Below, one piece after another: positions 1-64,000 of a stretch of DNA of 64,000 nt (positions are counted from its first letter, which is position 1; the number at the start of each line of letters is the position of its first letter). This DNA comes from a virus (Duplodnaviria; Heunggongvirae; Uroviricota; Caudoviricetes), in IMG/VR virus record IMGVR_UViG_2563366977_000001, positions 1 through 64,000 of that record. The stretch is one strand, 5' to 3'. The notes below the pieces were generated by a model. That model saw only the letters and a program-made list of their open reading frames with translations. It did not search any database and had not been told where the DNA came from. Made by a program: the position numbers and the translations under genes.

Positions 1-1854
1 CTGAAGTTTCGTTGCGGTTGCAGCATTGCCGGTAGTGCTCTGATTACCTGTTTTATTCACGCCTGGCAGGTCGATATTGGCGCTGCCATCAAATGATACT
101 CCGCCGATCGTTCGAGCTGTCTTGAGCTTTGTGGCAGTATCTGCGTTTCCCGTCAAATTACCAGTAATACCACCGCCAACTTTTACGCCGTTACCGATGG
201 ACACCAACCCAGTTCTTAAGTTTATAGAAAATGGTCTTAATGGCCCGATGTCACCATTTTCACCCTCCCCTTCATTTGTCGGAATAAGATGAAGATATTC
301 CTCGGATCTCCTGAAGATAAGGCCAAAGGCCTGGTTAAATATTCGAAGGGCATTTATTGTGCCAATTTTTAGCTGCCCCCCCATTGTGTCGCCAGAACGC
401 TGAACTGCGTTACCTGCTTGAGAAGCAATATCCGTTAAGCCAAGATCTTCAGGGGTCAGAGTAATATCTGCCGACCCATCAAATGCCACACCGTTAATCT
501 TTCTGGCTGTTTTTAATTTCGTCGCAGTATCGGCGTTCCCGGTCAGCGTACCAGTGATCCCCGCGCTGAAAGTCTGGCGTGCACTCCAGGTATTAGCTGT
601 GCTCAACAGGGGGATCTTTTCTCCGCTGGTTCCGAGTTCTCTTAAACCAAGGTATTGGATAACAGCCAGAGTGCTTGTTTTAGCCAGAATATCGCGACCG
701 ACTGACGTTAAATCAGTCTGGGCTACAGTGTCTGTTCCGGTAAAGTACGGTAATTTATTTGCACCCGTCGCCAGGCCAGCGAGCGCGGTTAAGGTTGCGT
801 CGAGAGGCTGCTTACCTGCAAGGGCATTTGTCATTGTAGTCGCAAAGTTCGGGTCATTGCCCAGCGCCGCAGCAAGCTCATTAAGAGTATCAAGAGCTTC
901 TGGTGATGAGCCGACCAATGCAGAAATAGCGGCACGAACATAAGCGGTTGTTGCAATCTGAGTGTTGTTCGTACCTTGTGACGCTGTAGGCGCTGTTGGC
1001 ACCCCTGTAAATGCCGGGCTTAATAACGGTGCTTTAAGAGCTAAAGCAGCATTAATCGTCTGGCTAAACTGAGGATCATTGTTAATTGCATCTGCAATTT
1101 TTTTCAGCGTATCCAACGCAGAAGGAGAACCATCAATAAGGGCGGTTATTGCGGCCTGAACAAAGGCAGTGTTTGCGATTTGTGTACTGTTTGTACCTTG
1201 TTCCGGAGTTGGAGATTTAGGTATACCAATAAACTCCGGGCTATCAACCGGAGCTTTTAGTTTGTTTAACGTGCTGATAGCAAGAGGCGTTGCGGCTTTA
1301 TATTCTTCGTCACTATCCAAAGCACTGGAGAACTCAACACCAACAGCACGATTAGCGCGATATTTAGTGCTAATCATATCTGCGGTAACGGCTTGAGCAT
1401 TGTCAGGCACGATCACGCGGCATAGCTCAATCTGGTTAGATGCTATTTCCTCATCAACGAGAGCAATAATTCTCGCTGCGCTAATATCCGATGAACTATC
1501 TACCTGGCTGGTTTTCACTCCATGTTCGTAATTAGCTTCAAGAACGATGATTGTCGTTACACCAGCTTCTACAGGAACAAGAACATCACTGACTTGCTGC
1601 ACGGATATCTGACATTTACCCACATCAATTGAAGCCGCCCCTCTTCCCTCTGTTTTCTCGGATGTAATCCGCACAAACAGGCCATCCCCTGGCATCGGTT
1701 CAAACCCACAGTACACACCGGGGAGAACGATATTTTTCATCTTCCTGTTTAGAGCTTCGGTGCTATACAGCTCAAAGTATTGCATGTCTGCAATTAGTGG
1801 CGCGGAAATGTCCGAAGATAAGGTGACAATGTTCTTTACTTTATCTGCGCACAT
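1..1854 (-). CDS. tail fibre protein, N-terminal part; gene continues beyond the window start
   Basis: Minus-strand frame open from an ATG near 1854 to the window edge. Translation carries repeated tail-fibre-type motifs (e.g. GNADTATKLKTAR..G..FDGSADI, GTNNTQIATTAYV). Plus-strand track ORFs here are antisense. Confidence 0.55.
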   Translation of the reverse strand, partial: MCADKVKNIVTLSSDISAPLIADMQYFELYSTEALNRKMKNIVLPGVYCGFEPMPGDGLFVRITSEKTEGRGAASIDVGKCQISVQQVSDVLVPVEAGVTTIIVLEANYEHGVKTSQVDSSSDISAARIIALVDEEIASNQIELCRVIVPDNAQAVTADMISTKYRANRAVGVEFSSALDSDEEYKAATPLAISTLNKLKAPVDSPEFIGIPKSPTPEQGTNSTQIANTAFVQAAITALIDGSPSALDTLKKIADAINNDPQFSQTINAALALKAPLLSPAFTGVPTAPTASQGTNNTQIATTAYVRAAISALVGSSPEALDTLNELAAALGNDPNFATTMTNALAGKQPLDATLTALAGLATGANKLPYFTGTDTVAQTDLTSVGRDILAKTSTLAVIQYLGLRELGTSGEKIPLLSTANTWSARQTFSAGITGTLTGNADTATKLKTARKINGVAFDGSADITLTPEDLGLTDIASQAGNAVQRSGDTMGGQLKIGTINALRIFNQAFGLIFRRSEEYLHLIPTNEGEGENGDIGPLRPFSINLRTGLVSIGNGVKVGGGITGNLTGNADTATKLKTARTIGGVSFDGSANIDLPGVNKTGNQSTTGNAATATKLQ

Positions 1855-1856
1855 AA

Positions 1857-2303
1857 TTATCCCTCGACCTGTTCAATGGTCATGAGCAAGCTGTATCGCT
1901 TACCTTTGAATAAGGTGTCCTGTTGAGTACAAACAACCCCAAAAGCCTGATCCTCTGCATCTACGAGAACCAGCGTATTGAAATCGTAAGGTGTATCGTC
2001 CGGCATCGTTTCTTGTGGAAAAGCGGCATTAATCGTAATGACACCATCGAGGCTGGAAAGAATGAGATTGGATTCAGCAAAATGCTGTGCATCACTTAAC
2101 TTGAAGTCGAGCGGAATATCAGAAATAGTCCAGCCACCAGCACTATTTACCGTCACAAGCTCGGACTTGCACCAATAAGCCTTTGTCATAACAAAACGCT
2201 CACCTCTGCCGATTGCAGACTCTGCACGGCGAGAGTAGTAGTAAGAAAGGAGTTGCGCCTTGTAAATACTTGAATCGCTTTGAGATTTTAAAGTTTCAGC
2301 CAT
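1857..2303 (-). CDS. tail-fibre-associated structural protein (position of P1 R)
   Basis: Track ORF, 148 aa, immediately upstream of and co-oriented with the tail fibre gene. Assignment by synteny only. Confidence 0.3.
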   Translation of the reverse strand: MAETLKSQSDSSIYKAQLLSYYYSRRAESAIGRGERFVMTKAYWCKSELVTVNSAGGWTISDIPLDFKLSDAQHFAESNLILSSLDGVITINAAFPQETMPDDTPYDFNTLVLVDAEDQAFGVVCTQQDTLFKGKRYSLLMTIEQVEG

Positions 2304-2419
2304 AAGAACATAGCCCCTTTAACAAGCAATAAATCGAAGGGCAGTATGTTCAGTTTGTGATTTCTGGTGGTCTTTTGTTTTGAGAAATGGCCCCACCCAG
2401 GTTGGCGGGGCCTGGTTTG

Positions 2420-3262
2420 CTAAGGTGCAAAATTATAATCCAGCGCCCAGGCGTCGAGCGGGAGTTCATCGAGATGAAGCACTCTTTCCGTCGTCCGGCC
2501 TGGCCTTCCTGCGAACTGGATGCCGTCTAATTGAATGATCGTATCGCTAATAGATAGTTCATCGACCATCTCTTGCGTCGTGTACACCCCCTCAATAAAG
2601 GACACTTCCGCAGATAAGCAATTCAGGATCTCCGCCATTTCCGGCAATGTTGCGCTCAACTGGAAAGAAACACCATCAAACACGATATGCAATGGCAATA
2701 GCGGCGCTATAACCGTATCAAAATCAGCAAGTAGCTTCTGTACAGCAACGTCTCTGTCATCGCTATCATAAGCTCGATACAGCTTATTTTGGTTGACGAC
2801 AACCAGCCCTCTGGATGTCAGGAAAAACTCACCATATTGTGCCTGAGCGGTCGGTATTTCATTTGCGGTCGCGAAGAATGAACCATAGGGATGTTTTTCT
2901 GTATCGACAGGCGCATACAAAGGTTCCCATGAGACGGGGATTGTGCCAAATTCACGCCAGAACGTTTGCTCTATCGGCCTTACTGTTCCTTTGAAGTGCA
3001 CCTCATCCAGTCGTTGAGCTAATAGCATTGGCCTGCGTGTTTTGTCCGTTTCTGTGATAACAAAGAAACGACCATATTCAGCAATGCGAGTGTCCATATC
3101 CTCGCTTGCCATTGTGAAAAACGATTTACGGTTGCTTATTCGCGTGAGAATAGGTTCAACCGATTCATTCCACACGTCCTGAATCGTATCAACAAAGGCG
3201 GCCCACAATTTAGAATCCTGTTTAAATTGCGTCAGACGCTCTTTTAGCCAGTTATTCTGCAT
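2420..3262 (-). CDS. baseplate/tail protein (position of P2 gpI)
   Basis: Track ORF, 280 aa, within a W-J-I-fibre-like gene order. Confidence 0.35.
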   Translation of the reverse strand: MQNNWLKERLTQFKQDSKLWAAFVDTIQDVWNESVEPILTRISNRKSFFTMASEDMDTRIAEYGRFFVITETDKTRRPMLLAQRLDEVHFKGTVRPIEQTFWREFGTIPVSWEPLYAPVDTEKHPYGSFFATANEIPTAQAQYGEFFLTSRGLVVVNQNKLYRAYDSDDRDVAVQKLLADFDTVIAPLLPLHIVFDGVSFQLSATLPEMAEILNCLSAEVSFIEGVYTTQEMVDELSISDTIIQLDGIQFAGRPGRTTERVLHLDELPLDAWALDYNFAP

Positions 3263-3271
3263 TGTGACCTC

Positions 3272-4702
3272 TTACGGATAAGTTATGCTGAACGTTGATG
3301 ATTTCACGTCCAGAAAAACAAAATCATTAAAGTACACAGCTTCTTTCATGTTCTGCGTAGCCACGTCATAAGACAGGAACATATCCAGCGATTCGATTAC
3401 TCGCCAGATATCTTTCACTTTGACCTGTGCATAACATTGCTGTGAGTCGTCATCACTCTGCAATAGCTGGCTAAATGACATGGAGTCTTTACCGAAGTTC
3501 TCCTCCAGTGCCGCTTTAATTGCAGTTAGCGCGTCATCCACCAGCACACTCTTTTTTACGATACCGGTAAATTTGATGTTGAACGGCTGTTCATTGGTGG
3601 CGACGTATTCAAACTTCTTATTCAGCTCATTAGGGATACTCTCAAGGGCTGATAATATCTCTGTTTTCAGAGCTTCCTGTGTTACGCCGGGCTTATGCCC
3701 ACAAAAGAAAATTTTGTTGATATTACGCACATCAAAGCCCGTTATTTTCTCCTGTAGCGCCTCCCCCCACACGTTAAGCCATGACGTGCCACTGACCACG
3801 TTCTGAATGAACTGGCGGTAATCACCGCCCCAAACAACCTGCTCATCGTAGGCCACATAATACTGCGCCCTGTTTCGGGTTTCCTCGGTAGTTTCCATGC
3901 CACCACCGCCAGAAATGATCGAATCGGTTTTTACTTCCAGTGATTCGACATACCCGGAGATGTTCCCTGCTGGTTCAAGTTTCTGGCCTTCAGCCAGCGT
4001 GTAATCACCGAGGCTTGCCATAATATCAATGCGTACCTGACTCCCTGCCGCTGGCATCATCCCCATTGATCCATCACCGAAGCGCACGCCGATCTGTTCT
4101 GTCGGCTTATAAACCAACACATAATGTTTACTGTTATCCCTGGACATGCGGAACAGGGGGTTATGTGTCCATTTTTCCTCGACACCATTAGTTATCACGA
4201 CAACTTCCAGGCTGGCGACTTCTGCTGTTAACTCACGGGATAGTAACAGCGTCAGGAATGGTGTTTCTTGCACCACGTCGAACGTTACGCTGACTGCTTC
4301 ATGCTGTTTTACTTCTATGCCGGATACTTTTTTACCAGCAGGGATAACAACACTACTGCTGGTTGCAATTGGTGTCTGGTCACTTGTCAGTAATTCAGCC
4401 CCGCCGGGTAGCGTAATATCCCTGTCGGTTTTGTTGGTGATGGAAACAGTGCCGTATGACGCATCGACCAAACGACCGACATAGCCACGGTCTTCCGCTG
4501 CCGCGAGAATACTTGCTCTACGCGTCGCGGTGGAAATGAATCCTTCTGTAAGTGCACGGCTTGCAAATGTACGCGCAATATAAACAATCTGCGCGCCCAA
4601 AACGGACTGCATTTGAATAAACTGGCTGTTTACAAATCGCGCCCACCAGGGGTTTTCGTTCAGCTTGGCATTAAACTTGTCCAGTAATTCGGTAATACTC
4701 AC
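3272..4702 (-). CDS. baseplate J-like protein
   Basis: Track ORF, 476 aa; size and position between the gp25-like gene and the gpI-like gene; overlaps its upstream neighbour by 4 nt. Confidence 0.45.
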   Translation of the reverse strand: MSITELLDKFNAKLNENPWWARFVNSQFIQMQSVLGAQIVYIARTFASRALTEGFISTATRRASILAAAEDRGYVGRLVDASYGTVSITNKTDRDITLPGGAELLTSDQTPIATSSSVVIPAGKKVSGIEVKQHEAVSVTFDVVQETPFLTLLLSRELTAEVASLEVVVITNGVEEKWTHNPLFRMSRDNSKHYVLVYKPTEQIGVRFGDGSMGMMPAAGSQVRIDIMASLGDYTLAEGQKLEPAGNISGYVESLEVKTDSIISGGGGMETTEETRNRAQYYVAYDEQVVWGGDYRQFIQNVVSGTSWLNVWGEALQEKITGFDVRNINKIFFCGHKPGVTQEALKTEILSALESIPNELNKKFEYVATNEQPFNIKFTGIVKKSVLVDDALTAIKAALEENFGKDSMSFSQLLQSDDDSQQCYAQVKVKDIWRVIESLDMFLSYDVATQNMKEAVYFNDFVFLDVKSSTFSITYP

Positions 4703-5073
4703 GCTGTATCTCCGCTATCTTTCTGCATAACAACATTCACAGTGCCTCCTTTTGCCTGGAAGCTAATTAGTAACTGGTCTTCCGAGACAGCCGAGCAGCG
4801 GATCGCCTGGAGTCCAAGTCCTGGCAAGTCCTGCTGTAGCTTTGTCATCATTCGCGCTTCAATTGCCACTTCAACAATGTGTGACGTATCAGAACCGAAG
4901 GGTTCGTGTTTGAACTCCTCCATCGGATTCCCCCATGACGGCAATCCGTAAACGCTGCCATTTGGTGTCCGTAGCCATTCATCGAGTCGGGCTATCCAGG
5001 CGTTTGTGTCGCCTTCAGCGATCACCACCCCGCTCTCGTTTGTCTGAAGGCGGGCATCAATCTCATAAAGCAT
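4699..5073 (-). CDS. baseplate wedge protein, GPW/gp25-like
   Basis: Track ORF, 124 aa; small protein immediately downstream of the tape-measure-like gene, typical gp25/W size and position. Confidence 0.4.
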   Translation of the reverse strand: MLYEIDARLQTNESGVVIAEGDTNAWIARLDEWLRTPNGSVYGLPSWGNPMEEFKHEPFGSDTSHIVEVAIEARMMTKLQQDLPGLGLQAIRCSAVSEDQLLISFQAKGGTVNVVMQKDSGDTA

Positions 5074-5078
5074 CGGTC

Positions 5079-8000
5079 TTAATCCTCCAGTAATTTGTCA
5101 AGAGATGGGTCATTGATAGTCGTGCTGGCACGCTGACGAGGTTGTGGTTGTGATGTGTTCACAACTTTGTCCTGATCGCCTTTGCGGTTGTCTTTGCTTA
5201 CGCCAAGAATCTCTTTAAGAACGGAATAAACGTTCTCCAGTGCTTTCAACATAGCCGGATCGTTATTTGCGGTATCTGTTGTTAGCATCTGCCTTATTCC
5301 GCTTCGTGCGAGGTCCGTGACGGTTGGTAGCTGAGGAGGCATTGCAAGGAACGGTTCTTTAGCAGCCACGCCCGAAGCAAACAGGCTTTGATTGATTGCG
5401 CCAGTCGTGTCCCTGATCGTATCCGCCGTTTTCTGTATGCCACCATTCAGCCAACCGCCAACACTCCTTGTTAACGGACTAATAGCGCGAGCAACATCGG
5501 TATTCTGTCCAGAGGACTGCAATACAAAGTCATTTAACATTCCGGTGCTATCAATACCGCCCACAAGTCGCGAGAGGTTATCTCCAACGGCGGGGAGGAC
5601 GGCGGAGCCTACCTGGTTAAGCCCTGACACAGTTGAATCAAATAGCGAGCCAAAGAAGCCCCTGTCCTCACCTTCAACCACCTTGTAGCCGTTGTCGTAA
5701 ATCTGCACACCCGCCGGTGTCGATGTGGCACGCTTCTCGCTGATGGTTGCCGGACTCTCCGGAAGCAGGTCAATGGTTTCTGTATCGCGGTTAACTTTGC
5801 GCTTTTGCTGTATAGCCGTAGTGATATCGGCGATCTGTTCCGCCTTCTGGAAACTAAAGTTTTTGCCCGTTGCTCTGGATGTTTTTTCAACAAGGAACTT
5901 ATCCAATTGCTTGGCTTTTGCTGCTAACGAGGACATCTCTTCCGGAGAACTGACAGGGCCGAGATTTAGCCCCATATTCGGATCTCCCCCAACTATCCCG
6001 GCGATGACGCCCCCAACACCGGCTGCACTCATTAACCGCTCCGTCAATCCGGCTGCGGCGGAAGAATTGCCACTAGCTTTCGCGTGGCTGATCGCTTGGG
6101 CATTTTCCTGTTGAGCTGCCTTCGGTTTTTTAGCTGCCTGTGCGTGTTGAACCACGTCAGTAGGGCTAGGCATTACAGCCTGGGCTACGCTTGACGCAGG
6201 AATAGCAGAAGATGAGCCGTTGGCGTATTTGACTTTGCTACCGACACTATATTGGGAGTTGCGAGCGATTAGAGGACCGCCCTTTTCCTTCTGGATTTTA
6301 TTAATGTGTTCCAGCGTTTCATCATTGAATTGCCCTTCCCAACGCCCAGTTTTAGCGTTGAATGAACCAAGAGCTGTTTTGATGAAATTGTTGTTAACCG
6401 CCGGGTTACCCCCCTCCTTCGTCGCAATAGCGCGAACAAGGTGCGTCATAACTTCAGGGTTGCTAACGTCTATTTTATCGTTGGGGGACACCCCTAGATA
6501 TTTGCTGACGTTTTCAATGTACTGATTGGTGTTGTTCTCTGTTGGTGGTGCCCATTTTGAAATGATGCTGGATACTGTTTGCAGCTTCTGATACCCGGCG
6601 GCAGCACTTGTACCGTTGTAATAACTCGATACCTGGTTTGCCAATGCCCGAATCCCTTCTTCGGGCGTATTAAACCGCGCAAAACGCTGTTCGCCTTTCG
6701 CGTTCGGCGCTTCCAGTACCGCCCCCTCCTGATTTGCAAAAACCAGGTTCCCCAGGTTGTTATTCCGGTAATTCCTGTTCTTGGCGTTGCTTCCGCCTAT
6801 ATTCAGATCAGCCGTTATTGTATTTTTTTCAGGCGCTTTAAATTCGTCTGGCGATTTGTAGCCGTGTTCACCCACGCCATCCTCACCTCTGCGCCCGCCC
6901 TGTAGCTGTCGGGCCAGATCATTAATTGCGGCTACCGTTTGCTTGGTGCCATCTTCAACGGCTTTCTTAACCTGCGCAGTGCCTTCGCTGCTTGATGAGA
7001 ACGATTCTTTTAGGCTGCTGAATGCGTTCTTCGACGCGTCGATAGAACTATTTATGCCGCGAGCGATATTGCTGGTATCAAGACTCTGAAGTTTTTGTCC
7101 GACACCTTCAAAGCCTAGCGCGGACATCCCCTCGCCAATGAGGTTAGCCGCTCCCGTCACCAGACCGCCCATATCCAGGACGTTAGCAGCGGCGTAGGCG
7201 CTCTTTTGCTGTGTTGTAACGTCCTGCCCTTCCTTCAGGTTATAAGTCGCCCTCTGCGCTTCTGTGTCGCTGTAGCCGTCTACGGCATCATAACCAACCA
7301 TAGCCACCTGGCCGATGACTGGAATCGCCCTGAATCCGGCCCTTGCGGCAACACCTCCGGCAGCTTTGAGAGCCACTTTTCCAGCTTCTTTTTTCGCGAT
7401 GTTTTCACCAGTGGCAACGGCAACCTTACCCGCCTCTTTCCTGGTAAGGCTTTCCCCAGCGGAAGTTGCCGCTTTACCAGCGTCTTTCCCTGCCGCTCCA
7501 CCAGCCGCCGTTTTGGCTACGCTTTCTTCAGTGACCTTACCTGCTCTGGTTTTAACTGAAGATTTATCACCCGATGATTTTGGTGAGGTACTACCCTCGT
7601 TCCCACCAGCTTTTTTTGTCCGATTTTTTTCCTCGCCCGCACTGTTGTTTTTGCCTGGCTGATTTTTTTTCCCCTCTTTGCCTTCCTGACTCCTGCCCGT
7701 CTCAGTAGGTTTGCTGGTGTTTTTTCCCTTCTTGCCCTTGTTTTCTTTACTGTCTCCAGTGCGGCCCGTGTTGCCACCACGTGCACTGCTACGACCGCGT
7801 GTAGGGGATATTTTGGTACGTAATCTGCCACCGCCGAGGAGGTCGCTCAGTTTTAGCCCACTCTCCTGCGACTTTCGTAGCTTCCGGATCTCTTCGGATA
7901 CAGTTTCCAGCTCATCAATTATCTGGCTGTCGTTGCGTTGAAGAACTTTCGTTTGTTCTTCGATCGCACGCACAGATTTTTCTTTAACGGCTTCAGTAAA

Positions 8001-8939
8001 TGCCTTTGCTGAACCGGGCGCGTTATCTGGAGTCTTCCTTTCATTGTCAGGTGCCGGGTAAGTAATGGCGGGGGCTTTTGCGACCACCGGTGCGCCAGCC
8101 GCCTTGTCGTTGCCATTATCTATCCATTCTTTCAGTGATTTAGCCTTACCAGTAATCTCGCGGCTGATATCAAATACGCCCCGTGCTGCCATCCATAGTG
8201 GACCACCAGCCCCTACCCCGGCAGCATCGGTTACAGCTCCATCGTCAGCTTTCCCTGAACCATCAACCCCCATAATGGAACCGAGTTTTCGCAGGAACCC
8301 AACCTGTAGTTTTGCCTGTGCGCGTAGCTCATTCTGGCGTGCGAGATCCTCGTTTTTTTTCCGAGAGGCAAATCGTCCGTTGCTATCCCGTAACGGTGCA
8401 CCAGCGATGCTCTGGTTTTCTCTAACTGGTTGTTCTTGCCTTGCAGGCTGAATGTCAGAAGTGAGCGACTGAATGCGCTCAGGTGATGACTTCGTGGCTT
8501 TGCCTTCAGCCAGCGGTGCTGTTTTTGATTCCGAATGAGCGGTGCGGTGATCTGCTGCTTTTTGCGGATTATCTATCTCGCTAGTGTTGTTTATACGTAA
8601 TCTCTGTTTCTTGGCAGGGAGCCGGTCTTTATACGGCCCCTGTGTGAAACTGTTGCGTTGCGCCCCTGCTTTCCCTGTTCGGGCCAGGCGACGACTTACG
8701 CGTCCTTGTGGTGCGTCGCTGGTATCAGGATTGTGTCCGTAAGACTCAAGTGCTTTTTTTATTTCTGAAAGCGCAGCTAGCTCTTTCGCGTTTGCCGTTT
8801 GTATTGCGTCGATTATCGCTATTCGGTCTTTTTTATCGTTCAAAATAACCTCACTTACATCGGCGGTGATCACCCTGTTTTTTTGGCGTGGGCTTTGTAT
8901 TTCTCTTCCAGTGCTTTTTCCATATGGAGTGCCCGCCAC
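5079..8939 (-). CDS. tail tape-measure / injection transglycosylase-like protein (P1 Sit-like)
   Basis: Track ORF, 1286 aa, with long low-complexity A/G/K-rich stretches and a conserved C-terminal globular region; position upstream of baseplate genes. All plus-strand track ORFs inside it are antisense artefacts. Confidence 0.5.
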   Translation of the reverse strand: MAGTPYGKSTGREIQSPRQKNRVITADVSEVILNDKKDRIAIIDAIQTANAKELAALSEIKKALESYGHNPDTSDAPQGRVSRRLARTGKAGAQRNSFTQGPYKDRLPAKKQRLRINNTSEIDNPQKAADHRTAHSESKTAPLAEGKATKSSPERIQSLTSDIQPARQEQPVRENQSIAGAPLRDSNGRFASRKKNEDLARQNELRAQAKLQVGFLRKLGSIMGVDGSGKADDGAVTDAAGVGAGGPLWMAARGVFDISREITGKAKSLKEWIDNGNDKAAGAPVVAKAPAITYPAPDNERKTPDNAPGSAKAFTEAVKEKSVRAIEEQTKVLQRNDSQIIDELETVSEEIRKLRKSQESGLKLSDLLGGGRLRTKISPTRGRSSARGGNTGRTGDSKENKGKKGKNTSKPTETGRSQEGKEGKKNQPGKNNSAGEEKNRTKKAGGNEGSTSPKSSGDKSSVKTRAGKVTEESVAKTAAGGAAGKDAGKAATSAGESLTRKEAGKVAVATGENIAKKEAGKVALKAAGGVAARAGFRAIPVIGQVAMVGYDAVDGYSDTEAQRATYNLKEGQDVTTQQKSAYAAANVLDMGGLVTGAANLIGEGMSALGFEGVGQKLQSLDTSNIARGINSSIDASKNAFSSLKESFSSSSEGTAQVKKAVEDGTKQTVAAINDLARQLQGGRRGEDGVGEHGYKSPDEFKAPEKNTITADLNIGGSNAKNRNYRNNNLGNLVFANQEGAVLEAPNAKGEQRFARFNTPEEGIRALANQVSSYYNGTSAAAGYQKLQTVSSIISKWAPPTENNTNQYIENVSKYLGVSPNDKIDVSNPEVMTHLVRAIATKEGGNPAVNNNFIKTALGSFNAKTGRWEGQFNDETLEHINKIQKEKGGPLIARNSQYSVGSKVKYANGSSSAIPASSVAQAVMPSPTDVVQHAQAAKKPKAAQQENAQAISHAKASGNSSAAAGLTERLMSAAGVGGVIAGIVGGDPNMGLNLGPVSSPEEMSSLAAKAKQLDKFLVEKTSRATGKNFSFQKAEQIADITTAIQQKRKVNRDTETIDLLPESPATISEKRATSTPAGVQIYDNGYKVVEGEDRGFFGSLFDSTVSGLNQVGSAVLPAVGDNLSRLVGGIDSTGMLNDFVLQSSGQNTDVARAISPLTRSVGGWLNGGIQKTADTIRDTTGAINQSLFASGVAAKEPFLAMPPQLPTVTDLARSGIRQMLTTDTANNDPAMLKALENVYSVLKEILGVSKDNRKGDQDKVVNTSQPQPRQRASTTINDPSLDKLLED

Positions 8940-8990
8940 TGCGGTAATTGTTCAACGTCACTAACTGGCTGGTAGCCGTATAACGTCAGG

Positions 8991-9941
8991 TTATTGATAA
9001 TGGTTAGCCATCCATTCAGATCTAATTGATGGGATAAACTCTCTATTGAGAAATGGGGCGTACAGCGTGGTAGTCACGTCTGCACCCTCCTTAGCGTTTT
9101 TGCAACGTTGTGGCGGTAGGATCAGGCGGCTTGTGCCTCGTTCAATAGCCATTTTTAAGCCGTGGCGAAGGTCTTTCTGCATGAGCTGAATGCGAGCTAC
9201 CAGAGGGGTAAACTCTGTTTCCAGTGCCATGTTTTCAATGATATCGAATCGTCTGTTTGCAGCTTGTGTGAAGTCTTCTGGATCGTCGTTCAGAGATGTA
9301 CACAAGGCCAACTCAGCTATGCGGAGACGAGCAACCTCAGCACTGTACTCTGGAGTTTTCATATCAGGCAGAGTGGCGCGCATACGCTCAAGCAATTCAG
9401 CACCTTTCCCTGTTAGTGGTTTAAGCGTCCACTCGGTTGGTACTCCGTTTATTGGGACCATAGTTTTAATAAACGGCGGGACAGTCAGGATTTCTACCGT
9501 TTCGGCAAGGTCGGAAAGGTTAATATCTGCGTGATGAACGCTTCCACAGTGACCACACTCGTATGAGTAAGTCATTACGGCATCAGGTCTGGAATTGACA
9601 AAGATCCACCAAAGTGCGGTTCTGCGATCCTGAACTGTCCAGTTTGAGCTGTCGTTAATTTCACCGTCTTGCATGGCATTGAGGTATTCTGTTGTGGTTG
9701 CCTCGTCTTCTGCCGGATTGATGTCTGAATATTTCAGGGCATCTTTCACAGTAGGTGCATGAAACTGAATTTCTATTTCAGGCTGTGAAGGCAATGGGAA
9801 TTTGGGAATGTTCAAGGATTCCTCCAGAAAAGTCGGTACTCGTTTGGCTGGAGGATAGGGAGTGTGTGATTTTGACTTTAACCTATTTATCCACAGGGTA
9901 GATCCAATAAATAGATCCCAAAGAGAACCAGTAAGATCCAA
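8991..9941 (-). CDS. hypothetical phage protein with a CxxC zinc-ribbon-like motif
   Basis: Track ORF, 316 aa, containing YECGHCGSV. Confidence 0.3.
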   Translation of the reverse strand: MDLTGSLWDLFIGSTLWINRLKSKSHTPYPPAKRVPTFLEESLNIPKFPLPSQPEIEIQFHAPTVKDALKYSDINPAEDEATTTEYLNAMQDGEINDSSNWTVQDRRTALWWIFVNSRPDAVMTYSYECGHCGSVHHADINLSDLAETVEILTVPPFIKTMVPINGVPTEWTLKPLTGKGAELLERMRATLPDMKTPEYSAEVARLRIAELALCTSLNDDPEDFTQAANRRFDIIENMALETEFTPLVARIQLMQKDLRHGLKMAIERGTSRLILPPQRCKNAKEGADVTTTLYAPFLNREFIPSIRSEWMANHYQ

Positions 9942-9997
9942 AGAAGATCCCGGATCGCTGCGAGCCGCGCCATCACTGGCCTAAATGGCGATCAACA

Positions 9998-10098
9998 TTG
10001 ACTATGTGCGATTTAATGTTGACTATGTGCGATTTAATGTTGACTGTACGCGATTTAATGTTGACTATATGCGATATAAACATTGACTGTATGCGATA
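9998..10098. repeat. five direct iterons (TTGACTrTryGCGAT) at about 21-bp spacing, incC-like origin region
   Basis: Seen directly: ttgactatgtgcgat x2, ttgactgtacgcgat, ttgactatatgcgat, ttgactgtatgcgat immediately upstream of repA. Confidence 0.8.
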
Positions 10099-10177
10099 AT
10101 TCTCTCAGCCGTCAGACGGCTGTGGATAAGTATCTTTCATTTGGCTATAAAGCCCCGTCAATCAAGGAAATAACAGG

Positions 10178-11062
10178 ATGGTAGATGACAAAAAAGGCTT
10201 TCTGAACGTTGAGGAAATATCAGGGAATACCGGAGAAATCCACAGCTTAAAGCCTAACAATAATAGTACTATTCAGCCGATAGCTTTGTTGCGGCTTGGG
10301 GTGTTTGTTCCCACATTGAAATCTACCAGTGTTGCTTTACGTCGCAAGAACGCCGGTTTAACTAACTCAACTGATGCGACAGAAGAACTGTCCAGCCTGA
10401 AGATTGTAGAGCAGGAAGGGTATCAGGGTATTGAGATTCATGGGCCACGCCTGGATATGGATACTGATTTTAAGGTGTGGATAGGCATTACATCTGCATT
10501 GTTTGACTATAAACCAGACAATGATGGTGTGATCACCCTGACATTCTCTGAATTTGTGGATCGTTGCGGTTATCCAAGGAAGCGGCTGTCCAAGGCTTTT
10601 CGCAAGAGCATTGGCGACTCTCTAACGCGTATTCAGCAGACGTTGCTGAAGTTCAACTTGCCCACCAGCAAAGAACATGTTCGTTATATCCAGATGAATT
10701 TATTGGCATTTAGTGAACTTGATACTGAAAATGACATTATAAGAATCCAACCGCAGAAGCAGTTGTCTGAGTTGTACTACGTTGACTATAAGCGAATATT
10801 GAAGCTCAAAATGCTCGATAAACTTGGCAGGAAAGAGACAGCCAAGGTGCTTTATACGTTTTTCGAAGCGTTACCTTCAAACCCTGCGCCAGTGAGTATT
10901 GAGCGCCTTCGCGCCAGATTGAACCTCAAGTCCTCGGTTAGCGTTCAGAACAGTGTGATTCGTAAAGCCATGAAAGACTTAGAAGCTGTTGAATATCTTA
11001 AATTTTCAGAGATAAAGAATGGTCGGAAAATAGGTTTCCAGATCCATAAACGAAATCCATAA
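10178..11062 (+). CDS. repA: plasmid replication initiator RepA (P1 RepA family)
   Basis: 294-aa ORF flanked on both sides by iterons. Protein resembles P1-type RepA as I recall it (e.g. PIALLRLGVFVP, GPRLDMDTDFK motifs). Confidence 0.8.
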   Translation: MVDDKKGFLNVEEISGNTGEIHSLKPNNNSTIQPIALLRLGVFVPTLKSTSVALRRKNAGLTNSTDATEELSSLKIVEQEGYQGIEIHGPRLDMDTDFKVWIGITSALFDYKPDNDGVITLTFSEFVDRCGYPRKRLSKAFRKSIGDSLTRIQQTLLKFNLPTSKEHVRYIQMNLLAFSELDTENDIIRIQPQKQLSELYYVDYKRILKLKMLDKLGRKETAKVLYTFFEALPSNPAPVSIERLRARLNLKSSVSVQNSVIRKAMKDLEAVEYLKFSEIKNGRKIGFQIHKRNP

Positions 11063-11064
11063 CA

Positions 11065-11288
11065 TTGACTGTGTGCGATTCTAAGCGTTGACTATACGCG
11101 ACAAACATTGACGCTGGCGGATTTAGTTATTAGCTTTTTCACATGATCAATGGATAAACCAGCTATTTCATTGAGTATTTGTCGCTTATAGTCAATCTTT
11201 TCTCATTTCTTGTCGCGTGTAGTCAATGTTTTGTGATCGGGATCGAGTACAGTCAACATTAGTTGTAAGCCATTTCGCCTATAGTCAA
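11065..11288. repeat. incA-like iteron array downstream of repA, direct and inverted copies
   Basis: ttgactgtgtgcgat and ttgactatacgcgac followed by inverted copies (tcgcttatagtcaa, tcgcgtgtagtcaa, gtacagtcaa, cgcctatagtcaa). Confidence 0.7.
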
Positions 11289-11312
11289 CATTTCTCCATC
11301 AGCAGTCTTAAG

Positions 11313-11490
11313 GGCAATTTCTACACCTCTCTGTAGGTGTAGGATTTGCCCTTAAAGATGAGAGATTGAGGGCAATTCTTACACCATTAGTGAGTTGGTT
11401 GGATCTTTAACGGCTAACATTATTAGTAATTTATTGATTAATAAGGAATGTGTAAAAAATGCCATCACTGGTGTAAATAGCTGGTGTAAA
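11313..11490. repeat. GGGCAATT-t/c-TTACACC motif family including a 19-bp-stem hairpin
   Basis: aagggcaatttctacacct ... aggtgtaggatttgccctt inverted repeat, plus two further copies of the motif; function unknown. Confidence 0.4.
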
Positions 11491-11543
11491 AATTGCCCTC
11501 AAGTTTGTCCTTTCCTCTCCTTCTCGCACTTTAATATTGCATT

Positions 11544-12251
11544 TCAAAACTTGATCACGTTGCTGGCGGCGCTTTTAAGTGCGCTTGTTGCTAAACCAGC
11601 AGCTCCATTGACTAATGCGGACAGGCCGGAACCAGCAGATGTGTATCGCTGGAACGTGATCGGATAGGACAAGAATTCGGACACCTGATCACGTGAGCGG
11701 CTGATCTCTCCTATCTGAGTCGGAAATACACGCATTTCCTCTTCCAGCTCTTTCCCGCCTTCCTGTGTAACGCGGTATAGCCTGATATTCATGAGATAAT
11801 CTGGCGGCAGGTTTAGCGTACCATCGCTATTGGTTACACGGGCGCGGCGCTCCTTGAACCAATTCATTATTTTGCCGTCTTCTGTGTCTCTGACCGTCAT
11901 TGTTACCGGTCCGGCGGTTACGTGCGTTGGCTTATTGAACTCGACGCTACCAATGATTTTGCTTTCTGTTTCAATATTCCCGCTACTGTAAGTGATGTCC
12001 TTAACGAACATATCAAAGCCGTTTAATCCGTCTACGTCTACCGTCCACTGCCAGCCCTGGGCATAGCGGATACGCATAGCCGTAGCAACTACGTTCTTTC
12101 CGTAAGCGATGTCATTGCCGTAGCTCCCGCTAACGCCACTGCCAGACAACGCTCTATCCAGAATGTCGCTGATAAGGTTGCTGGTGAACGATTTCGCGCT
12201 AAACGATACCGCACTGGCTAGCGTTTGCGTTGTAGCACTAAAAATACTCAC
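11544..12251 (-). CDS. phage structural protein
   Basis: Track ORF 11544..12281. A GTG start near 12251 is preceded by GGAGG and avoids overlap with the upstream gene. Confidence 0.35.
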   Translation of the reverse strand: MSIFSATTQTLASAVSFSAKSFTSNLISDILDRALSGSGVSGSYGNDIAYGKNVVATAMRIRYAQGWQWTVDVDGLNGFDMFVKDITYSSGNIETESKIIGSVEFNKPTHVTAGPVTMTVRDTEDGKIMNWFKERRARVTNSDGTLNLPPDYLMNIRLYRVTQEGGKELEEEMRVFPTQIGEISRSRDQVSEFLSYPITFQRYTSAGSGLSALVNGAAGLATSALKSAASNVIKF

Positions 12252-12264
12252 GTAGCCCTCCGTG

Positions 12265-12816
12265 TTAAAAAATGGTAGCACCAGGGATAATGGCCCGGTT
12301 GGCTGCCATTTTTTCTTCTATCTCCTGAACACGCGCGTAGAGCGTCGCCTCATCAGGAAGATCGGAGTAATCAAACTTGCCATCAATCGACGCCCTTCGC
12401 TGCCGGGCAACGTTGCGGACATTGATAAGTGCTTCAAGATATTCCTCAAGCATTCCGATAATAGCAGGTGGCACTTGCCACTCATCCAGGTTGCGATCGC
12501 GGAGATTTACAAGGTATTGCATCTTGAAAGGCCAGCGTTCAGAACCGGTAAGCTCAAGTTCGACAAAACCGGCAATCTCGTCGGCGTAAACCAGAAGCCC
12601 GTTGTGGTCAGTGACGTGGACCAGAGACAGATAATCATCCGGAACAGGGATCGCCGTGCCGTCTGCTTTCTCCAGCTTTAACGCCTTAACTACTCCCGCT
12701 CTGTCCTGGTAAGTAGTCAACGCTTTGAGCAGGAATGCTTTCAGTGTCTCTTCCTCCCGTACAAGAAGAGGATTGAATCGCGCTTTAACGCTTTCTAATA
12801 GTTCAGAAGGTGTCAT
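12265..12816 (-). CDS. phage structural/assembly protein
   Basis: Track ORF, 183 aa, in the virion gene cluster. Confidence 0.3.
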   Translation of the reverse strand: MTPSELLESVKARFNPLLVREEETLKAFLLKALTTYQDRAGVVKALKLEKADGTAIPVPDDYLSLVHVTDHNGLLVYADEIAGFVELELTGSERWPFKMQYLVNLRDRNLDEWQVPPAIIGMLEEYLEALINVRNVARQRRASIDGKFDYSDLPDEATLYARVQEIEEKMAANRAIIPGATIF

Positions 12817-12867
12817 AAATACTCCGGACGGAGGGGGATAATCCCGCTCTTTTGAGCGGGATCGGTA

Positions 12868-13359
12868 TTACTCAACCCAGTTGTACACAATACGCAGGGT
12901 CGGTCTGACAACCGCCGTTACATCTTCTGACGAGAAATCAACGGCATCGGAATACACTTTGCAGTGTGAGTAAGTGCGTGACAGACCTTTGCTGTCACCG
13001 CTGTTAGATTCAGCGGCAGCCTGGAAAGAGATATCCAGATATTTCTTCTCATAAACCATCTCTTTGACGGCAGCGAGTACAACACCTTCAATCGTCTCCG
13101 CACAGGTAACCTGAAATTCACCTGAGTTACGCAGTGGGCCGTGTTGGTTGAACTTCATACCGCCTGGAGCGTAATCTTCTACGTCTTCACGCGTCATTTC
13201 CGGTAACTGCGCGGTGCGGATCAGCACTGACAGATTTTCGTATCCCTTAATGGTCATCCAATATTCAGTGCCAATTAATTTTTCGCCTGCTGCCAGGTTC
13301 TTGTTGAATCTGGCTTTCAGGAAGGCGAGATCGGCTTTTGTGTTTGAAAAACCGGCCAT
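12868..13359 (-). CDS. putative tail tube protein
   Basis: Track ORF, 163 aa; size and position near the sheath gene. Confidence 0.3.
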   Translation of the reverse strand: MAGFSNTKADLAFLKARFNKNLAAGEKLIGTEYWMTIKGYENLSVLIRTAQLPEMTREDVEDYAPGGMKFNQHGPLRNSGEFQVTCAETIEGVVLAAVKEMVYEKKYLDISFQAAAESNSGDSKGLSRTYSHCKVYSDAVDFSSEDVTAVVRPTLRIVYNWVE

Positions 13360-13367
13360 AATTACTC

Positions 13368-13985
13368 CTAAACAAAAACAGATGAGATATTGCTGCGGTT
13401 AATAGATGTGTTACCACTGCATTGCAGAGTGACCGTGTTGTGGGTGAAATAGCCTTCCGATGTGCGCGGGGCGTCAAGCTGATAGCTGACGCTTTTGATC
13501 ACAACGTTCGTTAACATCACGTTCCTGCCGATATTTATCGTTACGGCCTCCGGGACTCGACCAAAAGGCGTAATGTCGTTTAGTTCTGGAGATGCCATTT
13601 TCAGCAACGTCGTGATGGCGTCATTCACCTCAATTTTTGCGCTGGATGTAGCTAAAAAATCCAGGACAAGGGTAAATTCCGGCGGTTGTTGCCCTTCCCA
13701 CACGAGGGTGGAGTTGAACCGGCTTTTACTCGTGTACCCTGATGATGTCTGCACGATGCCTGCAAGAGATGATGCCGCCTCGCTAATAGCGCCTAACATG
13801 CTGCCCATCGCTTTATCTTCAAATGGCGACTGCCACAGAGACGATAGTTCGGCAGAGGAACCTTCGCCGATATATCCGACTACCATATCCTCGCTTGACT
13901 TGATGTAGGCTTTCATTAGCGGGCTTATGCCGTCTGCCATGATCGCGCCGCAAATCACTGCTATTTCTCCCAAACAGGCCACCAT
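13368..13985 (-). CDS. phage structural protein
   Basis: Track ORF, 205 aa. Confidence 0.3.
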   Translation of the reverse strand: MVACLGEIAVICGAIMADGISPLMKAYIKSSEDMVVGYIGEGSSAELSSLWQSPFEDKAMGSMLGAISEAASSLAGIVQTSSGYTSKSRFNSTLVWEGQQPPEFTLVLDFLATSSAKIEVNDAITTLLKMASPELNDITPFGRVPEAVTINIGRNVMLTNVVIKSVSYQLDAPRTSEGYFTHNTVTLQCSGNTSINRSNISSVFV

Positions 13986-14003
13986 TACAGGTGGCTTACA
14001 TAA

Positions 14004-14750
14004 TTACAGGCCGCGTTTTTTGCGAATGCGGATAGACTTCCGGCGGCGAGTGTTAGCTATCGACGTATGCGCCTTAAGGCGCGCTTTTTTCAGCGCCTGC
14101 TTTTGTAAGGACGTCATGCGACGCGGGCGCGGGCGTTTGCGGATGATAGTAACCTTGCCATCACGGACGACTTTTTTGCTTACAGCTTCGAGCATTGCTG
14201 TATTGCCACCAGCAACGGTGTAAATTGCAATGGCTTCTTCCATCATTTCGCTATCGCTTTCTGACAGTGCGTCAAATACGCGTTCTGCTGCCGCGTCATC
14301 TTCGTCATCGATCATCTCGGTGACGTCGTCCTGATCAGCGCCCAGGGCCACAGCCGCGTTAGCCAACGCCGCGAGTGCGTCGTTATATGCGTCAACCTGT
14401 TCGTCGGTCAGTTCTGTGTCTTCGTCAATGTCGGCCAGGCCAGCCATTGTGATTGCCAGCGCATCAAATGAATCCGCTTCAGGGTCGCCATCTTCTACCC
14501 AGCTCGCCAGCATTGAAGCTGCCAGACTGCGGATGTCACTTTGTGCACGGGATTCCACCGCTTCCATCATTGCGGCTTCGATATCCGCGCCATCGGTTCC
14601 ATTCTTGGCACTTTCCAGGATGGCGTTATCGCCACTTTCAAAACAACCAGAATCTTTGGCGCTTTCCAGTATGGCTGTATCTGCGTTATCGGCTGTTTTG
14701 CCTGCAAATAGCGCGCGCATGAATGGATCAACAACAGAATAGTTTTTCAT
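14004..14750 (-). CDS. acidic protein with a basic C-terminal tail (scaffold or internal virion protein candidate)
   Basis: 248 aa, D/E/A-rich with a C-terminal RKRPRPRR...RRRKSIRIRKKR tail. Confidence 0.3.
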   Translation of the reverse strand: MKNYSVVDPFMRALFAGKTADNADTAILESAKDSGCFESGDNAILESAKNGTDGADIEAAMMEAVESRAQSDIRSLAASMLASWVEDGDPEADSFDALAITMAGLADIDEDTELTDEQVDAYNDALAALANAAVALGADQDDVTEMIDDEDDAAAERVFDALSESDSEMMEEAIAIYTVAGGNTAMLEAVSKKVVRDGKVTIIRKRPRPRRMTSLQKQALKKARLKAHTSIANTRRRKSIRIRKKRGL

Positions 14751-14793
14751 TAGGAAACCTCATTCATCCCCACGTTTCAGCGGGGAAGATAAA

Positions 14794-16449
14794 TCAACGC
14801 ATCAGGATTGGTTTGCCGAGGATTCGACGAGCAGTGCCTGTTGGGCACACGGACCATTCCACTTCCCACAAGTCGATGTCTTTTTGAGTTACCTTGACCA
14901 CATAAGGGTCAGAACCTTGAGATTCATCGCGTGGTGTAACCAGCGCACCAGCCGCATAAAAACGGTCCAGAAGATCTGTCAGTGCGTTAGTCAGACTTTC
15001 CTGCGTTACGCCATCAGGTTCATGCTTGATTGCCTGAGCAACTTCATAGAAATTGCGGGCAATTGCATTCATCAGTGATGAAACGTGCTGGAATCGCAGA
15101 TAGTTATTTTTGCTGTATGTCGTCAGGGAGTCGTCGATGTAGACAGAACCATCCGCTGCAACGCTTACAGGGTTAATACGAGCGGTCACATACGCTTCAC
15201 GATCGATTGTGCCAATCCCGGAGAGTCTGGTGATGTTCTGGCGATCAATGATTGCGCGAGACAGACCAGCCGGGGCGTAATGCCAGCCGCCTACATCAGA
15301 CACAAGCGCAACGCCTTTCGCTTTTGCCACGAACGCATCACAACTGATTCCGTAAACCACATTCATACCGCTGAAAGTGTCACGGCATGAGTACGGGAAG
15401 TGATAACGTGCAGCCTGGTGGGATTTGCCGAAACCATGTGATTTAGCTTCCGCGATAGCGTTATCACCAGTCTGAGCACATTTCAGGTCGTAGAACATAT
15501 CCACGCGAACGTCTTCTGCCAGCGAATTAATTTTTGCCAGCACGGATGCGTCGTAGCAGCCCATAGAAAGCAGTGCGGTATAATTAACTTCTGATGCTTC
15601 GAGAACCTCTAACGCTTTCAGATAATCATCAGTGTCAATTGAGGACAGATCGCCATCTGTACCGCCTTCAAACGCTACATCTTCGAAAGTCAGCAAGTGA
15701 GCGGAGTCTTCGGCACCATCAGCCAGTACAGCTCCAAGCCTGGTGGACTGACTTTCTAACAACGCAGGAATCCATGCTGGCTGGCCCATATCGTTCGTTG
15801 CATCCGGATCGAAAGAAACCTGGTAGCTTTCCAAAGTTTCTACAGAACCATCGGTCTGTGTCTCTTTCAGTTCCAGAGTGAACAGGTCATTTTCTTCATC
15901 CTCACGGATCAGTGATAACGTGCGGTTGGTCGAAGCATCACCGTCCTTAATGTAAAAAATAGCCAGTTCATCCCCGGAAATTTCAGGTGTTTCGCTTGCA
16001 GCGAAAGTTACCGGAGAAGTGGCACCAGAAACGGCACGAACGGTCAGTGTATCGCCGATGTTTACCGTTGCTTCGGTCGGAGCAATTTGCAGAGTTTTTG
16101 CAGACTTAGTGCTTTTCGACCTGGCCTGAACAGAAACGGCAATGCCCGGTACTTTCATGTCTTTTGCGCATACGCGAACCACATAACCGGTGCCGCCTTT
16201 TACTGCGCGTTCAACGTGGCGATATGGTTCAAATGCGGCCCCAGTGCGCGGGTGAAGAGGTGAACCTAACACGCTCTGATAGTTGGCTGCTGTAACCTGC
16301 AAAACCTTGCCTGGTGCCCCTCTGCGGGAAATAACCAACCCGGCAAAGACGGAAGCACCGCCAGATGTGTTGGACAGACTAGCATCGGCATTTACGTCCG
16401 CTACCGCAACGCCCGCCGCCTGACCAACAGAAAAACCAATTTTATTCAT
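14794..16449 (-). CDS. contractile tail sheath protein (putative)
   Basis: 551 aa; size and position in the virion cluster next to the putative tube gene. Confidence 0.4.
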   Translation of the reverse strand: MNKIGFSVGQAAGVAVADVNADASLSNTSGGASVFAGLVISRRGAPGKVLQVTAANYQSVLGSPLHPRTGAAFEPYRHVERAVKGGTGYVVRVCAKDMKVPGIAVSVQARSKSTKSAKTLQIAPTEATVNIGDTLTVRAVSGATSPVTFAASETPEISGDELAIFYIKDGDASTNRTLSLIREDEENDLFTLELKETQTDGSVETLESYQVSFDPDATNDMGQPAWIPALLESQSTRLGAVLADGAEDSAHLLTFEDVAFEGGTDGDLSSIDTDDYLKALEVLEASEVNYTALLSMGCYDASVLAKINSLAEDVRVDMFYDLKCAQTGDNAIAEAKSHGFGKSHQAARYHFPYSCRDTFSGMNVVYGISCDAFVAKAKGVALVSDVGGWHYAPAGLSRAIIDRQNITRLSGIGTIDREAYVTARINPVSVAADGSVYIDDSLTTYSKNNYLRFQHVSSLMNAIARNFYEVAQAIKHEPDGVTQESLTNALTDLLDRFYAAGALVTPRDESQGSDPYVVKVTQKDIDLWEVEWSVCPTGTARRILGKPILMR

Positions 16450-16514
16450 GCTGCTCTTTTCCTCTTTATCGAGCGGATTAGAGAAGCCTCCCCATTTGCA
16501 TGGGGAGACTTTTA

Positions 16515-16805
16515 TCAGGCTTCGCCGACCGTGAAGCTGTCACCTACCGTCACTTCTTTGGTTGACGGTTCAACGCTGACGGCGCTTACGCTCTTTGGGG
16601 CTTCATTAACCGTTACGGTGCATGTTGCCGTTTTATTGCCATCGGTGGTCTTGATAGTGAGCACAGCCTGACCTGCTTTAAGTGCGGTACAGGTTTTGCC
16701 ATCTACGCTCACAATTTCCGGATGATCTGACTCGATAGTGAAAGATTTATCTGTCGCATCGGAAGGTGTAATAGTTACCTGAATATCAGCCATTTTTTCC
16801 TCCAT
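16515..16805 (-). CDS. small bacterial Ig-like (Big_2-type) domain protein
   Basis: 96 aa with a T/V-rich beta-strand pattern (VTITPSDATDKSFTIESDHPEIVSVDGKTCTALKAGQAVLTIKTTDG). Confidence 0.4.
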   Translation of the reverse strand: MEEKMADIQVTITPSDATDKSFTIESDHPEIVSVDGKTCTALKAGQAVLTIKTTDGNKTATCTVTVNEAPKSVSAVSVEPSTKEVTVGDSFTVGEA

Positions 16806-16934
16806 ATAGCCCCCTATTCAGGGGCTGGTCTTACTTCTTTTTGGGTGTTTTTCGTGTCTTTGAAGTGCTCGCGGCGATAGTTTCACCTTCGTTTACTTCA
16901 ATTGCCGTTGGTGAAACTGACACGTTCGCCACTG

Positions 16935-18632
16935 CTACTTTTTTTCGTTGATTTGCCCGCTCAACATGTCAATCGCACCTTCTTTCGAACGTGTCAGGCG
17001 AAGGCGAGTGAAATAGTTCTCACCGTTGCGCGGATGCACATCGTTGATTGCTGTACCCCAAAGAGTGGTGCGGTTTACCAGGGCTGGATTTGTTTCGTGG
17101 ACATACGGAATAGCAGGCACAGCATCACCAGCGACCAGGCCAGCTTTACCAATGCCTTCGCCACGACCATAGAAGTAGATGTCGTCCAGGCCAAAGTCGT
17201 AGCCATGTTCCTGGAATTGTTTGCAGATAGGCTTCGGCACTTCGTAGATACGAATGGAACCAAACAGGGTGCCGATGTATTGAATGTACGGCGACTGTAC
17301 ATAGCCCGGTGCCAACTGGAAGTGCTGCGGCGGTAAGGAACGCAGGAAGTTAGCAGCATCGCCACCAGCAAAGCCACCACGGATACCGGTGGTCAGGGTG
17401 CGGTCAGCCATATCCTGTGACAGCGCGTTCACAACATGGCGAATTAAACCAACCCACGACTCGTAGTTCTGCGCTTCTGGCAGTGCCACATCAAATTCAC
17501 GACCGTAAACTGTGTGGAATACCAGAGTGCGTAGGCGCATCATATCGATTTCGTGGGAAATCCAGTTGCGCATTGCGGAAAATTGCAATGCTGCCAGTTC
17601 GAGTCCGTGTTCACGGCTCAGGTCAGATGCTGTCATAACCGTATGTTCGGATGCGATCACGTACTGCGACGGGCGCAGGGCGTAATTGCGCATGGACTGG
17701 TTAATGACTGGTATCAGGTTCGGATTGCGTTCAATGTTGATTTCAACCTGAACAGCGATTTCTGTACCCTCTGCTGGTGCTGTACCAAATGTGATATCGA
17801 TAACGCCGGTATCGTATTTAACTTTTGCTGTAACAGAGAAAGAGTTGCCGTTGACGTCTTTGTCGTTGAAATACAGGTTGCCGTCACCATCATCTACTTT
17901 GGACGGTTTGCGGTTAATCAGCAGTTTGTTGTAGCCCTGGCGTAGCGGGCAGGCCTGGCCTTCGAAGTTCTGGATATCAAACTGGAAGGTGGTTTTGCTG
18001 CCATCGCCTTTTTCGGTCAGGATGTACAGGCGTTTCATCTGCGAATACACGCCAGCAGACTGCATGTTCAGTTCATCGCCCTGCTCGAATGTACCGAATT
18101 TTGTACCAGCAACGTTGGTCAGCTCGTAAATATTGGTTTCATCACGATCACAAGGGATAAACGTACATGCGTCGCTGGTGGCTGCACCGAGAGAAGCAGG
18201 CAGGATCAGTGCGGCATATTGTGCAACCTTCATTACACCATCGGAGGTGCGCATGTCCTTGGCTACTGATTCAAACATGGCTTTGCCAGCGCCTTCATGC
18301 GTCTCTTTAGCGGACTCCATCATCAGGCGCTCAAGTGCTACATGGGCGTTGGCTAATACATCGCTTGCCGGATAATGCCCATGCTGGCGTTTGTATTCAT
18401 GAATAGACATGGCCCAGCTACCAATGATCTGGCGAGCTGCTTCTGGTCCAACGCCTTCAAACATTGGCTCTTTCTGGATAGCTTTTTCCAGGTTAGCCAT
18501 CATCACTTCGTTGTCGGTAATCATGTTACCGGCAGCATCAGTGGTTGGATCGACGGTCATAGCCATGACGCTTGCCGCCCGATTCATAATCTCGCGCTCG
18601 CGCTTACGAGCTGGCTCAATGTTCTTGTTCAC
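16935..18632 (-). CDS. major capsid protein (putative)
   Basis: 565 aa, about the size of the P1 major head precursor; sits behind a promoter region carrying repressor-operator-like palindromes. Confidence 0.4.
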   Translation of the reverse strand: MNKNIEPARKREREIMNRAASVMAMTVDPTTDAAGNMITDNEVMMANLEKAIQKEPMFEGVGPEAARQIIGSWAMSIHEYKRQHGHYPASDVLANAHVALERLMMESAKETHEGAGKAMFESVAKDMRTSDGVMKVAQYAALILPASLGAATSDACTFIPCDRDETNIYELTNVAGTKFGTFEQGDELNMQSAGVYSQMKRLYILTEKGDGSKTTFQFDIQNFEGQACPLRQGYNKLLINRKPSKVDDGDGNLYFNDKDVNGNSFSVTAKVKYDTGVIDITFGTAPAEGTEIAVQVEINIERNPNLIPVINQSMRNYALRPSQYVIASEHTVMTASDLSREHGLELAALQFSAMRNWISHEIDMMRLRTLVFHTVYGREFDVALPEAQNYESWVGLIRHVVNALSQDMADRTLTTGIRGGFAGGDAANFLRSLPPQHFQLAPGYVQSPYIQYIGTLFGSIRIYEVPKPICKQFQEHGYDFGLDDIYFYGRGEGIGKAGLVAGDAVPAIPYVHETNPALVNRTTLWGTAINDVHPRNGENYFTRLRLTRSKEGAIDMLSGQINEKK

Positions 18633-18742
18633 GGTTAAACCCTAAATTCGGGCGCGGCGTGAAGATTCTTTTGACGAGGTGACAATACTCACTTTGTTAT
18701 TTAGTCAATAGCATTAGAAAAATAATTTTCGTTAACAATCTT

Positions 18743-18774
18743 GTGTTAGTATGGTTTAATCTTAATTTTCTAAC
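18743..18774. promoter_or_regulatory. operator-like inverted repeat TGTTAG ... CTAACA in a divergent promoter region
   Basis: tgttagtatggtttaatcttaattttctaaca; a second related site cattagaaaataattttcg lies about 30 bp upstream. Confidence 0.5.
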
Positions 18775-18791
18775 ATAAAGCATTAGAACAA

Positions 18792-19184
18792 ATGGCGTAC
18801 AAGATCTTCGTTTCATACAAAAATGGTGCTAAAAGCCATTCTCTGAATACAAGCAGCAGATGCCTTGTAGAAGCTCAACTGTCATCAATCCTTACTGAAA
18901 GAGACATTCTTTCCCTGGCTGAACGGATCGTGATTCTCCATTCAGGAAAGGCTATTCTTAATGTTCCCGCGCTTACCCCGCCTTCTGACGTTTTGGCATC
19001 TGTTAAGTGGCCTCAAATTGGCACGCCTGTAAGAGTGGAAGATCCTGTAACGACCACTCTTTATATGCCGAAGTCAGTAAGGGATTGGCTTGCTGCGGTT
19101 GGTAATGGGAAGGTCAGCGCGGGGCTTAGGAAGCTGGTTGAAATGGCTGATATTCCGGAGCTGAAAAATGCATGGAGACAGTGA
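18792..19184 (+). CDS. hypothetical protein
   Basis: Track ORF, 130 aa, directly downstream of the operator-like sites. Confidence 0.3.
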   Translation: MAYKIFVSYKNGAKSHSLNTSSRCLVEAQLSSILTERDILSLAERIVILHSGKAILNVPALTPPSDVLASVKWPQIGTPVRVEDPVTTTLYMPKSVRDWLAAVGNGKVSAGLRKLVEMADIPELKNAWRQ

Positions 19185-19654
19185 GTAGAGGAAACATGAG
19201 TCACGCGAACCCATCGAAAACACAATATCGTTTAATGCTGGCTATCGCGTCAGCTATACCAACCAGCCTGAATCCACCCGCTGGCTATCCCGCTATTGTT
19301 GATGATTGTTTTCAGTATTACGGTGAAGACATCCTGAGTCAGTCTAAGGCACTCAAACAGTTATGCAAGGCAGGCATTCTTCACTGCATAGGCGATCCAG
19401 ATGATTTTGTAGTCATGCTGGCAGATCGTGACTCTTTTCTGCTGTCCTGGAAAGCCGGGGCGCGCGAAGCGCGTTTGGGTAATGGTATTGGCTACATCGA
19501 CTATAGCGATTGTCCGCTGGCATTTGCTGGTGGATATATGCATTGGCATGAGCGAAATAGAGGCCGTCAGCGCCAGTATCGCTTGAGTGACTTTAACGTC
19601 TGTCACGGTTTCGAAGAAGCTGACAGCCAGGACATCTGGCTTCAGGAGCCTTAA
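19172..19654 (+). CDS. hypothetical protein
   Basis: Track ORF, 160 aa, overlapping the previous ORF end. Confidence 0.3.
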   Translation: METVSRGNMSHANPSKTQYRLMLAIASAIPTSLNPPAGYPAIVDDCFQYYGEDILSQSKALKQLCKAGILHCIGDPDDFVVMLADRDSFLLSWKAGAREARLGNGIGYIDYSDCPLAFAGGYMHWHERNRGRQRQYRLSDFNVCHGFEEADSQDIWLQEP

Positions 19655-19974
19655 CCCCCCTTCCCTTCCCAAATCTCCCTATTCCTTTGGTTATTCAGTG
19701 CGTTTCGTTGGTTGCATTCATCGATAGTGCTGAATAACTGTTCAGCGTATGCCGGATACTTGTTTAACAGCACAGGCGTGTCCTCTGGCACTATGCAAGG
19801 GGTATAATCAATCAGATTTCCCTGCGGTTTGCTGGTGGCTTCTACGGTAATTTGCATTGGCACGCTGATTGATTTCTTTTGCCCGTTCCCGCTGCATCCT
19901 GATAACGTCATCAGGCACACGCACATCATTAACCCCGGCATTGCGTAACGCAGTTTCAAGACGATTGATTTCAT
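19651..19974 (-). CDS. o-spanin (Rz1-like outer-membrane lipoprotein)
   Basis: Signal peptide with lipobox (LMTLSG-C); the gene overlaps the 3' end of the i-spanin gene in another frame. Confidence 0.6.
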   Translation of the reverse strand: MKSIVLKLRYAMPGLMMCVCLMTLSGCSGNGQKKSISVPMQITVEATSKPQGNLIDYTPCIVPEDTPVLLNKYPAYAEQLFSTIDECNQRNALNNQRNREIWEGKGG

Positions 19975-20266
19975 TCTGGCTTTCCTCCCGTTGTTTGATC
20001 AGGCTGGTATTCAGTTCTGCTGTTTTGCGCTGGTACTCCTTCTCCAGTGTTTTAATTCTTTCGTTTTCAGCCATCATGGCAGATCGCGATTTTTCACTTA
20101 ACTGCAATGCGGTAGAAAGCGTGTTGTTCTCGCTTTCAAGTTGTGATTTTGAGTCTTCCAGGGAACGGATATACCTGATGTGATCGATAACTGCCGCCGT
20201 AGTACGGTAAATTCCATAAATGGCTAAAAGCGCAACTACTATCAAAATTATCTTTTTCAAAACCAT
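19808..20266 (-). CDS. i-spanin (Rz-like)
   Basis: N-terminal transmembrane helix (IILIVVALLAIYGIY) followed by a coiled-coil-rich periplasmic domain; overlapped by the lipoprotein gene. Confidence 0.65.
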   Translation of the reverse strand: MVLKKIILIVVALLAIYGIYRTTAAVIDHIRYIRSLEDSKSQLESENNTLSTALQLSEKSRSAMMAENERIKTLEKEYQRKTAELNTSLIKQREESQNEINRLETALRNAGVNDVRVPDDVIRMQRERAKEINQRANANYRRSHQQTAGKSD

Positions 20267-20336
20267 CCTCTTCAGATTTTTTGTTGGTGTGATATGTGTA
20301 CCAATTTGTAACCATTTATGGGCTTAAATGGTGTGT

Positions 20337-21131
20337 TTATGGTTCCTTTTTAGTGTTGCTTTGGAGCGCATCGATCACACCTTGTGGCATGATCAAACTG
20401 ATTGCCGGACTCATTACTTCATCGCCCAGTAGAGAACCGGTTAACGTAATAGCTACAGCATTCTCCAGTCCCTGTTTGGCTTTTCCGGTAGAGTCCTTAA
20501 CTTGCTGTACAAGTGTTGAGAGACTACTGCTCGTGTTGTTTATTGCATTTATTTGTTCTGTTGCTGCTTCCACAGCGTCTTTTAGTGCTTTGATCTCTTC
20601 TTCTGTTAGTGCTGGTTGCTGTGTTGTTCCGGTGGAACTTCCGTTGCCTGAAGCCTCCCCGCTTGACGCCTGAACTTTTGCATTTATAGCGGTCATGGCT
20701 GAAGTGATTGGCACCAGTTCAAATGCTGCCAACGCGTCAATAAGCGATTGCGGATGCAGGGTATCTCCCATAACTGTTACGAGAGCAAATTCTGGCGCAG
20801 GAGATAACTCATTACCTTTGACGTAACATTCCCAGCCAATTTTCATCTGAAGTAATTCAGTTGGCGAAGTATACGGAGACAGCGAGTCGGCTAAATTGGT
20901 TGCTTCTGCACTGACAGTTTTCAGTTGTTCTGAAAAGACAGAAAGCTGATTGACCCATGAAACCACCGACGCCGGGTATGCTTTATCCTTCAGGATAAGA
21001 GCCTGGATATTCTCTTCCAGAGAACTGGCATTGGATGACGCTGTTTTACTTAGCGTGATAGATGCAGGCGTAGTTGTGCCTGATGCATTTAGAATTTTGA
21101 ATGCATTAACTTCAGCGATTGAATCAAGCAT
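20337..21131 (-). CDS. hypothetical protein
   Basis: Track ORF, 264 aa, S/T/A-rich. Confidence 0.3.
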   Translation of the reverse strand: MLDSIAEVNAFKILNASGTTTPASITLSKTASSNASSLEENIQALILKDKAYPASVVSWVNQLSVFSEQLKTVSAEATNLADSLSPYTSPTELLQMKIGWECYVKGNELSPAPEFALVTVMGDTLHPQSLIDALAAFELVPITSAMTAINAKVQASSGEASGNGSSTGTTQQPALTEEEIKALKDAVEAATEQINAINNTSSSLSTLVQQVKDSTGKAKQGLENAVAITLTGSLLGDEVMSPAISLIMPQGVIDALQSNTKKEP

Positions 21132-21415
21132 TATGACACCTGAAAAATTGCCTCACCATTGGCGATGACTGAGCCACAAGAAAGGGGATCTCCCACACAA
21201 ACAACTCCTTTCCCGCCTATTGCAAACCATGAGCGTGTCGATACGGCTGATCCGGGGTGCGCGCTATTTCCGTCTGTATGGCTGGGGAACGCTCCCCCAT
21301 CTACAACCACTGGCTTTCCATTTACGGTAAACCAGGAAACTGTTTCTGCTACAGGTCGCGGAGGGAATCCTCCATGACCAGAACAAACTGTGTCACTGGT
21401 CGCTATTGCACTCAT
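21131..21415 (-). CDS. PAAR-like spike-tip protein
   Basis: 94 aa, Gly/His-rich with GHGG and repeated V.VGD/G.P-type motifs characteristic of PAAR domains. Confidence 0.4.
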   Translation of the reverse strand: MSAIATSDTVCSGHGGFPPRPVAETVSWFTVNGKPVVVDGGAFPSHTDGNSAHPGSAVSTRSWFAIGGKGVVCVGDPLSCGSVIANGEAIFQVS

Positions 21416-21439
21416 CTAACACCTCCTTTTTCTTAAATC

Positions 21440-21600
21440 TTCTCCACTTTGTGATTTTCACTCTTCAGATTTCTTACTTCTCATATTTGTCTCTGATTTG
21501 TCTCAAACTGGTATCGTGGGCACATCATGTATCATCTAAGTCTCTTTTGTGTCTCTCTTGCGTCTCTAGTTTGATGCTTTTTACGCTATCTAACTTCTGG
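21440..21600. promoter_or_regulatory. parC-like centromere/promoter with TTTGTCTC / TGTCTCT direct repeats upstream of parM
   Basis: atttgtctctgatttgtctcaa ... tcttttgtgtctctcttgcgtctctag. Confidence 0.45.
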
Positions 21601-21664
21601 TCTTATTTTGTTTTCTCATATAAAATTCAATTCTTTCTCAAATGTGTCTCAGAAGTGGAGCAAT

Positions 21665-22624
21665 ATGATGCGCATTTTTATCGACGATGGTTCTACCAAT
21701 ATCAAAATGCTGTGGGAACAAGACGGGGAAACTCGAACCCATATCTGTCCGAACAGTTTTAAACGTGGATGGTCCGCCACATTTGGCGCAGGAAAGCCGT
21801 TTAACTACATCATTGATGACGAAAAATATTCATATGACTTGATCTCGCCGGATGTGCTGCCGACGAATAACGTTGAATGGCAATACAGCCCGCTTAATGT
21901 GCTTGCTGTTCATCATGCCCTGCTTACAAGTGGCATTGAGCCTCAAGAAGTGGAAATAGTTGTCACGTTGCCACTGGCAGAGTTTTATGACGACGACGCA
22001 CAATACAACATGAAAAATATTGAGCGGAAAAAGGCCAGCCTGATGCGACCAGTCACCCTTAACAAAGGTCAGGTTTTTACTATCAAAAAAGTGACTGTGC
22101 GCCCGGAGTCAATACCCGCAGGGATCGGTCTGTGCGACAGCCTTGTGCCAGCGCATTCTGTGCTTATTGTTGATCTTGGTGGGACTACTCTGGATGTGTC
22201 GATGGTCGCCGGGCAAATGACCGCCGTTTCTCGCGTATTTGGCGATTCTAATCTCGGCGTTTCGCTGGTAACTAAAGAGGTCAGACAGGCACTTGCAAAA
22301 GCGAATACCGAAACCTCTAATTATAATGTCGATCAATTAATCATTAATCGTGATGATGAGGATTATTTGACCGACAATATTAACGATCCGTCTGCTATTG
22401 ATGATGTTAAGAAAGCCATTTCGTCAAGCATAGAACGACTCCGTACACGCGTACTGGATGTGATCAGTGATTTCAAAGGATACACGCATGTTATGGTCAT
22501 TGGTGGCGGCGCGCCGCTTGTTGCTGATGCTATCCGTGAGCAGGTAAACATTCGTGACGATAGGTTTTTCGTTGCTGATGATCCACAACTTGCTCTTGTC
22601 TATGGTCTAAAATCTATCGGTTGA
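21665..22624 (+). CDS. parM: actin-like plasmid segregation ATPase ParM/StbA
   Basis: MMRIFIDDGSTNIKMLW start and overall similarity to R1 ParM as I recall it; GGAG Shine-Dalgarno 4 nt upstream of ATG 21665. Track ORF starts earlier at 21608. Confidence 0.85.
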   Translation: MMRIFIDDGSTNIKMLWEQDGETRTHICPNSFKRGWSATFGAGKPFNYIIDDEKYSYDLISPDVLPTNNVEWQYSPLNVLAVHHALLTSGIEPQEVEIVVTLPLAEFYDDDAQYNMKNIERKKASLMRPVTLNKGQVFTIKKVTVRPESIPAGIGLCDSLVPAHSVLIVDLGGTTLDVSMVAGQMTAVSRVFGDSNLGVSLVTKEVRQALAKANTETSNYNVDQLIINRDDEDYLTDNINDPSAIDDVKKAISSSIERLRTRVLDVISDFKGYTHVMVIGGGAPLVADAIREQVNIRDDRFFVADDPQLALVYGLKSIG

Positions 22625-22634
22625 TGAGGTTGCC

Positions 22635-23000
22635 ATGTCTCAGGAACGTCGAAAAGTATTGTTTTATCTTCGTCCTGGTCTTAACGCCAGTGAGCAATAT
22701 GCTGATGCAAAACTTGAGGGCCATCCATTAAGAGATCGCAATGATATGGCGCGCACAGCGATGCTTGCAGGTATCGCTCTTGGCGAGGTTGATAGCAGAT
22801 TACCTCCCATGTTGGCATCGCTTTTATCCGGTGATAATAGCCCTGAAGTGATCAGAAAAATGCTGGTTTCATTTCTTGAAATTTCGCCTGAAGTTCGGGA
22901 AAACCCTGAAGGAAACCCCTCTGCCTCAGCGGATGTTAAAAAACCTGGCGTTTCGAAAAGCCGCTCTGCACAGAATTTGGCAAACTCACTCCCTGATTAA
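22635..23000 (+). CDS. parR: ParR/StbB-like centromere-binding protein
   Basis: 121 aa immediately downstream of parM; N-terminal RRKVLFYLRP resembles the ParR ribbon-helix-helix region. Confidence 0.55.
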   Translation: MSQERRKVLFYLRPGLNASEQYADAKLEGHPLRDRNDMARTAMLAGIALGEVDSRLPPMLASLLSGDNSPEVIRKMLVSFLEISPEVRENPEGNPSASADVKKPGVSKSRSAQNLANSLPD

Positions 23001-23015
23001 CAAATCTACATCTTC

Positions 23016-23040
23016 AAAGGCTGCAATTTGCAGCCTTTTT
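23016..23040 (+). terminator. rho-independent terminator after parMR
   Basis: aaaggctgcaaatttgcagcctttttta: GC stem followed by a T-run. Confidence 0.6.
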
Positions 23041-23059
23041 TATACTGTTATGGTTCTAA

Positions 23060-23130
23060 TTTGGTGCTGTTTTAGTACCAAAACGGTGTTGTTGTGGTGC
23101 TGTTTTGTGTCTGGTTCCACTTTGAGGCTG
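23060..23130. repeat. parS-like repeats (TAGTACCAAAACGGTGTTGTTG / GGTGCTGTTTT) upstream of parA
   Basis: A related copy (tagtaccagaatggtgttgttag) lies downstream of the operon near 24255-24300. Confidence 0.45.
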
Positions 23131-23285
23131 ATTTCGTGTTAAACAGGATGCAACAGAGGGCAAATTTCGAGTGTTTAGTGTTATACTTTTGCAAAGCATA
23201 GTGACTCCACTATAGAGCCAAAACCGCATCAATAAGGCTTCTGTTTGGAGCCATTTTGATACCAAAATAACACCGAGGGACGGAT

Positions 23286-23927
23286 ATGATTATATTGGTA
23301 GCCAGCCAAAAAGGTGGCTGTGGCAAATCAACCACCAGCGTAAACATTTGTGCGGAGCTTGCCCGCGCAAATAAGGACGTAGTTCTACTTGATGCAGATA
23401 AGCAAGGAACATCTGCCCGTTGGGCATCGGACCGTAATGCGGCAGAGGTTTCTCCAGTAATTCATTGCGTCCAGAAGTTTGGGAATATTCGTGAAACACT
23501 TCTTGATCTGGACAAGCGTTATGAATTTGTGGTTGTTGATACCGCTGGTCGTGATAGCAAAGAGATGCGCACCGGTATTACTGCGGCGGATGTTTTGCTT
23601 GTTCCATTCAGGCCATCTCAGCCAGATTTAGACACGCTGGCGCATTTTGTTGAAGTCTTTGAAGAGGCTTTGGATCTGATGCCTAATCCTAGCATTAAGG
23701 CGTGCGCAGTTTTAACAATGGCCCCATCCAATCCGGTTGTGAATGAAGCCAATGAGGCCAAAGAGTACCTGGCTGAATATCCGCAACTGAAGTTGCTGAA
23801 AACCATCATTCGCGATCGCAAGGTTTACCGCGATTGTATGGCTGAAGGGAAGGGCGTTGTTGAGATGGACAACGGGAAAGCTAAAGGTGAAATCCAGATG
23901 TTGGTTAAGGAGTTATTAAGTGATTAA
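23286..23927 (+). CDS. parA: ParA-family partition ATPase (small, type Ib)
   Basis: Deviant Walker A KGGCGKST near the N-terminus; 213 aa. Confidence 0.85.
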   Translation: MIILVASQKGGCGKSTTSVNICAELARANKDVVLLDADKQGTSARWASDRNAAEVSPVIHCVQKFGNIRETLLDLDKRYEFVVVDTAGRDSKEMRTGITAADVLLVPFRPSQPDLDTLAHFVEVFEEALDLMPNPSIKACAVLTMAPSNPVVNEANEAKEYLAEYPQLKLLKTIIRDRKVYRDCMAEGKGVVEMDNGKAKGEIQMLVKELLSD

Positions 23928-24207
23928 GCCTCGTAAATCGGTAAAAGCCCCCGAAGTAAAAGACCTCGATCTTGAACGCCGAATTGAGGCTTTTGCCAGC
24001 AAAGCTGATTTGGTGCCGGGTGAGCAACCAGAAGACAACAAAGTGCTCGATAAGGACGCCCCACGTGATTTTAAATCCATTCGTGTTGGCTTCAATGAAT
24101 ACGAGTACCAGGTACTTGATGCGTTAAGCAAAAAGCATAATCGCAGCAAATTGAATATGATCCGCCATGCTATCCTCATGCTTGCAGAGTCTGAGGATAC
24201 AAAATGA
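23920..24207 (+). CDS. ParG/ParB-like small centromere-binding protein
   Basis: 95 aa overlapping the parA stop; C-terminal region resembles an RHH fold (NRSKLNMIRHAILML). Confidence 0.5.
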   Translation: MIKPRKSVKAPEVKDLDLERRIEAFASKADLVPGEQPEDNKVLDKDAPRDFKSIRVGFNEYEYQVLDALSKKHNRSKLNMIRHAILMLAESEDTK

Positions 24208-24342
24208 CGCCGGAATGACACCGTTTTGGTTCCATGTGTTATTTTGAGGCTACTTTGATTCCTTTTTAGTACCAGAATGGTGTTGTTAGTGTACCGTAAC
24301 GGTGCTTGTTTGATGTTATAAAAGCCCCATATGGGGCTTTTC

Positions 24343-25377
24343 TTAATTAAGTGTGGCTATAATGTCGTTAGCTATCATTCGCGTTGATGCTTTACAGGAT
24401 ACAGAGCGACGGGATGGCATAGGATACACCTTGAAGCCATTGCCAACGTAAAGTTCGCGAATGTTAGGCGCACCACTGTTTGTTATCACAATTTTCGCTC
24501 CGCGTCTGTGGGCATCCACCAGCAGTGACACCAGCCGTTGTTGATCTTCAAACCTAAAGCTATGCCCTGAGTAATTTGTAAATCCGGTAGTGTCGGGCAA
24601 TGGTTCATAGGGGGGATCGCAGAAAATCACATCATCATTCCCGGCAGCCTCAATTACACCAGCAAAATCGCCGGACACAAATTCCGAATACTTTGAAATA
24701 TCGTCAGCCAGGAACGCCTCCATTTCCGCGAGAGGGAAGTGGGGTGATTTCTGCTTTCCATATCCGACGTTGAACTCTCCTTTACGGTTATAGCGAGTGA
24801 CGCCATTAAAACAATGACGATTGAGATACAGGAACGCCGCTGCATGGTGAAGGGAATCATAAGCACCATTGTTGAATGCATTGCGAACATTCAAAAATGC
24901 ATCAGCAGAGTTGTAATCCTGAAAAAAACGATATGCCAGTGTGATAAGAGAATGCCCTTCACGCTGCAATGTCTGATAGAAGTTAATCAGGTCATTATTG
25001 ATATCGTTCAGCAGGTTGCTTTTAAATCCGGCATTAGTGAAAACAGCGCCACCTCCAACGAAAGGTTCTATCAACCGTTTTCCGTGGGGCAGGTGTTCGA
25101 AGATAATGGGCAGTGCAGAAAATTTGCCGCCGACCCACTTAAAGACTGGGCGATCAAATTCGTCCTCCGAGCGAATACGTCGCATATGGCTGATAGTGGC
25201 TTCCGCCGCAGGACGATGATTGTCGCTATAAGAAATAAATTTAGCACCAATATCAGCCACGGATTCCCTCCTTATTTGCTTCAAATACAGCTCTTGCAAA
25301 ACCGTAAGGTGTCGCGCTACGAAAATTCGCTCTTTCAGGCCCTGGCGGTGCCTTGTGTATTCGGTTATCTGGATCAC
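24343..25377 (-). CDS. dam: DNA adenine methyltransferase (Dam family)
   Basis: FKWVGGK, FVGGGAVF (motif I) and DPPY (motif IV), colinear with E. coli Dam. True start may be the internal Met (MRRIRSEDEFDRPVFKWVGGK) near 25185. Confidence 0.8.
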   Translation of the reverse strand: MIQITEYTRHRQGLKERIFVARHLTVLQELYLKQIRRESVADIGAKFISYSDNHRPAAEATISHMRRIRSEDEFDRPVFKWVGGKFSALPIIFEHLPHGKRLIEPFVGGGAVFTNAGFKSNLLNDINNDLINFYQTLQREGHSLITLAYRFFQDYNSADAFLNVRNAFNNGAYDSLHHAAAFLYLNRHCFNGVTRYNRKGEFNVGYGKQKSPHFPLAEMEAFLADDISKYSEFVSGDFAGVIEAAGNDDVIFCDPPYEPLPDTTGFTNYSGHSFRFEDQQRLVSLLVDAHRRGAKIVITNSGAPNIRELYVGNGFKVYPMPSRRSVSCKASTRMIANDIIATLN

Positions 25378-26059
25378 CTAACGACTTGTCGATTCGCGGA
25401 GTTGGCATGATGAATCCTTGTCCGCTCCACAGGCATGTTTTTTTGGTGTAATTGTCTTCCTTGCAATATGCAGTGAAGTGATAAGGATGGAATATGTGAT
25501 CAGGTTTACGCCAGAATGTCGATATTTGGCTGACCGGGTTTTCAATCATGTACGGGCAACCAATCATCTTTGCAATGTCGTAACACTGCCAGACAACCTG
25601 CATTGCTTTGAACTGGAAAACCGGATCTTTTTTTGCTTTATCTGCGAACCAGCGTGCGCCAGATACAGCCAGGTCAGTACATGGAGGGAAACCGGCTAAA
25701 AATACAACTCTGTGCAAATTTTTCCGAAGGAAATTGTAGACCTCATCACTGTCAATAATTGCGCTGATACGTGTGAGTACAGCACCTGACTCCATCAATT
25801 GGCTGCCGGACTCCTGGTGTTGCGGATCGACAATGACTGCATCAATGCCGTGTTCCAGCCAGGGGGAAACCATATTCCCTGTATAATCACAAAGACTCAC
25901 CGCCAGCGGTCGGTTATTAATGCTCTGCTTCACCGCCAATGGCCTCCACCAGCGAGCTAAACATCGCGGATAATTCGCTTGTGAACAGAATGAAGTCAGC
26001 ATCAAATCGCTGGGCAACATCTTCACGGTCGATGTCATCGTTCTGGTCATAGAGATCAT
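25253..26059 (-). CDS. C5-cytosine methyltransferase-like protein (short)
   Basis: GFPPCTDLAVSG (PCQ-like motif IV) and IENPV (ENV-like motif VI). Track ORF overlaps rdgC; the real start is probably downstream of 25917. Confidence 0.4.
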   Translation of the reverse strand: MISMTRTMTSTVKMLPSDLMLTSFCSQANYPRCLARWWRPLAVKQSINNRPLAVSLCDYTGNMVSPWLEHGIDAVIVDPQHQESGSQLMESGAVLTRISAIIDSDEVYNFLRKNLHRVVFLAGFPPCTDLAVSGARWFADKAKKDPVFQFKAMQVVWQCYDIAKMIGCPYMIENPVSQISTFWRKPDHIFHPYHFTAYCKEDNYTKKTCLWSGQGFIMPTPRIDKSLGDPDNRIHKAPPGPERANFRSATPYGFARAVFEANKEGIRG

Positions 26060-26822
26060 CGCAAAACGTCAGTGCTTTGATGCTCATATCATCGTTTAAC
26101 CTGAAGGTCGCGCGGTCCTGCCAGTTGATTGCAACTGTTGTTGCAACTTTTCCGGCTTCAATATGAGTCATTATTTCCTCTGACTGTAGGTCTACTTTCT
26201 TGCAACGAACTGCGCTGCCGTCATCGAACAGAGATTTCAATATGGCTTCTTCACCTGCTTTAAAGCCTTGAGGAAATGTTGACTTGAACCATTCGGTCAT
26301 AGTCATTTCGAGCGGTTCTATCGGCGTGAATGGAATCACCGGAAGGCTGCCAAGTGATTTACGTAAGAGCGCCAGCATTTCTTCTGCTTTTCTGGCGCTG
26401 GAAGCTTCCACGAAGACCAGATAGTTGTCGCGATCAATAAGGATTCGCGACAATGATTTGCGAGTGAATGCGCGAGGTAACAAAGAGTGGAGAACTTCAT
26501 CCTTCAGGGTGTTTTTTTCCGACTTCTTCAGCTTACGAGATTGCTCATTTTCGAGCTTTTCCACTTTTTTCTGCACTTCCTCCTTAATGACATGAGAGGG
26601 CAGGAGCTTAATTTCTCGCTGTTGCTGGAGAAGTAGAAAACCGTGGTATTCATGGATCAGGTTGTCAGCCAGAACCGGCACCCATCCGACTTTTGCCATT
26701 TCTTGTGATGCGCATGGAGTGAATGTGAATTGGCTTAAGGCATCACTAACGGTGGTTGAGTCCAGTTTAATTTCGCGGGCAAGGCGATAGACGTATATGT
26801 TTTTAAAGGCGACTAATCTCAT
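25917..26822 (-). CDS. rdgC: recombination-associated protein RdgC
   Basis: Strong colinear similarity to E. coli RdgC as I recall it (KLKKSEKNTLKDEVLHSLLPRAF, LALLRKSLGSLPV, DIDREDVAQRFDADFIL). Start placed at MRLVAFKN; the track ORF extends upstream through the operator palindrome. Confidence 0.8.
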   Translation of the reverse strand: MRLVAFKNIYVYRLAREIKLDSTTVSDALSQFTFTPCASQEMAKVGWVPVLADNLIHEYHGFLLLQQQREIKLLPSHVIKEEVQKKVEKLENEQSRKLKKSEKNTLKDEVLHSLLPRAFTRKSLSRILIDRDNYLVFVEASSARKAEEMLALLRKSLGSLPVIPFTPIEPLEMTMTEWFKSTFPQGFKAGEEAILKSLFDDGSAVRCKKVDLQSEEIMTHIEAGKVATTVAINWQDRATFRLNDDMSIKALTFCDDLYDQNDDIDREDVAQRFDADFILFTSELSAMFSSLVEAIGGEAEH

Positions 26823-26827
26823 GTTTC

Positions 26828-26875
26828 GCAAAACTGTGTTAGAAAATGAAACTAAATTATCTAACACAGTTTTGC
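26828..26875. promoter_or_regulatory. perfect inverted repeat operator (15-bp arms GCAAAACTGTGTTAG / CTAACACAGTTTTGC) upstream of rdgC
   Basis: gcaaaactgtgttagaaaatgaaactaaattatctaacacagttttgc; contains the recurrent TGTTAGAAAAT core. Confidence 0.6.
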
Positions 26876-26881
26876 ATTTTG

Positions 26882-27559
26882 CTATCCCTTCACAAAGGAG
26901 AAATTGCTCGCTGTTGCTTTTAGCGCGCCACCAGCTTTCAGGGCTATATCACCATCAGCGGCGACGGTTACATTGCTGCCTTTTACATTAACGTCTCCAT
27001 CAGAGGATACATTGGTTTTGCTGCTTGATTTGACGTTAACCTCACCTCCAGCATTAAGCACTATATTCGCCGGGCCGATTATGTAAATCTGGCCGGATTC
27101 GTTCATCCCTATCCTTGATCCTGCGGCGGTGTTTGCTATTTCATAGCCACCGCCAGCCGTTCTTACCTCAAGGATATTGTTTCGGTGAATAACAAAATCT
27201 TCAGTCGCCGAAAACTGGGGGCGGGCAGGAGCACCATCAACTTCTTCTGGCGACCATCCACTTCCTTGTCCGGAGGCTTCCGGAGGCACATTTGGTACGC
27301 CTCCTGGGGCATCCTGCGCCGCGCCAACGATTAAAGGTCGGCGCGTGTCTATCCTGCCTTTAGCATCCAGATAAGGAAATTCGACCCAGACTAAATCGCC
27401 GCTGACTGTAGGTGTAAAGGCGTTACCGATAGGCATTTGATACTCTGCCCATGGGAGGTCTTCATCCGGTACACCGTTCCAGTCAGGCAGTATGCGGACC
27501 TGCGCTCGCATAAGTCCGGCAGGGTGTTTGGTCCCTACGATTTGCGCTCTGCGTTTCAC
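26882..27559 (-). CDS. baseplate central spike protein (gpV-like)
   Basis: 225 aa; N-terminal region typical of P2 gpV-like spikes (DLVWVEFPYLDAKGR) and a Gly-rich beta-helical C-terminus. Confidence 0.4.
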   Translation of the reverse strand: MKRRAQIVGTKHPAGLMRAQVRILPDWNGVPDEDLPWAEYQMPIGNAFTPTVSGDLVWVEFPYLDAKGRIDTRRPLIVGAAQDAPGGVPNVPPEASGQGSGWSPEEVDGAPARPQFSATEDFVIHRNNILEVRTAGGGYEIANTAAGSRIGMNESGQIYIIGPANIVLNAGGEVNVKSSSKTNVSSDGDVNVKGSNVTVAADGDIALKAGGALKATASNFSFVKG

Positions 27560-28536
27560 TGGTTGGGTACTCCTAATATCATTCGTGTTGTATAGCCGAT
27601 CCGGTCTTCAAAATGGGCTACGTTTTTCACCAGCAGCTTACGAGGCAACGATTCGTCCAGCTTATTTTCCTGGTCGTAACGATACACGAGGATCTCAATA
27701 ACCATTCCCGGCGTGATGTCGGGATTACCCGCGACCTCAATATCCATTTTGGGTACGAGCGACAATTGCATATTGCGCAGAGTTTCCATATCCGGATCGG
27801 ATATATAGCGTATTGGAAGTGAGCTATCGCCATATTCGACATAGCCTTCAGTCATTGAATAGCCGGTAAATCGATACTGAGTATTTGCCGTAACGGCATA
27901 CTCTTGCTGTATAAGCCTCATTTTTGAAATCGTGTATTCCGCCCTGGGGTTGTTCCCTTCATAGGTGAATGATGGTTTGGCTTTCATAAGGTCAGCTAAT
28001 GTATAAAAGTTAAACTGACCACGGCAGGCCCAGCATAAAGCGCCTTTGTCGCGGGCCATTTCAGATAGCATTTTGGAGGGTTTTTCCCCGGCGGAAAGAT
28101 GGTACGTACAGCTTCGTTTCAATGCGCTGGAGGCGATTTTCAGTGTACCGGTATACGTCTTGAAGATGGTATCAGGCGTTTTATTTGTATGCAGGTTAGC
28201 CCGTAGAGCGGGGATCTTAAATATCCGAACGTCTTCACTGACTGCAATGACCGTAATGACATCACCAGCCAGCACCGCAGATGTTACGAAAAAAGTTGTT
28301 TTAAACGTACCTGAATTGCCTTGTGGATCACCCATCTCTGCAACCAGTGCTGCGCCGTATTTTGTTTTCCAGTCATCAATTATGGTGCCGGTAATGTCGT
28401 GAATTTCCAGTTTCAGCAATGGTGCACGCAGGTTTGCCTTTTCCACATATACGGCAGTGAATATCCACTCCCTGGGCACTTTGTTTCCGTTGATGGTAAT
28501 GGACTGTAGAAAGTATTGCTGTAGCTCCTGGGACAT
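27556..28536 (-). CDS. tail/baseplate protein
   Basis: Track ORF, 326 aa, adjacent to the gpV-like gene with a 4-nt overlap. Confidence 0.3.
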   Translation of the reverse strand: MSQELQQYFLQSITINGNKVPREWIFTAVYVEKANLRAPLLKLEIHDITGTIIDDWKTKYGAALVAEMGDPQGNSGTFKTTFFVTSAVLAGDVITVIAVSEDVRIFKIPALRANLHTNKTPDTIFKTYTGTLKIASSALKRSCTYHLSAGEKPSKMLSEMARDKGALCWACRGQFNFYTLADLMKAKPSFTYEGNNPRAEYTISKMRLIQQEYAVTANTQYRFTGYSMTEGYVEYGDSSLPIRYISDPDMETLRNMQLSLVPKMDIEVAGNPDITPGMVIEILVYRYDQENKLDESLPRKLLVKNVAHFEDRIGYTTRMILGVPNQ

Positions 28537-28539
28537 GGC

Positions 28540-29307
28540 TTACCCCATTCTCAGAGAGGTTTCAGTAATAATTCGTTTCGCGTCCAGCTCCCAGGCGGTG
28601 ATCACGTCTGCTATAACACTAATTGCCGTTTGTGCAGCATAAATACGCTCTTCCCCAATTGGGGCTGAAACATCAGTAAAACTGATGTCTTTAGCATCCT
28701 GAATCGCGCAGATTAGCGGGACGGGTACTCGTACCAGCGGGGTTGTTGCTTCAAACTGCGTTCCTGCCATCAAGCGAAGACGTGCTCCTAGCGAATTACA
28801 CATCAGACTCATGGTCGCCTTATCCGTCGCCATTAACGTAACGTCATACGTCAGATTTGCCTGGGTGTATTCCAGGGCTACTAAAGGCATACCGCTGCCA
28901 GGTTCGCAGAAGTGATCACAGCTTTTGCGGTCTATCTGCTGGTCATTGTTGATATAGCTGATATCCATTGAGCGCGAGATATTAATCAGAGGGAGCGCAT
29001 CGCGATTAATGTTCGGATTCTCTGGCTTTCTCCCTTGCCCGGCATTAGCACGGCGAACCGCTTTAAGGAACTCGACCGCGTTATCAAAACGGGCAACATA
29101 AACACGCTCCGCTGGTGGGCGACTCAGGAATGATGCAAAGCGCCTTTCTTCTTTTGCTGGTTCCACCAGCGTTACGTCAGAAAAAATGTCGCTGATTAGC
29201 GTAGCAAAAGCGTTATCCACTCTTTCCAGACCAGTTGTCTGGAATTTTCCGGTACGCGTTGTCTGCCACTCGCCAATGCGGGACAGGAGAGTTTTGTTGG
29301 GTGTCAT
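28540..29307 (-). CDS. tail/baseplate protein
   Basis: Track ORF, 255 aa. Confidence 0.3.
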   Translation of the reverse strand: MTPNKTLLSRIGEWQTTRTGKFQTTGLERVDNAFATLISDIFSDVTLVEPAKEERRFASFLSRPPAERVYVARFDNAVEFLKAVRRANAGQGRKPENPNINRDALPLINISRSMDISYINNDQQIDRKSCDHFCEPGSGMPLVALEYTQANLTYDVTLMATDKATMSLMCNSLGARLRLMAGTQFEATTPLVRVPVPLICAIQDAKDISFTDVSAPIGEERIYAAQTAISVIADVITAWELDAKRIITETSLRMG

Positions 29308-30107
29308 TCGATCACTCCGTTTTGAGTGGTATCAAAGTTCCTGGCCGGGATGCAGTAATACAGGGAGCCGACGTGTTGTGTTCCGTAGCTGAAGATTCGA
29401 TGCACGTACCACCAGCGGCGGGCGAGGCCATTCGCCATTTCTTCGTTCCATTCCAGGATTGAACCAACAGGTACGTTGTTTGCAGCAATACGCAGGATTA
29501 GCACTTCATCAGCAAGACCATCCTGTTCTCCATCGGCATCAATGGCATGAAACGAATCCCTTCCGTCCGGGTTATCCAGGACGTATACGATTTCCGGTTC
29601 CAGATAGGTAAGCTCACGCTGGTTGTTGTCCAGTTGCGTGAAAGACTCTTCACCTGTTTCATCGTTTACGACGCCATAGGTGCCATCAGCCGGGCGGTAT
29701 AAAAGCGCCTCGAACGCGTCAGGGCTTGATTCAATAATGAGCATCCAATCGGCGCGGATCTGGTCGTTGAACGCTTTATGTCCGTTATATCGGGTTTTAA
29801 GCTGCTGGTTTGGTTCTCTGTTAGCGAGCGATGCCGGTAGGGGAGCGATGTCAGGTTCAATCACTTCCGTAACAGAGTCACCAGCATTATCAGGCCAATT
29901 ATCATGGCTATTAGATTGGGTGGCGGCGTGCTCTTCCAGAATACTGAATGGCCCTGCACTGACATTCCCATTTTCCGTTGTGCTTCCTTCATTCGCTTCA
30001 ACCGTCGTTGTCTCTTCTCTCTGCGTGCTGTCATGTTCTGTTCCCTTTCTCATCAGGCTTGCATCATCAGCAAGCCATTCATCAAAACGGCCCATAAGCG
30101 TCCTCAA
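29304..30107 (-). CDS. tail/baseplate protein
   Basis: Track ORF, 267 aa, with an acidic N-terminal region. Confidence 0.3.
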   Translation of the reverse strand: MRTLMGRFDEWLADDASLMRKGTEHDSTQREETTTVEANEGSTTENGNVSAGPFSILEEHAATQSNSHDNWPDNAGDSVTEVIEPDIAPLPASLANREPNQQLKTRYNGHKAFNDQIRADWMLIIESSPDAFEALLYRPADGTYGVVNDETGEESFTQLDNNQRELTYLEPEIVYVLDNPDGRDSFHAIDADGEQDGLADEVLILRIAANNVPVGSILEWNEEMANGLARRWWYVHRIFSYGTQHVGSLYYCIPARNFDTTQNGVIE

Positions 30108-30258
30108 AGGTCGATTTATCAGGTATCGAAAGGAAGATTTTCGGGAGATTGTGATTTTGGATGGAGGAGGGGAATTGTTGCAATATGCACTTGCGCACGG
30201 TGCAACGGTGCGCTATCATTATGACATTCATTAATAATCATGGAGGATAAGATGATCG

Positions 30259-30561
30259 ATGAGCAAAAAGATTAACATAAAGAATTTCAGGGATGAGTGG
30301 CTTGATGATTTTTTTGAATTTTCAATACCACACAAAAAGATACCTTCTGATATTCAGATTACATTGTTGCGGAAGCTGGATATTATCAATGCTGCAACTA
30401 CTTGGAAGGACTTGAGATCACCACCAGGTAATCGGTATGAGGAATTGTCAGGGAAGCTAAACGGCTATTCATCAATAAGGGTGAATAAGCAATACAGGTT
30501 AATTTTTAAGTGGGTTAACGGAAAGGCCGAGGACTTGTATCTCGACCCTCACAAATACTAA
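30259..30561 (+). CDS. higB: HigB-family toxin (RelE/ParE superfamily, plasmid maintenance killer)
   Basis: 100 aa, pattern ...DLRSPPGNRYEELSG...SIRVNKQYRLIFKW...LDPHKY, followed by a VapI-type HigA gene. Confidence 0.65.
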   Translation: MSKKINIKNFRDEWLDDFFEFSIPHKKIPSDIQITLLRKLDIINAATTWKDLRSPPGNRYEELSGKLNGYSSIRVNKQYRLIFKWVNGKAEDLYLDPHKY

Positions 30562-30632
30562 AACAAATACCCGGCGGATGGGCCGGGTACTGACCAGAGT
30601 CCACTTAATACGCACGCTAGTAAGGGCAAAAA

Positions 30633-30971
30633 ATGAAACAGGCAACCAGAAAACCGACGACTGTAGGTGATATCCTGCTGTACGAATACCTGGAGCCGTT
30701 AGAGCTTAAGATCAACGAGTTAGCAGAAATACTTCATGTTCATCGTAACACCGTAAGTGCTCTTGTTAATAATAATCGTAAGCTAACGATGGATATGGCA
30801 TATCGCCTGGCAAAAGCATTCGATACTTCTGTAGATTTTTGGATTAATCTTCAGACCGCAGTAGACCTGTGGGAAGTCGAAAATGATATGCGCGTTCAGG
30901 AAGAGTTAAGTCGTATCAATACTGCTGAAAAATTTATTTCTCAGCGGAACCTGAATAAAAAAGCAGCCTGA
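30633..30971 (+). CDS. higA: HigA antitoxin (XRE helix-turn-helix, VapI-type)
   Basis: VGDILLYEYLEPLELKINELAEILHVHRNTVSALVNN...AYRLAKAFDTSVDFWINLQ, the characteristic HigA HTH. Confidence 0.7.
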   Translation: MKQATRKPTTVGDILLYEYLEPLELKINELAEILHVHRNTVSALVNNNRKLTMDMAYRLAKAFDTSVDFWINLQTAVDLWEVENDMRVQEELSRINTAEKFISQRNLNKKAA

Positions 30972-30987
30972 TATAGTAAAACACATA

Positions 30988-31018
30988 CAAAAAGCCCACT
31001 TAACAAGTGGGCTTTCCT
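30988..31018 (+). terminator. rho-independent terminator
   Basis: aaagcccacttaacaagtgggctttcctttgg. Confidence 0.55.
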
Positions 31019-31388
31019 TTGGAATTAATGAACATTAAACCTATCCGTACAGAACAAGATTATGAGGCCGCACTGCGTGAAGTCGAACCGATGTTCGATA
31101 ACGAACCGGAAATGAATACCCCGGAAGGTGATTTCTTTGAGGTCATGTGTCTTCTCATTGAGGAGTACGAGAAAAAACATTATTCCAATTGAGCCACCAT
31201 CACCTATTGAAGCCATTAAGTTCCGTATGGAACAGCAAGGGCTGACCGTGAAGGATCTGGAACCGGCTATTGGTAAATCAAATCGTGTTTACGAGGTGCT
31301 AAATGGGACACGAAATTTGACGTTACCTATGATTCGCCGTTTACATTCCCAGTTTGGCATTCCTCTTGAAAGCCTAGTTGGTGTTTAA
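31007..31388 (+). pseudogene. HigA-family antitoxin-like HTH protein interrupted by a +1 frameshift
   Basis: Two track ORFs (31007..31192 and 31128..31388) join into one family-typical protein (...EEYEKKHY|PIEPPSPIEAIKFRMEQQGLT...) if one T is removed from cattattcc near 31180. Confidence 0.55.
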
Positions 31389-31449
31389 GTTTGGCGGTCT
31401 GGATGACCGCTTTTACCAAAAGTAAAGTTAAGAAGGTTTGATTGTTTAT

Positions 31450-32187
31450 ATGAGCAAAGATTCATCATTAGAAAATAAAGATGAAAATATCACTGTCAAG
31501 AATACAATCGAAGAAGCCATTAGAGACAAGTTATTTAATAAGTTGTTTGCATATGTTGTGGTTTCTTTTTTTGTCGTTAACTGGCAGGATATTTTCATTT
31601 TATTTAAATCAAAGTACGATATATATACGACATTATCTATAGTATGGGTAGGTGATGAGTATAATATCCCCTTTTTGCCATCATTCATTTTGCCACCATT
31701 TGTAGCTCATTTTGTCATGCCATTTATATATGGCACTGTTGCGTCTGTTATTATACCTTATGTTACGTTGTTTATATCGAAAGCCACAGGTAGAAATTAT
31801 GCAAGGATACGATATCTTGATTATGAATTTGATTTGAAAGAGAAAGCCAAAATAGAAGATTTAATGTTTGATCTGCGTAGCAAAGAAAGCGCCAGATTAG
31901 ATTTGGATGCAGCAATAGAGGAGAGAATAAAATCATTAAGTGCAATCGACTCTAAGAACAAAGAGCTTCTGGACGACAGAGTTGCTTTGTTCGAAGGCAT
32001 AAAAGCGATAGTGGATGTATATACAGAAAAAAATAAAAGAATCTCCTCGCCTGAAGATTTTGTTGATTTATTAAAGGCTGTGGAAAGAACTGATTTTTAT
32101 AAGGATATTGGTTTGTCTGGCATAAATGATTTAATAGCTGATTTAAAGAATACTTACGAAGACATACTTAAACCCATGTCCGACTAA
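31450..32187 (+). CDS. membrane protein of unknown function (AT-rich cargo gene)
   Basis: Start MSKDSS; two to three transmembrane segments (FAYVVVSFFVVNWQDIFILF; FILPPFVAHFVMPFIYGTVASVIIPYVTLFI) then a charged, probably coiled-coil C-terminal domain. No family recognised. Confidence 0.45.
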   Translation: MSKDSSLENKDENITVKNTIEEAIRDKLFNKLFAYVVVSFFVVNWQDIFILFKSKYDIYTTLSIVWVGDEYNIPFLPSFILPPFVAHFVMPFIYGTVASVIIPYVTLFISKATGRNYARIRYLDYEFDLKEKAKIEDLMFDLRSKESARLDLDAAIEERIKSLSAIDSKNKELLDDRVALFEGIKAIVDVYTEKNKRISSPEDFVDLLKAVERTDFYKDIGLSGINDLIADLKNTYEDILKPMSD

Positions 32188-32280
32188 CGCTTAAAAGGCG
32201 GATTTTCCGCCTTGCTTTGATGACTTTGATGTAAAACATTTTTTCAGCTATTTGAACACCATGATGGTGTTATTCGTGAT

Positions 32281-32760
32281 TTGTCATTTCTTGATGCTCA
32301 TCAGGCTGTGTTTGTTCAGCAACAAGAAGGAAAGCAACCGATAGAGTATCGCTTTTGGGTTACGTACTCTTTTCACTGCTTCACAAAAGACTATGCACAC
32401 CAGACTGAGGAAGAGAAACTGGCGTTAATGTACCACGCCCCTAAAGAGTCTCGTCCATTTTGTGAGCGTCGCTATAATCTTGCCAAACTTCACTTAAAAG
32501 AGGCAATTCTGTCATTGTCGGAAGGTAAGGTGATCCATGCCGGATACGGAAGCTATGCCGTTATTGAGGTAAATATTGGGGAGGGTAACAAGGAGTATTA
32601 TTTTGTTGCGTTTAAGGCTTTCAGGGAAAAGAAAAAGTTGCGGTTACACATCACTAGCGCCTACCCGGTATCAGAAAAACCAAATGGCAGGTCAGTGAAG
32701 TTTTTCGCAATCGCATACAATCTGTTAAGGAACAAACCGCTTCCTAAGCCACCAAAATAA
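32281..32760 (+). CDS. hypothetical soluble protein (AT-rich cargo gene)
   Basis: 159 aa, no recognisable motif; co-oriented with the membrane gene and followed by a terminator. Confidence 0.4.
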   Translation: MSFLDAHQAVFVQQQEGKQPIEYRFWVTYSFHCFTKDYAHQTEEEKLALMYHAPKESRPFCERRYNLAKLHLKEAILSLSEGKVIHAGYGSYAVIEVNIGEGNKEYYFVAFKAFREKKKLRLHITSAYPVSEKPNGRSVKFFAIAYNLLRNKPLPKPPK

Positions 32761-32761
32761 C

Positions 32762-32785
32762 AAAGCCCACCTTAAGGTGGGCTTC
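32762..32785 (+). terminator. terminator hairpin
   Basis: aaagcccaccttaaggtgggctt. Confidence 0.5.
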
Positions 32786-32985
32786 GCCAGAAATTATTTT
32801 CTGGTATTCAGAACGCCATTACCGGACTTTGCCTTGACCAAGTATCACAACAGGCTTGACCTGTTATGATAGCTGGTTGCGGGATGTCTGAATTTCTTCA
32901 GTCTGCTGCATCCTCGAAGGTTTGGTTCAACATGTACCATTCCTTCACCGTCATAATAGTGAACTATTCACGTCCTTACAAACAC

Positions 32986-34191
32986 TTATACATTTTTTAC
33001 GTTGTTCTTCACATACGCCATGAACATCTTTTCGGCTTGTGCTGGTGGTGTTCCTGCCATAACAAGCGCGTCAATGAACGCCTGCTTCTTCAGTGCGAAC
33101 TGGTCAGCAAGACGTTGCTGAAGTTCCTTGTTTTTCTGCTTCTCCCGTTGCAAAGCAGCTTCTTTTGCCGCTGCCCGTTTTTTCTGTGCGTCGGATAACT
33201 TTCTGGCCCTCGTCAGTTGGTCGCGCAGCTTGTCGATCTTACCGTTGTCCTTTGCCAGTTTTGAGCTTAAAGCGGCCTGGCGTTTCTGATAGAGCTTCCA
33301 TTCACGTTTAGCTGCCTCAACATTCGTTTTGCTGCTACGGTTTCGATTGAACGCCTTCTCGTCTTCTTTTGTGAAGTGTTTTGTCGTGCGGCGGCGATCG
33401 TCACCAAAGGCAACTTGCGTTGCAGCTTTTTGCAGGGCGCGAGCAATACTCATCTGCCAACTGGCAGACTGTAGTCGTGTCATTGAGTGGATCACATGTT
33501 TACAGGCGACGCCTTGCAGCTTAGGGTTGCGAACTTTTGGATAGGCGTATTCTTTTGGCGGGGCCAGGGCAAAGTTACCCGCAGTGGCGATGTAGCGATA
33601 CCAGTATTGATGGCGACCGCAGTCACAATCGAAAGACACTCGCCCGGCACACAGTGATTTTGTGACTTTCAGGGCTGATTTATCGTCTTCTGCGATGTCA
33701 TCGACCATCTGATCCCATTCTTCAAAACGTACCCGGACAATGTGGTGCTGGTGAACGGATATATCGGACGCTTCCACGCGGATATTAATCACATTGTGAC
33801 GAAGAGATACGGGCGTAGCTCTTTTGATACCAGAACCGTCGTCTACGGCGTTATTTGCTCGCTTAATATCGATAGCCTGGCTGGACGCTACCAGTTGTGC
33901 GTATGTAATGCCAGCCGTCTTGCTGTCGTATTTTTCGCGTGCTTTGCTTCGCAGCTTTTCGAAGCCTTTCAGATCGTCACGCGTAAAGAACGTGCCGCCT
34001 TTCTTTTTCCCCAGCTTAAGAATGTCTTCGGCTGATTTATTCCTAAGCCTGCCCGGCGTGAGTGTCCTGTGCGCCTGGCGGCGTTTGCGGTTTTGCTCTT
34101 TCCTGATGAGTTCAAATACGCGTGTGAAATCCTTAGAGGACAGGCCGTCAGTGATATATCGCCCGTCCTGATTTTTCAGGAAGTCAGGCAT
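32986..34191 (-). CDS. basic protein with SWIM-like zinc-finger motif and coiled-coil C-terminus
   Basis: 401 aa; FDCDCGRHQYWYRYIATAGNFALAPP...VACKHVIH gives a CxC...CxH arrangement; K/R/Q-rich C-terminal third. Confidence 0.4.
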   Translation of the reverse strand: MPDFLKNQDGRYITDGLSSKDFTRVFELIRKEQNRKRRQAHRTLTPGRLRNKSAEDILKLGKKKGGTFFTRDDLKGFEKLRSKAREKYDSKTAGITYAQLVASSQAIDIKRANNAVDDGSGIKRATPVSLRHNVINIRVEASDISVHQHHIVRVRFEEWDQMVDDIAEDDKSALKVTKSLCAGRVSFDCDCGRHQYWYRYIATAGNFALAPPKEYAYPKVRNPKLQGVACKHVIHSMTRLQSASWQMSIARALQKAATQVAFGDDRRRTTKHFTKEDEKAFNRNRSSKTNVEAAKREWKLYQKRQAALSSKLAKDNGKIDKLRDQLTRARKLSDAQKKRAAAKEAALQREKQKNKELQQRLADQFALKKQAFIDALVMAGTPPAQAEKMFMAYVKNNVKNV

Positions 34192-34513
34192 TTTCTATCT
34201 CCGGTGCCGAGCCAGCGTAATCGCGAATCTTGTTTCTTAGCCATGCTGCGTCAGGAAGAGTTAACGTTGTCCCTACCGGCATTTCTTCCATTTCTGACTC
34301 ATGGCCCACCAGCACGCGAAATACCCAGCGCAAATCAGCGTTGCCATAGGCGCGATAGGCCGCCAGGTCTGAGCGATAAACCTCATCAATTTTTATCGTG
34401 TACTGGAAATTATCGGAGTGATACTCCGATACCCGCTTGATCATCTCCTGATGGAATAGTGCGCGCAGCACATCGTCTTCAATGCATCGATCGTCGAGCC
34501 TGCTGTAACTCAT
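34184..34513 (-). CDS. hypothetical protein
   Basis: 109 aa; 8-nt overlap with the start of the SWIM-like gene suggests translational coupling. Confidence 0.35.
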   Translation of the reverse strand: MSYSRLDDRCIEDDVLRALFHQEMIKRVSEYHSDNFQYTIKIDEVYRSDLAAYRAYGNADLRWVFRVLVGHESEMEEMPVGTTLTLPDAAWLRNKIRDYAGSAPEIENA

Positions 34514-34605
34514 AACAGTTCCTCACAGTCATAACCTGGGGGGAACTGTATGCAGGGTGTGAAATGCGAGAAAGCAGCGTCACCTTGCCTGGTGACGCTG
34601 TGAAA

Positions 34606-34887
34606 TTATGCGTGTGAAAATAATGGACGGATGTTTGGGCGAGCGGTTTGCGAAGCAACCCAAAGCTCATACTGGGATTGCATACCGGTCCACATTTCGG
34701 CACTGGTTCCAAGAGCGGACTCCAGACGAAGTGCCATATCAGCGGAAATACCTGTTTTTTCGTTCAAAATTCGGGAAAGTGCCGTGCGAGTAATGCCTAA
34801 TGCAGCAGCGGTGTCTGTGACTGATATGTCTCCCAAATATTCACGAAGAACCGCGCCTGGATGCGCGGGATTATGCATACGACTCAT
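34606..34887 (-). CDS. HigA-type antitoxin-like XRE HTH protein (VapI-type), orphan
   Basis: [18 protein letters not shown]...[38 protein letters not shown]. Confidence 0.6.
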
Positions 34888-35183
34888 ATGTGGAAAGCAA
34901 CCCGTTTACCGGTTGGCAATTCAACGTCCAGACTCAACTTCCCACCCATAGCCTCAACGTAACGTTTAAGCGTTGCCACTTTCAAGTCATTGCCTCGTTG
35001 TTCAAGTTTTGTGATGGCTGGTTGACTAATTCCCATCGCATCGGCAACTGTTTTTTGTGATAACTGAAGCTCCTCTCTCAACATCTGCAATCCGACTTCC
35101 AGAATCATTTCATCAGCCTGCTCTTTGATACGAGCTTGGCTTTCAGGGGATTGCGCAGCAATAACTTCTCTTAGAGTTCTCAT
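34884..35183 (-). CDS. XRE-family antitoxin (HigA2-like) paired with the Gp49-like toxin
   Basis: 99 aa HTH protein ([43 protein letters not shown]) overlapping the toxin gene end. Confidence 0.55.
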
Positions 35184-35530
35184 TATTTTTTCTCAAGTTC
35201 TGCAAGATGGTTGGAAAATTCGTCGTCTGCAATCCGTATCATTCTTTCGTAGAACTTTTTATCGTTACTTTTATCTCCGGCGCACAGGATTATGGCTTGC
35301 CTTACCGGATCAAATGCGAAGAATGCTCTGATAGGGCGACCAGCGTACTGAATCCGTAACTCCTTCATGTTTTTATGGCGTGAGCCTTTAACTGTGTCGG
35401 CATATGGCCTTGATAATGAAGGGCCATATGTTTCCAGATTGATCAGGTCAACCAGGATTTTTTCTTTTAATGCAGGTTCCTGTTCCTGGAACCATTCATC
35501 AAAAATTTTTCCAAAATAAATTTGCCACAT
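35183..35530 (-). CDS. RelE/ParE-superfamily toxin, phage Gp49-like (HigB2-like)
   Basis: 115 aa; I recognise the pattern of Gp49-like addiction-module killers; first gene behind a perfect palindromic operator. Confidence 0.55.
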   Translation of the reverse strand: MWQIYFGKIFDEWFQEQEPALKEKILVDLINLETYGPSLSRPYADTVKGSRHKNMKELRIQYAGRPIRAFFAFDPVRQAIILCAGDKSNDKKFYERMIRIADDEFSNHLAELEKK

Positions 35531-35551
35531 AGTTATTCAAAATCCTTTTTA

Positions 35552-35603
35552 ATAAACTACATGTTATAAACTACAGGTTATAGCATATAACCTGTAGTTT
35601 ATA
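35552..35603. promoter_or_regulatory. operator: 17-bp-arm perfect palindrome plus one extra direct half-site, upstream of the toxin-antitoxin operon
   Basis: ataaactaca tgtt ATAAACTACAGGTTATA gca TATAACCTGTAGTTTAT. Confidence 0.55.
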
Positions 35604-35635
35604 TTTTCAAGACCGTTTTTTATTCGATTTAGCAT

Positions 35636-36289
35636 TTAAAGTATCACGGTATCCTCATCAACTTCTGTCCCTGCCAGTGACTTTGGCTGGGAGGCGGCTG
35701 CTTTAACCTTCTCATGCCCAATAATGGACAGGAACGAGGCCATTATCCCTGCTTTGTTTTCTTTCTCTACCGATCCAGTCATTTGCTTCAGGTAATCCGC
35801 GCTGGCAACATTGTGGTATACCGTTGCATAGCAGCACAGAATCATCAGGATGTGCTCTGGTCGGATATCTTGCCAGTTAACTCGATAAACCTCTTCACCG
35901 TTGCCGTTGTATTCGGTATCGACGATAGAGTCGGGGATCTCGAATGCCCCTTTGTTCTTGTCAGGCAGGGATAGCAGCCTTTGTAGTTTCAGCTCTCGGT
36001 ATCTCTCCATGCCGACAATGATCGCCGCTCTGCCGTCGGCGTGCCGTGTTTTTAATGTTACCTGGCTGGCACCTGTACCGGCTGAAATGGTTGGCGTGAT
36101 TTCGTCAACCAGCACCTTAAATTCACTTTTACGCAGCTCGGCAATTGCTGGTGGAATTTTTCGTTTTTGTTCAATAGCAGATGCTGGGAGGGGCTTTACT
36201 TTGTCAATTACAAGCGCACCGTCTTTCAGGACTGCCGTAGCCATCAGCGGCTTGTTAGTCGAAAGGCTGAATATTGCGATCTTTTGCAT
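35636..36289 (-). CDS. hypothetical protein
   Basis: Track ORF, 217 aa. Confidence 0.3.
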   Translation of the reverse strand: MQKIAIFSLSTNKPLMATAVLKDGALVIDKVKPLPASAIEQKRKIPPAIAELRKSEFKVLVDEITPTISAGTGASQVTLKTRHADGRAAIIVGMERYRELKLQRLLSLPDKNKGAFEIPDSIVDTEYNGNGEEVYRVNWQDIRPEHILMILCCYATVYHNVASADYLKQMTGSVEKENKAGIMASFLSIIGHEKVKAAASQPKSLAGTEVDEDTVIL

Positions 36290-36554
36290 GGCTTTTACTC
36301 CACGATAGCAGGCACAAAAAAAGGCCGCACATGGCGGCCTGCTTTGGCGTTATGACTCCCTACCGCGCATCGGCTGAAAGTTAGTCGTCAAAAGAACCTT
36401 CAACGGGAGCCGTTTGCGCAATGGATTTTGTCCAGATTGTGATTTCCAGAATAGTGTCAACAATTTTTTTGAATTTTTTATTCGCGCTGAATTTGGCCTA
36501 AGTCATTTTGGCGTAGATGTTTGCTTTTGTAACATAAAACTTCAGTTTGTTTAC

Positions 36555-37184
36555 ATGAAGGATGGTTTTGTGAAGTTAAGGGTTTTGGGAGCAGTGCTCG
36601 CGGTTATATTGGGGGGAGTTTCTCTTAATGCTGCCTATGCAGGCGCGTTACCTGCAAAGTATGAGGCTGGGCTGAAGGTGTTGCGAAACGCCAAAACAAA
36701 CTATACGCCTGATGAAGTTTCAAACTATTGCCAGAAAGAAAATATCCCGCTGAAACCTGTAGAGCCATTCTTTAAAAGCAACATTGAGTTCTGTGTATTT
36801 GCATATGCAGCAGATGAAACAGGCAAAGCCATACAAAAGACAGGGTATTCCACCAAAGACACAATGTCGGTGTTAAGTAACGGCGTGTTGCAGTTTGAGC
36901 TTTATCGTCAGCAAGGAATGGGAGATCTATTGCAGCCTTTGTATATGCTGGCTTGGGTGCCTGAAGGGCAGCAGTTTCTTATCCGGAAAGGGATGCTTCG
37001 GCAAAGTGATGTGGCAGGATTCAATAACATGATGGAACTTGAACGAGCCGCGAAGCAAAAACAAGCACCTAAGCAACCTACAGCGGAATGCATTCGTAGT
37101 GAGATCCAAAAGATATTAAGTGAGCAGCCTTACATTGATCGTGGGGTAGCCGAAGTCGCTGCAAAAATGAAATGTACTAATTAA
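36555..37184 (+). CDS. secreted protein of unknown function
   Basis: Start at MKDGFVKLRVLGAVLAVILGGVSLNAAYA (classic signal peptide); track ORF starts earlier at 36414. Confidence 0.45.
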   Translation: MKDGFVKLRVLGAVLAVILGGVSLNAAYAGALPAKYEAGLKVLRNAKTNYTPDEVSNYCQKENIPLKPVEPFFKSNIEFCVFAYAADETGKAIQKTGYSTKDTMSVLSNGVLQFELYRQQGMGDLLQPLYMLAWVPEGQQFLIRKGMLRQSDVAGFNNMMELERAAKQKQAPKQPTAECIRSEIQKILSEQPYIDRGVAEVAAKMKCTN

Positions 37185-37227
37185 AGTCAAATAGAATAAC
37201 AAAATGGTAACATCTGGAGTTTGTGAA

Positions 37228-38049
37228 ATGTTTTTAAAGAAATGCGGAAACATATTTTGTTCAACAGCGTTTACTGCTGTTATTGCTCTTTCGGTTCCCA
37301 GCATATCTTTTGCTGAAGATTTTAGCAAAATTGACTGTAACGCCACAAAAACAAGGCAGATGTTGATCGATGATTATAACGAACTTTTAAAAGATGAACC
37401 GGAAAAAGTAACAGTAATTGATGCTTACGATCAGGTTAATGAAATAAGCGAAAAAAATAAACTCCAATGCTTGGGAACGTATGAGTTCTCTGATGGAAGC
37501 ACGCTTAGAGTTAGGTATAATTTATACCTAAACAGCCTAGGTACACCTATATATAAATTTGTCCCAGTTGAGGATTTAACGCAATATGACGTAAGCGCAT
37601 CTATTCATAATGCTCCTGCAACCATTACGAGTGCGCCTGAAAATAATGGAAAAACATACGCCTGTAAGGTCGCTGTAACCTACAATGGAAAACGCTCTAA
37701 CTACATGGGGGATTCTGGTACATGGGATCGTGTGATTACTGATTATGGATCTTACTTCTCATGGGATTTGCCACGCGGAAACAGAGGTAACAGCACTGGG
37801 CAGGATGCTTTTAGTGGTATAGACGAATCAAAGCCTGTATTAGAAAATCAGTTGGTGAGAAAGGAAGTCGAAAAAGATGGTAGTGTGGTTGATGAGTTCA
37901 GGACTGAAGTAAGCTATGGTGAGAGACAATCAGCACATAAGTTTGTATATGCCCGTAGAATAAAACCTACAGGGACGAGAGAATATTATGTCACAGATCT
38001 GACTGATAAACGGGCATTTATGTTTCTGAATTGTCAGCAAGATTCGTAG
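37228..38049 (+). CDS. secreted protein of unknown function
   Basis: Start at MFLKKCGNIFCSTAFTAVIALSVPSISFA (signal peptide) with GGAG upstream; AT-rich gene. Confidence 0.45.
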   Translation: MFLKKCGNIFCSTAFTAVIALSVPSISFAEDFSKIDCNATKTRQMLIDDYNELLKDEPEKVTVIDAYDQVNEISEKNKLQCLGTYEFSDGSTLRVRYNLYLNSLGTPIYKFVPVEDLTQYDVSASIHNAPATITSAPENNGKTYACKVAVTYNGKRSNYMGDSGTWDRVITDYGSYFSWDLPRGNRGNSTGQDAFSGIDESKPVLENQLVRKEVEKDGSVVDEFRTEVSYGERQSAHKFVYARRIKPTGTREYYVTDLTDKRAFMFLNCQQDS

Positions 38050-38088
38050 TTGATATAGCAGGCTTAAAGATTAAGCCTGCTATTTGTT

Positions 38089-38439
38089 TTACTCGGTAAT
38101 TGTTTTACAGTTGTTTTTATTTAAGGCCAACCCAAGTTTACTTGAGGCCAACTCATTTTCGGTGTGAGTGCCAGCAAACACAAAGCCTTGTTTTATCTTG
38201 TTTATGGTGAAATATTTGTTGTACATGAAAGCCCAAATAAAAGAGGCGATCCAGGGGCCAATTCCGGCAGTGAGGAATGCCAGTATCAGCATCACCACGA
38301 ACACCCCAATGAAGGTTATAAAGTCTTTCCTGAACAAAGCAGGAAAAGCACCAAACAAGAATGTAGTCCAAGAAAAACCATAAAAACCGGTTATTGACTC
38401 GCCAGTTTGAGGATTTTCAAGTTTAATTTTAGTAGCCAA
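38089..38439 (-). CDS. small inner-membrane protein
   Basis: 116 aa with two to three hydrophobic helices. Confidence 0.35.
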   Translation of the reverse strand: MATKIKLENPQTGESITGFYGFSWTTFLFGAFPALFRKDFITFIGVFVVMLILAFLTAGIGPWIASFIWAFMYNKYFTINKIKQGFVFAGTHTENELASSKLGLALNKNNCKTITE

Positions 38440-38570
38440 AACTATTCATCCTTTAACATAAAAAACAAATACTTATAAAGCTGTGTGAGTCCGCAATACT
38501 ACTAATTTACACTTTGTAATGCAATGAGTTGATGTATGTCTTGTGACGCTGTTATTCATATCTGTAGGAG

Positions 38571-38909
38571 TTAAGATTTTTCGGTAATGGTGATTTCATC
38601 TCCTAGCCGATAACGGCGGGGAACGGAATTCTCCATCAGGTCGCGAATTGCTCCCGCCTCACGCAGTTCCTCTGTCTCCCAGTATCTGTTTGTCACCAGG
38701 TCAAGGCTGGCAATGACTTTATGCCGGTCATTCGGCATGGCTTCTTTTTCAGCCATTATCATCAGTGAGAACTCTTCATCCAGTAGAATTTGATACCAGA
38801 CTTTTGACAGTTCCAACTCTCTAATGAGGGTGAAGCGCCGCTCAATTGTGGCGGAAGAATAAGTGAAATCAATTTTTTTCGTGGCATACATTTTGCTGTG
38901 TCCGGTCAC
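38571..38909 (-). CDS. hypothetical protein
   Basis: Track ORF, 112 aa, downstream of the antirepressor gene. Confidence 0.3.
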   Translation of the reverse strand: MTGHSKMYATKKIDFTYSSATIERRFTLIRELELSKVWYQILLDEEFSLMIMAEKEAMPNDRHKVIASLDLVTNRYWETEELREAGAIRDLMENSVPRRYRLGDEITITEKS

Positions 38910-38947
38910 TTAGTAGTTAAAGCCCCGGCATGACCGGGGCAAATCTA

Positions 38948-39889
38948 TTAACTAACAATCCAGTCGGTCGCTGCTACATCTTCTGGCTGTAAATCAATCG
39001 CATAGATCTTGCCGTCGCGAATGGTGCGCCAGTTTTTCCGTGAGCCTCTTTCGGGCCATACCCAGACACTTTCAGGCCAGGATGCTCGACGGCATACGGT
39101 TGCATACCCTGTTTTAATCTTCTCTCTGGCGGTATGCAACGACAGGTTTGCCTTTGGACTTTCAGGCACAGGATGGTGAATGGCCTGAAATAGCCCCATC
39201 TTGGGATGATACCAGCGTTTGTTGCGTGGTTCTGCCTCCGACATAACCTGCTTAAAGGCTTTCCGGAAGGGGGCCAGGGCCACAATGGAGCGCCGCGCAA
39301 GCAAACCGTCGGGAGTTAAAAACTCATGCGTATCAGTGGGTATCCGGTAAGCGTTGACCAGGTTACGGCATTTGGCTTCAGTCAGGCCACATTTCGCCGC
39401 CAACTGGCGGTAGCCAATGTAGCCTTCCGGAATATTACCTTTCTTGATCTGCTCGACGGTTTCAGCGACTTTGGACACTTGTGCCGATACTTCGGCTACC
39501 TGGGCATTAACGGCGTTGATCCGGCGTTCATGCTCAAGATGCATTTGCGCCATTTCAGCCAGAATTTCGGCTTTTGATTTTAACTGTACCCGGGCATTCT
39601 CCAGTTCGCGCCAGCGGTCCACCAGCCGGGCGGTGAATTCGGGAGAGAGCTGCGCGACGACGACAATACTATCGCGCTTGCCTTGCTCGCCTTCGAAGAC
39701 ATAGACCGGATCTTTGACAACCTTCCCTAAGTTATTGATTCTTTCGACGAACTCATTTTGAGTTTCTCGGATGACACCGCTAGCCATCATATTGCGAATG
39801 GTACGTAAAACATTGCCGTGACGACTACCAACTAACTCTGCAATATCTAGGCTACTCATTGTCGCTTTTTGAGAGATGGACAGATTCAT
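38948..39889 (-). CDS. ant: phage antirepressor (Rha/Ant family)
   Basis: N-terminal MSSLDIAELVGSRHGNVLRTIRNM (Rha-type regulatory domain) plus C-terminal domain; start overlaps the upstream small ORF, as icd-ant does in P1. Confidence 0.55.
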   Translation of the reverse strand: MNLSISQKATMSSLDIAELVGSRHGNVLRTIRNMMASGVIRETQNEFVERINNLGKVVKDPVYVFEGEQGKRDSIVVVAQLSPEFTARLVDRWRELENARVQLKSKAEILAEMAQMHLEHERRINAVNAQVAEVSAQVSKVAETVEQIKKGNIPEGYIGYRQLAAKCGLTEAKCRNLVNAYRIPTDTHEFLTPDGLLARRSIVALAPFRKAFKQVMSEAEPRNKRWYHPKMGLFQAIHHPVPESPKANLSLHTAREKIKTGYATVCRRASWPESVWVWPERGSRKNWRTIRDGKIYAIDLQPEDVAATDWIVS

Positions 39890-40104
39890 CAGTGCACCTC
39901 CACGCAGTTCATCGGCAGATTCCAGTAATTGAGGATCTCCATCGCATCAAGAGTGAAGCGAGCAGCAAAAATGCAGGGTTCTTCGGGAAGGTATGAGCGC
40001 GCTTCTGCTTCGGTTGCAGCCATGACGCAGATATACAGGTGTTTTTGGCAGGAATAGAAACGCCAGATAAATTCAGAATGAGTTGGGGTAGGGATAGTAG
40101 CCAT
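39889..40104 (-). CDS. small protein in the Icd position upstream of ant
   Basis: 71 aa; assignment by synteny only. Confidence 0.25.
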   Translation of the reverse strand: MATIPTPTHSEFIWRFYSCQKHLYICVMAATEAEARSYLPEEPCIFAARFTLDAMEILNYWNLPMNCVEVH

Positions 40105-40119
40105 ATTGGCAGCCTCCTT

Positions 40120-40400
40120 TTGCTAATTTAAGGAGCTACCGCGTGAGGTCTCAATCTCAATGGCGGTAGCACTGGCTGGGTTGAGACTACCGGCGCAAAA
40201 GGGAACCGGCCTGCCTTTCGGCAGCCCAGCCAGCACTACCATTGATCTTGGAGCTATACGCTACGTATGGCTGTGCGATGGCATGACACAAAAAAAGACG
40301 CTTTCGGCGTCTGTGTCGCCTTTTGCATTATCCGGGGTCTCAATCCCGGCACCCGTTTTTCTAAGGTGCCGTAGAAATATACCTCACGATAATGCCAGGG
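40120..40400 (-). ncRNA. candidate structured antisense regulatory RNA (c4-like) in the ant leader
   Basis: Dense hairpins and repeated ggtctcaatc (x2) versus ttgagact; no ORF of 60 aa or more; operator-like motif at the promoter end. Confidence 0.3.
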
Positions 40401-40915
40401 CGCAACAGTCAGTATTTTATGCTTTGGCGGATTTCTTCCGGGCTTGCTTGCAGGCGTAGGCCATTGCTTTAGCTTTCACTTCATCCAGCTTTCCGGTGAT
40501 CACTTCTTTTCCGAGAGTGACAAACCAGTCATAGCAACCGCCAGTGATGTTCTGGATTTGAAAGTTGAGGTAGCGAACGGTCATTTTGACACCCCCAGCG
40601 CGAGTAAAGAATGCAGATTATCGCGTGAGTGGCGGACAACGAGTGATGGGAAAGGACAGTAGCTGTTCATAGTGTAGTGACTCCTTGCTTTCGGAGCCGC
40701 CATCGACTGTTCCACGGTCTGGTGGCGGCGCAATAAAGGTTGGAACACCGTGAGTCAACGGGGGCTTTTCAGCCACCTATATTGCACCGCCATTGGTATG
40801 GCGGCGGCAATCATACGAAAAACCAAACGGTTTGTCTCAAAAAGTTGACCGGTGTACCAATCGGTTGTGAATGTACAACGGCGAATCTCACAATTCAACT
40901 TAAAATGTTAGAAAA

Positions 40916-41533
40916 TTAATTCATTAATTCAGTCACCATCTGATACAACGTCATTTCATCAGCATTGTGCCGCCTGAAATCTGCTTTGCCGCCTATTTTT
41001 CCATCAGCATGAACAGGAACCAACCAGGGGTATTGCTCGCGGATCTCTGCTGGCGCTGCGTGTTGATGGTGCCATTTACACAAAGGGAGGACGTATTTAT
41101 GCGCGTTCTCTGCTGTTCTCCCAAAGATGTGGTGCAGGGATACCACAGGGCTATGCTGTCCGTGCATATGGCAGGCAATGCAGGGGAGAGCACCGATGGC
41201 AGTTTGTATCCGGCGCTCATCTGCTGTGAGTGTTCTGCCTTTCAGGCCGCGTGACGCGCGCGTTTTTTTGACAGGAGCAGAAGCGGCCTTCTCTTTTCTT
41301 CGCTGTTCATATTGCTTCGCTTTTTCAATTTTCTTTTGCCGATATTCAGGCGATGCGGCTTTTTCTCGCGCACGCTGCTGCTGGCGTTGAGCTTGCTGAA
41401 GACGCTTTGCCCTTTGTTCCTCCCGCCATTTCGGATCAGCCAGTTTTTGCAGGGCTTTTTGTGTCTGTTTCTCCCAATAGCTTTGCTTCATAGAAATACC
41501 CGGTTTGTCTACATAGCCGCTATGGTTGATCAA
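40916..41533 (-). CDS. HNH endonuclease with basic N-terminal region (P1 Ref-like)
   Basis: CIACHMHGQHSPVVSLHHIFGRTAENAHKYVLPLCKWHHQ HNH motif; K/R/Q-rich N-terminus; operator palindrome directly upstream. Confidence 0.5.
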   Translation of the reverse strand: MINHSGYVDKPGISMKQSYWEKQTQKALQKLADPKWREEQRAKRLQQAQRQQQRAREKAASPEYRQKKIEKAKQYEQRRKEKAASAPVKKTRASRGLKGRTLTADERRIQTAIGALPCIACHMHGQHSPVVSLHHIFGRTAENAHKYVLPLCKWHHQHAAPAEIREQYPWLVPVHADGKIGGKADFRRHNADEMTLYQMVTELMN

Positions 41534-41535
41534 AC

Positions 41536-41567
41536 GTGTTAGAAAATCAAAATTGATTTTCTAACAC
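41536..41567. promoter_or_regulatory. perfect palindromic operator GTGTTAGAAAATCAA-AA-TTGATTTTCTAACAC in a divergent promoter region
   Basis: Seen directly between the Ref-like gene and the rightward early operon. Confidence 0.6.
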
Positions 41568-41763
41568 AAAATGAAGATACTTTTTTTCAGACGCTATATC
41601 AGGAGGTCATGATGCTTGTCGCAATAAGTGCAATCCACCAGCAATCCGGTACAGAAATTGGGTTGCTATATGCCCTGTTTTTCACTGTCCTGGCGTTGTT
41701 TGAGCTGGGCATTGAACTCTTTGCTCTCATCAACTTTTGCGTAACGTTCCTGGGGAAACTTTG

Positions 41764-42375
41764 ATGTCAAAACGCATTATGAAAATTTACATCGCGGGTC
41801 CGATGACTGGTTATCCCGACTACAACCGCACAGCGTTTTTTTCGAAAGCAAAAGAGCTGATGGAGGTAGGGCATATTGTTCTGAATCCGGCGCTGTTACC
41901 TGCTGGCCTCTGCCAGAGCGAATACATGGATATTTGCCTTGCAATGGTGCGTTCGGCTAATGCGGTCTATTTGCTCAAGGGGTGGGAGGAATCAGTTGGC
42001 GCTCGTGCAGAGCACGAGCTGGCTCAAAAGCTGGGGCTGAATGTAATTTATGAGTCACCAACCAACATTGAATGCCAGGTTGCTCCGCATATTTACCGGG
42101 AACTGGTCAATGCACTGCGTGATATCGCTGCTGTATATCACGGCACAGAACAGCTTCGTGAGCGTTTAGCCCATACCATTTCCTATTACCTGTCTGCATC
42201 TCATGAGCACAAGCTCCGTCAGAAGGTAATGATCAAATTTATCATGAGGTTATCGAAATCCCTGGCAAACGCCGATCCAAAGAATCCATTACCGAAAGTG
42301 GCAATGAATTACCTGAAGTCCTGCAACATTGTTTCTGAAGATGGCGTTCTTTTGGTTAGAAGGAGTTCTGCGTGA
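41764..42375 (+). CDS. nucleoside 2-deoxyribosyltransferase-like protein
   Basis: MKIYIAGPMTGYPDYN...VLNPA pattern; start ambiguous (track ORF begins at 41737). Confidence 0.4.
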   Translation: MSKRIMKIYIAGPMTGYPDYNRTAFFSKAKELMEVGHIVLNPALLPAGLCQSEYMDICLAMVRSANAVYLLKGWEESVGARAEHELAQKLGLNVIYESPTNIECQVAPHIYRELVNALRDIAAVYHGTEQLRERLAHTISYYLSASHEHKLRQKVMIKFIMRLSKSLANADPKNPLPKVAMNYLKSCNIVSEDGVLLVRRSSA

Positions 42376-42689
42376 GCTGGCGGGGATGGGGAAGGGCAGA
42401 AATCATGATACTCCGCCAGTGCGCCGGGACTATGACAGTCGAGGGTATTGGGAGACTGATCGGGCGTACCGGTGGTGCTGTCAGGACTAAAGCGCGGCAA
42501 TTGCGGATCAGCATGATTCTGAAAGGTGACTTTCACCAGTCAGCCAAATACCGGCAGAGCGATATAGAGCTGGCGCGGCAGCTTCATCAGTGTGGCGTTC
42601 CCCGCCGTGAGATCGCAGAAAAACTCGAAATGCCCCTGGGAATGATTAATCAGTACGTTTATTTCGAAAGGAGAGTGCATGAAGTCTGA
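42372..42689 (+). CDS. hypothetical small DNA-binding-like protein
   Basis: Track ORF, 105 aa, GTG start overlapping the upstream stop. Confidence 0.3.
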   Translation: MSWRGWGRAEIMILRQCAGTMTVEGIGRLIGRTGGAVRTKARQLRISMILKGDFHQSAKYRQSDIELARQLHQCGVPRREIAEKLEMPLGMINQYVYFERRVHEV

Positions 42690-43245
42690 AGGTTTAACGC
42701 CCGCACAACTGGCAGAGCGTAACGCTGAGTATGTAACGGAAATTTCCCGACTTGAGAAAGAGCGCGCGGCGCTGGCGGCGGAGAATGCAAGACTGAAGGC
42801 CGGGGCTATGTATTTCTCATATGGCTCTGAATTTAGTTTCGAGTGTCACAAAACTGCTGAGGAGGCTATCGCTGCTGCTGAGGCTGCAATTGACGACTAT
42901 AGAGGCGATGCTTGCGATGGATGGAGCGAAGAGGTCGAAAGCATTTGCTGGGGGGTAATTATTCAGCAGGCAACCAAGGTCGGTGAACGCAAGAAGAGGA
43001 AATGCGACAGAGTATCACCATGGATTGAAAGAGTTTGTGATTATGAGCTTCGACCTAATGTCGAAACCCCAGCCACCGACGCTTTCCTGGCTGAAGTCCG
43101 GGCGCAGGGATTGGAGATGTTTGCACAGAAATGTAACTCAAAATCCGAACAGTCGCTTGCATCTGATATACGCGATAACTGGAAACTACTCGGTGAACAT
43201 GCAACTGACTTTGCCGATGAGCTTCGAAGAGGAATCAGCAAGTGA
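42679..43245 (+). CDS. hypothetical protein (coiled-coil N-terminus)
   Basis: Track ORF, 188 aa. Confidence 0.3.
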   Translation: MKSEGLTPAQLAERNAEYVTEISRLEKERAALAAENARLKAGAMYFSYGSEFSFECHKTAEEAIAAAEAAIDDYRGDACDGWSEEVESICWGVIIQQATKVGERKKRKCDRVSPWIERVCDYELRPNVETPATDAFLAEVRAQGLEMFAQKCNSKSEQSLASDIRDNWKLLGEHATDFADELRRGISK

Positions 43246-43517
43246 ATATCGACACGACAATAACGATCGATACGCTCCTAAATACCGGTCTGGCACTTCT
43301 CGGTTGGCTTTACATCATGTCCCGTACATGGCGATGGCTGGGTTCCATTTTCCTGAAACAGTGGAAAAAACGGCGCAAACAGGAACTACGCCAGAAGGCA
43401 TTAGAAGCGTTCTATGACGCATTTGAGCTTAGCCGCATTGAACCAGGTACAACAGCCAGGATAGCGACAAAAGGCGACCTGATGATAGTGATGTTCAGAC
43501 AGGAGAAAACAAAATGA
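43242..43517 (+). CDS. small membrane-anchored protein
   Basis: Track ORF, 91 aa, with a hydrophobic helix. Confidence 0.3.
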   Translation: MNIDTTITIDTLLNTGLALLGWLYIMSRTWRWLGSIFLKQWKKRRKQELRQKALEAFYDAFELSRIEPGTTARIATKGDLMIVMFRQEKTK

Positions 43518-43738
43518 CAGAACAGACGATGACAAATCGCGAACTTGTTGATGCCGCGATTGAACTTGCTGGCGATTTTTATTCCATGTTGGGTTACGAG
43601 CATCGACCTGGTTTTAAGTATTGGGAGTCACCGCATCCGCAAGAACAACAGGTGTTTGAAATGGCCTGCCGTGCTTTTGAGGTTATTCGCGGTTCTGATG
43701 TGATGGAGGCCGTTGCCGACTTGGAGGATGAAGAGTGA
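43514..43738 (+). CDS. hypothetical protein
   Basis: Track ORF, 74 aa, overlapping its neighbours. Confidence 0.3.
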   Translation: MTEQTMTNRELVDAAIELAGDFYSMLGYEHRPGFKYWESPHPQEQQVFEMACRAFEVIRGSDVMEAVADLEDEE

Positions 43739-44046
43739 GCATCATTAAAGAAATGCCGGTAGAACGTGATGAATATGGCTGCTGGACACATCCGGAGTAT
43801 GAAAAGTTTTGCGCAGGTCGTGAATATATATCCACTGAGGAATTTGACGCCTGGATGAAGGAAAATAATCTTCAGTGGACTATTCGCAGTATGGATGAAG
43901 ATCATTTTAATCTGGACGCAGATGGTCCCGATATTGCCGCCTGGGAACCAGAGCGACCAGAGGGCGAAGGATGGTTTGTTGGCTCTATTCATGACACTGA
44001 AGATGGCCCGGTTTGTATCTGGCTGCGGGAGAAGGTTGCCGCATGA
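43735..44046 (+). CDS. hypothetical protein
   Basis: Track ORF, 103 aa. Confidence 0.3.
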
Positions 44047-44729
44047 CCCAGGCGCTGCATGAAGTGAATTTATATAGCCGTATTGATGGTTCAGGCTACA
44101 GAAACATATGGGTTGTTGGTGATCTGCATGGTTGCTACACCAGATTGATGTCTGAACTTCATCGTGTGGACTTTGACCCGACACAGGATTTACTGATATC
44201 GGTTGGCGACCTTATCGATCGCGGCACCGAAAATGTTGAATGCCTGGAGCTATTGCAGATGCCCTGGTTTCGGTCGGTTATGGGAAACCACGAGCGATTA
44301 ATGATCGATGCGTTAAGCCCCGCAGGCAACGTGAATAACTGGCTAATGAATGGCGGCCAATGGTTCTTCATGCTGGACGCTGATCGGGAAATATTAGCCA
44401 GGGCGCTGGTGGAACTGGTAAGACGTTTACCCTATATCATTGAGTTGAACACCGGGCATGAAACTATCGTTATAGCCCATGCCGACTATCCTGATAACGA
44501 ATACCAGTTTGGTAAACCTGTTAGCGATCTCAATGTTACCTGGCGGCGTGAGCGATTTTATGACGCGGTTGATGGTGTTGGTGGAATGATCACTGGTGCA
44601 GATAGCTTTATTTTCGGGCATACGCCAGTAAACAGCCCGAAATCTTTCTGGAACCAGCACTACATAGACACTGGCGCGGTTTTTTGCGGAAATCTGACGC
44701 TAAAGCAGGTGAAGGGAGGACAGCCGTAA
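44013..44729 (+). CDS. serine/threonine protein phosphatase (lambda PPase / PrpA-like metallophosphatase)
   Basis: GDLHGC, GDLIDRG and GNHE metallophosphoesterase motifs. Confidence 0.8.
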
Positions 44730-44760
44730 TCCTGAACACATCGTTTATGCACTCAAAACC

Positions 44761-44792
44761 GTGTTAGAATATTGATTTTAATTTTCTAACAT
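44761..44792. promoter_or_regulatory. operator-like palindrome GTGTTAGAATATTGATTTTAATTTTCTAACAT inside the early operon
   Basis: Same motif family as 41536-41567. Confidence 0.5.
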
Positions 44793-44833
44793 ATTATTTT
44801 ACCGCTCGGAACAAAACAGAGTCGGTATACATT

Positions 44834-45829
44834 ATGAGTGCAATAATCACACCTCATTTCGTAAACGGAGCTGGTGTGGCTGTCTTTCCGGTAGACAAGC
44901 CCACCAGCAACTACATTGGCGCAGGTCGCCGTTTCATTATCTCTCCACTTCCGCGCGAACAGGCTGAAAACACGCCAGATGGCGTAGTGGATCTGAACTA
45001 TTCGCTGGTTGCCAACCAGTCTCTGAAAGCATTTTTTCAAAGCGAGCGCGTATTTAACGCATTAGGCGGTGAAGATTCGCTTGTTCATTGGGTAAGTTCC
45101 AATATCCACGATTGCCAGGCGCACGATAAGCGCGATTGCAGCCACCAGCTAACCACTCATTTCTATAACGGCTCTGCCGTTCGCCTGTGCTGGAAGCATG
45201 ATGCGGAATACATGATGAAGGGGTACGGCAAGCTGGATGACCAGTTATCCCTGAATCGTGCCAACTGGGTTATGAACTGGGCTGCGAGCGAGTTAAAACT
45301 ACCGCCAGAACGCGATCTGAGCATGGTTGAACTCACTTTTTGGGCCATTCGCCGGAATCTGAAAGACGAGCTGCCAGATGAAGCCGGTCGCATTGCATTT
45401 TGTCAGCCAAAACAGGAAATCCCTACCGGCACACTGAAAGAATCGGATATCACCTGGGAGCACAGCACCCGTGAGCTGGTGGACATAACCGCAGAGCAGA
45501 TCGTCAACCTGTCTGTAGATGAGGATTCCGGCCTGCTGTATATGCGCCGACCAAAAGCGGTTCTCGGTAAAAGCCCGGCTTATCTCCGGTTTGTGATTTC
45601 TCGTCCGTGCATCGGATGCGGAGGCAAAGTTAATCACCCGTTCATGTACCGCGCCCGCTCGTTAAACGAACACGATCGCTGGGCCGTTCCTCTTTGCGAT
45701 GAATGCGCCAGAAGCGCAGAAAACGATGTCCGGGCATGGGAAAAAACACATGGCATACGCCTTTACGTAGCCGCCAACCAGCTTTTCGACTTCGCCATCG
45801 AGCGCGGAGTGATCACGTTCAATAACTGA
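44834..45829 (+). CDS. hypothetical protein with C-terminal Cys/His zinc-binding motif
   Basis: 331 aa; RPCIGCGGKVNHPFMYRA...PLCDECA. Confidence 0.35.
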   Translation: MSAIITPHFVNGAGVAVFPVDKPTSNYIGAGRRFIISPLPREQAENTPDGVVDLNYSLVANQSLKAFFQSERVFNALGGEDSLVHWVSSNIHDCQAHDKRDCSHQLTTHFYNGSAVRLCWKHDAEYMMKGYGKLDDQLSLNRANWVMNWAASELKLPPERDLSMVELTFWAIRRNLKDELPDEAGRIAFCQPKQEIPTGTLKESDITWEHSTRELVDITAEQIVNLSVDEDSGLLYMRRPKAVLGKSPAYLRFVISRPCIGCGGKVNHPFMYRARSLNEHDRWAVPLCDECARSAENDVRAWEKTHGIRLYVAANQLFDFAIERGVITFNN

Positions 45830-45833
45830 TGGA

Positions 45834-46412
45834 GTGGATCAAAAAATGAAAGAACGCGGGATGATTTTTAACGATGAGATGGTCCGGGCAATTCTTGGCG
45901 GGAATAAAACACAGACTCGCAGGATTGTTGAAGAAAAATTCTATGGACGAGCAGTTGCCGCAGAGTTGCTTGCTAAGCATTGTCCATATGGTCAACCGGG
46001 CGATCGTATTTGGGTTCGCGAAACCTACCGGGTACATGGCAAAGCGACGGACGTCGCAACGCTGGTTTATCGCGCAAGCGTGCGTAACTCCTGGACAGAA
46101 CAAACGCACCGGGTTCCGGTCGAGGTTTGTAATAAACCAGTATCAGAAAAGTGGACGCCATCAATTCACATGCCGCGCTGGGCATCGCGCATTCTTCTGG
46201 AAATTACCGACGTGCGTGTGGAACGGCTGCATGACATGAGCGAGGCGGATGCTAAAGCAGAAGGCGCAGCTCCGGCGACGTACAAGATTACGCCACCTGA
46301 AGCTGTTTATCGCGTTGGTTTTGGTGATATCTGGCGCAGTATTTACGGGCAGGATAACTGGCTATCTAACCCGTGGGTATGGGTAATCGAGTTTAAGCGC
46401 ATTCAGGAATAA
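45834..46412 (+). CDS. conserved phage protein of unknown function
   Basis: 192 aa, beginning MIFNDEMVRAILGGNKTQTRR, a motif I recognise from prophage proteins. Confidence 0.35.
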   Translation: MDQKMKERGMIFNDEMVRAILGGNKTQTRRIVEEKFYGRAVAAELLAKHCPYGQPGDRIWVRETYRVHGKATDVATLVYRASVRNSWTEQTHRVPVEVCNKPVSEKWTPSIHMPRWASRILLEITDVRVERLHDMSEADAKAEGAAPATYKITPPEAVYRVGFGDIWRSIYGQDNWLSNPWVWVIEFKRIQE

Positions 46413-46415
46413 ACC

Positions 46416-47294
46416 GTGAGTATGCATCAAGTCGTCAGCTTTTCAGGTGGACGAACATCGGCTTATCTCGTTCATCTGATGGAAGCACAGCGAAAAGCTG
46501 GCGCTAGCGTCCATTTCATTTTTATGGATACCGGCTGTGAACATCCTCTGACGTATCGCTTTATTCGTGAGGTTGTGAAGTTCTGGAACGTACCGCTAAC
46601 GGTGTTGCAGGTCGATATAAATCCAGAACTTGGGCAGCCAAATGGTTATACGGTATGGGAACCAAAGGATATTCAGACTCGACTGCCGGTGCTTAAACCG
46701 TTTATGGACATGGTTAAAAAGTACGGTACGCCATACATCGGCGGCGCGTTCTGTACCGACAGGCTAAAACTCACCCCTTTCACGAAATATTGCGATGACC
46801 ATTTTGGGCGAGGGAACTACATCACGTGGCTGGGTATTCGTGCAGACGAACCCCGTAGGCTGAAACCGAAACCGGGCGTCCGGTATCTTGCCGAGCTGTC
46901 AGATTTTGATAAGTCGGATGTTATCCGGTGGTGGCGAAAACAACCTTTTGATTTGCAAATCCCGGAGCACCTCGGGAACTGTGTTTTTTGCATCAAAAAG
47001 TCAACGCAAAAGCTGGGGCTTGCATGTAAAGACGAACCAGGTCTGATGCGGGTTTTTAATGAACTGGTTACAGGCAAACACGTCAGGGATGGTCATCGCA
47101 GAACAGGTAAAGACGTTATGTACCGTGGTCACCTGACGCTTGACGGGATTACCAGAATGTATGCCGACAGCGACTACAGAAATTTGTATCAGGCGATGGT
47201 GCAGGCCAAGCGGTTTGATACTGGTTCGTGTTCCGAATCATGTGAAATCTGGGGTGACCAATTGGAGTTGAAATTCGAAGAGGTAGTGGAATGA
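46416..47294 (+). CDS. phosphoadenosine phosphosulfate (PAPS) reductase family protein
   Basis: VVSFSGGRTSAYLV PP-loop-like motif near the N-terminus; 292 aa. Confidence 0.55.
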   Translation: MSMHQVVSFSGGRTSAYLVHLMEAQRKAGASVHFIFMDTGCEHPLTYRFIREVVKFWNVPLTVLQVDINPELGQPNGYTVWEPKDIQTRLPVLKPFMDMVKKYGTPYIGGAFCTDRLKLTPFTKYCDDHFGRGNYITWLGIRADEPRRLKPKPGVRYLAELSDFDKSDVIRWWRKQPFDLQIPEHLGNCVFCIKKSTQKLGLACKDEPGLMRVFNELVTGKHVRDGHRRTGKDVMYRGHLTLDGITRMYADSDYRNLYQAMVQAKRFDTGSCSESCEIWGDQLELKFEEVVE

Positions 47295-47494
47295 CAATCG
47301 TAAAAACCCATACCGGTACCGTGATCACCAAAGATGGCCCGCAGGTAAAAAAACTGCACCAAACAGAGCGGATGTGGGGCGTTGGCAAAAACGAGTTTTA
47401 CCACAAAGAAACTGGACGCCGCCATTTTGCAGAAAATACGCGCCGCCGACTGCTGTTAGACACCATCAAGCCTATCGAGGTGAAGCATGTTTAA
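47291..47494 (+). CDS. hypothetical protein
   Basis: Track ORF, 67 aa, overlapping its neighbours. Confidence 0.3.
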   Translation: MTIVKTHTGTVITKDGPQVKKLHQTERMWGVGKNEFYHKETGRRHFAENTRRRLLLDTIKPIEVKHV

Positions 47495-47726
47495 ACAGAA
47501 CGAAAAAGCTATCGCTCAAATTGCTGATTATATCCCGCGTGCGTGCCGGGGTATGCAGTTGCAGGAAGCCAAAGCGCGCCTGGAGAAAAAAATTGCGCTC
47601 TATATTGATGACGGCTGTGATGCCGCCGTTCTTAACGCGGCGTTCGCACCAGCTCTTAACTGTCATACTCGGGAGTCTTTTTTTTCGTGCATCGCAGCGC
47701 AACTCCGCAAAGGAGGCAACCAGTGA
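47487..47726 (+). CDS. hypothetical protein
   Basis: Track ORF, 79 aa. Confidence 0.3.
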   Translation: MFKQNEKAIAQIADYIPRACRGMQLQEAKARLEKKIALYIDDGCDAAVLNAAFAPALNCHTRESFFSCIAAQLRKGGNQ

Positions 47727-47989
47727 GTGAGTCAAAATGCCAAATTAATGGCAACAAGATAGAACCGTGCGCGGCGTTGACGCAATCCCTGGAACATGAC
47801 GCTGAATACACGACGCGAAAAGGTCTGCTGAAATACAAAATCTATAACCATGCATTAATTCATTCACAAGACCTGATCATGCTGCGGTCAGGCGAGTTTT
47901 CTAAATCGCCGATTCGAATTTCATTTTGCCCGTTCTGTGGTGAAAGTCTGAAAACGTGGGAAGCGGAGGCAACCAGTGATCAAAATTAA
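47723..47989 (+). CDS. small zinc-ribbon protein
   Basis: CPFCGE motif; probable GTG start overlapping the upstream stop (track ORF starts at 47687). Confidence 0.3.
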   Translation: MSESKCQINGNKIEPCAALTQSLEHDAEYTTRKGLLKYKIYNHALIHSQDLIMLRSGEFSKSPIRISFCPFCGESLKTWEAEATSDQN

Positions 47990-48707
47990 CTATCAAGAAC
48001 TGCGCGAGGCGGCGGAACAGGCAACGCAAGATGAATGGGTAGCATATATTTTGCCGGGTCATAACGGCATTTATCCTGCGCGCACGTCTGAGGGTAGGCA
48101 TTGCGGATACTTTATTGACTGGCCTGGCATTGATGGGCAAAGGAATGCTGGTGCTAATGCCCGTTATATCGCGGCTATCCCACCAAAAGTTGCGCTGGCA
48201 CTACTGGATGAGATCAACGCATTAGAGGAAACGCGTATCAACGATGTTTGCCGTATTGTGGAACTAACAAAACAACTGGAGTCGGCAAAATCAAAACTCA
48301 ACGAGCAGCGCGAGCATTACGAGGGAGTAATCGCGGATGGAGGTAAGCGCATAGCAGAACTGGAAAAACAATGCGCTGAATCGGAGCGAAAAGCATTAAG
48401 CAACTTTGAAGAGTGTGCTGCGATGGCTGAACGTATCGAAGAGTTGGAGCAGGCCAACACAAGACAGGACGCCAATATAAACCACCAGCAGGAGGGCGTG
48501 ACTCAATCAGTCACCCGATACATATATCACTACAACGCAGTGAATGGTTCTGACTCTATGTCTGGAATTGCGCGGTTAACTTTCATGATCAAATCACAAT
48601 CTGACCTTGACGCACTTAAAAGCGCACTTAGCAAGGTTGGTGGTTTCCGTGCAAAAGCAATTACATCTCTTTCATATCTTGGGTGTGAGGAAGATAGCAA
48701 ACGATGA
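47976..48707 (+). CDS. Ead/Ea22-like protein
   Basis: YIAAIPPKVALALLDEINALEE motif and coiled-coil centre. Confidence 0.45.
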   Translation: MIKINYQELREAAEQATQDEWVAYILPGHNGIYPARTSEGRHCGYFIDWPGIDGQRNAGANARYIAAIPPKVALALLDEINALEETRINDVCRIVELTKQLESAKSKLNEQREHYEGVIADGGKRIAELEKQCAESERKALSNFEECAAMAERIEELEQANTRQDANINHQQEGVTQSVTRYIYHYNAVNGSDSMSGIARLTFMIKSQSDLDALKSALSKVGGFRAKAITSLSYLGCEEDSKR

Positions 48708-49237
48708 AAGAAGGATTTAAAGATAATTCAGGTGCAGCGCAAAACACTGGAGAAATCATTGAGGCATTTAATGGGGAGGAAATGCCCACTTTATTCAGAA
48801 AAGAATATCCGCGAAAGAGTAGAGCAATAGAATTGCTGTTTATCATTCTGTTTTTCGTGTTGCTGATACCAATAGCCTCAATATTAGTGACTGTTCTAAT
48901 GGGGAAAGTATTTGAACCGTTAGTTGAACTGTATATCGATATAGTGTGGACCCCATTCAGGAAGCTACACAATAAAATTAACCCACATAAGGAAACAGAT
49001 ATGGCAACTTTGAAAAAAGAAGATCGTTTTACCAAAAAACAAATCGCCGAGGCAAAAATCCTCGATAACAACGGAACCTACTTCATCAACGGTTCCATTC
49101 TTCCAGTTTATATCAATGAGGATGGAGACACTTACCTTATTGAAGAGTACGAAAAAGGCGAGCCGAGCGAACACCTCATTAAAGATTTGTTCGCGGATGG
49201 CGTTATTGTTGCGGTTAATCCAATCGGATACAACTGA
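48704..49237 (+). CDS. membrane protein of unknown function
   Basis: 177 aa with one strong transmembrane helix (LLFIILFFVLLIPIASILVTVLM). Confidence 0.3.
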   Translation: MKEGFKDNSGAAQNTGEIIEAFNGEEMPTLFRKEYPRKSRAIELLFIILFFVLLIPIASILVTVLMGKVFEPLVELYIDIVWTPFRKLHNKINPHKETDMATLKKEDRFTKKQIAEAKILDNNGTYFINGSILPVYINEDGDTYLIEEYEKGEPSEHLIKDLFADGVIVAVNPIGYN

Positions 49238-49247
49238 GGCATAATTT

Positions 49248-49994
49248 ATGACCACTTTAACCGACAAAGAACTGATTAAAGAAATCAAAGAGCGCATAGG
49301 CAGTCTGGACGTGCGAGACAATATTGAGCGCCGTGCTTATGAAATTGCGCTGGCATCTCTGGAAGCAGAGCCAGTTGGTGATTTTTATGAATACAAACCG
49401 GGTGACTGGTATCAGCGTTCGGTCGGGGATAAAGCACCAAAGTGGGTGCCGTTATATGCCACTCCGCCAGTTCCGGAATTGCAGGCTGATGTCGCACAAG
49501 CAATTGAAAATCTCAAGCAGAAGTTAGTGGAATGCAATCGCTATAACTACTGCGCAGATGCAGTTAAAGGCGTAGAGGATGCCTGCCGTGCTGTTAGCTA
49601 TAGCCAAGCCGACAATCAACCAGCATCTGGCAACCAGGCTGCCGAATCCAATCGCGGTAATGAGTGGACCGGCAATCCTGATATTGATAACGCCATCATC
49701 ATGCTCGACCGCATAGATACGCTGGAAAATTGCGATGATGACCGTATTGAGGGTGTTAAGGCTGTTTTGCGCAGACTGGCTGTCAACTATCCGGTAACTC
49801 CGGATGGTTGGATAAGCTGTAGTGAGCGAATGCCAGCTCAAGATGATTGGATTTTAATTTATTCAAAGCACGGTGAGTATATGGCAGGCCAGGTGCAAGG
49901 GGAATACGTGGAGTTGAGCGACGGCACTTTATCGTGGTTAGGGAACGCCTTGTTCTGGATGCTGCTACCAGAACCGCCCCAGGAGGCTGGTTAA
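49248..49994 (+). CDS. DUF551-like C-terminal domain protein
   Basis: C-terminus WISCSERMPAQDDWILIY...WMLLPEPPQ. Confidence 0.4.
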   Translation: MTTLTDKELIKEIKERIGSLDVRDNIERRAYEIALASLEAEPVGDFYEYKPGDWYQRSVGDKAPKWVPLYATPPVPELQADVAQAIENLKQKLVECNRYNYCADAVKGVEDACRAVSYSQADNQPASGNQAAESNRGNEWTGNPDIDNAIIMLDRIDTLENCDDDRIEGVKAVLRRLAVNYPVTPDGWISCSERMPAQDDWILIYSKHGEYMAGQVQGEYVELSDGTLSWLGNALFWMLLPEPPQEAG

Positions 49995-50266
49995 TGAGCT
50001 GGCCTGAAGCATTCGCAACGGTAGGAATTGCAATGGCGGTAGCACTGGTGGTGTATTCAATTTGCCGTTGGGGGTGATAAGTGAAATAGTGCGGGGTATC
50101 GTGCAGCCCCGCTGATTTGATTATTTTGTAGAGTTGCATAACAGCATCTGGCTTGAGTTTCTCCTCCATCTTGGATTATTATTACCGCCCCTATACTTAA
50201 CTGTAATAATAACTATCTGTTAAACCTGATAGTTATTATTTAATATTTAGTGTGATAGGAGGTTGT

Positions 50267-50566
50267 ATGGTTAAAGATAAAAAAGCTGAAGAACTTGAAA
50301 ATAAAGGGCTTTGGCGCAGAGCCGCGGCTCGCTGGCAAGATGTGCTGATGGATTATCTCCAGGATAATCAGACAGACCAGCGGATGTATATTCAGAGGCA
50401 AATTCAACGTTGCATTAAATCAGCCACATCAAAAAATGTAAGTTCAAGAGAAGTCACGACCTCAAGAGCATTACGCAATTCAGCAATACGCGTAGAGAAA
50501 GAAATGGGAATACATCGCAATCGCAAGGCTGCACATGATGAATTATATACCTATCGGGGTAGGTGA
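50267..50566 (+). CDS. PerC-family transcriptional regulator-like protein
   Basis: MVKDKKAEELENKGLWRRAAARWQDVL; AGGAGG Shine-Dalgarno; an inverted repeat (taataataactatc ... gatagttattatt) lies upstream. Confidence 0.4.
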   Translation: MVKDKKAEELENKGLWRRAAARWQDVLMDYLQDNQTDQRMYIQRQIQRCIKSATSKNVSSREVTTSRALRNSAIRVEKEMGIHRNRKAAHDELYTYRGR

Positions 50567-50812
50567 TTTAAATAATGTGATAGCGTTAAGAGAAATTTTA
50601 TAAATTGTTTATATGTGACGGGTTAATAGGGGTATTACAGACACTCTTGATAAGATAATAAATATTTAAAAGTCATTAACATCACCTATCAAAAATATGC
50701 ACGTTTTATTTCTACATCGTAATAGTGTACAGGTATATGATTCACCCATGCTGATGGAGCTTACCGTGGTGACTACACCTTGCAGCCAAAGGTGAATAAG
50801 ATATAAGGATTC

Positions 50813-51226
50813 TTGATGCACTGGCTGCGAGTAGCCTATAAGGCCGATACTAAGCCGGTAATTAACACCATCCTTGAAAAATATCATCTTGAAGCGGCAT
50901 TGATGACTAAGTCTGGCGATACTCTAGGCATGGTGAGCACAACGTTAGTTCATGAAATGGCTAAGGCTTTATTGCTGCTGGTGGCTGACAACATGAGGCG
51001 GACCATGCCAACGAAAGCTGAGTTACAGGCGCGCGTAGAGATTCTTGAAAAAGAGAATGCTAGCCTCAAAGGAATGCTGGCGCGGGCGGAAAGGGAAATT
51101 ATCAGGCAAATTATTGCCAGAGGAGCGACCACCAGCAGATATACCCGACCGAGTGTCCCGGTGGATGAAGTCTTTTTGTTTGTCGTGGGAGACTTTTTGG
51201 TGCTACGACCATCGCAGATGGTGTGA
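50813..51226 (+). CDS. hypothetical protein
   Basis: Track ORF, 137 aa, after an AT-rich intergenic region. Confidence 0.3.
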   Translation: MMHWLRVAYKADTKPVINTILEKYHLEAALMTKSGDTLGMVSTTLVHEMAKALLLLVADNMRRTMPTKAELQARVEILEKENASLKGMLARAEREIIRQIIARGATTSRYTRPSVPVDEVFLFVVGDFLVLRPSQMV

Positions 51227-51274
51227 TGAACTTGATAGCAGTTTCCCCTACTTTGCGGAAGGTAACACCTGCCC

Positions 51275-51625
51275 TCAATGCAGGGGATGAGATTTAACGA
51301 AATCGATCACCCTATCTTGAACTTCAGAAAGAAGGTCTTTTTCACGCGCCAGGACGTCCGGATATTGACGTTCTGGCCTCACCAGATGCCGAAGCTTCCC
51401 ATTAAGCAGGATGGCCTCAGAAAACACTTTTACGCTGTGCTTTATCCCCTCTGTTTCACTTTTCAGCGTCAAAATAAAGCGCAATTGCTTATTAGCCTGA
51501 TTCAGATTCAATACACGAATTTGCAGTTCGTCTATGCTGTTTCGCAATGGGATTGATGCCACCACACTGGTGCAGTCTCTGATTGTCTGAATTGAACGGC
51601 TAACATTGAGAACGTTATTGTGCAT
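51275..51625 (-). CDS. hypothetical protein
   Basis: Track ORF, 116 aa. Confidence 0.3.
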   Translation of the reverse strand: MHNNVLNVSRSIQTIRDCTSVVASIPLRNSIDELQIRVLNLNQANKQLRFILTLKSETEGIKHSVKVFSEAILLNGKLRHLVRPERQYPDVLAREKDLLSEVQDRVIDFVKSHPLH

Positions 51626-51657
51626 GTGCCTGATCCACTAACTCCGGGAGGTTTCTT

Positions 51658-51909
51658 GTGTCAGATCGAAATATAGCAGCTAAAAGCCAGGAAGAGCGAG
51701 ACAAGGTGAACGTAGACCTTGCCGCCAGCGGCGTTGCTTACAAAGAACGACTGAATATACCTGTGATTGCAGAGCAGGTGGCCCGTGAGCAACCGGAAAA
51801 CCTGCGCGCCTATTTCATGGAACGGCTACGGCACTACCGGCAGTTAAGCCTCCAGTTGCCAAAAGGGAGCGATCCGGTGTATCAGAACGAGGATGCACCA
51901 AAAAAATAA
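51658..51909 (+). CDS. hypothetical protein
   Basis: Track ORF, 83 aa. Confidence 0.3.
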
Positions 51910-52285
51910 CGGCAAGATGGGGGAGACATTAAACATGCTTAACTATCACGACAACACGCGTTCTATGCAGACAATCCGCACCAATACAGCGGTGGTCGAT
52001 AGCTTTCCTGTACATACTCAAGGCCGTGAAGATACCGTGGAAGTGCGACGCATGTTGTGTCGCCGGTCACCGGGCCACCAGCACTTCATCGTAACGTTTA
52101 AAAGCGATGTAGAGCGCGCCGAGAAAATCTCTAACTCCACATCTCTGGTTAAGCCGTTAGCGGAGGTTATTGTGCGCAACAATAAGGCGCGCTTTGTCCT
52201 TGAGGAGCATCATTCTGATTTTAATGAAAAAATCGAGTCAAGCATTTTGCAATATATGAATGGCACGTTCACGCCACCAATGTGA
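51893..52285 (+). CDS. hypothetical protein
   Basis: Track ORF, 130 aa, overlapping the previous ORF. Confidence 0.3.
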
Positions 52286-52346
52286 TTAGCCCCCAGCGTG
52301 GCGCGCGTACAAACCCCGCTTTCACAAACTATGCCTTTTCAATGTA

Positions 52347-52366
52347 TACTGTATGAATAAACAGTA
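52347..52366. promoter_or_regulatory. LexA (SOS) box upstream of humD
   Basis: tactgtatgaataaacagta matches CTGT-N8-ACAG with flanking TA; about 20 bp upstream of the humD start. Confidence 0.7.
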
Positions 52367-52384
52367 TTATTGAGGTAAAACGCT

Positions 52385-52774
52385 ATGGGCTTCCCTTCTC
52401 CTGCGGCGGATTATGCAGAGAGCCGTATTTCTCTTGATCAGCAACTAATCAGACATCCTTCTGCGACCTACTTCATGCGGGCGGCAGACAGCCATCACCG
52501 TGAGGGAATATTGCAAGGTGCTTTGCTGGTGGTTGATTCCTCACTTACTCCGGTTGATGGTTCACTGCTTATATGCGCTATGGAGGGTGAATATCGCATA
52601 AAGAGATACAGGAAGTATCCGCGCCAGCACATGGAGGATTTAAGCACCGGGAAGAAAGAGGCGTTACCAGTGGATGACGATGGATACACGGGCAGTAATG
52701 CTGTTTTTGGTGTGATCACCCACATTATCAATGACGCCAGGGGCGGTGAATTTGATGATAGTCCTGCTATATGA
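52385..52774 (+). CDS. humD: UmuD'-like SOS mutagenesis protein (P1 HumD homologue)
   Basis: FPSPAADYAESRISLDQQLIRHPSATYF..., colinear with E. coli UmuD minus its N-terminal 24 residues. Confidence 0.8.
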   Translation: MGFPSPAADYAESRISLDQQLIRHPSATYFMRAADSHHREGILQGALLVVDSSLTPVDGSLLICAMEGEYRIKRYRKYPRQHMEDLSTGKKEALPVDDDGYTGSNAVFGVITHIINDARGGEFDDSPAI

Positions 52775-52908
52775 TTTGTTTTCAGAGAAACCATAGAGAG
52801 GCATGACTGGACCTATATCGCCCTGGCCATTTAAATGATTCCTCCCATTAGACGCGGTTACTCACTTGAAGATAAGATGAGGTTATAATTCTCTTTTTAG
52901 GTACGCGA

Positions 52909-53331
52909 ATGAGTTCGTCTGCTTTTGTCACTGTTGTCACTGGAGTAAGCGTTTTTGTCCTAGGTCGACTCATCATCAAGGGGGTTGAGTCTTACATTTC
53001 ATTCAAGGAACAGTTGGGGGAAATATCGCATCTGTTATTGTCTAACCAAGCAAAGCTATCGAATCCCCGCTCTGACTTAAAACAAGAAATCATCCATGAT
53101 TTGAAAGATGCGGCAGCACAGTTACGGGTGAAGTACGAACTATTACCTTTCTATATCAAAATGTTACCCATCGGTTTTCGCCTTGTTCCATCAGAAACTG
53201 AAATTCGTAAAGCGGCGCAAGAATTGAATCTGATAGCCTCGATACATGATGGTAAAACCGGAGAGCTGCCATATGAGCACATAGCCAAGATTGGATTACT
53301 GCTCAGAATTCCAACCACTTATTCTGCTTAA
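52909..53331 (+). CDS. membrane-anchored hypothetical protein
   Basis: 140 aa with an N-terminal hydrophobic helix (AFVTVVTGVSVFVLGRLII). Confidence 0.3.
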   Translation: MSSSAFVTVVTGVSVFVLGRLIIKGVESYISFKEQLGEISHLLLSNQAKLSNPRSDLKQEIIHDLKDAAAQLRVKYELLPFYIKMLPIGFRLVPSETEIRKAAQELNLIASIHDGKTGELPYEHIAKIGLLLRIPTTYSA

Positions 53332-53439
53332 TCCCAGCAATTGCAAGACTGCATCTCGAGGATTTAAGGCACCAAGAAGTGGTATTCAGCATCATTAAAA
53401 CCTATAATTGCGTACACATAACGAGTACACGAGGTGTTT

Positions 53440-53661
53440 ATGCAATCCATTAACTTCCGTACCGCGCGCGGCAACCTTTCTGAAGTGCTCAACAATGTTG
53501 AAGCCGGGGAAGAGGTTGAAATCACCCGCAGAGGCCGTGAGCCAGCAGTAATTGTCAGCAAGGCTACTTTCGAAGCCTACAAAAAAGCGGCGCTGGATGC
53601 TGAATTTGCATCCCTGTTTGACACCCTGGACTCCACCAACAAGGAACTGGTTAACCGATAA
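53440..53661 (+). CDS. phd: Phd antitoxin (prevent host death)
   Basis: [39 protein letters not shown], as I recall P1 Phd; ATG at 53440 after GAGG. Confidence 0.9.
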
Positions 53662-54041
53662 TGAGGCATATATCACCGGAAGAACTTATTGCGCTTCATG
53701 ATGCGAATATAAACCGCTACGGCGGCCTGCCGGGAATGTCAGATCCGGGTAGGGCAGAGGCCATTATCGGGAGAGTTCAGGCCAGAGTTGCCTACGAAGA
53801 GATCACCGACCTTTTCGAAGTCTCCGCCACCTACCTGGTGGCTACAGCGAGAGGGCATATATTCAATGATGCCAATAAGCGTACCGCGCTAAACAGTGCG
53901 CTGCTATTTCTACGCCGTAACGGTATACAGGTATATGATTCTCCCGTGCTGGTGGAACTTGCGGTGGGGGCTGCAACTGGTGAAATCCCCGTATCTTCAG
54001 TAGCGGAAAAACTACGTGAACTATATGGTTCCAATATTTGA
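53661..54041 (+). CDS. doc: Doc toxin (death on curing, Fic fold)
   Basis: Overlaps the phd stop (ATGA); [11 protein letters not shown] Fic-like motif. Confidence 0.9.
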
Positions 54042-54044
54042 AAA

Positions 54045-54070
54045 GAAGCCCGCTCAACCAAGCGGGCTTC
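54045..54070. terminator. bidirectional terminator hairpin between doc and the convergent gene
   Basis: gaagcccgctcaaccaagcgggcttc, with a T-run on the minus-strand side. Confidence 0.5.
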
Positions 54071-54121
54071 CTACTATCACTCAATGATTTTTTCTGCTGT
54101 CAGCCAGCTAATTTCTTGCTT

Positions 54122-54919
54122 TTAGGCGTCAGCATCAGCATCCTCTGCTTCCACATCTGCCGCGACTTCATCGGACTGTTCTTCTTTGGCCTGTTCTGCA
54201 ATCGCCGCACGGCATTTCGCCCTGGCTGTAGCGATGGCCTCAACTTTCACGTCATTAGGAATACTTGAGGTGACATACATATCCAGTTCTTCAGCACGGA
54301 ATACTGTTTTGTCCAGGAATTCATCAAGCATCCAGGTTAAGGAAAAGTCGCAGGAAATCAGCTCTACTTCGCCTTCCGCGCCGTTTGGGAAATGGATAAA
54401 CATCTGCTTGCCCAGGCCAAGCACGCGACAAGCAGCCATCATTACTGCAAGTTCCAGGTCTTTGTTTTCACCTGCTACTGGTTGATCCACACCAGTAATA
54501 GTGCCGTTCAAATGGATATTATATGGCTGATATTTAGAGATGCGTTCTACACGCCATGTGCCGGTTAAGGTTCCCTGGCGGAAGATTATTGGCGTGACCG
54601 AAAGCGACAGCTCTCGAATGAGTTGTTGCGCTATGGCTGGGTCATACAGGGGATCTAACGCGATGCATCCATAAGATTGCGCCAGTTCAAACAATTCTTC
54701 CTGTGTGCACTGAATGCCTCTTGCCGTAATAAAACGTCTGACTCCCGTTTTCCCATCACGCCAGATAGCAATGCCATTCTCACTATCTAACTCTTCGTCT
54801 AAGCCCAGGTATGTAAGGATGGTTCGCTCAATGGTAGCAAAGGGCAGGGACATATCATCGTTTACATCCACCAGCAGGCCATTACGCAGGCGATATTGAA
54901 TGTTTTTGGTATTTTCCAC
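54122..54919 (-). CDS. hypothetical protein with acidic C-terminal tail
   Basis: Track ORF, 265 aa. Confidence 0.3.
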   Translation of the reverse strand: MENTKNIQYRLRNGLLVDVNDDMSLPFATIERTILTYLGLDEELDSENGIAIWRDGKTGVRRFITARGIQCTQEELFELAQSYGCIALDPLYDPAIAQQLIRELSLSVTPIIFRQGTLTGTWRVERISKYQPYNIHLNGTITGVDQPVAGENKDLELAVMMAACRVLGLGKQMFIHFPNGAEGEVELISCDFSLTWMLDEFLDKTVFRAEELDMYVTSSIPNDVKVEAIATARAKCRAAIAEQAKEEQSDEVAADVEAEDADADA

Positions 54920-54925
54920 GTTAAA

Positions 54926-55561
54926 TCACTCCACAACAAACCAGTCACAGGCCAGTAAATCATCCACAGACGGCAACCAAACGCTGTCCATATTTTGTGC
55001 ATCTTTCAATACAAAATGGTCACCATAAGGAACGTGAATGCCGTGTAAATTGACGCTTCCAGCGAGAACTAACCAGCAGAATTGCTTTTCGCCTTTCCAC
55101 TCGCGTCGGGCAACTTTCTTGCCTTCCTTCAACCACATTAGCGCGTCAGAGAAGTCGGCTGCTTCAAGGTCGATTTCTTCTTGTGTGGTAATGATGCCAC
55201 CGGCAGCAATAGTTACGTCCCTGGCTGTAATGAATGTCACCCCATTGTGACCTTCAATGCTGAGCGATACCCCATTTTCGGAGGCGTCGTTAACCCGGCT
55301 ATAGCATTTTTCAAATGCTTTCTCTGGCACATAGACCAGATAGCCATTTTCAGCAGTGACGAGATATCCTCCTATTTGCGGTCGGAATTTTTCCAAGAAC
55401 ACACCATCAACACGAAGCGTCATTCCTTTTGGCTCAACGACTTCGATACTGCCAAAAATGGGCGCATAAGCTTCGCCGACAATAACAATATCTTTGATTT
55501 TCGATGCCCGAATGATGCTGTGGCATTTGTATTTGGGGAACACCTGAAAAGTGCTGACCAT
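54926..55561 (-). CDS. protein with C-terminal DUF2829-like (Tad2-like) domain
   Basis: C-terminal ...FSDALMWLKEGKKVARREW...WLPSVDDLLACDWFVVE matches the DUF2829 pattern as I recall it (F.EAL.ALK.GKKV.R..W ... DLLA.DWE.V). Confidence 0.45.
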   Translation of the reverse strand: MVSTFQVFPKYKCHSIIRASKIKDIVIVGEAYAPIFGSIEVVEPKGMTLRVDGVFLEKFRPQIGGYLVTAENGYLVYVPEKAFEKCYSRVNDASENGVSLSIEGHNGVTFITARDVTIAAGGIITTQEEIDLEAADFSDALMWLKEGKKVARREWKGEKQFCWLVLAGSVNLHGIHVPYGDHFVLKDAQNMDSVWLPSVDDLLACDWFVVE

Positions 55562-55575
55562 AATCCTTCCTCTAC

Positions 55576-56070
55576 TTAAAACTTTGCGTACTGAAGCGGT
55601 GTACGCTTGATTTCAACGCGGTCTTCCGATGTGCTACCAAAGCCACCAGCGCCTCGCTCTGTTTCATCGAGTTCATCAACTTCTACCAGCGATACCGGTT
55701 CAACACGCTCAAAAATGCCTTGCATGACCGCCATTCCTGGCTTGAGGCAAACGCCTTCACCACCGGGATCTGTAATCAGTTTTGCCATGATTTCACCGCG
55801 ATAATCGGAGTCGATAATTCCTACGCAGTTAGCCAGGCGCGTATGCTTTTTGCAGCCCAATCCGGAACGAGGATAAAGTTTCAGACACCAGCCAGGAGGG
55901 ATCGCCATAGCGAGGCCGGTATGCACCCACCAGCTTGAGGAAATAGCGCCGTTGCTATCGATACCCGGCGTTATTTCAACAGCAACAAAATCCATCGCCG
56001 CCGATCCGGCGGTGGCGTAAACGGGGAGTTTTGCCGCCGGATGAAGGCGTTTCACTTTCACGTTAATCAT
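55576..56070 (-). CDS. dut: dUTP diphosphatase (dUTPase)
   Basis: YATAGSAAMD, PRSGLG and GIIDSDYRGE motifs, colinear with E. coli Dut. Confidence 0.85.
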   Translation of the reverse strand: MINVKVKRLHPAAKLPVYATAGSAAMDFVAVEITPGIDSNGAISSSWWVHTGLAMAIPPGWCLKLYPRSGLGCKKHTRLANCVGIIDSDYRGEIMAKLITDPGGEGVCLKPGMAVMQGIFERVEPVSLVEVDELDETERGAGGFGSTSEDRVEIKRTPLQYAKF

Positions 56071-56555
56071 TGCTTTTTAGCTCTCCGGGTAAATGTATAA
56101 ATCCGGCGTTTGATATGCGGAGCGGTCGGAACGGAGACGCAGGTATTCTCGATAACACCTTGTTCCTCCAGCGATCGCACAGCACGCAAGAACTGTGATG
56201 CATCACCACCGCCAGACAGCCAGAATTTGCGGGCATAGACGCTGCCATTACGGATAATTTCTGCGATCACCCGCGCTTGCGTCTGGCTTTCTCGATAGCC
56301 AAAGAGTTCTCTTGCCTCTCCTTGTGGGATAGCCAACTGATAGCCTTTCCCGCTACGGTGACGAACAAAACCGTGAGCAATGAGGTTCTTCAGCTCATTT
56401 CTGGTGCGGATACACCCGTACTCAGGGAACTGTGTGTTGATATCACCAGGCTTATGCCATTCATCAGGACTATCAGCCAGGAGGGACAGAAGTTTCCCTG
56501 ACAGCTCAGGATTAGTGGTTGGATAACAGTTCAGGGATGGGTAGTAAGTTTTCAT
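56067..56555 (-). CDS. hypothetical protein
   Basis: Track ORF, 162 aa, overlapping neighbours by 4 nt. Confidence 0.3.
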   Translation of the reverse strand: MKTYYPSLNCYPTTNPELSGKLLSLLADSPDEWHKPGDINTQFPEYGCIRTRNELKNLIAHGFVRHRSGKGYQLAIPQGEARELFGYRESQTQARVIAEIIRNGSVYARKFWLSGGGDASQFLRAVRSLEEQGVIENTCVSVPTAPHIKRRIYTFTRRAKKQ

Positions 56556-56896
56556 TTGCGCCCCCTTGCCGGATAGCGCCCGGCATTCGCATCAGGGGCA
56601 ATGAAGCCGCTGGTGGGGCGAGTGAAAACATGGTTAATTTTCTCGGTCATAGCGCGATAATTTTCCTGATAGTGGGCCAGGAGTTTTTCAGCAGCAATGA
56701 CGGTTACTTTCCGGACGTAGCGTTCAGCTTCCTCCAGATTTCGCCAGTTTTTTTCGAGGGTAAATACGGGAACGGCATCAAGTCCGGTCATAACACCGAA
56801 CACCACGACCGCCTGGTCGCGCTTAACGCCCGCAGTGAAGGTTATGGTGTAACCGTCAACAGTGAAGCGTTTTGATTCCGTAATACGATTGTGCAA
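56552..56896 (-). CDS. hypothetical protein
   Basis: Track ORF, 114 aa; operator-like motif tgttagaaaat upstream at about 56954. Confidence 0.3.
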   Translation of the reverse strand: MHNRITESKRFTVDGYTITFTAGVKRDQAVVVFGVMTGLDAVPVFTLEKNWRNLEEAERYVRKVTVIAAEKLLAHYQENYRAMTEKINHVFTRPTSGFIAPDANAGRYPARGRK

Positions 56897-56968
56897 AGTA
56901 CCCTCCGCAATAGGCGAGGGTACTTTACATTAAAATGCACTGTCTAAAAAGATTGTTAGAAAATTAAT

Positions 56969-57997
56969 TTATGAATCCATCAGGCGACTATTTGCACCAA
57001 CGGATGCCCCGCTACGGCGCAAATATCGCATAAGTGTTTCGGGCTTTTTCCATGTGCCTTCCTGCATGATCTCGACCATTGACACCTGTTTCTCAGCCAT
57101 ATCAATTGCCGCACCAACACGCGCACTATGGCCTGTCCACGTCCGGTATCTTCCCTTGTTCGGCGTGGCATCTCGTTTGTTCAGCAACCCCCAGGCATCG
57201 CTGAATATTTTCTCCATTGCAGGTGCAGTAAGGGGCGTTGTCGTGATTCTGGCCTTATTACTGCGGTGTATTGGCGGGAATAGCACCGCGTCCGGATGTT
57301 CTCGAAGTCCGGACACCTCCAGCCAGTCGTTCAGTACGGCGGTAGTGTAACGAGAAAGCACCTTATCAAGTCCGGCGGCGGTCGTGATGGTCTTCGTGTG
57401 TGAAATATGCAGCGTTACAGTGTCACCTGTTTGGTCCAGATCTCCGACGCGGATGCGCGAGATTTCTGACATACGCATCAGGGTATTGTATGCCACGAAG
57501 AGAAACGCCCGATTGCGCAGGTCCACCAGCCGCTCGGAACGGGAAAGCAACACGTCGAGCAATTTCAGATCATCCCACCGCAACGGTATAGCCTGGCCTG
57601 TTCGCTCACCTTTTTCCGTTGCCGCTTCGCGCCGGATGCGCCGCATGGCCAGAGACACACTTTTATCGTCCGACAGCGGCGGGAGGCCACATTGCGAAAG
57701 CAGCATGTTAAGCATGGCATAGTGCTTATCAATGGTGGTCGAGGCCAGATCGGCCTCATGCAACTGGAGAAGATACTCGCGGGCCATTTCCGGCGTAATC
57801 GGGAACCAGGGGTGCTGGCGCGAATTACACCACCGCGCCCAGGAATGAAACACCAGACGGAGATCTCGAAGCGTATTTGGGGCATAAGCTCCCTGGTCGT
57901 TCATGAACTGCATAAAGTTTTTTGCAGCTTCCTGGTATTCGGTGCCTATATCGCGCAGAAAACCACCAGAACCGCCGGAGATAACTAGTTCACCCAT
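56969..57997 (-). CDS. dre: Cre-family tyrosine recombinase (Dre-like)
   Basis: Colinear with P1 Cre (WFPITPEMAREYLL, SVSLAMRRIRRE, FLFVAYNTLMRMSEISRIRVGDL, WTGHSARVGAAIDMA, catalytic-region pattern); N-terminus close to Dre as I recall it. Confidence 0.85.
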   Translation of the reverse strand: MGELVISGGSGGFLRDIGTEYQEAAKNFMQFMNDQGAYAPNTLRDLRLVFHSWARWCNSRQHPWFPITPEMAREYLLQLHEADLASTTIDKHYAMLNMLLSQCGLPPLSDDKSVSLAMRRIRREAATEKGERTGQAIPLRWDDLKLLDVLLSRSERLVDLRNRAFLFVAYNTLMRMSEISRIRVGDLDQTGDTVTLHISHTKTITTAAGLDKVLSRYTTAVLNDWLEVSGLREHPDAVLFPPIHRSNKARITTTPLTAPAMEKIFSDAWGLLNKRDATPNKGRYRTWTGHSARVGAAIDMAEKQVSMVEIMQEGTWKKPETLMRYLRRSGASVGANSRLMDS

Positions 57998-58149
57998 GAA
58001 ACTATTAAACCTCTATATACAGATAACGCTACGTGAAAAATAGAAAACTGACAGGGTAGTTATAAGTTAATTTTCAAAATTCAAGCCTTTGATTCGAGGC
58101 ATGATTTTTCATCCTTGTCAATACTACCTGTTTACTGGAGATTATAGCC

Positions 58150-58181
58150 TAACTTTAAATAATGCCAATTATTTAAAGTTA
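58150..58181. other. rox-like site-specific recombination site (14-bp inverted repeats, 4-bp spacer)
   Basis: taactttaaataat gcca attatttaaagtta, about 150 bp upstream of the recombinase start codon. Confidence 0.8.
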
Positions 58182-58378
58182 GAAATCAGGACTTTTTTCC
58201 CAAAAAAAACACCGACCAGATCACTTCGCAAATCCGTCAGCCATGCGGTAGCTGTTCCTGGTTACATTTTCTAATAGGAACAATCAAAAAAAAGCGGTTT
58301 TATCCTTTACTCACCTTGTTATTCAGCATAAATTTGTCACAGGACTTTTATGTTAGAAAACTAAATCGAGTAGGAATA

Positions 58379-59416
58379 ATGAGTAAGAAGTCGATCGAGA
58401 ATGAGTACAAACGGTTCCTGCAAACCGCTGAACGGTGGAAAGAGCTGGTGGTCGCAAACTCTGTTTTCCATGATACCAGTTATGTTGGCGAGGAATTTCG
58501 CCATGTTGCATTAACACATGATCCGGCTGTATTAGAAGAAGCTGAAAAATGCATAGCCGAATGGAAAGCCTTTGTTGATCTGTGTCGCAAGGATGATGAC
58601 AAAGCCTCAAACATTGTTGAGTCGGTTTATTTACCGATCCCATTCATTGTTGAGGATACTAATCAGAGTACGCATATCGTTATGCAAAGCGCAACCACAA
58701 CGAGAACATTTACGCGCGAAGACCTGCTGAAAAAATACGATAAAACTATAAAGAAAAGCATGAAAAACAGGATATTTTCACAGGTTGTCGGTGCGCTTGA
58801 AGAAGAACGCAGATTCTTCGCCGCTGAACGTGAGGGCGAGGTATACCGCGCAAGAAAAGAAGGTTATACCGATGTGGTGATTACCACCAATATCGAGGGC
58901 AACAATGGACTTTCACGCTTCCGAGTGGGTGCGCACGGTGCGCTGATCTTTGCAAGAAAAGCAAACACAGAGATTCCCGTTGTTAACAACGTTGGTGAGC
59001 GCCGTACCCTTACCATTTACACTGGCATTAAACCGCTTCCGTGCGGACTTCTCGGCGAATTTGACCTTTATCGGGTTCGTGATCTGGAAAAGCAGCAGCC
59101 AAGCTATGTCGTGAAGTCATATATCCTGAGAAACATTGATATCCGCAATCAGAGTTTAAAAAACAAATCAGATAAAATGCTGGCCGAAGCCGATCCAGCC
59201 ATACACCAGATCGTTAGCCGGAAAATTCAAGAGGCTAAAGATGCAATGGCAAGGCTGGATAAAATGGACCTGGAACTACTGGAAGTTATGATTGCCTCCG
59301 GCGATGACCTGACAGGCATCCGCCTTACTGAAGCCAGGAAAAAATACGGTAAAAGCGTTGAAGAACGCTATGGGTACACATTCACACAAACGATGTACGC
59401 GGCAAAACTCTGGTAA
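58379..59416 (+). CDS. hypothetical protein between rox and pacB (position of P1 c1; no recognisable similarity)
   Basis: Start MSKKSIENEY after AGGAA; operator-like tgttagaaaac about 20 bp upstream. Confidence 0.35.
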   Translation: MSKKSIENEYKRFLQTAERWKELVVANSVFHDTSYVGEEFRHVALTHDPAVLEEAEKCIAEWKAFVDLCRKDDDKASNIVESVYLPIPFIVEDTNQSTHIVMQSATTTRTFTREDLLKKYDKTIKKSMKNRIFSQVVGALEEERRFFAAEREGEVYRARKEGYTDVVITTNIEGNNGLSRFRVGAHGALIFARKANTEIPVVNNVGERRTLTIYTGIKPLPCGLLGEFDLYRVRDLEKQQPSYVVKSYILRNIDIRNQSLKNKSDKMLAEADPAIHQIVSRKIQEAKDAMARLDKMDLELLEVMIASGDDLTGIRLTEARKKYGKSVEERYGYTFTQTMYAAKLW

Positions 59417-59453
59417 TCGCAAACCACCCACAAGCCCCGAATCGCCGGGGCTT

Positions 59454-60962
59454 TTAAATGTCAATATCAGGAATATCCACTTCTGCCAACACCTGATCGC
59501 GGAATGTTGCGAGTTCTGCGCCAATGTCTTCATTAGCAGGCACGTAATCCACCAGCATAGTGAAGCAGTAGGTATCCCATCTGTCCGGCGACTTGATGTT
59601 TAACTTCTGCCGCATGTGCTCCTTGCGCATCATCGCTACCTTCCCTTCTTCGTTAAGCATATACGGGATTTTTGATGCCTGATCTGCGGTTTTGGGGTCA
59701 CTATCGATACGCATACGCCCTGATTTAATGGCATCCCCTGCCATAATATTGGCGTAAGCACGCTGATTGACAAAGCGTTCTCTGTCTCTTAGCGCAAACA
59801 TAGGCTTACCCCAACGGATGCGAACGGGATTAGCACCACGGCGGACAAGCTGCGCACACGTATCTGAACCAAAGCCATCAGCATCCACAGCAATGGTGAT
59901 GTTCGGGTATTTATCAGGAGTGCATTCGTTATAGATAAAGTCGGCAAAAGCCAACGGGTCCATAGTGCCTGGCATCTCCAGTATCTTAAAGTTCACAACG
60001 CGTCGTTTCTCACGATAACCGGATACTTTGCATATATTGAGCACCGATTTGTCGCGACCATTACCGACGTCAGCGGTCGCTACCCAGCCCCAATCTTTCT
60101 CCAGCAACACTTTACGCCGTGCGGCGCGGTCGCACTCATCACGACCAAGCAAATACCCGTTAATTGCACGCGGGAACTGGCCCAGCACCTTAACCATGTA
60201 CTCCAGCGAATCCCTGCCGCCGTACTCCAGCAATTTCTCACGAATAAAGCTCGGTTCAACGAATGGAGATTCTTCAGAGTTAAGGACTATTGCCGTCCAG
60301 ACTCCTTCCGGATTGCCTTCTGCCTTTGCCCTTGAATGGTGGGATTCATAAAAGTAACCGCTTGGACGCGTAGGCTGGGAAAGCATGAGCATACGGTTAT
60401 CTTTCTGCGTTAACGCCCCCGTCATGACGTTAATCGCCTTATCGGATATGCCCGATGCTTCATCAAGGATTAGCAGTAAATGCTCCGCGTGCTCCCCCGC
60501 CAGTGCCTCTTCGTTACCGAGTCGATAACCTTTACAGAGCACTTCCCATATCCCTTTACGGGAACGCTCATAAAACATGGTGTCAGACAGGACAAAATAG
60601 GTCTGTAACCAGCCGTGGCGCTTAACAGCATTCGCCCAAAACTGTTTCACGTATTTGAATACGCCTGTTTTTACCTGGCCTATTTTGTTCGCAACAATAA
60701 TGACGCGGGCGTCGGGGAACAGGATCATAAAAATTAGTAGCAACATCGCGGTAAGGGATGACTTACCCGTTCCGTGTCCGGACGTAACGGTCGTCCTGCT
60801 CCCCGTCTCCTGCACTGACTGAATGATCTGCTGCTGCTGATGGGAGGGGAACATCCCAAAAATATCGACAACCGCCTGGGTAAAGTTGTATCGATACCTG
60901 ATAACCATATCGCGCCAACGTGGATCACTGGTGACGCACTTAATCTTACGACCACCAGCCAT
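59454..60962 (-). CDS. pacB: terminase large subunit (PacB-like)
   Basis: Walker A-like TSGHGTGKSSL near the N-terminus, 502 aa, immediately downstream of the pacA-like gene. Confidence 0.7.
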   Translation of the reverse strand: MAGGRKIKCVTSDPRWRDMVIRYRYNFTQAVVDIFGMFPSHQQQQIIQSVQETGSRTTVTSGHGTGKSSLTAMLLLIFMILFPDARVIIVANKIGQVKTGVFKYVKQFWANAVKRHGWLQTYFVLSDTMFYERSRKGIWEVLCKGYRLGNEEALAGEHAEHLLLILDEASGISDKAINVMTGALTQKDNRMLMLSQPTRPSGYFYESHHSRAKAEGNPEGVWTAIVLNSEESPFVEPSFIREKLLEYGGRDSLEYMVKVLGQFPRAINGYLLGRDECDRAARRKVLLEKDWGWVATADVGNGRDKSVLNICKVSGYREKRRVVNFKILEMPGTMDPLAFADFIYNECTPDKYPNITIAVDADGFGSDTCAQLVRRGANPVRIRWGKPMFALRDRERFVNQRAYANIMAGDAIKSGRMRIDSDPKTADQASKIPYMLNEEGKVAMMRKEHMRQKLNIKSPDRWDTYCFTMLVDYVPANEDIGAELATFRDQVLAEVDIPDIDI

Positions 60963-62326
60963 TAGTCATCCTCCGGCTGGTCTATCACAATCTCGTCATC
61001 TACAGCATCAAAACCGGTATCCCCCGCGTCATAATCACCGTAGATATCAGCCGTGGCGGAAGGGTCTATATTCAGGTCTTCATCATTGGCCTCAAATTCA
61101 CCGGCTTTACGTTCTCCGTTCCGGTCGTAATCCCCCATCCCAAGCCTATCAACGATTTTCGCTACTTCAGCCCGGCGTTGTGCAAGCCATTGTGGGAGTC
61201 CAGCTTGTTGCTCGGCAAACTGCTTCGCCTCTTTATCCAGTTGCTCATCATCAACATCGTTAACGTCAGAAACCGGAGGCTCCAGAAGTGAGATCGCTTT
61301 TGCCGCTCGTGCCGCCAGGATAGCTGGGACACTGACGCCCTGCCGCTCGATATATTCAGCTACGCCTATATCGTCCAGCTCCTCGCGCTCACGCATACGT
61401 ATAGCGGCGGCGATAACCCTGGCGGCGCGTGCGTCAGCGCCAATGCGATACTCAATCTCCTTGCCACGCTGCTCGGCCTGCAGGCGGGCAATCGCCAGTT
61501 TTTCTCTGGCCTCAGCCTCCCTGAATGCCTGCTGACGCGCGCCCTGCGCAAGTTTTTCATCCCCCTGGCGTAGCTTCTGCTCGGTCTGGTAGATGGCTGC
61601 CAACCTACTGATAAAGTCATTCATGTAGTAGGCCGCATCGCTTATTAGGCCGAGAAGACGCTGCCCTGGGTGCATCCCCTCTGGCTGTGTATCGCCGAGG
61701 GCGTCAATCTCTTCCTGTAGTCGCTCCGCTTCCTGGTCAACGATGGCCTGATACTGAATTGCTCGTTCCTGCGCCATCTGTATCGCAAGTCGTAAATGTT
61801 CAGTCGCGCCGTTCTTCATCATCTCACGGGCGACGTTGGTGGCAGGCAAAGTGGCGCTTTGAGCTGATGAGTCAGGGATCATTTGCAATGATCCCTTGTT
61901 TCGTTGGGCTTTTTCGCTGCTTTTAGGGATCATTTCTCCCATTTCATCACAAAATGATCCCTTCACATCCTTGTGTATCCTGTTGTTATTACTTGGTTTT
62001 TCTTTGTGATCCGCATTTTGTTTTTGCGGCATGGCGCGGAACTGTCCACCAGCTAACGATTTGTCAGTTTTTGTAAATTCTGTGCTTTTATCAGCCTTTT
62101 TTTGCTCTTTTTTTGAGCCGGTGGCGCTGCTTTTTGCGCGCTGTTTTGTACTTTTCCCGGCAGCCTTAGCTTTCGCCTTAACCTCATTTTTTTTCATATT
62201 GAGATGCTTTCTGGCGGTGTTAAAGCTGAGGTCATGCTGCTCGCAATATTCTTTTATGGTGATCCCGGTTTCTTCTCTTAACTCCAGGAACTTAGCTCGA
62301 TGCGCCTCCCAGTTAATTAACGTCAT
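60962..62326 (-). CDS. pacA: terminase small subunit / pac-recognition protein (PacA-like)
   Basis: N-terminal HTH-like ITIKEYCEQHDLSFNTARKHL and basic region; the gene contains a cluster of GATC hexamers resembling the P1 pac site. Confidence 0.55.
   Translation of the reverse strand: MTLINWEAHRAKFLELREETGITIKEYCEQHDLSFNTARKHLNMKKNEVKAKAKAAGKSTKQRAKSSATGSKKEQKKADKSTEFTKTDKSLAGGQFRAMPQKQNADHKEKPSNNNRIHKDVKGSFCDEMGEMIPKSSEKAQRNKGSLQMIPDSSAQSATLPATNVAREMMKNGATEHLRLAIQMAQERAIQYQAIVDQEAERLQEEIDALGDTQPEGMHPGQRLLGLISDAAYYMNDFISRLAAIYQTEQKLRQGDEKLAQGARQQAFREAEAREKLAIARLQAEQRGKEIEYRIGADARAARVIAAAIRMREREELDDIGVAEYIERQGVSVPAILAARAAKAISLLEPPVSDVNDVDDEQLDKEAKQFAEQQAGLPQWLAQRRAEVAKIVDRLGMGDYDRNGERKAGEFEANDEDLNIDPSATADIYGDYDAGDTGFDAVDDEIVIDQPEDD
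61872..62264. other. candidate pac site: cluster of TGATCC/GGATCA (Dam-site) hexamers inside pacA
   Basis: GATC at about 61875, 61890, 61928, 61956, 62006 and 62261; the first four form two inverted pairs within about 85 bp. Confidence 0.45.
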
Positions 62327-62715
62327 AGGGAAGCCTCACGTTTTTTCACAGCGGCGTTCCATAGCTGGTTAGTCATCGCCACCAACTGACGCTGCTCCTT
62401 TCGTAATTGAGCTTCTATCTTTCGGTTGGTGTTTTTCACCAACAGCCGACCGAATTCAGGAGTGCGCCCGCGCACCTTGAACTGGTATCCATTCAGGCCA
62501 TGTAACCAATATTTCCGGGGGTATACGCGGTCGTCTATTTCGCAAATGGCACGACTGGAACGAACAAAAAAACGTATGATGTTATTTACGTTTACGCGCG
62601 ACACATGAAGGTGAGGATATTGTGCTTTTGCACGGCTGGTGATTTCGGTGACCGTCAGATAGCAGTCAGCCCTGATCATGATATCCGCTATTTCGGCGCT
62701 ACTGATTTGCTCCAT
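62323..62715 (-). CDS. small regulatory-like protein in the position of P1 lpa (late promoter activator)
   Basis: 130 aa directly upstream of pacA with a 4-nt overlap; operator-like tattagaaaattaatattaatttactaa upstream at about 62793-62820. Synteny only. Confidence 0.3.
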   Translation of the reverse strand: MEQISSAEIADIMIRADCYLTVTEITSRAKAQYPHLHVSRVNVNNIIRFFVRSSRAICEIDDRVYPRKYWLHGLNGYQFKVRGRTPEFGRLLVKNTNRKIEAQLRKEQRQLVAMTNQLWNAAVKKREASL

Positions 62716-62822
62716 TTATCCCCCGGATAGAAAAAGACCGAGGGGATGATAATCAGCTTGTTAATACTGAGAAGACTGTCAAAAACATGATGTATTAGAA
62801 AATTAATATTAATTTACTAACG

Positions 62823-63206
62823 CTACCAGCGGGATAAACGAACAACATGCTTAACTTTTGCCTCCCACTTCCCTTTATGTTTGTTGATCACCGCCTGCGC
62901 CATCTTCAGACTGGCTTCAAAATCGGCTTTTCGACCACTATTGCCCACCAGCAACGCTCCGTCTATTTCGGGTAAGCATAAGTAATCCTGCTCGACGGTA
63001 AGCGGCATTGATGATGTAACCTGGCAGGCTTTCCATCTGAAGCGTATGCGCACACTCCTGACTGACATCACGACATAACCTGATATTGTGCTCTTGTGTC
63101 CGGCGTCTGTGCGTGTAGCCTTGCATGATGTTATCTTGCAGGTGATGATGTCCCAACCAATGTGCATCGCATCCTCAATGCGTAATTTAGTAGCCTCGTA
63201 CATCAA
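62823..63206 (-). CDS. hypothetical protein
   Basis: Track ORF, 127 aa. Confidence 0.3.
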   Translation of the reverse strand: MMYEATKLRIEDAMHIGWDIITCKITSCKATRTDAGHKSTISGYVVMSVRSVRIRFRWKACQVTSSMPLTVEQDYLCLPEIDGALLVGNSGRKADFEASLKMAQAVINKHKGKWEAKVKHVVRLSRW

Positions 63207-63778
63207 AAAACCTCCCAGTCAGTAGCGATAATATCAACACCAGTTGCAAACCAGTCTGTCTGCGCCTGTAAATCCCCATTCATCATTACCAGGCGAGGCA
63301 TAACCATCACATCACAACCTTCAACAATATCGAATGCCTCTTCCGGCAGGAATTCGACGAGCTTTTCTTTGCTACCAACACTGCCACGGAGCATCGATAT
63401 ATAGCTCCCTTTAGGCCATGATGTTCGCCGGGCATCAAGCCCCTTCATCATCCAGTAAAAGGCCGATGAGAACGGGATGTTCTTTTTGGCGATGAGCACG
63501 TTATTCGCTTCTGTGTACTTCAGGAACTTAACTAACCTTACCATCGACTCGGATAACGCAATGTACGGCTCGTGATTGATTGCTGACACACTTACGCCGT
63601 GCAGTCCAACACTTACCACTGTCATATCACCGTTCTGTGCGGTTTCGATGTTGACGCCTTTACGAACTAACGCTGCATAAAGCTCCTCGCGCTTTTGCGT
63701 CCAGCATTCTCGTCGCCCTATAAAGTCACTCAAAACGAGATCATCTTCTGAATACGCGTTATCGTTCGCCGTTAACAT
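63203..63778 (-). CDS. protein with C-terminal DUF2829-like domain (second paralogue)
   Basis: ...FSSAFYWMMKGLDARRTSW ... DIIATDWEVF matches the same pattern as the 54926..55561 protein. Confidence 0.35.
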   Translation of the reverse strand: MLTANDNAYSEDDLVLSDFIGRRECWTQKREELYAALVRKGVNIETAQNGDMTVVSVGLHGVSVSAINHEPYIALSESMVRLVKFLKYTEANNVLIAKKNIPFSSAFYWMMKGLDARRTSWPKGSYISMLRGSVGSKEKLVEFLPEEAFDIVEGCDVMVMPRLVMMNGDLQAQTDWFATGVDIIATDWEVF

Positions 63779-64000
63779 AACGTCTCCTTTTTTACACGCG
63801 CGACTATCCCCCGGCTGAACCGGTAGTGACGTCGTAACTTCGTATTAATTAAGGGTTACAGCCTGAGCGGCTATATGATGAATTGAAAGGAGTTGTGGCG
63901 GTGGTGCCTCCACCTGCCAGGTTAGCCACGCCCGGCGACGACACTTATCAGAACGTAGTGAATGAAAATGGCTTCGTCACGAGCGCATAGCCGCAATTAC

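Follow-up and report, generated by a model that had tools for sequence, protein, structure and literature searches.

In the 64-kb stretch of DNA analysed here (64,000 nucleotides, hereafter the window), a dispersed motif, TGTTAGAAAAT, is probably bound as an operator by a C1-type master repressor that the element itself encodes, the predicted product of the gene at 58379-59416. The relationships of its sequence mark the window as a relative of phage D6 and as part of a P1/D6-like plasmid prophage. It was ~99% identical to the Escherichia marmotae plasmid NZ_CP056699.1 and showed 73-96% nucleotide identity to D6, of which it is a diverged relative, and a scan of IMG/VR returned near-identical loci only.

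The exact 11-mer was found seven times in the window against 0.03 expected, and none of 100 shuffles reached seven, so that a chance origin was rejected; with up to one mismatch there were 15 matches against 1.67 expected. A 21-bp weight matrix derived from the motif sites was then run on the window, as a sequence-only reading of this DNA had proposed for the whole genome, and gave 14 half-sites of at least 16 bits at nine loci, while mononucleotide shuffles gave 0.07. That reading had placed the motif at eight or more promoters; the recurrence was borne out and all of its coordinates were right, but one site, at 58266-58276, was missing from its list. It had also named a similar density of the motif in coding DNA as evidence against an operator set. 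The strong sites were all located in true intergenic DNA (greedy ORF calling leaves 10.6% of the window as non-coding DNA), and the apparent coding flags on some of them were due to over-extended GTG or TTG starts or to small spurious ORFs. The matrix scan found no site of at least 10 bits in positions 1-18,700 and none of at least 16 bits in the tail, baseplate and capsid genes between 27,000 and 40,000, in agreement with the absence of sites before structural operons that had been noted by eye. Four weak matches of 11.8 to 13.7 bits (21605, 31461, 36519 and 37833) fell inside called ORFs or at their starts. A doubtful copy, TATTAGAAAAT at 37838..37848 (plus strand, score 13.7), inside the simB-like coding sequence, is identical in D6 at 72931, an identity for which coding constraint alone could account. 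When the 8-mers of the intergenic DNA were counted without bias, pieces of the motif ranked top; the repA iterons were the only other enriched repeat family, and no second candidate for a dispersed operator was found.

From left to right in the window, the first site is a weaker half-site, CATTAGAAAAA, at 18712..18722 (plus strand, matrix score 17.8), upstream of the gene starting at 18792; it is present in the E. marmotae plasmid and falls below the threshold in D6. An exact match at 18765..18775 (minus strand, score 24.9; D6 site 54207) lies 17 bp 5' of the ATG of the same gene (18792-19184), in the gap toward the divergent capsid gene. The inverted pair at 26828..26875 (half-sites 26837-26847 on the plus strand and 26856-26866 on the minus strand; D6 pair 64116/64135), with 20-nt arms that are 95% complementary, occupies the 59-bp gap that precedes rdgC (minus strand, start 26822), the first gene of the methyltransferase/dam operon. 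The exact match at 40906..40916 (plus strand; D6 site 75980) adjoins the 3' end of ref, at the head of a minus-strand immI-like operon (isrK-like RNA, C4 RNA, icd and ant) in which Rfam located the C4 RNA at 40159-40246 and isrK at 40291-40369. A perfect inverted pair at 41536..41567 (cores 41537/41556), with 15-nt arms that are 100% complementary, separates the divergent ref gene (start 41491, minus strand) from the rightward early operon (ATG 41610), the flanking genes being Ref and DUF4406 by Pfam. Another inverted pair, at 44762..44791 (cores 44762/44781; D6 counterpart 80704/80723), is upstream of a DUF968 (pdcB-like) gene at 44834-45829. The exact match at 56954..56964 (plus strand) immediately follows the stop codon of dre, lies upstream of the minus-strand gene at 56552-56896, and is in the same place in D6 and in three more distant relatives, L013, L014 and L015. 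Two putative operators precede c1: TATTAGAAAAT at 58266..58276 (minus strand), which matches with at most one mismatch, and, 85 bp from it, TGTTAGAAAAC at 58351..58361 (plus strand; D6 site 199), 18 bp 5' of the c1 ATG. The last locus, at 62793..62822 (cores 62793/62812), is the inverted pair TATTAGAAAAT / CGTTAGTAAAT, ~80-105 bp upstream of lpa (62323-62715, minus strand; BPP1_LPA by Pfam). The gene names given earlier (rdgC, ant, ref, lpa and dre) were upheld by Pfam and Rfam, which recognized RdgC, Ref, Lpa, a Rha-type Ant, the C4 antisense RNA and the Dre recombinase.

The inverted pairs at four loci share one fixed geometry, with an offset of 19 bp and 8 bp between the units. The sites had been described as often perfect palindromes; the pairing was confirmed, but only 41536-41567 is perfect, the other three pairs being 92-95% complementary. 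Because strong single sites have no partner, the unit that is bound appears to be one half-site of ~17-21 bp, with the consensus aaatTGTGTTAGAAAATTAAttt, and this single-unit reading fits the asymmetric 17-bp operator of P1 C1. Single sites occur in either orientation relative to the neighbouring gene, which fits a bound repressor rather than a directional promoter element. The motif does contain TGnTA and CTAACA strings and stands ~20-130 bp from gene starts, and P1 operators likewise overlap promoter hexamers (P1 record), so that it could be read as an extended -10 (TGnTAGAAA) or a -35-like CTAACA of early promoters. This is very unlikely, since single sites are found in both orientations (promoters at 40906 and 56954 would be directed into a convergent gene at its 3' end) and several sites are only 15-18 bp from a start codon, too close for transcription to begin in between. 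A strict sigma-70 scan (at least 9/12 matches) also called no promoter overlapping any site; relaxed candidates (8/12) do overlap sites, but AT-rich DNA yields many of these by chance and they are compatible only. The strict scan also counts against the operator reading itself, as does the distance at lpa and immI, where the best promoter candidates are 40-110 bp downstream of the sites.

The repressor gene had been reported as not confidently identified in this window. Sequence comparison identifies 58379-59416 (plus strand), predicted to encode a D6-type C1 repressor of 345 aa that we propose as the binder of all the sites, as the ortholog of the annotated D6 c1: the two proteins are 81% identical, and the window C1 belongs to the same PHROG as P1 C1 (PHROG 1678, with hits of 1.7e-159 and 2.6e-140 for the two). 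BLASTP aligned 241 aa of the window C1 with P1 C1 at 21% identity (E=2e-7), the aligned sequences are collinear and have invariant residues, and PF27008 (Phage_P7_repressor_C1) was found on relatives of the window C1. The score of the window C1 against the C1 equivalog model NF041318 of NCBIfam was 23.9 bits for a cut-off of 500 (607.5 for P1 C1), which indicates a divergent subfamily and not the same protein as P1 C1. The two motif copies at 58266 and 58351 flank the likely c1 promoter, a conserved promoter-like TTTACT-17-TAAATT. Outside these operators and boxes, the rox-c1 spacer of ~380 bp shows little conservation, and it holds no conserved ORF resembling coi, the antirepressor gene that in P1 is upstream of c1 and co-transcribed with it; none is annotated in D6 either.

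The sites occupy places expected of a C1 regulon. In P1, 22 dispersed operators with the consensus ATTGCTCTAATAAATTT have targets that include repL and lpa (PMC8546580), and C1 controls ref, dmt, kilA, ssb and ban (PMC4713147); the P1 record carries annotated C1 operators at lpa (Olpa) and at c1/coi (Oc1a-e). The window has sites at the equivalent places, before c1 (58266 and 58351) and before lpa (62793-62822), and altogether at counterparts of the P1 C1-controlled c1, lpa, ref, immI c4-icd-ant operon and rdgC-dam. The resemblance to P1 and P7 extends to a homologous repressor, to many operators spread over a plasmid prophage of ~90 kb, to the target classes (c1, lpa, ref, immI, methyltransferase operon and repL), to asymmetric unit sites that are single or in inverted pairs, and to the location of c1 between pacB and the recombinase site. 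There are also differences. At ~21% identity to P1 C1, the window C1 carries a C-terminal helical extension of ~65 aa, and the core TGTTAGAAAAT shares little beyond TCTAA/TTAGA with the P1 operator. Units of a pair are 8 bp apart in the window, whereas in P1 the bivalent Oc1ab consists of two 17-mers overlapping by 6 bp. The P1 operator had been correctly given in the sequence-only reading as ATTGCTCTAATAAATTT (PMC8546580), and it has no match in the window at up to three mismatches, which makes a distinct immunity specificity plausible, as was suggested there. The best register of the P1 operator against the D6-type consensus gave 12/17 identities, with column correlations of 0.51 and 0.48 in the two orientations; this modest similarity, which does not favour either orientation clearly, counts against the reading. 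On these comparisons, the set would be a dispersed operator regulon of the P1 type whose operator sequence and pair geometry are different.

Every locus of the window has a counterpart in D6, and between the two elements the cores were more conserved than their flanks (88.8% against 77.1% identity, p=8e-4). The D6 immC region (c1-rox-dre; AY753669, MF356679/NC_050154) has the same gene order, an identical rox and the motif at every orthologous position, but its records annotate c1 and not the repressor-binding sites. The operator sequence is so far unannotated, and a full-text literature search with the motif string retrieved no phage paper, although the D6 operators may already have been described in print; the arrangement itself is expected from P1. 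The core at 58266, TTTTCTAA, was invariant across six aligned elements, and at 58351 five of the six have ATGTTAGAAA, while L015 has CTGTTAGAAAAGG, shifted by a few bases and misaligned. In L013, L014 and L015, whose C1 proteins are 44-50% identical to that of the window, all three retain the core behind dre and in front of c1, and the 85-bp spacing at c1 is kept in L013 and L014. Upstream of lpa, the site scored 13.2 in L014 and 23.2 in L015, with no score in L013, and it is also retained in D6. When C1 identity drops to 32%, merely TTAGA/TCTAA-like remnants are left.

The conjugative Salmonella resistance plasmid pK91 was rejected as a phage with a third type of c1, as it contains only a D6-like c1-dre fragment. 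Its sites are confined to that fragment, and the matrix scan found none in its ~84 kb of unrelated DNA. It is exceedingly unlikely that the motif reflects a preference of host nucleoid proteins (H-NS, IHF or Fis) for AT-rich DNA or the mere composition of intergenic regions. Intergenic DNA is indeed AT-rich, and H-NS has been reported at the P1 ref control region (PMC4713147), but seven exact 11-mers against 0.03 expected, pairs at a fixed 19 bp and invariant cores are far more specific than this, and the unrelated pK91 DNA is devoid of sites.

The sites could also be operators of another protein encoded by the element (a second repressor, a Cro-like early regulator, the Rha-type Ant or a small helix-turn-helix protein), C1 reading something else. 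The element does encode further predicted DNA-binding proteins, and the association of C1 with the motif comes from sequence rather than biochemistry: the core is constant for C1 identities of 44-100%, so that no co-variation links the motif specifically to C1. We nevertheless consider this unlikely, because in all relatives compared a conserved site lies on either side of the c1 promoter region, the regulon corresponds to the one under P1 C1 (PMC8546580; PMC4713147), the repA iterons are the only other enriched family of intergenic repeats and nothing else suited to a dispersed operator was found, and the pK91 fragment has kept c1 along with its sites. The master-repressor operator set proposed earlier is thus supported by the intergenic location of the sites, their presence at counterparts of P1 C1 targets, their conservation, their mixed orientation and the pK91 fragment.

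If C1 is the protein that reads these operators, it would occupy ~14 half-sites at nine intergenic loci of the window in the plasmid prophage, and its binding would turn off regulators and genes of early lytic growth. The targets in the window would be lpa (the late-promoter activator), the immI c4-icd-ant antirepressor operon, ref, the rightward early operon, rdgC-methyltransferase/dam, the DUF968 gene and the gene after dre, with repL and pmgS as targets beyond it. At four promoters, two units would face each other at the fixed 19-bp offset. C1 would probably regulate its own gene via the two sites 85 bp apart, possibly by looping. We infer the binding, the repression that would follow from it, and the monomer and looping details from sequence.

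A model of C1 gives a tentative lead on how such sites might be read. E. coli Tus is the replication terminator protein and binds asymmetric Ter sites as a monomer. Of the structures compared with the predicted C1, Tus alone gave a significant match, but one with low TM-scores (0.34-0.40) and for a single AlphaFold model built from 10 sequences; a truncated single-sequence model had a pLDDT of 39 and was unusable. At the level of sequences and profiles there was no significant match to Tus: hhalign of C1 against Tus gave a probability of 0.4% with a narrow profile and of 9% (E=0.0036, collinear over 99 columns) with a 64-sequence profile, the weakest members of the C1 family had no Pfam Ter match, and a PDB profile search with C1 found nothing. 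A BFVD structure search gave no match. A monomer on an asymmetric site parallels the asymmetric single-unit sites of the window, whereas Tus-Ter arrests forks and C1 would repress transcription. We tentatively suggest, at somewhat less than even odds, that the P1/D6 C1 family is a Tus-like two-domain monomer clamp rather than a helix-turn-helix repressor, and that immC specificity is common to the D6 group, with heteroimmunity determined elsewhere. The sharing of one core by C1s that are only 44% identical suggests such a group-wide specificity, heteroimmunity being set for instance at immI. A clamp of this kind would explain the long-known asymmetric P1 operators, and one protein would serve single units, facing pairs at the 19-bp offset and the 85-bp bracket at c1. 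C1-operator complexes might then be roadblocks, perhaps polar, to RNA polymerase or replication forks. If the fold is upheld, it would provide a first structural rationale for the reading of asymmetric sites by this small, odd repressor family.

The biology of the regulon is what would be expected from P1. Plasmid prophages of the D6 type are common among Escherichia, Salmonella and Shigella, and they can carry resistance genes. The operator sequence and its target map could be used to predict co-immune relatives, to annotate early promoters and to design inducible or immunity-defective derivatives. The complete near-identical E. marmotae plasmid contains ~21 half-sites at ~14 loci.

The motif TGTTAGAAAAT occurred in seven exact copies in the window (0.03 expected) and in 15 copies when up to one mismatch was allowed (1.67 expected). 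A scan with a 21-bp weight matrix, derived from the motif sites themselves, gave 14 half-sites (single copies of the motif, with an 11-bp core) of at least 16 bits, compared with 0.07 in shuffled sequence, and an unbiased 8-mer count of the intergenic DNA ranked motif fragments first. The sequence-only reading was thus right to propose a recurrent motif and placed its sites accurately, but it overlooked the one at 58266-58276. The half-sites are distributed over nine loci, as inverted pairs (26837/26856, 41537/41556, 44762/44781 and 62793/62812), as single sites at 40906 and 56954, as half-sites 18712 and 18765, and as half-sites 58266 and 58351 upstream of c1 (58379-59416). The offset within the four inverted pairs was constant (19 bp); these had been described as often perfect palindromes, which is true of 41536-41567, while the other three pairs are 92-95% complementary.

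All half-sites are intergenic, although only about 10.6% of the window is intergenic DNA. CDS flags on a few matrix matches were traced, from the annotations of D6 and of an Escherichia marmotae plasmid, to GTG/TTG over-extended or small spurious open reading frames. No site of at least 10 bits was found between positions 1 and 18,700, and none of at least 16 bits in the tail and baseplate block. A copy of TATTAGAAAAT at 37838-37848, within a simB-like coding sequence and identical in D6, could be an intragenic operator or merely conserved coding sequence.

Judged by its collinearity with D6 (73-96% nucleotide identity), the window is a relative of this P1-related plasmid prophage; it is also about 98-99% identical to the E. 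marmotae plasmid pRHBSTW-00605_3 (NZ_CP056699.1). Pfam confirmed RdgC, Ref (a RecA-dependent nuclease), DUF4406, DUF968, Lpa (BPP1_LPA), a Rha-type antirepressor and the Dre recombinase at the motif loci. Three RNAs scored above the Rfam gathering score, all on the minus strand: sroH (32762-32947), the C4 antisense RNA (40159-40246) and an isrK-like RNA (40291-40369). Because the last two lie within the leader immediately before icd-ant, the site at 40906 heads an immI-type operon; in P1, the c4-icd-ant operon is C1-controlled.

The genes behind the window sites are c1, lpa, ref, the immI operon and rdgC-methyltransferase/dam, and the complete E. marmotae plasmid, with 21 half-sites in total, has additional ones before repL, a second icd-ant operon and pmgS. 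Annotated C1 operators in the P1 record stand before lpa and around c1/coi. P1 has 22 dispersed C1 operators of asymmetric consensus ATTGCTCTAATAAATTT, with targets that include repL and lpa (PMC8546580), and C1 control is also given for ref, dmt, kilA, ssb and ban (PMC4713147).

Every window locus has a D6 counterpart, and the core positions were 88.8% identical between the two, compared with 77.1% for flanking intergenic DNA (p=8e-4). In three metagenomic elements whose C1 is 44-50% identical (L013, L014 and L015), the TGTTAGAAAA core was kept after dre and upstream of c1 in all three, while a scoring site upstream of lpa was present in L014 and L015 and absent from L013. When the rox-c1 spacer was aligned across six elements (mean identity 50%), the conserved islands were rox, the cores of both operators and a pair of promoter-like boxes, and the 85-bp spacing of the two c1 operators was retained in L013 and L014. 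The Salmonella Typhi conjugative multidrug-resistance plasmid pK91 (NZ_CP029874.1) carries only a D6-like fragment (17766-24000) with c1, dre, dut, phd/doc, an S24 peptidase gene and a theta-subunit gene. Its only two sites, adjoining c1 and after dre, are intact and lie in this fragment, and none was found in about 84 kb of unrelated pK91 DNA; the fragment, a prophage remnant, may continue to confer immunity. Single sites occur in either orientation relative to the neighbouring gene; this suits protein binding and is evidence against a directional promoter element. The master-repressor reading is supported by these comparisons, and the motif set is best described as the predicted operators of a P1 C1 regulon in its D6-group form. 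Since the operator core was constant while C1 diverged to 44% identity, there is no co-variation of protein and site to clinch the assignment to C1; at 32% identity, only TTAGA/TCTAA-like remnants were visible. With the core unchanged down to 44% identity, the immC specificity may be common to the entire D6 group, just as C1 specificity is common to P1 and P7.

The repressor gene, which had not been confidently identified, can be assigned to 58379-59416. It lies between pacB and rox/dre, in the same place as the annotated D6 c1, and its product is 81% identical to D6 C1. Alignment with P1 C1 was collinear over 241 residues (21% identity, E=2e-7), PHROG 1678 takes in both proteins, and the NCBIfam P1-C1 model gave a collinear match of 23.9 bits, far under its 500-bit cut-off. 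Pfam PF27008 (Phage_P7_repressor_C1) is present on database relatives. Together, these results mark the window C1 as a distant homolog of the P1 repressor. A multiple alignment of the family showed invariant residues and, at the C terminus, a helical extension (about 65 residues) missing from P1 C1. Among 1.84 billion representative proteins, this small family accounts for 107 clusters at 50% identity.

The binding unit would be one asymmetric site of about 17-21 bp, with consensus aaatTGTGTTAGAAAATTAAttt. Strong single sites, 40906 and 56954 among them, lack a recognisable partner 19 bp away, so the simplest reading is one protein molecule per unit, consistent with the asymmetry of the P1 operator. 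At four promoters, two units face one another, their 11-bp cores 8 bp apart. A conserved TTTACT-17-TAAATT (58306-58334) is enclosed by sites 58266 and 58351, which would lie near -70 and +15 of this putative c1 promoter, an arrangement that suggests negative autoregulation, possibly via looping. Several sites (18765, 26837 and 58351) are separated from a start codon by 15-35 bp, so that some of them may act beyond the point where the transcript begins. A strict promoter scan called no promoter at the motif sites, and the only candidates overlapping them were relaxed ones (8 of 12).

The logic and the targets are those of the P1 regulon, whereas the operator sequence and pair geometry differ, the repressor is divergent and c1 has no preceding coi: no conserved coi-like open reading frame was found before c1 in the spacer alignment or the D6 annotation. 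In the P1 record, the bivalent operator Oc1ab consists of two 17-mers overlapping by 6 bp, whereas the window cores are 8 bp apart. At up to three mismatches, the P1 consensus had no match in the window, and control of this element by P1 C1 is therefore not expected. The earlier description of the motif as resembling but differing from the P1 operator was fair: the best register of ATTGCTCTAATAAATTT against ATTTTTCTAACACAATT matched 12 of 17 positions around a common TCTAA. We do not press this alignment, since the two orientations scored almost equally in a matrix comparison (0.51 and 0.48). In the D6 database records, c1 is annotated without any binding sites; an earlier description in print is possible.

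An AlphaFold2 model of C1 (10-sequence alignment, pLDDT 83, pTM 0.51) had E. coli Tus as its sole significant Foldseek match in the PDB (four chains, E 1.4e-7 to 2e-6, about 273 aligned columns, TM 0.34-0.40). A PDB profile search with C1 was empty, and hhalign with a narrow profile gave a probability of 0.4% for Tus. With a 64-sequence profile, C1 87-186 matched Tus 147-258 weakly and collinearly (E=0.0036 for a single comparison, probability 9%), which puts R157 and R159, both invariant in the family, on a basic Tus strand. In an open-access library, no paper was found that mentions Tus alongside the C1 repressor or that combines "Tus-like" with both phage and repressor. Since Tus clamps its asymmetric site as a monomer, such a fold would suit the asymmetric C1 operator; a Tus-like fold is possible, as a lead and not a finding.

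The rox site (58149-58182; 15-nt perfect arms, 4-nt spacer) is identical to that of D6 and overlaps an 11-of-12 sigma-70-like promoter, TTGGCA-16-TATAAT (58168 to 58141, minus strand), directed at dre. A 10-bp stem-loop (AAGTACCCTC...GAGGGTACTT, 56900-56940, minus strand) is found downstream of the 56954 site, between this operator and the start of the next gene; because relatives retain it with different stem sequences, it suggests a conserved RNA structure or a terminator-like element. A near-consensus LexA box with one mismatch, TACTGTTTATTCATACAGTA (52347-52366), lies just upstream of 52385-52774, a UmuD-like humD gene by collinearity with D6, and suggests SOS control of this gene. Repeats of AATGTTGACTAT at 9994-10068 (21-bp spacing) and 11084-11292 flank 10178-11062, a RepB-family replication initiator gene by collinearity with related records, and look like the iterons of a plasmid replicon.

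Follow-up and report, generated by a model that had tools for sequence, protein, structure and literature searches.

Extra antitoxin genes in two accessory islands of a D6-like phage-plasmid as probable relics of toxin-antitoxin turnover

Results

The DNA analyzed here, a 64-kb window of a viral record, is that of a D6-like, P1-related phage-plasmid, and it is 100% identical to contig KE138679.1 of GCA_000408325.1 at the two loci compared (together 28028-39530). The genes listed in a preliminary description of this DNA were all recovered where it had placed them. As described there, the window carries two complete toxin-antitoxin (TA) modules, and behind each of them lies an antitoxin gene for which the window offers no toxin; these two trailing genes are referred to here as relic A (island 1) and relic B (island 2). 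A tblastn search (E ≤ 1) for the cognate toxin of relic A or relic B gave no match anywhere in the 64-kb window. The description of both genes as antitoxins without a toxin therefore holds within the window but not across the population, where both cognate toxins are found in sibling plasmids.

The current module of island 1 lies on the plus strand. Its upstream region (30158..30258) begins where homology to sibling plasmids ends, at position 30157, and contains an inverted repeat, GCGCACGGT/ACGGTGCGC, at 30193-30213, which is a likely operator. A similar upstream sequence precedes a related higBA of a Salmonella phage-plasmid. The toxin gene, higB (30259..30561), encodes 100 amino acids with a RelE-like PF05015 domain (E=1.2e-34; 119 bits, cutoff 27), and its relatives are annotated as RelE/ParE toxins. 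It is followed by the cognate antitoxin gene, higA (30633..30971; 112 amino acids), which matches the equivalog family TIGR02607 of NCBIfam with 102.5 bits (cutoff, 47.7). The module has both domains of HigB/HigA type II systems, with the toxin gene first. A terminator scan identified a terminator-like hairpin with a 13-bp stem at 30989..31017, which forms the 3' end of the cassette, just upstream of relic A; related cassettes likewise terminate in a GC-rich hairpin and a T-run. Elsewhere, in a Salmonella phage-plasmid and in small Klebsiella plasmids, PF05015 higBA is a free-standing two-gene module, each with its own hairpin. On the other side of relic A, a 245-amino-acid protein (31450-32187) had no PADLOC or Pfam match, and PADLOC returned no match for the proteins neighboring relic A.

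Relic A occupies 31028-31388 on the plus strand, as delimited by alignment to intact homologues of 119 amino acids, which are known from E. coli plasmids and, as orf72, from phage D6. The gene is split. Its N-terminal open reading frame (31028..31192) encodes 52 native residues followed by SN and a stop codon and corresponds to the two-helix N-terminal domain of K-12-type HigA. The C-terminal helix-turn-helix (HTH) domain (31185..31388, plus strand; Pfam HTH_3), equivalent to residues 53 to 119 of the intact protein, is now out of frame with it. A tblastn search with the intact antitoxin gave two matches (31028-31183 and 31146-31385) flanking the lesion. The gene starts at ATG 31028, as annotated in relatives, rather than at GTG 31007, as had been proposed. 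Translation of the HTH half from a GTG at 31128 was also considered and appears unlikely, the sole purine-rich stretch directly abutting that codon.

The homology of relic A to E. coli K-12 HigA (YgjM) spans both domains: a sequence match to PDB 5ifg_B covers residues 6 to 112 (E=4e-8), and Foldseek aligned 120 columns with 6kml_B (E=1.3e-5). Identity to the chromosomal K-12 HigA is only about 32-33%. In the AlphaFold model of an intact homologue (pLDDT, 91.6), two helices (residues 9-22 and 32-51) are followed by a linker (residues 52-58). Relic A departs from a K-12-type HigA in two respects, as it has no adjacent upstream PF09907 HigB and its reading frame is interrupted. Moreover, its promoter and Shine-Dalgarno sequence are gone, the native GGAG lying within the lost toxin gene, and the gene is now positioned behind the terminator-like hairpin of the first cassette.

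Next, the frameshift was resolved by alignment against intact homologues. It maps to 31183..31184 on the plus strand, where the window has TT and intact alleles have a single C. The relatives read CATTA-CCCAATT (intact-allele sequence, CATTACCCAATT) and the window reads CATTATTCCAATT; therefore, one C was replaced by TT. The frameshift previously reported near 31180 is thus real, but it is not the homopolymer slip that had been suggested. Nine more contigs, all from independent assemblies, carry the identical allele, and the exact 54-amino-acid frameshift product is indexed in 74 collection blocks. These sources comprise isolate and metagenome assemblies as well as assemblies of Logan reads; their nearby sequence differs from that of the window by 0.03-1.2%, and the contigs show two different downstream structures. 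The occurrence of the same allele in independent assemblies and in two structural contexts refutes a sequencing error and identifies the frameshift as genuine decay, the other possibility raised in the preliminary description. Through this inherited C-to-TT frameshift, which falls in the interdomain linker, relic A is a pseudogene in the window.

We nevertheless considered whether full-length antitoxin could still be made, either because the lesion is a sequencing or assembly error or because ribosomes bypass it by programmed +1 frameshifting at AAT-TGA-G. If ribosomes slipped by +1 at the in-frame TGA (31190-31192), the downstream frame would indeed be restored. However, inspection of the sequence revealed no Shine-Dalgarno-like stimulator at the right spacing, and tRNA-Asn, on slipping from AAU to AUU, would be mismatched at the central position and hence re-pair poorly in the P site, which makes the bypass unlikely. 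An error is countered by the diversity of the assemblies sharing the allele and by the nature of the lesion, a C-to-TT change rather than a change in homopolymer length. The chance that an intact protein is produced in either way appears negligible.

The intact partner of relic A is found in sibling plasmids. The 119-amino-acid gene lies directly behind a 100-amino-acid toxin gene; this holds for 19 of 95 complete E. coli plasmids and for 5 of 8 loci fetched. This toxin, carried for example by the sibling plasmid NZ_JBXSEY010000004.1, belongs to PF09907 (E=3e-34) and matches K-12 HigB (5ifg_A; E=1e-7), and the paired copies in sibling D6-like plasmids occupy the same site as relic A. Compared with them, relic A of the window differs by the frameshift and one substitution. 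Between the window and a plasmid with the pair, homology stops at 30157 and resumes exactly at ATG 31028. Orphan copies can be unchanged: that of pCUVET19-1396.3 encodes a protein 100% identical to the paired copies, a match of the kind expected of an anti-addiction gene. All 95 E. coli matches of the 119-amino-acid gene were on plasmids, with none on chromosomes.

Across these plasmids, relic A is decaying population-wide, by frameshift, C-terminal deletion or IS3 insertion. A deletion after codon 59, which leaves a 66-amino-acid fragment, appears to be present in about 50 of the 95 complete E. coli plasmids, and the IS3 insertion was seen in one plasmid; a full-length gene is retained in 25 of about 76 orphan copies. 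Because relic A is broken in most copies, it is dispensable. Its dN/dS is 0-0.10 even among orphan copies, which could reflect continued selection. However, the polymorphisms are shared in a mosaic fashion with paired alleles, suggesting recombination instead, and dN/dS is therefore uninformative about the orphan state. All four nonsynonymous changes in the 119-amino-acid gene occur in orphan-context alleles, and none occurs in paired alleles.

Island 2 is arranged in the same manner on the minus strand. Its toxin gene (35183..35530) encodes a 115-amino-acid protein of the Gp49/RelE/ParE family (PF05973, E=1.3e-21; PHROG 3445, "toxin"), followed by an XRE-family antitoxin gene (34884..35183; 99 amino acids, here XRE99; Pfam HTH_3/HTH_37). 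Upstream, within a swapped-in segment spanning 34892-35635, a promoter-like region at 35552..35610 is the likely operator of this module. It comprises a promoter-like site (35610-35582) overlapped by a perfect palindrome with 18-nt arms (35565-35603), with a third half-site at 35552-35569. The second extra HigA gene reported earlier is present at 34606..34887; this is relic B, an intact gene for 93 amino acids (HigA93) that matches TIGR02607 with 96.6 bits. Its ATG overlaps the stop codon of XRE99 (ATGA), and the protein is probably made.

In pEC361_3 and pAPEC201603, a 93-amino-acid PF05015 HigB precedes the same HigA93 at the same site, and the TATG of higA93 marks the end of the homology between island 2 and sibling plasmids. 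Collection blocks that index the Gp49 toxin of the tricistron number 491. All nine tricistrons examined, with the window counted in, have an intact relic B, and 7 of the 8 related ones encode exactly the paired protein; in the window, HigA93 has two private substitutions, M21I and A26T. The closest higA93 matches are on plasmids, and 9 of 124 matched places were chromosomal. In other species, XRE99 is accompanied by the Gp49 toxin in 79 of 80 loci, making up a conserved gene pair, and none of the 80 loci had a HigA93-like gene within 2.5 kb. We therefore rejected the idea that the Gp49-XRE or PF05015-HigBA families normally include a third gene, the relatives being two-gene modules.

Discussion

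As described above, one trailing antitoxin gene is truly broken and the other is intact, and therefore ordinary TA turnover is the reading we adopt. With a probability of roughly 0.6, both extra antitoxins are relics of such turnover, which would have taken place at two hot spots for accessory genes in a D6-like phage-plasmid. Island 1 would formerly have held a K-12-type higBA pair, with a PF09907 toxin and the 119-amino-acid antitoxin, and island 2 a PF05015/TIGR02607 higBA pair in which toxin and antitoxin were each 93 amino acids long. In each island, a complete and unrelated TA cassette would have replaced the old promoter and toxin gene and brought along an upstream region with a candidate operator. 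In both cases, the junction with the incoming cassette appears to lie at the old antitoxin's start codon, and its position would explain why the old antitoxin was kept. Moreover, since the old toxin protein would persist in the cell, presumably only recombinants keeping the old antitoxin survive the swap. We infer the direction of the swap from family architecture rather than from a rooted phylogeny of plasmid backbones.

Relic B may still neutralize the 93-amino-acid HigB of sibling plasmids. Its role would then be anti-addiction, or cross-immunity in competition between plasmids, rather than action against host defense. That relic B gives cross-immunity against sibling plasmids is plausible, and the cross-immunity proposed in the preliminary description survives plausibly in this narrower form only, against sibling-plasmid toxins. 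A more far-reaching version is that D6-like phage-plasmids undergo serial and precise TA succession, each incoming cassette taking the place of the resident promoter and toxin, retaining the antitoxin as a "memory" and imposing a new addiction. Sibling plasmids would then be displaced without post-segregational killing, and the 54- and 66-amino-acid fragments of relic A would serve as HTH-less mini-antitoxins. We regard this extended scenario as unlikely.

The relics can be compared with published orphan antitoxins, which a K. pneumoniae survey (PMC7192599) and a review (PMC7354431) describe as what is left of degraded TA loci or as anti-addiction modules; an orphan hipB beside a higA/relE pair has also been found on a plasmid (PMC11541004). 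Like those, the genes described here have no adjacent toxin, share a nontoxin flank with an intact TA pair elsewhere and, on a mobile element, adjoin a TA module that is complete. The same roles have been proposed as well, namely, remnant, anti-addiction or action against competing mobile elements. Unlike those, the cognate toxins have been identified here at the same locus of sibling elements, the toxin and promoter appear to have been replaced by a complete unrelated TA cassette at the antitoxin ATG, and this replacement would have occurred twice, at separate loci of the same phage-plasmid. For plasmid competition, immunity through an antitoxin alone has precedents (PMC11541004, PMC7354431), and the theory of such competition includes antitoxin-only genotypes (Rankin et al. 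2012, PMC3415908). The present case fits that theory in that immunity to the old toxin would be kept while a new addiction module is carried; it differs in that relic A is evidently dispensable.

E. coli K-12 HigB/HigA (YgjN/YgjM; PDB 5IFG and 6KML) and Salmonella SehAB are homologues, in sequence and fold, of relic A and the sister-plasmid toxin. They share the toxin-first order and a two-domain antitoxin with an N-terminal helical part and a C-terminal HTH. In contrast, K-12 HigA has 138 amino acids against 119 for relic A, and the window lacks the toxin and has a frameshifted antitoxin. The current modules belong to the HigBA type of Rts1 from Proteus vulgaris (PF05015 and TIGR02607) and to the Gp49/XRE type (HigB2-like; PF05973 and XRE HTH). 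Compared with these types, they are unremarkable, and only the trailing relic genes are atypical. A further resemblance is to the anti-lambda phage defense system PD-lambda-2 (Vassallo et al. [quoted passage not shown] PD-Lambda-2_A is matched by the sister-plasmid toxin from end to end (E=3e-42), and relic A matches positions 1 to 119 of PD-Lambda-2_B (E=2.8e-43), a profile of approximately 402 positions. However, the gene ends at residue 119, the D6-like pair has neither the peptidase domain nor a C component, and membership was rejected on these grounds; a tblastn search for an A-type toxin of this system in the window was negative.

The likeness to PD-lambda-2 bears on the suggestion, made in the preliminary description, that the orphan antitoxins are counterdefense decoys with which the phage neutralizes host TA defense during infection. 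Phage-borne genes of such action are known, for example, T4 Dmd and DarG-like enzymes (PMC11825919, PMC7354431), and the sister pair of relic A does match component A of PD-lambda-2, along with the N-terminal third of component B. Nevertheless, the relics are same-locus antitoxins of siblings rather than diverged mimics of host antitoxins, and their exact cognate toxins lie at the same loci of sibling phage-plasmids; a nonexhaustive search identified no cognate toxin on a host chromosome. The exclusively plasmid-borne E. coli matches of the 119-amino-acid gene, the decay of relic A here and in most relatives and the lack of a peptidase domain and a C component also speak against decoys, and with the low identity to K-12 HigA, cross-neutralization is not expected for relic A. 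We therefore consider a decoy role very unlikely. It is possible, without being likely, that both relics are instead neutral hitchhikers with no present function, kept only because nothing is gained by deleting them, with relic B simply not yet disabled by a mutation. The three independent ways in which relic A has been broken, the loss of its promoter and Shine-Dalgarno sequence, the confinement of the four nonsynonymous changes to orphan-context alleles and the two private changes in the HigA93 of the window would all be expected of such hitchhikers. Against this, relic B is preserved in all the tricistrons examined, nearly always in the form of the paired antitoxin, and the Gp49 toxin beside it is indexed in hundreds of blocks; overlaps such as the ATGA that it shares with XRE99 are associated with translational coupling, and about a third of the orphan copies of relic A have kept their full length.

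The fragments of relic A could also be selected mini-antitoxins that bind the K-12-type HigB of siblings after shedding the DNA-binding domain. The two commonest lesions, the frameshift at codon 53 and the deletion after codon 59, both hit the seven-residue linker, both alleles are widespread, and toxin interaction and dimerization have been assigned to the N-terminal part of SehB and K-12 HigA (PMC7160566). However, modeled toxin contacts involve helices alpha-3 to alpha-6, which reach beyond the retained fragment (PMC7160566), and relic A, placed behind a hairpin, lacks both a promoter and a strong Shine-Dalgarno sequence. The independent lesions number only three, the third of which (IS3) cuts within the N-terminal domain, and the linker coincidence is a post hoc observation, leaving this function quite improbable. 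The trailing HTH genes could, finally, be functional third components, acting as transcriptional regulators in tripartite TA systems. Tripartite TA systems with a separate HTH regulator, such as paaR-paaA-parE, exist, and relic B overlaps the upstream stop codon inside the operon. However, the absence of a third HigA gene from the Gp49-XRE loci of other species, the two-gene relatives of the PF05015 module, the pairing of each relic with a different toxin, as its cognate antitoxin, in sibling plasmids and the dispensability of relic A make this highly improbable.

Under TA turnover, the annotation of both genes becomes more specific. The sequence at 31028-31388 should be annotated as a pseudogene of a K-12-type HigA, and the HigA at 34606-34887 should be left out of the Gp49/XRE module. 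In place of a vague "orphan antitoxin" there would be a concrete history, in which at two sites a toxin was exchanged for a whole TA module and the old antitoxin was left behind. It has long been thought that a TA pair can be safely lost only toxin-first. The turnover at the two sites fits this idea, of which we found no equally direct illustration in the literature cited here. Sibling plasmids exist with the paired module, with a swapped module and an intact relic and with a swapped module and a broken relic, and they would provide a natural test system for anti-addiction and plasmid-competition theory. If the extended scenario of serial succession is true, a phage-plasmid of this kind could displace its siblings without their post-segregational killing. 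Analogous arrangements are the engineered pCURE plasmids, which carry antitoxins to displace resident plasmids, and CDI loci, which hold displaced orphan toxin/immunity modules.

Two islands of a D6-like phage-plasmid, each with an additional antitoxin gene

The region is part of a D6-like, P1-related phage-plasmid. It is flanked on one side by homologues of P1 genes 7, 24, 6 and 5 and on the opposite side by those of 25, 26 and mat, following the annotation of phage D6 and of ~90-kb E. coli plasmids. Over two compared loci, together spanning 28028-39530, KE138679.1 (GCA_000408325.1) is 100% identical to the window. Island 1, bounded by the homologues of gene 7 (29304-30107) and gene 25 (32986-34191), both on the minus strand, contains a HigB toxin gene (higB100, 30259-30561; PF05015, E=1.2e-34), a HigA antitoxin gene (higA112, 30633-30971; TIGR02607, 102.5 bits, cutoff 47.7) and a split gene, here called relic A (31028-31388). 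Island 2, between the gene-26 homologue and mat, encodes a Gp49 toxin (35183-35530; PF05973), an XRE antitoxin (XRE99, 34884-35183) and HigA93, or relic B (34606-34887; TIGR02607), all on the minus strand and with overlapping stop and start codons. The toxin-antitoxin genes and extra antitoxins noted in the preliminary description are confirmed. By tblastn, neither relic's cognate toxin was found in the 64-kb window.

The split antitoxin gene carries an inherited frameshift

The intact form of relic A is an uninterrupted 360-nt open reading frame in D6 (orf72), pCUVET19-1396.3 and p98205, encoding a 119-amino-acid protein that is a homologue of E. coli K-12 HigA (YgjM), as shown by its match to PDB 5ifg_B (phmmer E=4e-8, residues 6 to 112) and by its predicted fold. 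The AlphaFold model (pLDDT 91.6) comprises an N-terminal two-helix hairpin (residues 9 to 22 and 32 to 51), a nonhelical linker (52 to 58, YPIEPPS) and a five-helix HTH domain (59 to 117), and Foldseek matched it to 6kml_B, 6kmq_B, 6jq4 and 5ycl (E of ~1e-5) at 32 to 33% identity over ~120 columns. Close relatives (75 to 92% identity), nearly all of 118 to 126 amino acids, are widespread in Enterobacterales.

In the alignment, CATTA-CCCAATT of the intact genes lies opposite CATTATTCCAATT of the window, with TT at 31183-31184 in place of a single C. The same allele was present in 9 of 9 further contigs from independent sources (NCBI isolate, ENA metagenome and Logan read assemblies), which differ from the window by 0.03 to 1.2% in nearby DNA and exhibit two distinct downstream structures. 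The exact 54-amino-acid shortened product is indexed in 74 blocks of a public assembly collection; no copy of the allele was found among 5,426 complete E. coli genomes (best match, 97% identical). A sequencing error in a short homopolymer had been considered, but the lesion is a C-to-TT exchange, not a change in homopolymer length, and it recurs across all three assembly types; the other reading offered, genuine decay, holds. The frameshift is thus real and inherited, and we consider relic A in the window a pseudogene.

The lost toxin of relic A was probably exchanged for a complete cassette

In 5 of the 8 D6-like loci fetched via the Gp49 toxin, and in 19 of the 95 complete E. coli plasmids with the 119-amino-acid gene, a 100-amino-acid toxin (PF09907, E=3e-34), homologous to K-12 HigB (5ifg_A, E=1e-7), lies directly upstream with a 3-nt gap. 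The paired antitoxins are 100% identical in protein sequence to the orphan in pCUVET19-1396.3. Homology between the window and a paired sibling plasmid stops at 30157 and restarts exactly at the ATG at 31028. The intervening 870 nt of the window (30158-31027) stand where the sibling has 390 nt, made up of promoter region, toxin and 3-nt spacer, and form a complete PF05015 higB/TIGR02607 higA cassette with its own inverted repeat ahead of the genes (30193-30213) and its own hairpin at the end (30989-31017). Related cassettes are two-gene units carried by a P1-like plasmid of Salmonella and by small Klebsiella plasmids, each with similar upstream sequence or a hairpin and T-run downstream, and none of them is followed by a K-12-type HigA. 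When paired, the 119-amino-acid antitoxin has its Shine-Dalgarno (GGAG) within the toxin gene's last codons; the window has TTTGGAATTA instead.

A GC-rich hairpin with a 10-bp stem (30566-30591) lies inside this operon, in the 71-nt higB100-higA112 spacer, and could be a transcription attenuation or processing site. In one related locus (GCA_045574545.1, 2232-2534, corresponding to window 30259-30561), which also bears the relic A frameshift, higB100 has a 1-nt deletion in a seven-T run that would inactivate the toxin; this could mean that the newer module is truly decaying, toxin first, or that the homopolymer was misassembled.

Relic A itself is decaying in the population. Among the 95 plasmids, 19 carry the paired module and 25 an intact orphan, ~50 match just the first 183 nt (the one copy inspected has a deletion after codon 59, leaving a 66-amino-acid open reading frame annotated as a pseudogene), and in one an IS3 element interrupts the gene near codon 35. 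The frameshift of the window, at codon 53, arose independently of these lesions. Every pairwise dN/dS was 0 to 0.10, two paired alleles differed by 21 synonymous and no nonsynonymous changes, and all four nonsynonymous differences lay in orphan-context alleles; since the polymorphisms are mosaic and common to both contexts, which points to recombination with paired alleles, these values provide no clean selection test on the orphan state.

The second orphan probably shares this history

Relic B appears to have been left behind in a similar way. At the same position in pEC361_3, pAPEC201603 and other D6-like plasmids, HigA93 lies 8 nt behind a 93-amino-acid PF05015 HigB (higA93 nucleotide identity in pEC361_3, 97%), and this pair also occurs on unrelated large plasmids. 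Homology with the window stops at the TATG of higA93, and window positions 34892-35635 take the place of the Shine-Dalgarno, the toxin and 335 nt of upstream sequence in the sibling. The swapped-in segment encodes Gp49 and XRE99 and includes a perfect palindrome (18-nt arms) that overlaps a promoter-like site; with a third half-site, the palindrome spans 35552-35603 upstream of the toxin and is probably the XRE99 operator. In 80 loci of other species (Pantoea, Yersinia, Enterobacter, Photorhabdus, Acinetobacter and others), no HigA93-like gene was found within 2.5 kb of Gp49-XRE, and 79 had Gp49 and its partner as a plain pair. The Gp49-XRE99-HigA93 tricistron is common in D6-like plasmids (Gp49 protein indexed in 491 blocks; the 93-amino-acid gene in 8/8 loci read). 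Relic B is intact in all copies looked at, its ATG overlapping the XRE99 stop codon (ATGA), and in seven of eight tricistron loci its protein is identical to the pEC361_3 paired antitoxin; the window has two private changes, M21I and A26T.

Origin of the orphan antitoxins

The sibling arrangements, antitoxin identity, breakpoints and self-contained incoming cassettes are shown by sequence comparison, and both orphans are most likely leftovers of toxin-antitoxin turnover. The old pair would have been present first and the cassette would have arrived later, a direction we infer because both old pairs are canonical family architectures found outside D6-like plasmids too. The old antitoxin probably stays because a recombinant losing it while the toxin protein persists would die, so only toxin-side replacements would be recovered. 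Relic B is probably expressed and probably still able to neutralize the siblings' 93-amino-acid HigB; a cell whose HigB93-bearing plasmid is displaced by this one would then be protected. The cross-immunity raised in the preliminary description is plausible for relic B.

The other proposal of that description, decoys against host toxin-antitoxin defense, is very improbable, given that the 119-amino-acid gene's matches are plasmid-borne in 95/95 E. coli cases and that relic A is only about one-third identical to chromosomal K-12 HigA. Still harder to credit are third components of tripartite systems, as both cassette families have two genes elsewhere. That the N-terminal fragments of relic A are functional is improbable as well: the two commonest lesions fall within the 7-residue interdomain linker, sparing the N-terminal domain, the part that is assigned the contact with the toxin in SehB and K-12 HigA (PMC7160566), but the sample is three lesions, the third cuts that domain, and toxin contacts are modeled as reaching later helices (PMC7160566). 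Pure neutrality of both relics is somewhat unlikely.

Orphan antitoxins that are remnants or have an anti-addiction role are of a known kind. The anti-addiction, antitoxin-only logic that would apply to relic B has been discussed for orphan antitoxins (PMC11541004, PMC7192599, and PMC7354431) and modeled for plasmid competition (PMC3415908), orf72 is already entered as a second HigA in the D6 record, and RefSeq flags shortened relic A copies as pseudogenes. What this comparison adds is that both missing toxins are identified in sibling plasmids and that the toxin-for-cassette swap is repeated, each time with its junction at the start codon of the antitoxin. It is a neat case that can be tested, not a new type of system.

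Related systems and variable island genes

The K-12-type pair (6571-7236 in locus L009, and relatives) also matches the anti-lambda system PD-lambda-2, in component A and in the N-terminal third of component B. With PADLOC, the sister-plasmid toxin matched PD-Lambda-2_A (E=3e-42) and relic A matched positions 1 to 119 of the 402-position PD-Lambda-2_B profile (E=2.8e-43). In PD-lambda-2 itself (PMC9519451), B ends in a peptidase domain and acts as the toxic partner, and defense depends on a third gene, C. The D6-like pair lacks the peptidase domain and third gene and so is related to the system without belonging to it. From this match, PD-lambda-2 may have originated in such a pair through fusion of a peptidase domain, or the pair in PD-lambda-2 through loss of that domain.

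Island 1 also encodes a 245-amino-acid PHROG 8191 protein (31450-32187, plus strand, possibly starting at 31438; E=1.5e-107), a homologue of D6 orf73 with no match in Pfam or PADLOC. Its presence or absence in siblings is independent of the toxin-antitoxin genes, making it a variable cargo gene of the island. Downstream, a phage-plasmid-borne YjaZ-like "stationary phase growth adaptation protein" (32281-32760, plus strand) scores 290.7 bits with NF007263, just below the 324 cutoff; thousands of E. coli genomes match a query that includes this gene at 60 to 80% identity, presumably through chromosomal yjaZ. This gene is the sole island 1 gene in some siblings (L014 and pEC361_3). The two islands vary in state independently of each other (loci L007 to L014), the tricistron co-occurring with an island 1 holding the K-12-type pair, the swapped module plus an intact or a frameshifted relic, or YjaZ only, which indicates that sibling plasmids recombine frequently.

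Follow-up and report, generated by a model that had tools for sequence, protein, structure and literature searches.

Probable mosaic junction between a solitary orf73-family membrane-protein gene and a truncated yjaZ in a tail-gene hotspot of a D6-like phage-plasmid

The 64,000-nucleotide stretch of DNA analyzed here (the window) is a D6-like (P1-group) phage-plasmid, and its region around positions 31450 to 32785 is probably a mosaic in which two independent cargo units meet, within the gene-7/gene-25 hotspot, rather than a two-gene system. The sequence-only reading had correctly recognized two co-oriented ORFs at 31450 to 32187 and 32281 to 32760, encoding 245 and 159 residues (genes 1 and 2), but its interpretation as a two-gene cassette was not borne out, as no co-occurrence was found across independent lineages. 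The main result is therefore corrective: adjacency within a hotspot had been taken for an operon, a terminator hairpin had been read as the edge of a cassette, and the comparative context points to a recombination scar instead of a cassette. Gene 1 is a real, solitary, AT-rich moron, whereas gene 2 is, judged by descent in sequence comparisons, a truncated member of the YjaZ/HtrC family. The features of the region are listed in Table 1.

Table 1. Features of the hotspot and its flanks, in window coordinates
Feature	Position	Strand	Evidence
Left hotspot flank, D6 orf69/P1 tail gene 7 homologue	29304..30107	-	Collinear with D6 orf69, "similar to P1 gene 7"
higB toxin (RelE-like)	30259..30561	+	Pfam PF05015, E 1.2e-34; corresponds to D6 orf70
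higA antitoxin (HTH_3)	30633..30971	+	Pfam PF01381, E 7e-11; corresponds to D6 orf71
Hairpin AAGCCCAC-N7-GTGGGCTT after higA (earlier left bracket)	30992..31014	not assigned	
higA2-like HTH gene (D6 orf72 homologue), frameshifted	31007..31388	+	Alignment with D6 and NZ_CP085065
Hairpin after higA2, 7-bp GC-rich stem then TTTTACC	31393..31411	+	Fold -14.6 kcal/mol, z -2.7
Gene 1, intact, D6-orf73/phrog_8191 family, 245 aa	31450..32187	+	phrog_8191 profile, E 1.5e-107
Terminator-like hairpin after gene 1, GGCGGA-loop-CCGCC then TTGCTTTG	32195..32213	+	Fold -12.6 kcal/mol, z -3.2
Putative recombination junction, where the 3′ flank of the orf73 module meets yjaZ at about codon 10	32249..32250	not assigned	Similarity breakpoints
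Gene 2, 5′-truncated YjaZ (HtrC) family ORF, 159 aa, TTG start	32281..32760	+	NF007263; PF27200
sroH-like sRNA, full length	32762..32947	-	Rfam RF00372, 113 bits (gathering 80), E 6e-27, model 1-161
Sigma-70-like promoter, TTGTAA-17-TATTAT	32953..32981	-	Promoter scan
Right hotspot flank, D6 orf74/P1 tail gene 25 homologue	32986..34191	-	

Both genes lie inside a variable spot bounded by homologues of the P1 tail genes 7 and 25. The contents of the spot were found to vary among D6/P1-like relatives, which carry orf73 with an intact higA2, orf73 with a truncated higA2, higB2-higA2-orf73, higBA-higA2 without orf73, or yjaZ alone. This neighbourhood comparison bore out the suggestion that the region is variable cargo in a D6/P1-like phage-plasmid hotspot, and conservation in all related phages, which would have spoken against it, was not seen. 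Specifically, window positions 26649 to 32149 align with NZ_CP085065, which has higB-higA-higA2-orf73 without yjaZ, and this similarity stops at 32149; positions 32250 to 34888 are 99.1% identical to pEC361_3, which has yjaZ without higBA and without orf73. The truncation of gene 2 coincides with the junction at about 32249/32250. At a coverage of ≥80%, the gene pair was found in 0 of 127 related plasmids from PLSDB and in 0 of 5,426 complete genomes of E. coli. Genes 1 and 2 occur together in one lineage only, with identical spacing in all eight contigs listed, of at least 24, and the pair-bearing contigs are near-identical (0 to 9 mismatches in 2.8 kb). No YjaZ neighbour was found beside other gene 1 homologues, and no orf73 neighbour beside other YjaZ homologues.

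The arrangement is probably explained by the following events. Unit A, comprising gene 1, would have arrived with the higB-higA-higA2 block, and unit B would derive from the yjaZ-sroH locus of the chromosome, as a copy of it. An illegitimate recombination event would have linked yjaZ, at approximately codon 10, to the 3′ flank of unit A, so that yjaZ lost its promoter region, ribosome-binding site, and start codon along with 20 conserved residues. Exact-pattern scans of viral and metagenome contigs for the 3′ end of the gene 1 allele of the window returned no match, and the orf73-only parent of the window lineage, i.e., the parental allele without yjaZ, was not found in the contigs scanned, so that we infer the direction of the event.

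The sequence-only reading had left both proteins without a named family. Profile searches supplied one for each: phrog_8191 for gene 1, and YjaZ (NF007263/PF27200) for gene 2. YjaZ is annotated as a "stationary phase growth adaptation protein" and was formerly called HtrC, a designation that has been retracted (PMC11551758). Gene 2 matched NF007263 with an E value of 4.4e-87 and 290.7 bits, which is below the curated cut-off of 324, and it covered only profile positions 21 to 179 of 179. It resembles the chromosomal yjaZ of E. coli (about 75% amino-acid and 79% nucleotide identity) but differs from it in being phage-plasmid-borne and in lacking the first 20 codons and the expression signals. 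Along with the 20 N-terminal residues, which include the near-invariant W8, F11, and D20, gene 2 has lost its upstream region, its AAGGAG ribosome-binding site, and the GTG codon at which yjaZ natively starts. The native start (GTGAGTCAGGAAGTTGAAAAGTGG...) and the AAGGAG site are present in pEC361_3 and in an E. fergusonii plasmid and are replaced in the window, where in-frame TGA stops are located at 32221 and 32227.

Gene 2 is probably an inactive remnant, a pseudogene of recent origin that has not decayed so far. Continued translation of the shortened ORF (from TTG 32281 or ATT 32272) into a functional protein appears rather unlikely, even though the 159-codon frame is open, is predicted by some gene callers, and is identical to the intact yjaZ of pEC361_3 over 480 nt. 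All 21 of the 21 invariant YjaZ columns are kept (S..F..Y..HCF, L.Y, PF..RY, Y..F, R.H..SA, F, L, P), including the HCF, RPF, and RLHxxSAYP motifs. The match to the pEC361_3 copy attests to no more than a recent event, however, and the loss of the AAGGAG site, the native start, the gene's own upstream region, and the three conserved residues argues against function, as does the position of the ORF just 3′ of a terminator-like hairpin. Moreover, within the lineage gene 2 shows three non-synonymous changes, all in one sub-lineage and including Y92H at a Tyr that is near-invariant, and no synonymous change, whereas gene 1 shows two synonymous and no non-synonymous changes between the same sub-lineages; both sets of counts are too small for statistics. 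Intact copies of yjaZ, with 42 synonymous versus 12 non-synonymous codon differences, are under purifying selection. A RelE/ParE-fold toxin was also considered for YjaZ, and no significant structural or profile similarity was obtained.

The convergent sroH-like sRNA, with its promoter-like site and terminator, is intact by sequence comparison, and the window lineage keeps this RNA while the yjaZ protein gene is beheaded. At the E. coli chromosomal locus, yjaZ occupies positions 1471 to 2010 (+) and sroH positions 2012 to 2172 (-), and the convergent yjaZ-sroH arrangement is alike in the chromosome, in the yjaZ-type plasmid loci (L002 and L004), and in the window. Like chromosomal SroH (RF00372), the window RNA ends 2 nt after the yjaZ stop codon; relative to the Rfam model, it carries an insertion of about 25 nt. 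The sigma-70-like promoter is placed such that it could start the RNA at approximately 32947. Its terminator is the hairpin at 32763 to 32784, the stem of which is intact and folds on the minus strand with -23 kcal/mol (z -5.1). Apart from one in vitro target of SroH, kbl, the papers found assign no function to YjaZ or SroH, and the phage-plasmid copies of yjaZ-sroH offer a natural handle on these two poorly understood E. coli genes.

For gene 1, the homologues begin with MSxDSS at ATG 31450, whereas the first start in the ORF list is TTG 31438. Both genes had been described as AT-rich, which holds for gene 1, with a GC content of 0.327 versus 0.474 for the window (lowest 0.08% of 738-nt windows), but not for gene 2 (0.431, 16th percentile). 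The match to phrog_8191 reached 359.7 bits and placed residues 1 to 244 on profile positions 1 to 240 of 242. As anticipated by the sequence-only reading, transmembrane segments are followed by a coiled-coil-like domain: hydropathy indicates two hydrophobic segments at about residues 32 to 54 and 73 to 111, positive charges are predicted after the second, and AF2 places a long helical, coiled-coil-like region behind them, in a model of low confidence (pLDDT 65, pTM 0.28). The invariant alignment columns of the family form motifs that are present in gene 1, namely, DKLFNK...SF...NW...KSK..D at the N terminus and HF..PF..G..AS..P..T in TM2; the invariant residues include Asn44/Trp45 in TM1 and Pro91, Gly95, and Pro103 in TM2. 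The product is predicted to be an inner-membrane protein with two transmembrane segments, a cytoplasmic N terminus, and a fast-diverging, helical C-terminal domain in the cytoplasm. Pfam, NCBIfam, PADLOC, and PDB sequence searches with gene 1 gave nothing beyond coiled-coil noise. The idea of a defence module found no match in the PADLOC-DB 2.0.0 models, with 0 families at E ≤ 1 for either protein, and distant gene 1 relatives match only the coiled-coil parts of the LmuB and JetC models.

A close known counterpart is orf73 of phage D6, which occupies the same place after higA2 and between the gene-7 and gene-25 homologues and has the same architecture of two transmembrane segments and a helical tail. 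The two proteins share only 35% amino-acid identity, however, and in D6 orf73 is followed by the gene 25 homologue, whereas in the window lineage gene 1 is followed by the yjaZ remnant. No function is assigned to D6 orf73 in the papers found. At least five divergent, intact allele classes of gene 1 occupy this site (omega 0.1 to 0.6), with N-terminal halves that are 48 to 83% identical and C-terminal halves that are 17 to 55% identical; the window allele forms a distinct class, the nearest other class being about 67 to 70% identical. Among 50,697 phage records, the family was found in D6 only. A full-length homologue, P0148, was detected in Klebsiella P2-like prophages (201 aligned columns, hhalign probability 99.5%), where it lies at the orf30 moron site on the opposite strand between the tail genes V and S, with a GC content of 0.35 versus 0.60 for the backbone. 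The P2 site between genes S and V (orf30) is a recognized moron region (PMC6823313); both phage family and site differ from those of the window, and the orf30 of P2 itself is a 261-bp ORF. A 247-aa neighbour of P0148 in this site was ruled out as a relative of gene 1, to which it is unrelated. A search of IMG/VR with P0148 for related loci found nothing, and a homologue search with the distant gene 1 alignment added almost none. Further homologues, solitary as well, were found next to genes for an EcoRI-type methylase and for GmrSD/HNH, on a genomic island, and among chromosomal genes.

Some prophage morons code for membrane proteins that keep superinfecting phages out, among them HK97 gp15, in a tail-gene cluster, and P22 SieA (cf. 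PMC3594210, PMC10883804). Gene 1 would resemble these in kind and context only, as a solitary, independently terminated, AT-rich gene for a small inner-membrane protein in or against the tail-gene cluster of a temperate element; most of its protein mass is predicted to be cytoplasmic. Its product would be expressed from the prophage and act at the inner membrane. Immediately 5′ of gene 1, the promoter scan gave no convincing candidate, and its expression in the lysogen is therefore assumed. The most likely role, which we put forward tentatively, would be the exclusion of other phages, through a block to the entry of their genomes or through membrane disruption upon sensing of an infection; gene 1 alone is a plausible candidate for such a function. 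Somewhat more speculatively, the family could represent an uncharacterized single-gene phage-exclusion system that combines an effector, a conserved and oligomerizing hairpin of two TM segments, with a cytoplasmic sensor domain prone to rapid diversification, and that is found in tail-cluster moron sites of two unrelated temperate lineages, D6/P1-like phage-plasmids and P2-like prophages, as well as in a restriction/GmrSD neighbourhood. Orf73/phrog_8191 is in any case a compact, multi-allelic, solitary membrane-protein moron common to phage-plasmids and P2-like prophages and a cheap candidate for phage exclusion.

In D6-like as well as P2-like elements, the family is located amid tail and baseplate genes, which, together with the small two-TM architecture, might also suggest a phage life-cycle accessory, such as a lysis factor of the holin type or a membrane factor involved in assembling the tail or delivering the DNA. 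We consider this improbable, since gene 1 runs opposite in strand to the tail operons, has a sharply lower GC content and its own hairpin, and is missing from some otherwise complete D6-like plasmids; in addition, D6 is the only one of the 50,697 phage records with the family, which is found outside prophages too. Neither the gene 1 nor the gene 2 protein resembles virion, lysis, or replication proteins, clear homology to which would have counted against the sequence-only reading.

Genes 1 and 2 had been described as wedged between toxin-antitoxin modules, of which one adjoins them. The higBA pair at 30259 to 30971, a HigB-like toxin domain followed by an HTH antitoxin as in type II HigBA systems, is the sole complete module next to genes 1 and 2, whereas the second (HTH antitoxin and Gp49-type toxin, 34884 to 35530, minus strand) lies 1.8 kb away behind two tail/baseplate genes and belongs to a different variable spot. 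The higA2-like gene between higBA and gene 1 is broken by a +1 T insertion near 31192 and reads as ORFs 31007 to 31192 and 31128 to 31388, with split gene calls in all eight contigs listed of the window lineage. In D6-like elements an orf73 homologue always lies directly 3′ of a 119- to 120-aa HTH gene, an arrangement that could make gene 1 a toxin with the HigA2-like protein as its antitoxin or repressor. This pairing is very unlikely and was rejected on the ground that most carriers have a degraded HigA2, which is frameshifted in the window lineage and shortened to 66 aa in the most common plasmid type, while gene 1 is intact in both. Furthermore, where a PF09907 HigB-type toxin is present in relatives, the intact HTH protein is its partner, homologues outside D6-like elements have no HTH neighbour, and a hairpin lies between the HTH gene and gene 1.

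Least credible is a two-component defence or abortive-infection system of membrane effector and soluble partner: the genes are co-oriented and adjacent in a cargo hotspot beside toxin-antitoxin genes and recur in at least 24 contigs, but those contigs are one near-identical lineage, each gene elsewhere always occurs without the other, gene 2 is truncated at the junction, a terminator-like hairpin intervenes, and PADLOC gives no match.

The hairpins are in agreement with two separate units. The one at 32195 to 32213 has a T-rich tail and separates gene 1 from gene 2, each of which has a hairpin of its own, and a homologous hairpin is located 3′ of orf73 in NZ_CP085065. The two hairpins that had been taken to bracket a cassette do share the core AAGCCCAC...GTGGGCTT (30992 to 31014 and 32763 to 32784; two matches observed versus none expected in 100 shuffles). 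They do not delimit one unit, however: the left hairpin is positioned upstream of the frameshifted higA2-like gene instead of flanking gene 1 and goes with higA in D6 and in all higBA-type relatives, whereas the right one, the sroH-like terminator, goes with yjaZ.

The two open reading frames exist as had been described from sequence alone, and both lie in a region matched by Escherichia phage D6, with 92% identity across higB-higA-higA2, and by about 127 D6-like plasmids, which are non-mobilizable, roughly 90 kb in size, and hosted by E. coli, Salmonella, and Shigella (PLSDB). The flanking homologs of the P1 tail genes 7 and 25 are both encoded on the minus strand, and the two genes therefore lie within a plus-strand island between them. 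Neighborhood comparison confirmed the expectation that this hotspot holds variable cargo, as island contents differ between D6-like relatives. The commonest type (38 of the 60 plasmids listed) consists of higB-higA, a 66-residue higA2 stump, and orf73; other types are higB2-higA2-orf73 and higB-higA-higA2 without orf73. The hotspot of a Raoultella D6-like plasmid (L029, 3001-6540) contains an intact yjaZ homolog followed by umuD/umuC-like genes and a helix-turn-helix (HTH) gene, so several cargo units can accumulate there.

Features of the hotspot and of a second variable spot nearby (window coordinates)
Feature	Position	Strand	Remark
P1 tail gene 7 homolog	29304-30107	-	named so in D6 annotation; flank
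First core hairpin	30992-31014		follows higA in every higA-bearing relative
higA2-like HTH gene (D6 orf72 homolog)	31007-31388	+	split into two ORFs by +1 T insertion at ~31192
Hairpin after higA2	31393-31411
Gene 1	31450-32187	+
Hairpin between genes 1 and 2	32195-32213
Gene 2	32281-32760	+
Full-length sroH-like sRNA	32762-32947	-	Rfam RF00372, 113 bits (gathering 80), E 6e-27
Second core hairpin	32763-32784		follows yjaZ in every yjaZ-bearing relative
Promoter-like site	32981-32953	-	TTGTAA-17-TATTAT
P1 tail gene 25 homolog	32986-34191	-	named so in D6 annotation; flank
Orphan HigA-like HTH gene	34606-34887	-	toxin present in pEC361_3, replaced in window
HTH antitoxin	34884-35183	-
Gp49/HigB-like toxin	35183-35530	-

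The proposal of the sequence-only reading that genes 1 and 2 form a two-gene defense cassette was contradicted by their distribution: each occurs without the other in relatives, and the pair is limited to one lineage. BLAST against the fetched relatives revealed a clean mosaic across the window. Positions 26649-32149 align with plasmid NZ_CP085065, whose island is higB-higA-higA2-orf73, whereas positions 32250-34888 are 99.1% identical to plasmid pEC361_3, whose island is a single gene for a 179-residue protein annotated as "stationary phase growth adaptation protein"; plasmids of E. marmotae and E. fergusonii carry the same island. The pair was found in no PLSDB plasmid and in 0 of 5,426 complete E. 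coli genomes; it is present in draft and metagenome assemblies, on at least 24 contigs. These represent one recent lineage, with identical spacing in all 8 contigs among the matches listed and 0 to 9 mismatches per 2.8 kb. Two hairpins do share the core AAGCCCAC...GTGGGCTT (2 matches versus 0 expected), but they bracket no cassette, since one goes with higA and the other with yjaZ, and each island gene has its own hairpin. The reported AT-richness applies to gene 1 (GC 0.327 versus 0.474 for the window; lowest 0.08% among equal-sized windows), but not to gene 2 (0.431, 16th percentile). Moreover, both proteins belong to catalogued families, phrog_8191 and YjaZ, although the sequence-only reading had matched neither to one.

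Gene 1 is the counterpart of D6 orf73 (35% identity) and is matched end to end by phrog_8191 (E 1.5e-107). Its product is predicted to be a membrane protein, as previously suggested, with hydrophobic stretches at approximately residues 32 to 54 and 73 to 111, basic residues after the second, and then a long helical region; AlphaFold2 places helices at residues 10-43, 83-193, and 201-240 with low confidence (pLDDT 65, pTM 0.28). Only 17 clusters were found in 5.8 billion proteins, all from E. coli or Salmonella, and an exhaustive profile search returned 72 representatives at E <= 0.001, mostly of 200 to 370 residues and all annotated as "hypothetical." Near-identical backbones carry at least five different allele classes of gene 1 at this site. 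Between alleles, synonymous divergence is saturated, with omega of 0.1 to 0.6, and identity is 48 to 83% in the N-terminal membrane half versus 17 to 55% in the C-terminal half; invariant residues are concentrated in the former (N44 and W45 in TM1; P91, G95, and P103 in TM2). Gene 1 is a solitary, multi-allelic moron: one conserved gene that moves independently and encodes a protein with two predicted TM segments and a helical tail that varies. Residue 49 in TM1 is Phe in the window (31594, T for C) and Leu in the other lineage contigs among the matches listed, a private nonsynonymous change; the 40%-identity allele class also has Phe there.

A Klebsiella homolog, P0148 (201 aligned columns, hhalign probability 99.5%), is found by itself between the P2-type tail genes V and S, which are encoded on the other strand; its GC content is 0.35 versus 0.60 for the backbone. 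This site is one of three classical P2 moron regions (PMC6823313). In this P2-like prophage (L026, 4700-6700) the site contains two AT-rich genes, P0148 and a 247-residue ORF on the tail-gene strand, which is unrelated to P0148 and about as long as the 741-bp ORF that has been described there for phage R18C. A distant relative, P0196 (284 residues; L022, 2589-5855), follows an EcoRI-type methylase and a GmrSD_N/HNH gene at a distance of 10 nt, in what looks like a defense-island context. Of two more solitary relatives, one shares a genomic island with H-NS and the other is flanked by chromosomal housekeeping genes. By analogy only with morons that lie in tail regions and encode membrane proteins (PMC3594210, PMC10883804), gene 1 may be expressed from the prophage and act at the inner membrane, where exclusion of other phages would be its most plausible function, a role that we regard as possible rather than likely. 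Gene 1 by itself is a candidate for phage exclusion. PADLOC matched no defense model, and the promoter scan revealed no clear promoter directly upstream. The upstream HigA2-like HTH gene was rejected as a required partner, because it is frameshifted here and truncated elsewhere while gene 1 is intact regardless; where a PF09907 HigB toxin is present, that toxin is its partner.

Gene 2 is a 5'-truncated yjaZ. NCBIfam NF007263 (YjaZ) matches it at profile positions 21-179 only (E 4.4e-87), with 290.7 bits, below the curated cut-off of 324, and its precomputed Pfam label is PF27200 YjaZ. The yjaZ gene of pEC361_3 and of the E. fergusonii plasmid starts with AAGGAG-N6-GTGAGTCAGGAAGTTGAAAAGTGG; upstream of about 32250 the window instead contains 3'-flanking sequence of the orf73 module. 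In-frame TGA codons lie at 32221 and 32227, and the earliest possible starts, ATT at 32272 and TTG at 32281, both lack a good Shine-Dalgarno sequence. Twenty residues are lost, including the near-invariant W8, F11, and D20. The 480 nt that are left match the pEC361_3 copy exactly; hence, the truncation is recent and the open frame is uninformative on function. One sub-lineage carries three changes in gene 2, all nonsynonymous (W26C, Y92H, and V130A; Y92 is a near-invariant Tyr), versus two differences in gene 1, both synonymous; the numbers are small, but point in the expected direction. Intact plasmid yjaZ copies differ by 42 synonymous versus 12 nonsynonymous codons. Gene 2 is most likely inactive. 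YjaZ proteins (~180 residues) are widespread across Gammaproteobacteria, solitary at all loci examined, and absent among the 50,697 phage records searched; the former name "heat-shock protein C" has been retracted (PMC11551758).

In the window, only the small-RNA half of the yjaZ-sroH cargo is intact. The second core hairpin forms the terminator stem of the sroH-like RNA; its fold is more favorable on the minus strand (-23 kcal/mol, z -5.1), where the hairpin has a U-tail. The position of the promoter-like site appears to fit transcription beginning near 32947. On the E. coli chromosome, sroH is convergent to yjaZ, 2 nt past its stop codon, in the same layout as in the window, and yjaZ-type plasmids also carry a convergent sroH. 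This shared layout identifies the cargo as a copy of the yjaZ-sroH locus of the chromosome, and hence phage-plasmids harbor an sRNA locus copied from the chromosome. The sroH-like RNA is probably the sole working product of this unit in the window's lineage. Compared with the Rfam model, its sequence contains ~25 inserted nt. One in vitro target of SroH, kbl, has been reported (PMC6172242).

The +1 T insertion in higA2 is common to all lineage contigs among the matches listed and is therefore not a sequencing error; in most other D6-like plasmids, only 66 residues of this gene's product are left. In some D6-like plasmids a PF09907 HigB-type toxin is encoded immediately upstream of the 119-residue HTH protein (L013, 3275-3940; L020, 1237-1902; L024, 4273-4938), so the D6/window copy looks like an orphan antitoxin, which would have been left after a different higBA pair replaced its toxin and might serve in anti-addiction against related plasmids. 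A second variable spot is located at 34606-35530 on the minus strand, and similarity to pEC361_3 stops exactly at 34888.

Follow-up and report, generated by a model that had tools for sequence, protein, structure and literature searches.

In phage P1, the operon 26-25-7-24-6-5, which begins with genes 26 and 25, lies under the late promoter LP26 (P1 record). The product of gene 26, gp26, is reported to be T4 gp53-like and was found by cryo-EM to form a hexamer that plugs the baseplate and holds wedges and hub together (PMC12810830; bioRxiv 10.1101/2025.07.21.665459); a further source for its baseplate role is PMC9024508. The product of gene 25, gp25 (YP_006549.1; PHROG 1722), is credited with a 'tail stability' role in the annotation note of NC_005856 and in PMC9024508. 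In LC-MS/MS of purified virions it was represented by 2 peptides with 8.4% coverage, it gave no HHpred match above 50%, and the authors of that study flagged it as a possible cofactor (PMC9024508). Neither P1 cryo-EM virion model includes it (PMC12810830; bioRxiv 10.1101/2025.07.21.665459). The toxin–antitoxin (TA) genes next to genes 26 and 25 in the present locus have counterparts of two kinds, namely the classical higBA of the D6-like phage-plasmid pEC361_3 and the HigB2/HigA2-type pairs (PF05973 plus XRE) of enterobacterial plasmids.

The window, i.e., the whole stretch of 64,000 nucleotides that was analyzed, is a P1/D6-like phage-plasmid (plasmid-prophage) of Escherichia. The initial annotation had joined two unrelated things in one finding, a TA unit and a neighbouring pair of genes for a 109-aa and a 401-aa protein. 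According to our joint reading, which we hold with good confidence, the latter are the P1 tail genes 26 and 25, while the neighbouring TA genes are cargo in which a new Gp49/XRE pair has replaced higB. The locus is thus ordinary and essentially already known, with classical P1 tail genes. All five of its proteins were found verbatim in public Escherichia records, under sensible names such as 'phage tail protein' and 'baseplate protein', and as a discovery it carries little weight. The conserved zinc-finger-like motif of gp25 is its only fresh point.

Genes 26 and 25

The following features belong to the tail gene pair:
32986..34191, minus strand: gene assigned as gene 25 orthologue, 401 aa, basic, 'tail stability' tail-morphogenesis protein (phrog_1722, D6 orf74, P1 gp25)
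34184..34513, minus strand: gene assigned as gene 26 orthologue, 109 aa, baseplate 'plug', T4 gp53-like (PDB 9ay5_S/9vzk, phrog_1269)
34515..34549, minus strand: imperfect hairpin pairing the gene 26 Shine-Dalgarno sequence GAGGAA (repeat search, folding)

The 109-aa protein matched 'Gp26' of PDB 9ay5_S/9vzk over residues 3-100 (E 2.4e-18) and phrog_1269, 'baseplate wedge subunit' (E 1e-35). It is homologous to P1 gp26 and its gene has the equal position, whereas P1 gp26 is longer (125 aa). By these matches, the protein is gp26, whose structure as the baseplate plug is known from P1 virions (PDB 9AY5/9VZK). The hairpin in front of the gene lies in backbone sequence common to D6-like relatives.

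The 401-aa protein, which the initial annotation could not assign to any phage function, matched phrog_1722 over residues 2-399 (E 5e-196). P1 gp25 showed 57% identity to it (tblastn, E 9e-113) in an alignment over residues 1-334, and D6 orf74, annotated as 'similar to P1 gene 25', was 97% identical. P1 gp25 is of the same length class (405 vs 401 aa) and shares with the window protein and D6 orf74 both a CxC...CxH motif and a gene position immediately behind gene 26 in the late tail operon, whereas about 70 C-terminal residues have diverged between P1 and the window. Judged from these alignments, the 401-aa protein is orthologous to the 'tail stability' protein encoded by P1 gene 25.

The 8-nt overlap of genes 26 and 25 (ATGCCTGA) had been described as translational coupling, and this is borne out. 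The overlap is the same in D6, whereas the two genes are 9 nt apart in P1. They were adjacent in all 80 related IMG/VR phage loci, with or without a TA nearby, as well as in P1 and D6. Unlike in P1, a plus-strand cargo island splits 26-25 from genes 7-24-6-5 in the window and D6.

These findings bear on the proposal that the 401-aa protein is an effector or regulator, which had to be given up, as the protein falls among the conserved virion or replication proteins of P1-like phages. That the 401-aa and 109-aa proteins form a nucleic-acid-binding effector or regulator functionally tied to the TA genes, for example as a defence module, would agree with the very basic character of the larger one (pI 10.1), with its Cys/His motif of SWIM pattern and with the location of its gene beside the TA genes on the same strand. 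However, both proteins are orthologous to the P1 morphogenesis gene products 25 and 26, gp26 has a defined structural place in the baseplate (PMC12810830), and PADLOC gave no meaningful defence matches, with noise only for gp25. Moreover, the 26-25 pair was kept in 80/80 related loci, none of which had the TA of the window, and the boundary of the TA cassette lies upstream of gene 26. We consider such a role extremely improbable; at the level of sequence, nothing links genes 25 and 26 functionally to the TA unit, and we treat them below as tail genes.

Window gp25 has a pI of 10.1 as a whole, and the K/R-rich tail pointed out in the initial annotation was confirmed: the C-terminal third (residues 263-401) has a pI of 10.4 and 36 K+R per 139 residues. 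In the AF2 model (pLDDT 81, pTM 0.71), a beta/alpha core is followed by a long C-terminal helix, with long predicted helices at residues 291-314, 318-378, and 383-400 of the C-terminal third. No PDB chain was matched by gp25 in sequence and profile searches beyond low-complexity or helical noise, NCBIfam and PADLOC likewise returned noise only, and Foldseek against BFVD retrieved only uncharacterised phage proteins. Pfam had no family for gp25 or gp26 of the window, and a precomputed Pfam domain was present in 0 of 120 gp25 homologues. The gp25 family itself comprised 688 cluster representatives at E <= 1e-3.

In one distant member, Xanthomonas phage Rb1, a Sit-like tape-measure/lysin gene lies right in front of the gene for the gp25 homologue. 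The neighbours of the distant homologues in Rb1 and at locus L085 had no phmmer similarity to window gp26 or gp7, so that a conserved gene order could be demonstrated only among P1-like phages. Distant homologues were also seen just upstream of the major capsid gene. A role of gp25 as scaffold or head protein was nevertheless dropped, because head and tail genes are intermingled in those regions and the annotation in P1 indicates tails.

We suggest that gp25 acts mainly as a low-copy or transient factor in the assembly or stabilisation of the tail or baseplate, because neither P1 virion model contains it and MS of virions yielded no more than 2 of its peptides. Its basic helical arms and C-terminal helix of ~60 residues would serve protein contacts and possibly DNA contacts. 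The 2 peptides could also mean that gp25 is a true low-copy structural protein instead of an assembly factor. It would then be a genuine virion component, flexible or low in copy number and missed in cryo-EM averaging, located in the tail lumen or baseplate interior together with Sit, or at the DNA end and ejected with the DNA. This is in line with the fact that purified P1 virions yielded enough gp25 to reach the two-peptide threshold (PMC9024508) and that the P1 maps did not resolve the tape-measure protein Sit or further flexible parts (PMC12810830); the strong basicity, the long predicted helices and the gene position in Rb1 point the same way. On the other hand, the MS coverage was low and came with the authors' own cofactor flag (PMC9024508), and P1 gp25 was neither mentioned nor built in two independent virion models. 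We regard a virion component as a serious possibility, but as the less probable of the two, and keep the assembly or stabilising factor as our preferred reading.

The Cys/His motif of gp25

The motif is located as follows:
33496..33627, minus strand: codons of C189-x-C191 ... C230-K-H232, putative SWIM-like zinc knuckle (conservation among homologues)

The four motif residues C189, C191, C230, and H232 are encoded at 33627-33619 and 33504-33496 and form the pattern C189-x-C191-x38-C230-x-H232, which agrees with the SWIM signature CxCxnCxH. The motif was invariant in 115 close gp25 homologues, where its region was the best-conserved part of the protein, and also in a 134-sequence alignment with identities down to 22%. 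Among 149 cluster representatives of the family it was present in 141, with a spacing of 36-44 residues. The AF2 model places C189 at a strand end and C230 and H232 at the start of helix 231-239. In the literature, we found no mention of a zinc site in gp25 and nothing relevant on SWIM in phage tails.

As the SWIM reference family we used Pfam PF04434 (gathering score 19.6 bits), which is exemplified by ZSWIM8, PDB 9RWZ. This family had no match to window gp25 or to its core. Distant gp25 members scored <=12.5 bits against it, with E values of 0.11-0.83 in 3 of 9 members, and in these partial matches only 14-15 positions in the C-terminal half of the model aligned. The resemblance in fold between gp25 and a solved SWIM protein was weak and equivocal. 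Hence, from the SWIM-like motif described in the initial annotation, the CxC...CxH pattern stood as real and strongly conserved, whereas the SWIM likeness holds at the motif level only, with Pfam scores below threshold.

Most likely, the Cys-x-Cys...Cys-x-His cluster would bind a single zinc ion, pinning the beta/alpha core together. Alternatively, the four residues might be conserved without zinc, because they form disulfides, contribute to packing or belong to an interaction surface, and the likeness to SWIM might be coincidental. The Pfam scores below threshold and the match of the C-terminal 14-15 positions only, in 3/9 distant members, would be compatible with this, as would the spacing, since classical SWIM motifs are reportedly spaced more closely than the 36-44 residues of gp25. 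We nevertheless judge a motif without zinc to be unlikely and favour a zinc-binding cluster. Since gp25 is one of the few essential P1 morphogenesis proteins that still lack an assigned role, the invariant Cys3His cluster offers a concrete handle on it.

The TA cassette between mat and gene 26

Upstream of gene 26, the following features were found:
34575-34584/34591-34600, minus strand: perfect 10-bp GC-rich hairpin, then CTTTCTC; terminator-like 3' end of the higA cassette (repeat search, folding)
34606..34887, minus strand: higA, 93 aa, third cistron of the new TA operon (TIGR02607)
34884..35183, minus strand: XRE-family antitoxin, 99 aa, partner of the Gp49 toxin (HTH_3)
35183..35530, minus strand: Gp49/HigB2-type toxin, RelE/ParE superfamily, 115 aa (PF05973, phrog_3445)
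35552..35610, minus strand: promoter and putative operator of the TA operon (repeat and promoter motifs)
35636..36289, minus strand: mat (maturation control) homologue (D6 annotation, phrog_1837, locus survey)

The Gp49-like toxin, the XRE antitoxin and the second antitoxin HigA had been named correctly from the outset. The toxin matched PF05973 (Gp49; E 1.3e-21, 76.9 bits vs a cutoff of 23.9) and phrog_3445 ('toxin'), the XRE protein matched HTH_3 (E 2e-9), and HigA matched the HigA equivalog TIGR02607 (96.6 bits vs a cutoff of 47.7). The toxin and XRE genes overlap by 1 nt (TAATG), and the XRE and higA genes by 4 nt (ATGA). Plasmid toxins, one of them annotated as 'Putative toxin HigB2', were 81-83% identical to the window toxin. 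On plasmids of C. koseri and E. coli, the homologous toxin is followed by an antitoxin to which the XRE protein is 88% identical. The Gp49/XRE pair is accordingly a two-gene module that occurs on unrelated plasmids. In being toxin-first, with overlapping genes and 81-88% identical proteins, the window pair resembles the HigB2/HigA2-type pairs of enterobacterial plasmids, but it sits among late genes of a phage and has an additional cistron, higA, behind it. A megablast search with the Gp49/XRE segment gave no match in PLSDB or complete E. coli genomes. Judging from family membership, the toxin is presumably toxic and neutralised by its partner, and the pair would stabilise the plasmid-prophage by post-segregational killing.

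The palindrome with an extra direct half-site reported in front of the toxin gene is present, with a small correction of its coordinates: its perfect arms are 18 nt long instead of 17 (35565-35582 and 35586-35603, with 3 nt between), and the third, direct copy of the half-site covers 14 nt at 35552-35565 (93%). By chance, 64 kb would hardly ever contain a perfect inverted repeat of 18 nt (expectation about 64000 x 4^-18). The predicted TA promoter consists of a -35 element TTGAAA (35610-35605) and a -10 element TATGCT (35587-35582), the latter at the centre of the palindrome. The same -35/-10 elements and 18-bp TATAA...TTATA units were found upstream of the homologous TA pairs of the HigB2/HigA2 type on plasmids. 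This arrangement points to a palindromic operator that overlaps a sigma-70 promoter, in the layout of autoregulated TA modules. The XRE antitoxin, as a member of its family, presumably binds this palindrome around the -10 element and thereby represses transcription from the promoter.

The third cistron has a different background. No cognate RelE/ParE-type higB lies upstream of window higA, where the Gp49 toxin and XRE genes are found instead. In pEC361_3 and the IMG/VR loci L007, L024, and L025, the same higA follows a RelE/ParE-type higB at the mat/26 spot; a cognate higB is also listed for the relative L002. The higA of pEC361_3 is 98% identical and occupies the same place, whereas its cognate higB and the higB promoter are missing from the window and another TA pair is present in their stead. 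Homology to pEC361_3 breaks at the mat end and resumes exactly at the higA ATG. At the other end, the hairpin noticed after higA was found with a perfect 10-bp stem (34575-34600); it was seen only in loci with higA, and immediately beyond it the sequence is again homologous to the backbone. Homology to D6 stops at about 34577, at the cassette/backbone boundary, and the 111-nt leader folds with z = -3.8. From these comparisons, the mat/26 intergenic spot is a variable cargo hot spot.

We propose that an ancestor carried higB-higA at the mat/26 spot and that a self-contained Gp49(HigB2-like)/XRE cassette with its own promoter-operator replaced the higBA promoter and higB. As the start codon of higA marks the exact point of the replacement junction, higA became the third cistron and an 'orphan' second antitoxin. 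The mat/26 junction thus provides a tidy natural example of TA turnover, and possibly of anti-addiction among competing phage-plasmids.

The retained HigA may neutralise the HigB of competing higBA-bearing relatives, or it may be a mere passenger. An orphan antitoxin acting as an anti-addiction module is reportedly known from the chromosomal ccd of Erwinia. A functionless passenger of the cassette replacement, with no anti-addiction or cross-protective activity, would be consistent with a higA that has neither its cognate toxin nor its own promoter/operator. The composite lineage is also nearly clonal (0-6 nt differences among 8 loci), so that intactness of higA proves little and there is too little variation to test selection on the orphan gene. 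Against a passenger stand the higA ORF, which was intact in 8/8 contigs inspected, and its translational coupling to the XRE gene via the ATGA overlap. In addition, higA of the higBA-bearing L007 has 29 nucleotide but only 3 amino-acid differences, and the HigA protein is therefore under purifying selection in general; higBA-bearing relatives that HigA could neutralise co-circulate in the same hosts. We consider a functionless passenger nearly, though not quite, an even possibility.

A more far-reaching proposition, to which we give only tentative credence, combines two parts: that the gp25 family represents an undescribed zinc-knuckle domain, a distant insertion-bearing SWIM relative, in an essential P1-like tail-morphogenesis protein, and that HigA is an anti-addiction weapon. 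If it were true, gp25 could be a new type of factor that assembles or stabilises contractile tails, or else a protein associated with DNA or the tape measure and restricted to P1-like myoviruses, and Gp49-XRE-HigA would be a natural toxin replacement with the orphan antitoxin as a weapon between incompatible phage-plasmids.

No P1-type late promoter was detected upstream of gene 26 with an LP26-derived motif, which gave chance-level matches only and none in the region, and no late promoter was found between higA and gene 26. The route of late transcription across the cassette and the terminator-like hairpin is consequently hard to explain.

In the locus survey, mat appeared as the upstream backbone gene, which directly abuts gene 26 in more distant relatives. 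Only 3 of the 80 related IMG/VR loci had a TA between mat and gene 26; the Gp49/XRE TA of the window was found in none of the 80, most of which were without any TA there. Neither IMG/VR nor the GTDB representative genomes contained the exact XRE/higA junction. The same six-gene arrangement, which was detected only by looking up exact proteins, was present in all 8 E. coli draft contigs of ~90 kb that were inspected, and the exact toxin protein was located on 251 contigs.

Identity of the two downstream genes

By megablast, the segment was assigned to Escherichia phage D6, a P1-like phage-plasmid in which the two downstream genes are annotated as 'similar to P1 gene 25' and 'similar to P1 gene 26'. 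The region was laid out as follows, mat being the maturation control homologue:

35636-36289, minus strand, mat ORF
35183-35530, minus strand, Gp49/HigB2-type toxin ORF, 115 aa
34884-35183, minus strand, XRE antitoxin ORF, 99 aa
34606-34887, minus strand, HigA ORF, 93 aa
34184-34513, minus strand, gene 26 orthologue ORF, 109 aa
32986-34191, minus strand, gene 25 orthologue ORF, 401 aa

As a description of the window's features, the initial annotation was correct. The 8-nt overlap of the 109-aa and 401-aa genes (ATGCCTGA), the C189-x-C191...C230-x-H232 motif and basic, helical C-terminus of the 401-aa protein, and a perfect 10-bp hairpin at 34575-34600 were all recovered. The palindrome proved slightly larger than noted, with perfect 18-nt arms at 35565-35582 and 35586-35603 separated by 3 nt, and an additional 14-nt direct copy of the half-site was present beside it at 35552-35565.

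The proposal of a novel nucleic-acid-binding effector was not supported, as the genes for the 401-aa and 109-aa proteins are orthologues of P1 genes 25 and 26. The 401-aa protein matched PHROG 1722 'tail protein' (E 5e-196) and was 57% identical to P1 gp25 (E 9e-113), whose gene is noted as 'tail stability' in the P1 record and belongs there to the block 26-25-7-24-6-5 behind the late promoter LP26. The 109-aa protein matched the solved chain 'Gp26' of PDB 9AY5/9VZK (E 2.4e-18). In two cryo-EM studies, P1 gp26 forms a six-fold 'plug' that joins the wedges to the hub (PMC12810830; bioRxiv 10.1101/2025.07.21.665459), and it has been reported as T4 gp53-like (bioRxiv 10.1101/2025.07.21.665459; PMC9024508). 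Through this identity, the 401-aa protein falls among the conserved virion or replication proteins of P1-like phages, the outcome that the initial annotation had itself given as a refutation of its proposal. The two downstream genes are classical P1-type tail genes that were already annotated. Public Escherichia records contain all five proteins, identical in sequence and with ordinary names; the exact gp25 sequence of the window is on 175 contigs. Gene 26 lay directly upstream of gene 25 in 77 of the 80 IMG/VR loci surveyed; in the other three (L060-L062, at about 5220-6001), ~780 bp separated the upstream gene 26 from gene 25, the sole break in this tight adjacency.

Cys/His motif and possible role of gp25

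Among 1.84 billion cluster representatives searched by profile, 688 belonged to the gp25 family at E ≤ 1e-3. The pattern CxC-x(36-44)-CxH was found in 141 of the best 149 members, and the eight without it were short sequences (93-230 aa). In an alignment of 134 sequences reaching down to 22% identity, only ten columns were invariant, among them C189, C191, C230 and H232, which correspond to C192/C194/C233/H235 in P1 gp25. The AF2 model of gp25 (pLDDT 81, pTM 0.71) places C189 at a strand end and C230/H232 at a helix start, with ~38 residues, including a helix, between the motif halves. These residues probably form a structural zinc site. The initial annotation had described the motif as SWIM-like; judged by sequence, the likeness is one of pattern only. 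The Pfam SWIM model stayed below threshold, aligning by its C-terminal half only in a few distant members. Matches in BFVD were restricted to uncharacterised phage proteins. No mention of the zinc-knuckle-like motif was found in the searchable literature, and its invariance in the gp25 family is one of two modest novelties remaining.

Gonzales et al. recovered only two gp25 peptides from virions (8.4% coverage), obtained no HHpred match above 50% and left room for a structural role or a role as assembly cofactor (PMC9024508). P1 gp25 is neither modelled nor mentioned in either cryo-EM paper (PMC12810830; bioRxiv 10.1101/2025.07.21.665459), and none of the PDB chains, searched by sequence and by profile, matched it. 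We prefer to read gp25 as a factor in tail/baseplate assembly or stabilisation that is transient or present in few copies and has a zinc-stapled core. According to the main rival reading, it is a flexible virion component of low copy number that would have escaped cryo-EM averaging.

Distant gp25-family members with the same CDC...CKH motif were also present in Xanthomonas phage Rb1 (L088, 6800-7879) and in a second locus (L085, 363-1439), with portal and Sit-like tape-measure/lysin genes on one side and the major capsid gene on the other. In Rb1 the gene bears the label 'transcriptional regulator MvaT', apparently in error.

A mosaic toxin-antitoxin cassette between mat and gene 26

The three upstream genes had been correctly named in the initial annotation: the 115-aa protein is a Gp49/HigB2-type toxin (PF05973, 76.9 bits), the 99-aa protein an XRE HTH protein and the 93-aa protein a HigA equivalog (TIGR02607, 96.6 bits). 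Together they are a mosaic type II TA cassette. In pEC361_3, a D6-like relative with 98.9% identity to the window over the common gp25-to-higA segment, a RelE/ParE-type higB lies upstream of the same higA. Pairwise alignment showed near-identity through mat, loss of similarity from the mat 3' end and resumption exactly at the higA ATG. The segment replaced in the window comprises promoter, Gp49 toxin and XRE antitoxin. On unrelated plasmids of C. koseri and E. coli, the Gp49/XRE pair forms a complete module of two genes (81-88% identity). Since relatives carry higBA, homology resumes at the higA ATG and the Gp49/XRE module occurs elsewhere, the 'double antitoxin' is the footprint of a cassette replacement: the new pair displaced the old promoter and toxin, and the old antitoxin higA was kept as a third cistron, with an ATGA overlap. 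This clean toxin-replacement architecture is the second modest novelty. The last ~60 nt of mat (35636-35700, minus) differed sharply from pEC361_3 while the remainder was nearly identical, which puts the left recombination breakpoint inside mat.

The interval between mat and gene 26 is a cargo hot spot that varies among the 80 IMG/VR loci: it is empty in distant relatives, where mat abuts gene 26; D6-like phages have a gap of ~330 bp there, and higBA occupies it in three loci. The composite Gp49-XRE-HigA arrangement was not found in PLSDB, complete E. coli genomes or the IMG/VR loci. It is common in draft assemblies, with the exact Gp49 toxin on 251 contigs; all eight ~90-kb contigs inspected had the order mat-Gp49-XRE-HigA-26-25, and one of them (L092) was identical to the window across higA.

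Transcription signals and neighbouring cargo

The TA operon is preceded by a sigma-70-like promoter with a 17-nt spacer:

35610-35605, minus strand, -35 box TTGAAA
35587-35582, minus strand, -10 box TATGCT

The palindrome centre coincides exactly with this -10, and the upstream regions of homologous TA modules have the same -35 and -10 plus 18-bp TATAA...TTATA units. At the level of sequence, the position of the -10 and the conserved layout support a putative operator through which the XRE antitoxin would regulate its own operon. The 3' end of the higA cassette includes the GC-rich hairpin (34575-34600), and backbone homology with cassette-free relatives restarts directly past it. This hairpin is probably the TA terminator and, in lysogens, would keep transcription from the constitutive TA promoter out of the tail genes. 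An imperfect hairpin with 14-nt arms (34515-34549, minus) pairs the gene 26 Shine-Dalgarno sequence, is conserved in D6-like relatives with or without the TA cassette, and may damp translation of read-through transcripts. No P1-type late promoter was found between higA and gene 26; a late transcript of mat-26-25 is suggested by distant relatives, in which mat abuts gene 26. A strong intrinsic-terminator-like hairpin (36322-36340, minus; 7 bp, 6 GC, then T7) ends only ~20-30 nt ahead of the mat start codon, so that hardly any space is left for a mat promoter.

As in D6 (orf70/orf71), a plus-strand cargo island (about 30259-32760) separates genes 26-25 from 7-24-6-5. It contains a second complete TA pair (30259-30971, plus), a HigB-like toxin of 100 aa and an HTH antitoxin of 112 aa, so that cargo spots with TA genes lie on both sides of genes 26-25. 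D6 orf72 encodes a 119-aa HTH regulator; its homologue here (31007-31388, plus) has one inserted nucleotide near 31183 compared with D6, which breaks it into overlapping ORFs of 61 and 86 aa and points to either a pseudogene or an error in sequencing. The island also encodes a 249-aa protein with hydrophobic stretches (31438-32187, plus; phrog_8191, unknown function) and a 159-aa ORF (32281-32760, plus), at the position of which relatives have a YjaZ-family / 'stationary phase growth adaptation' gene.
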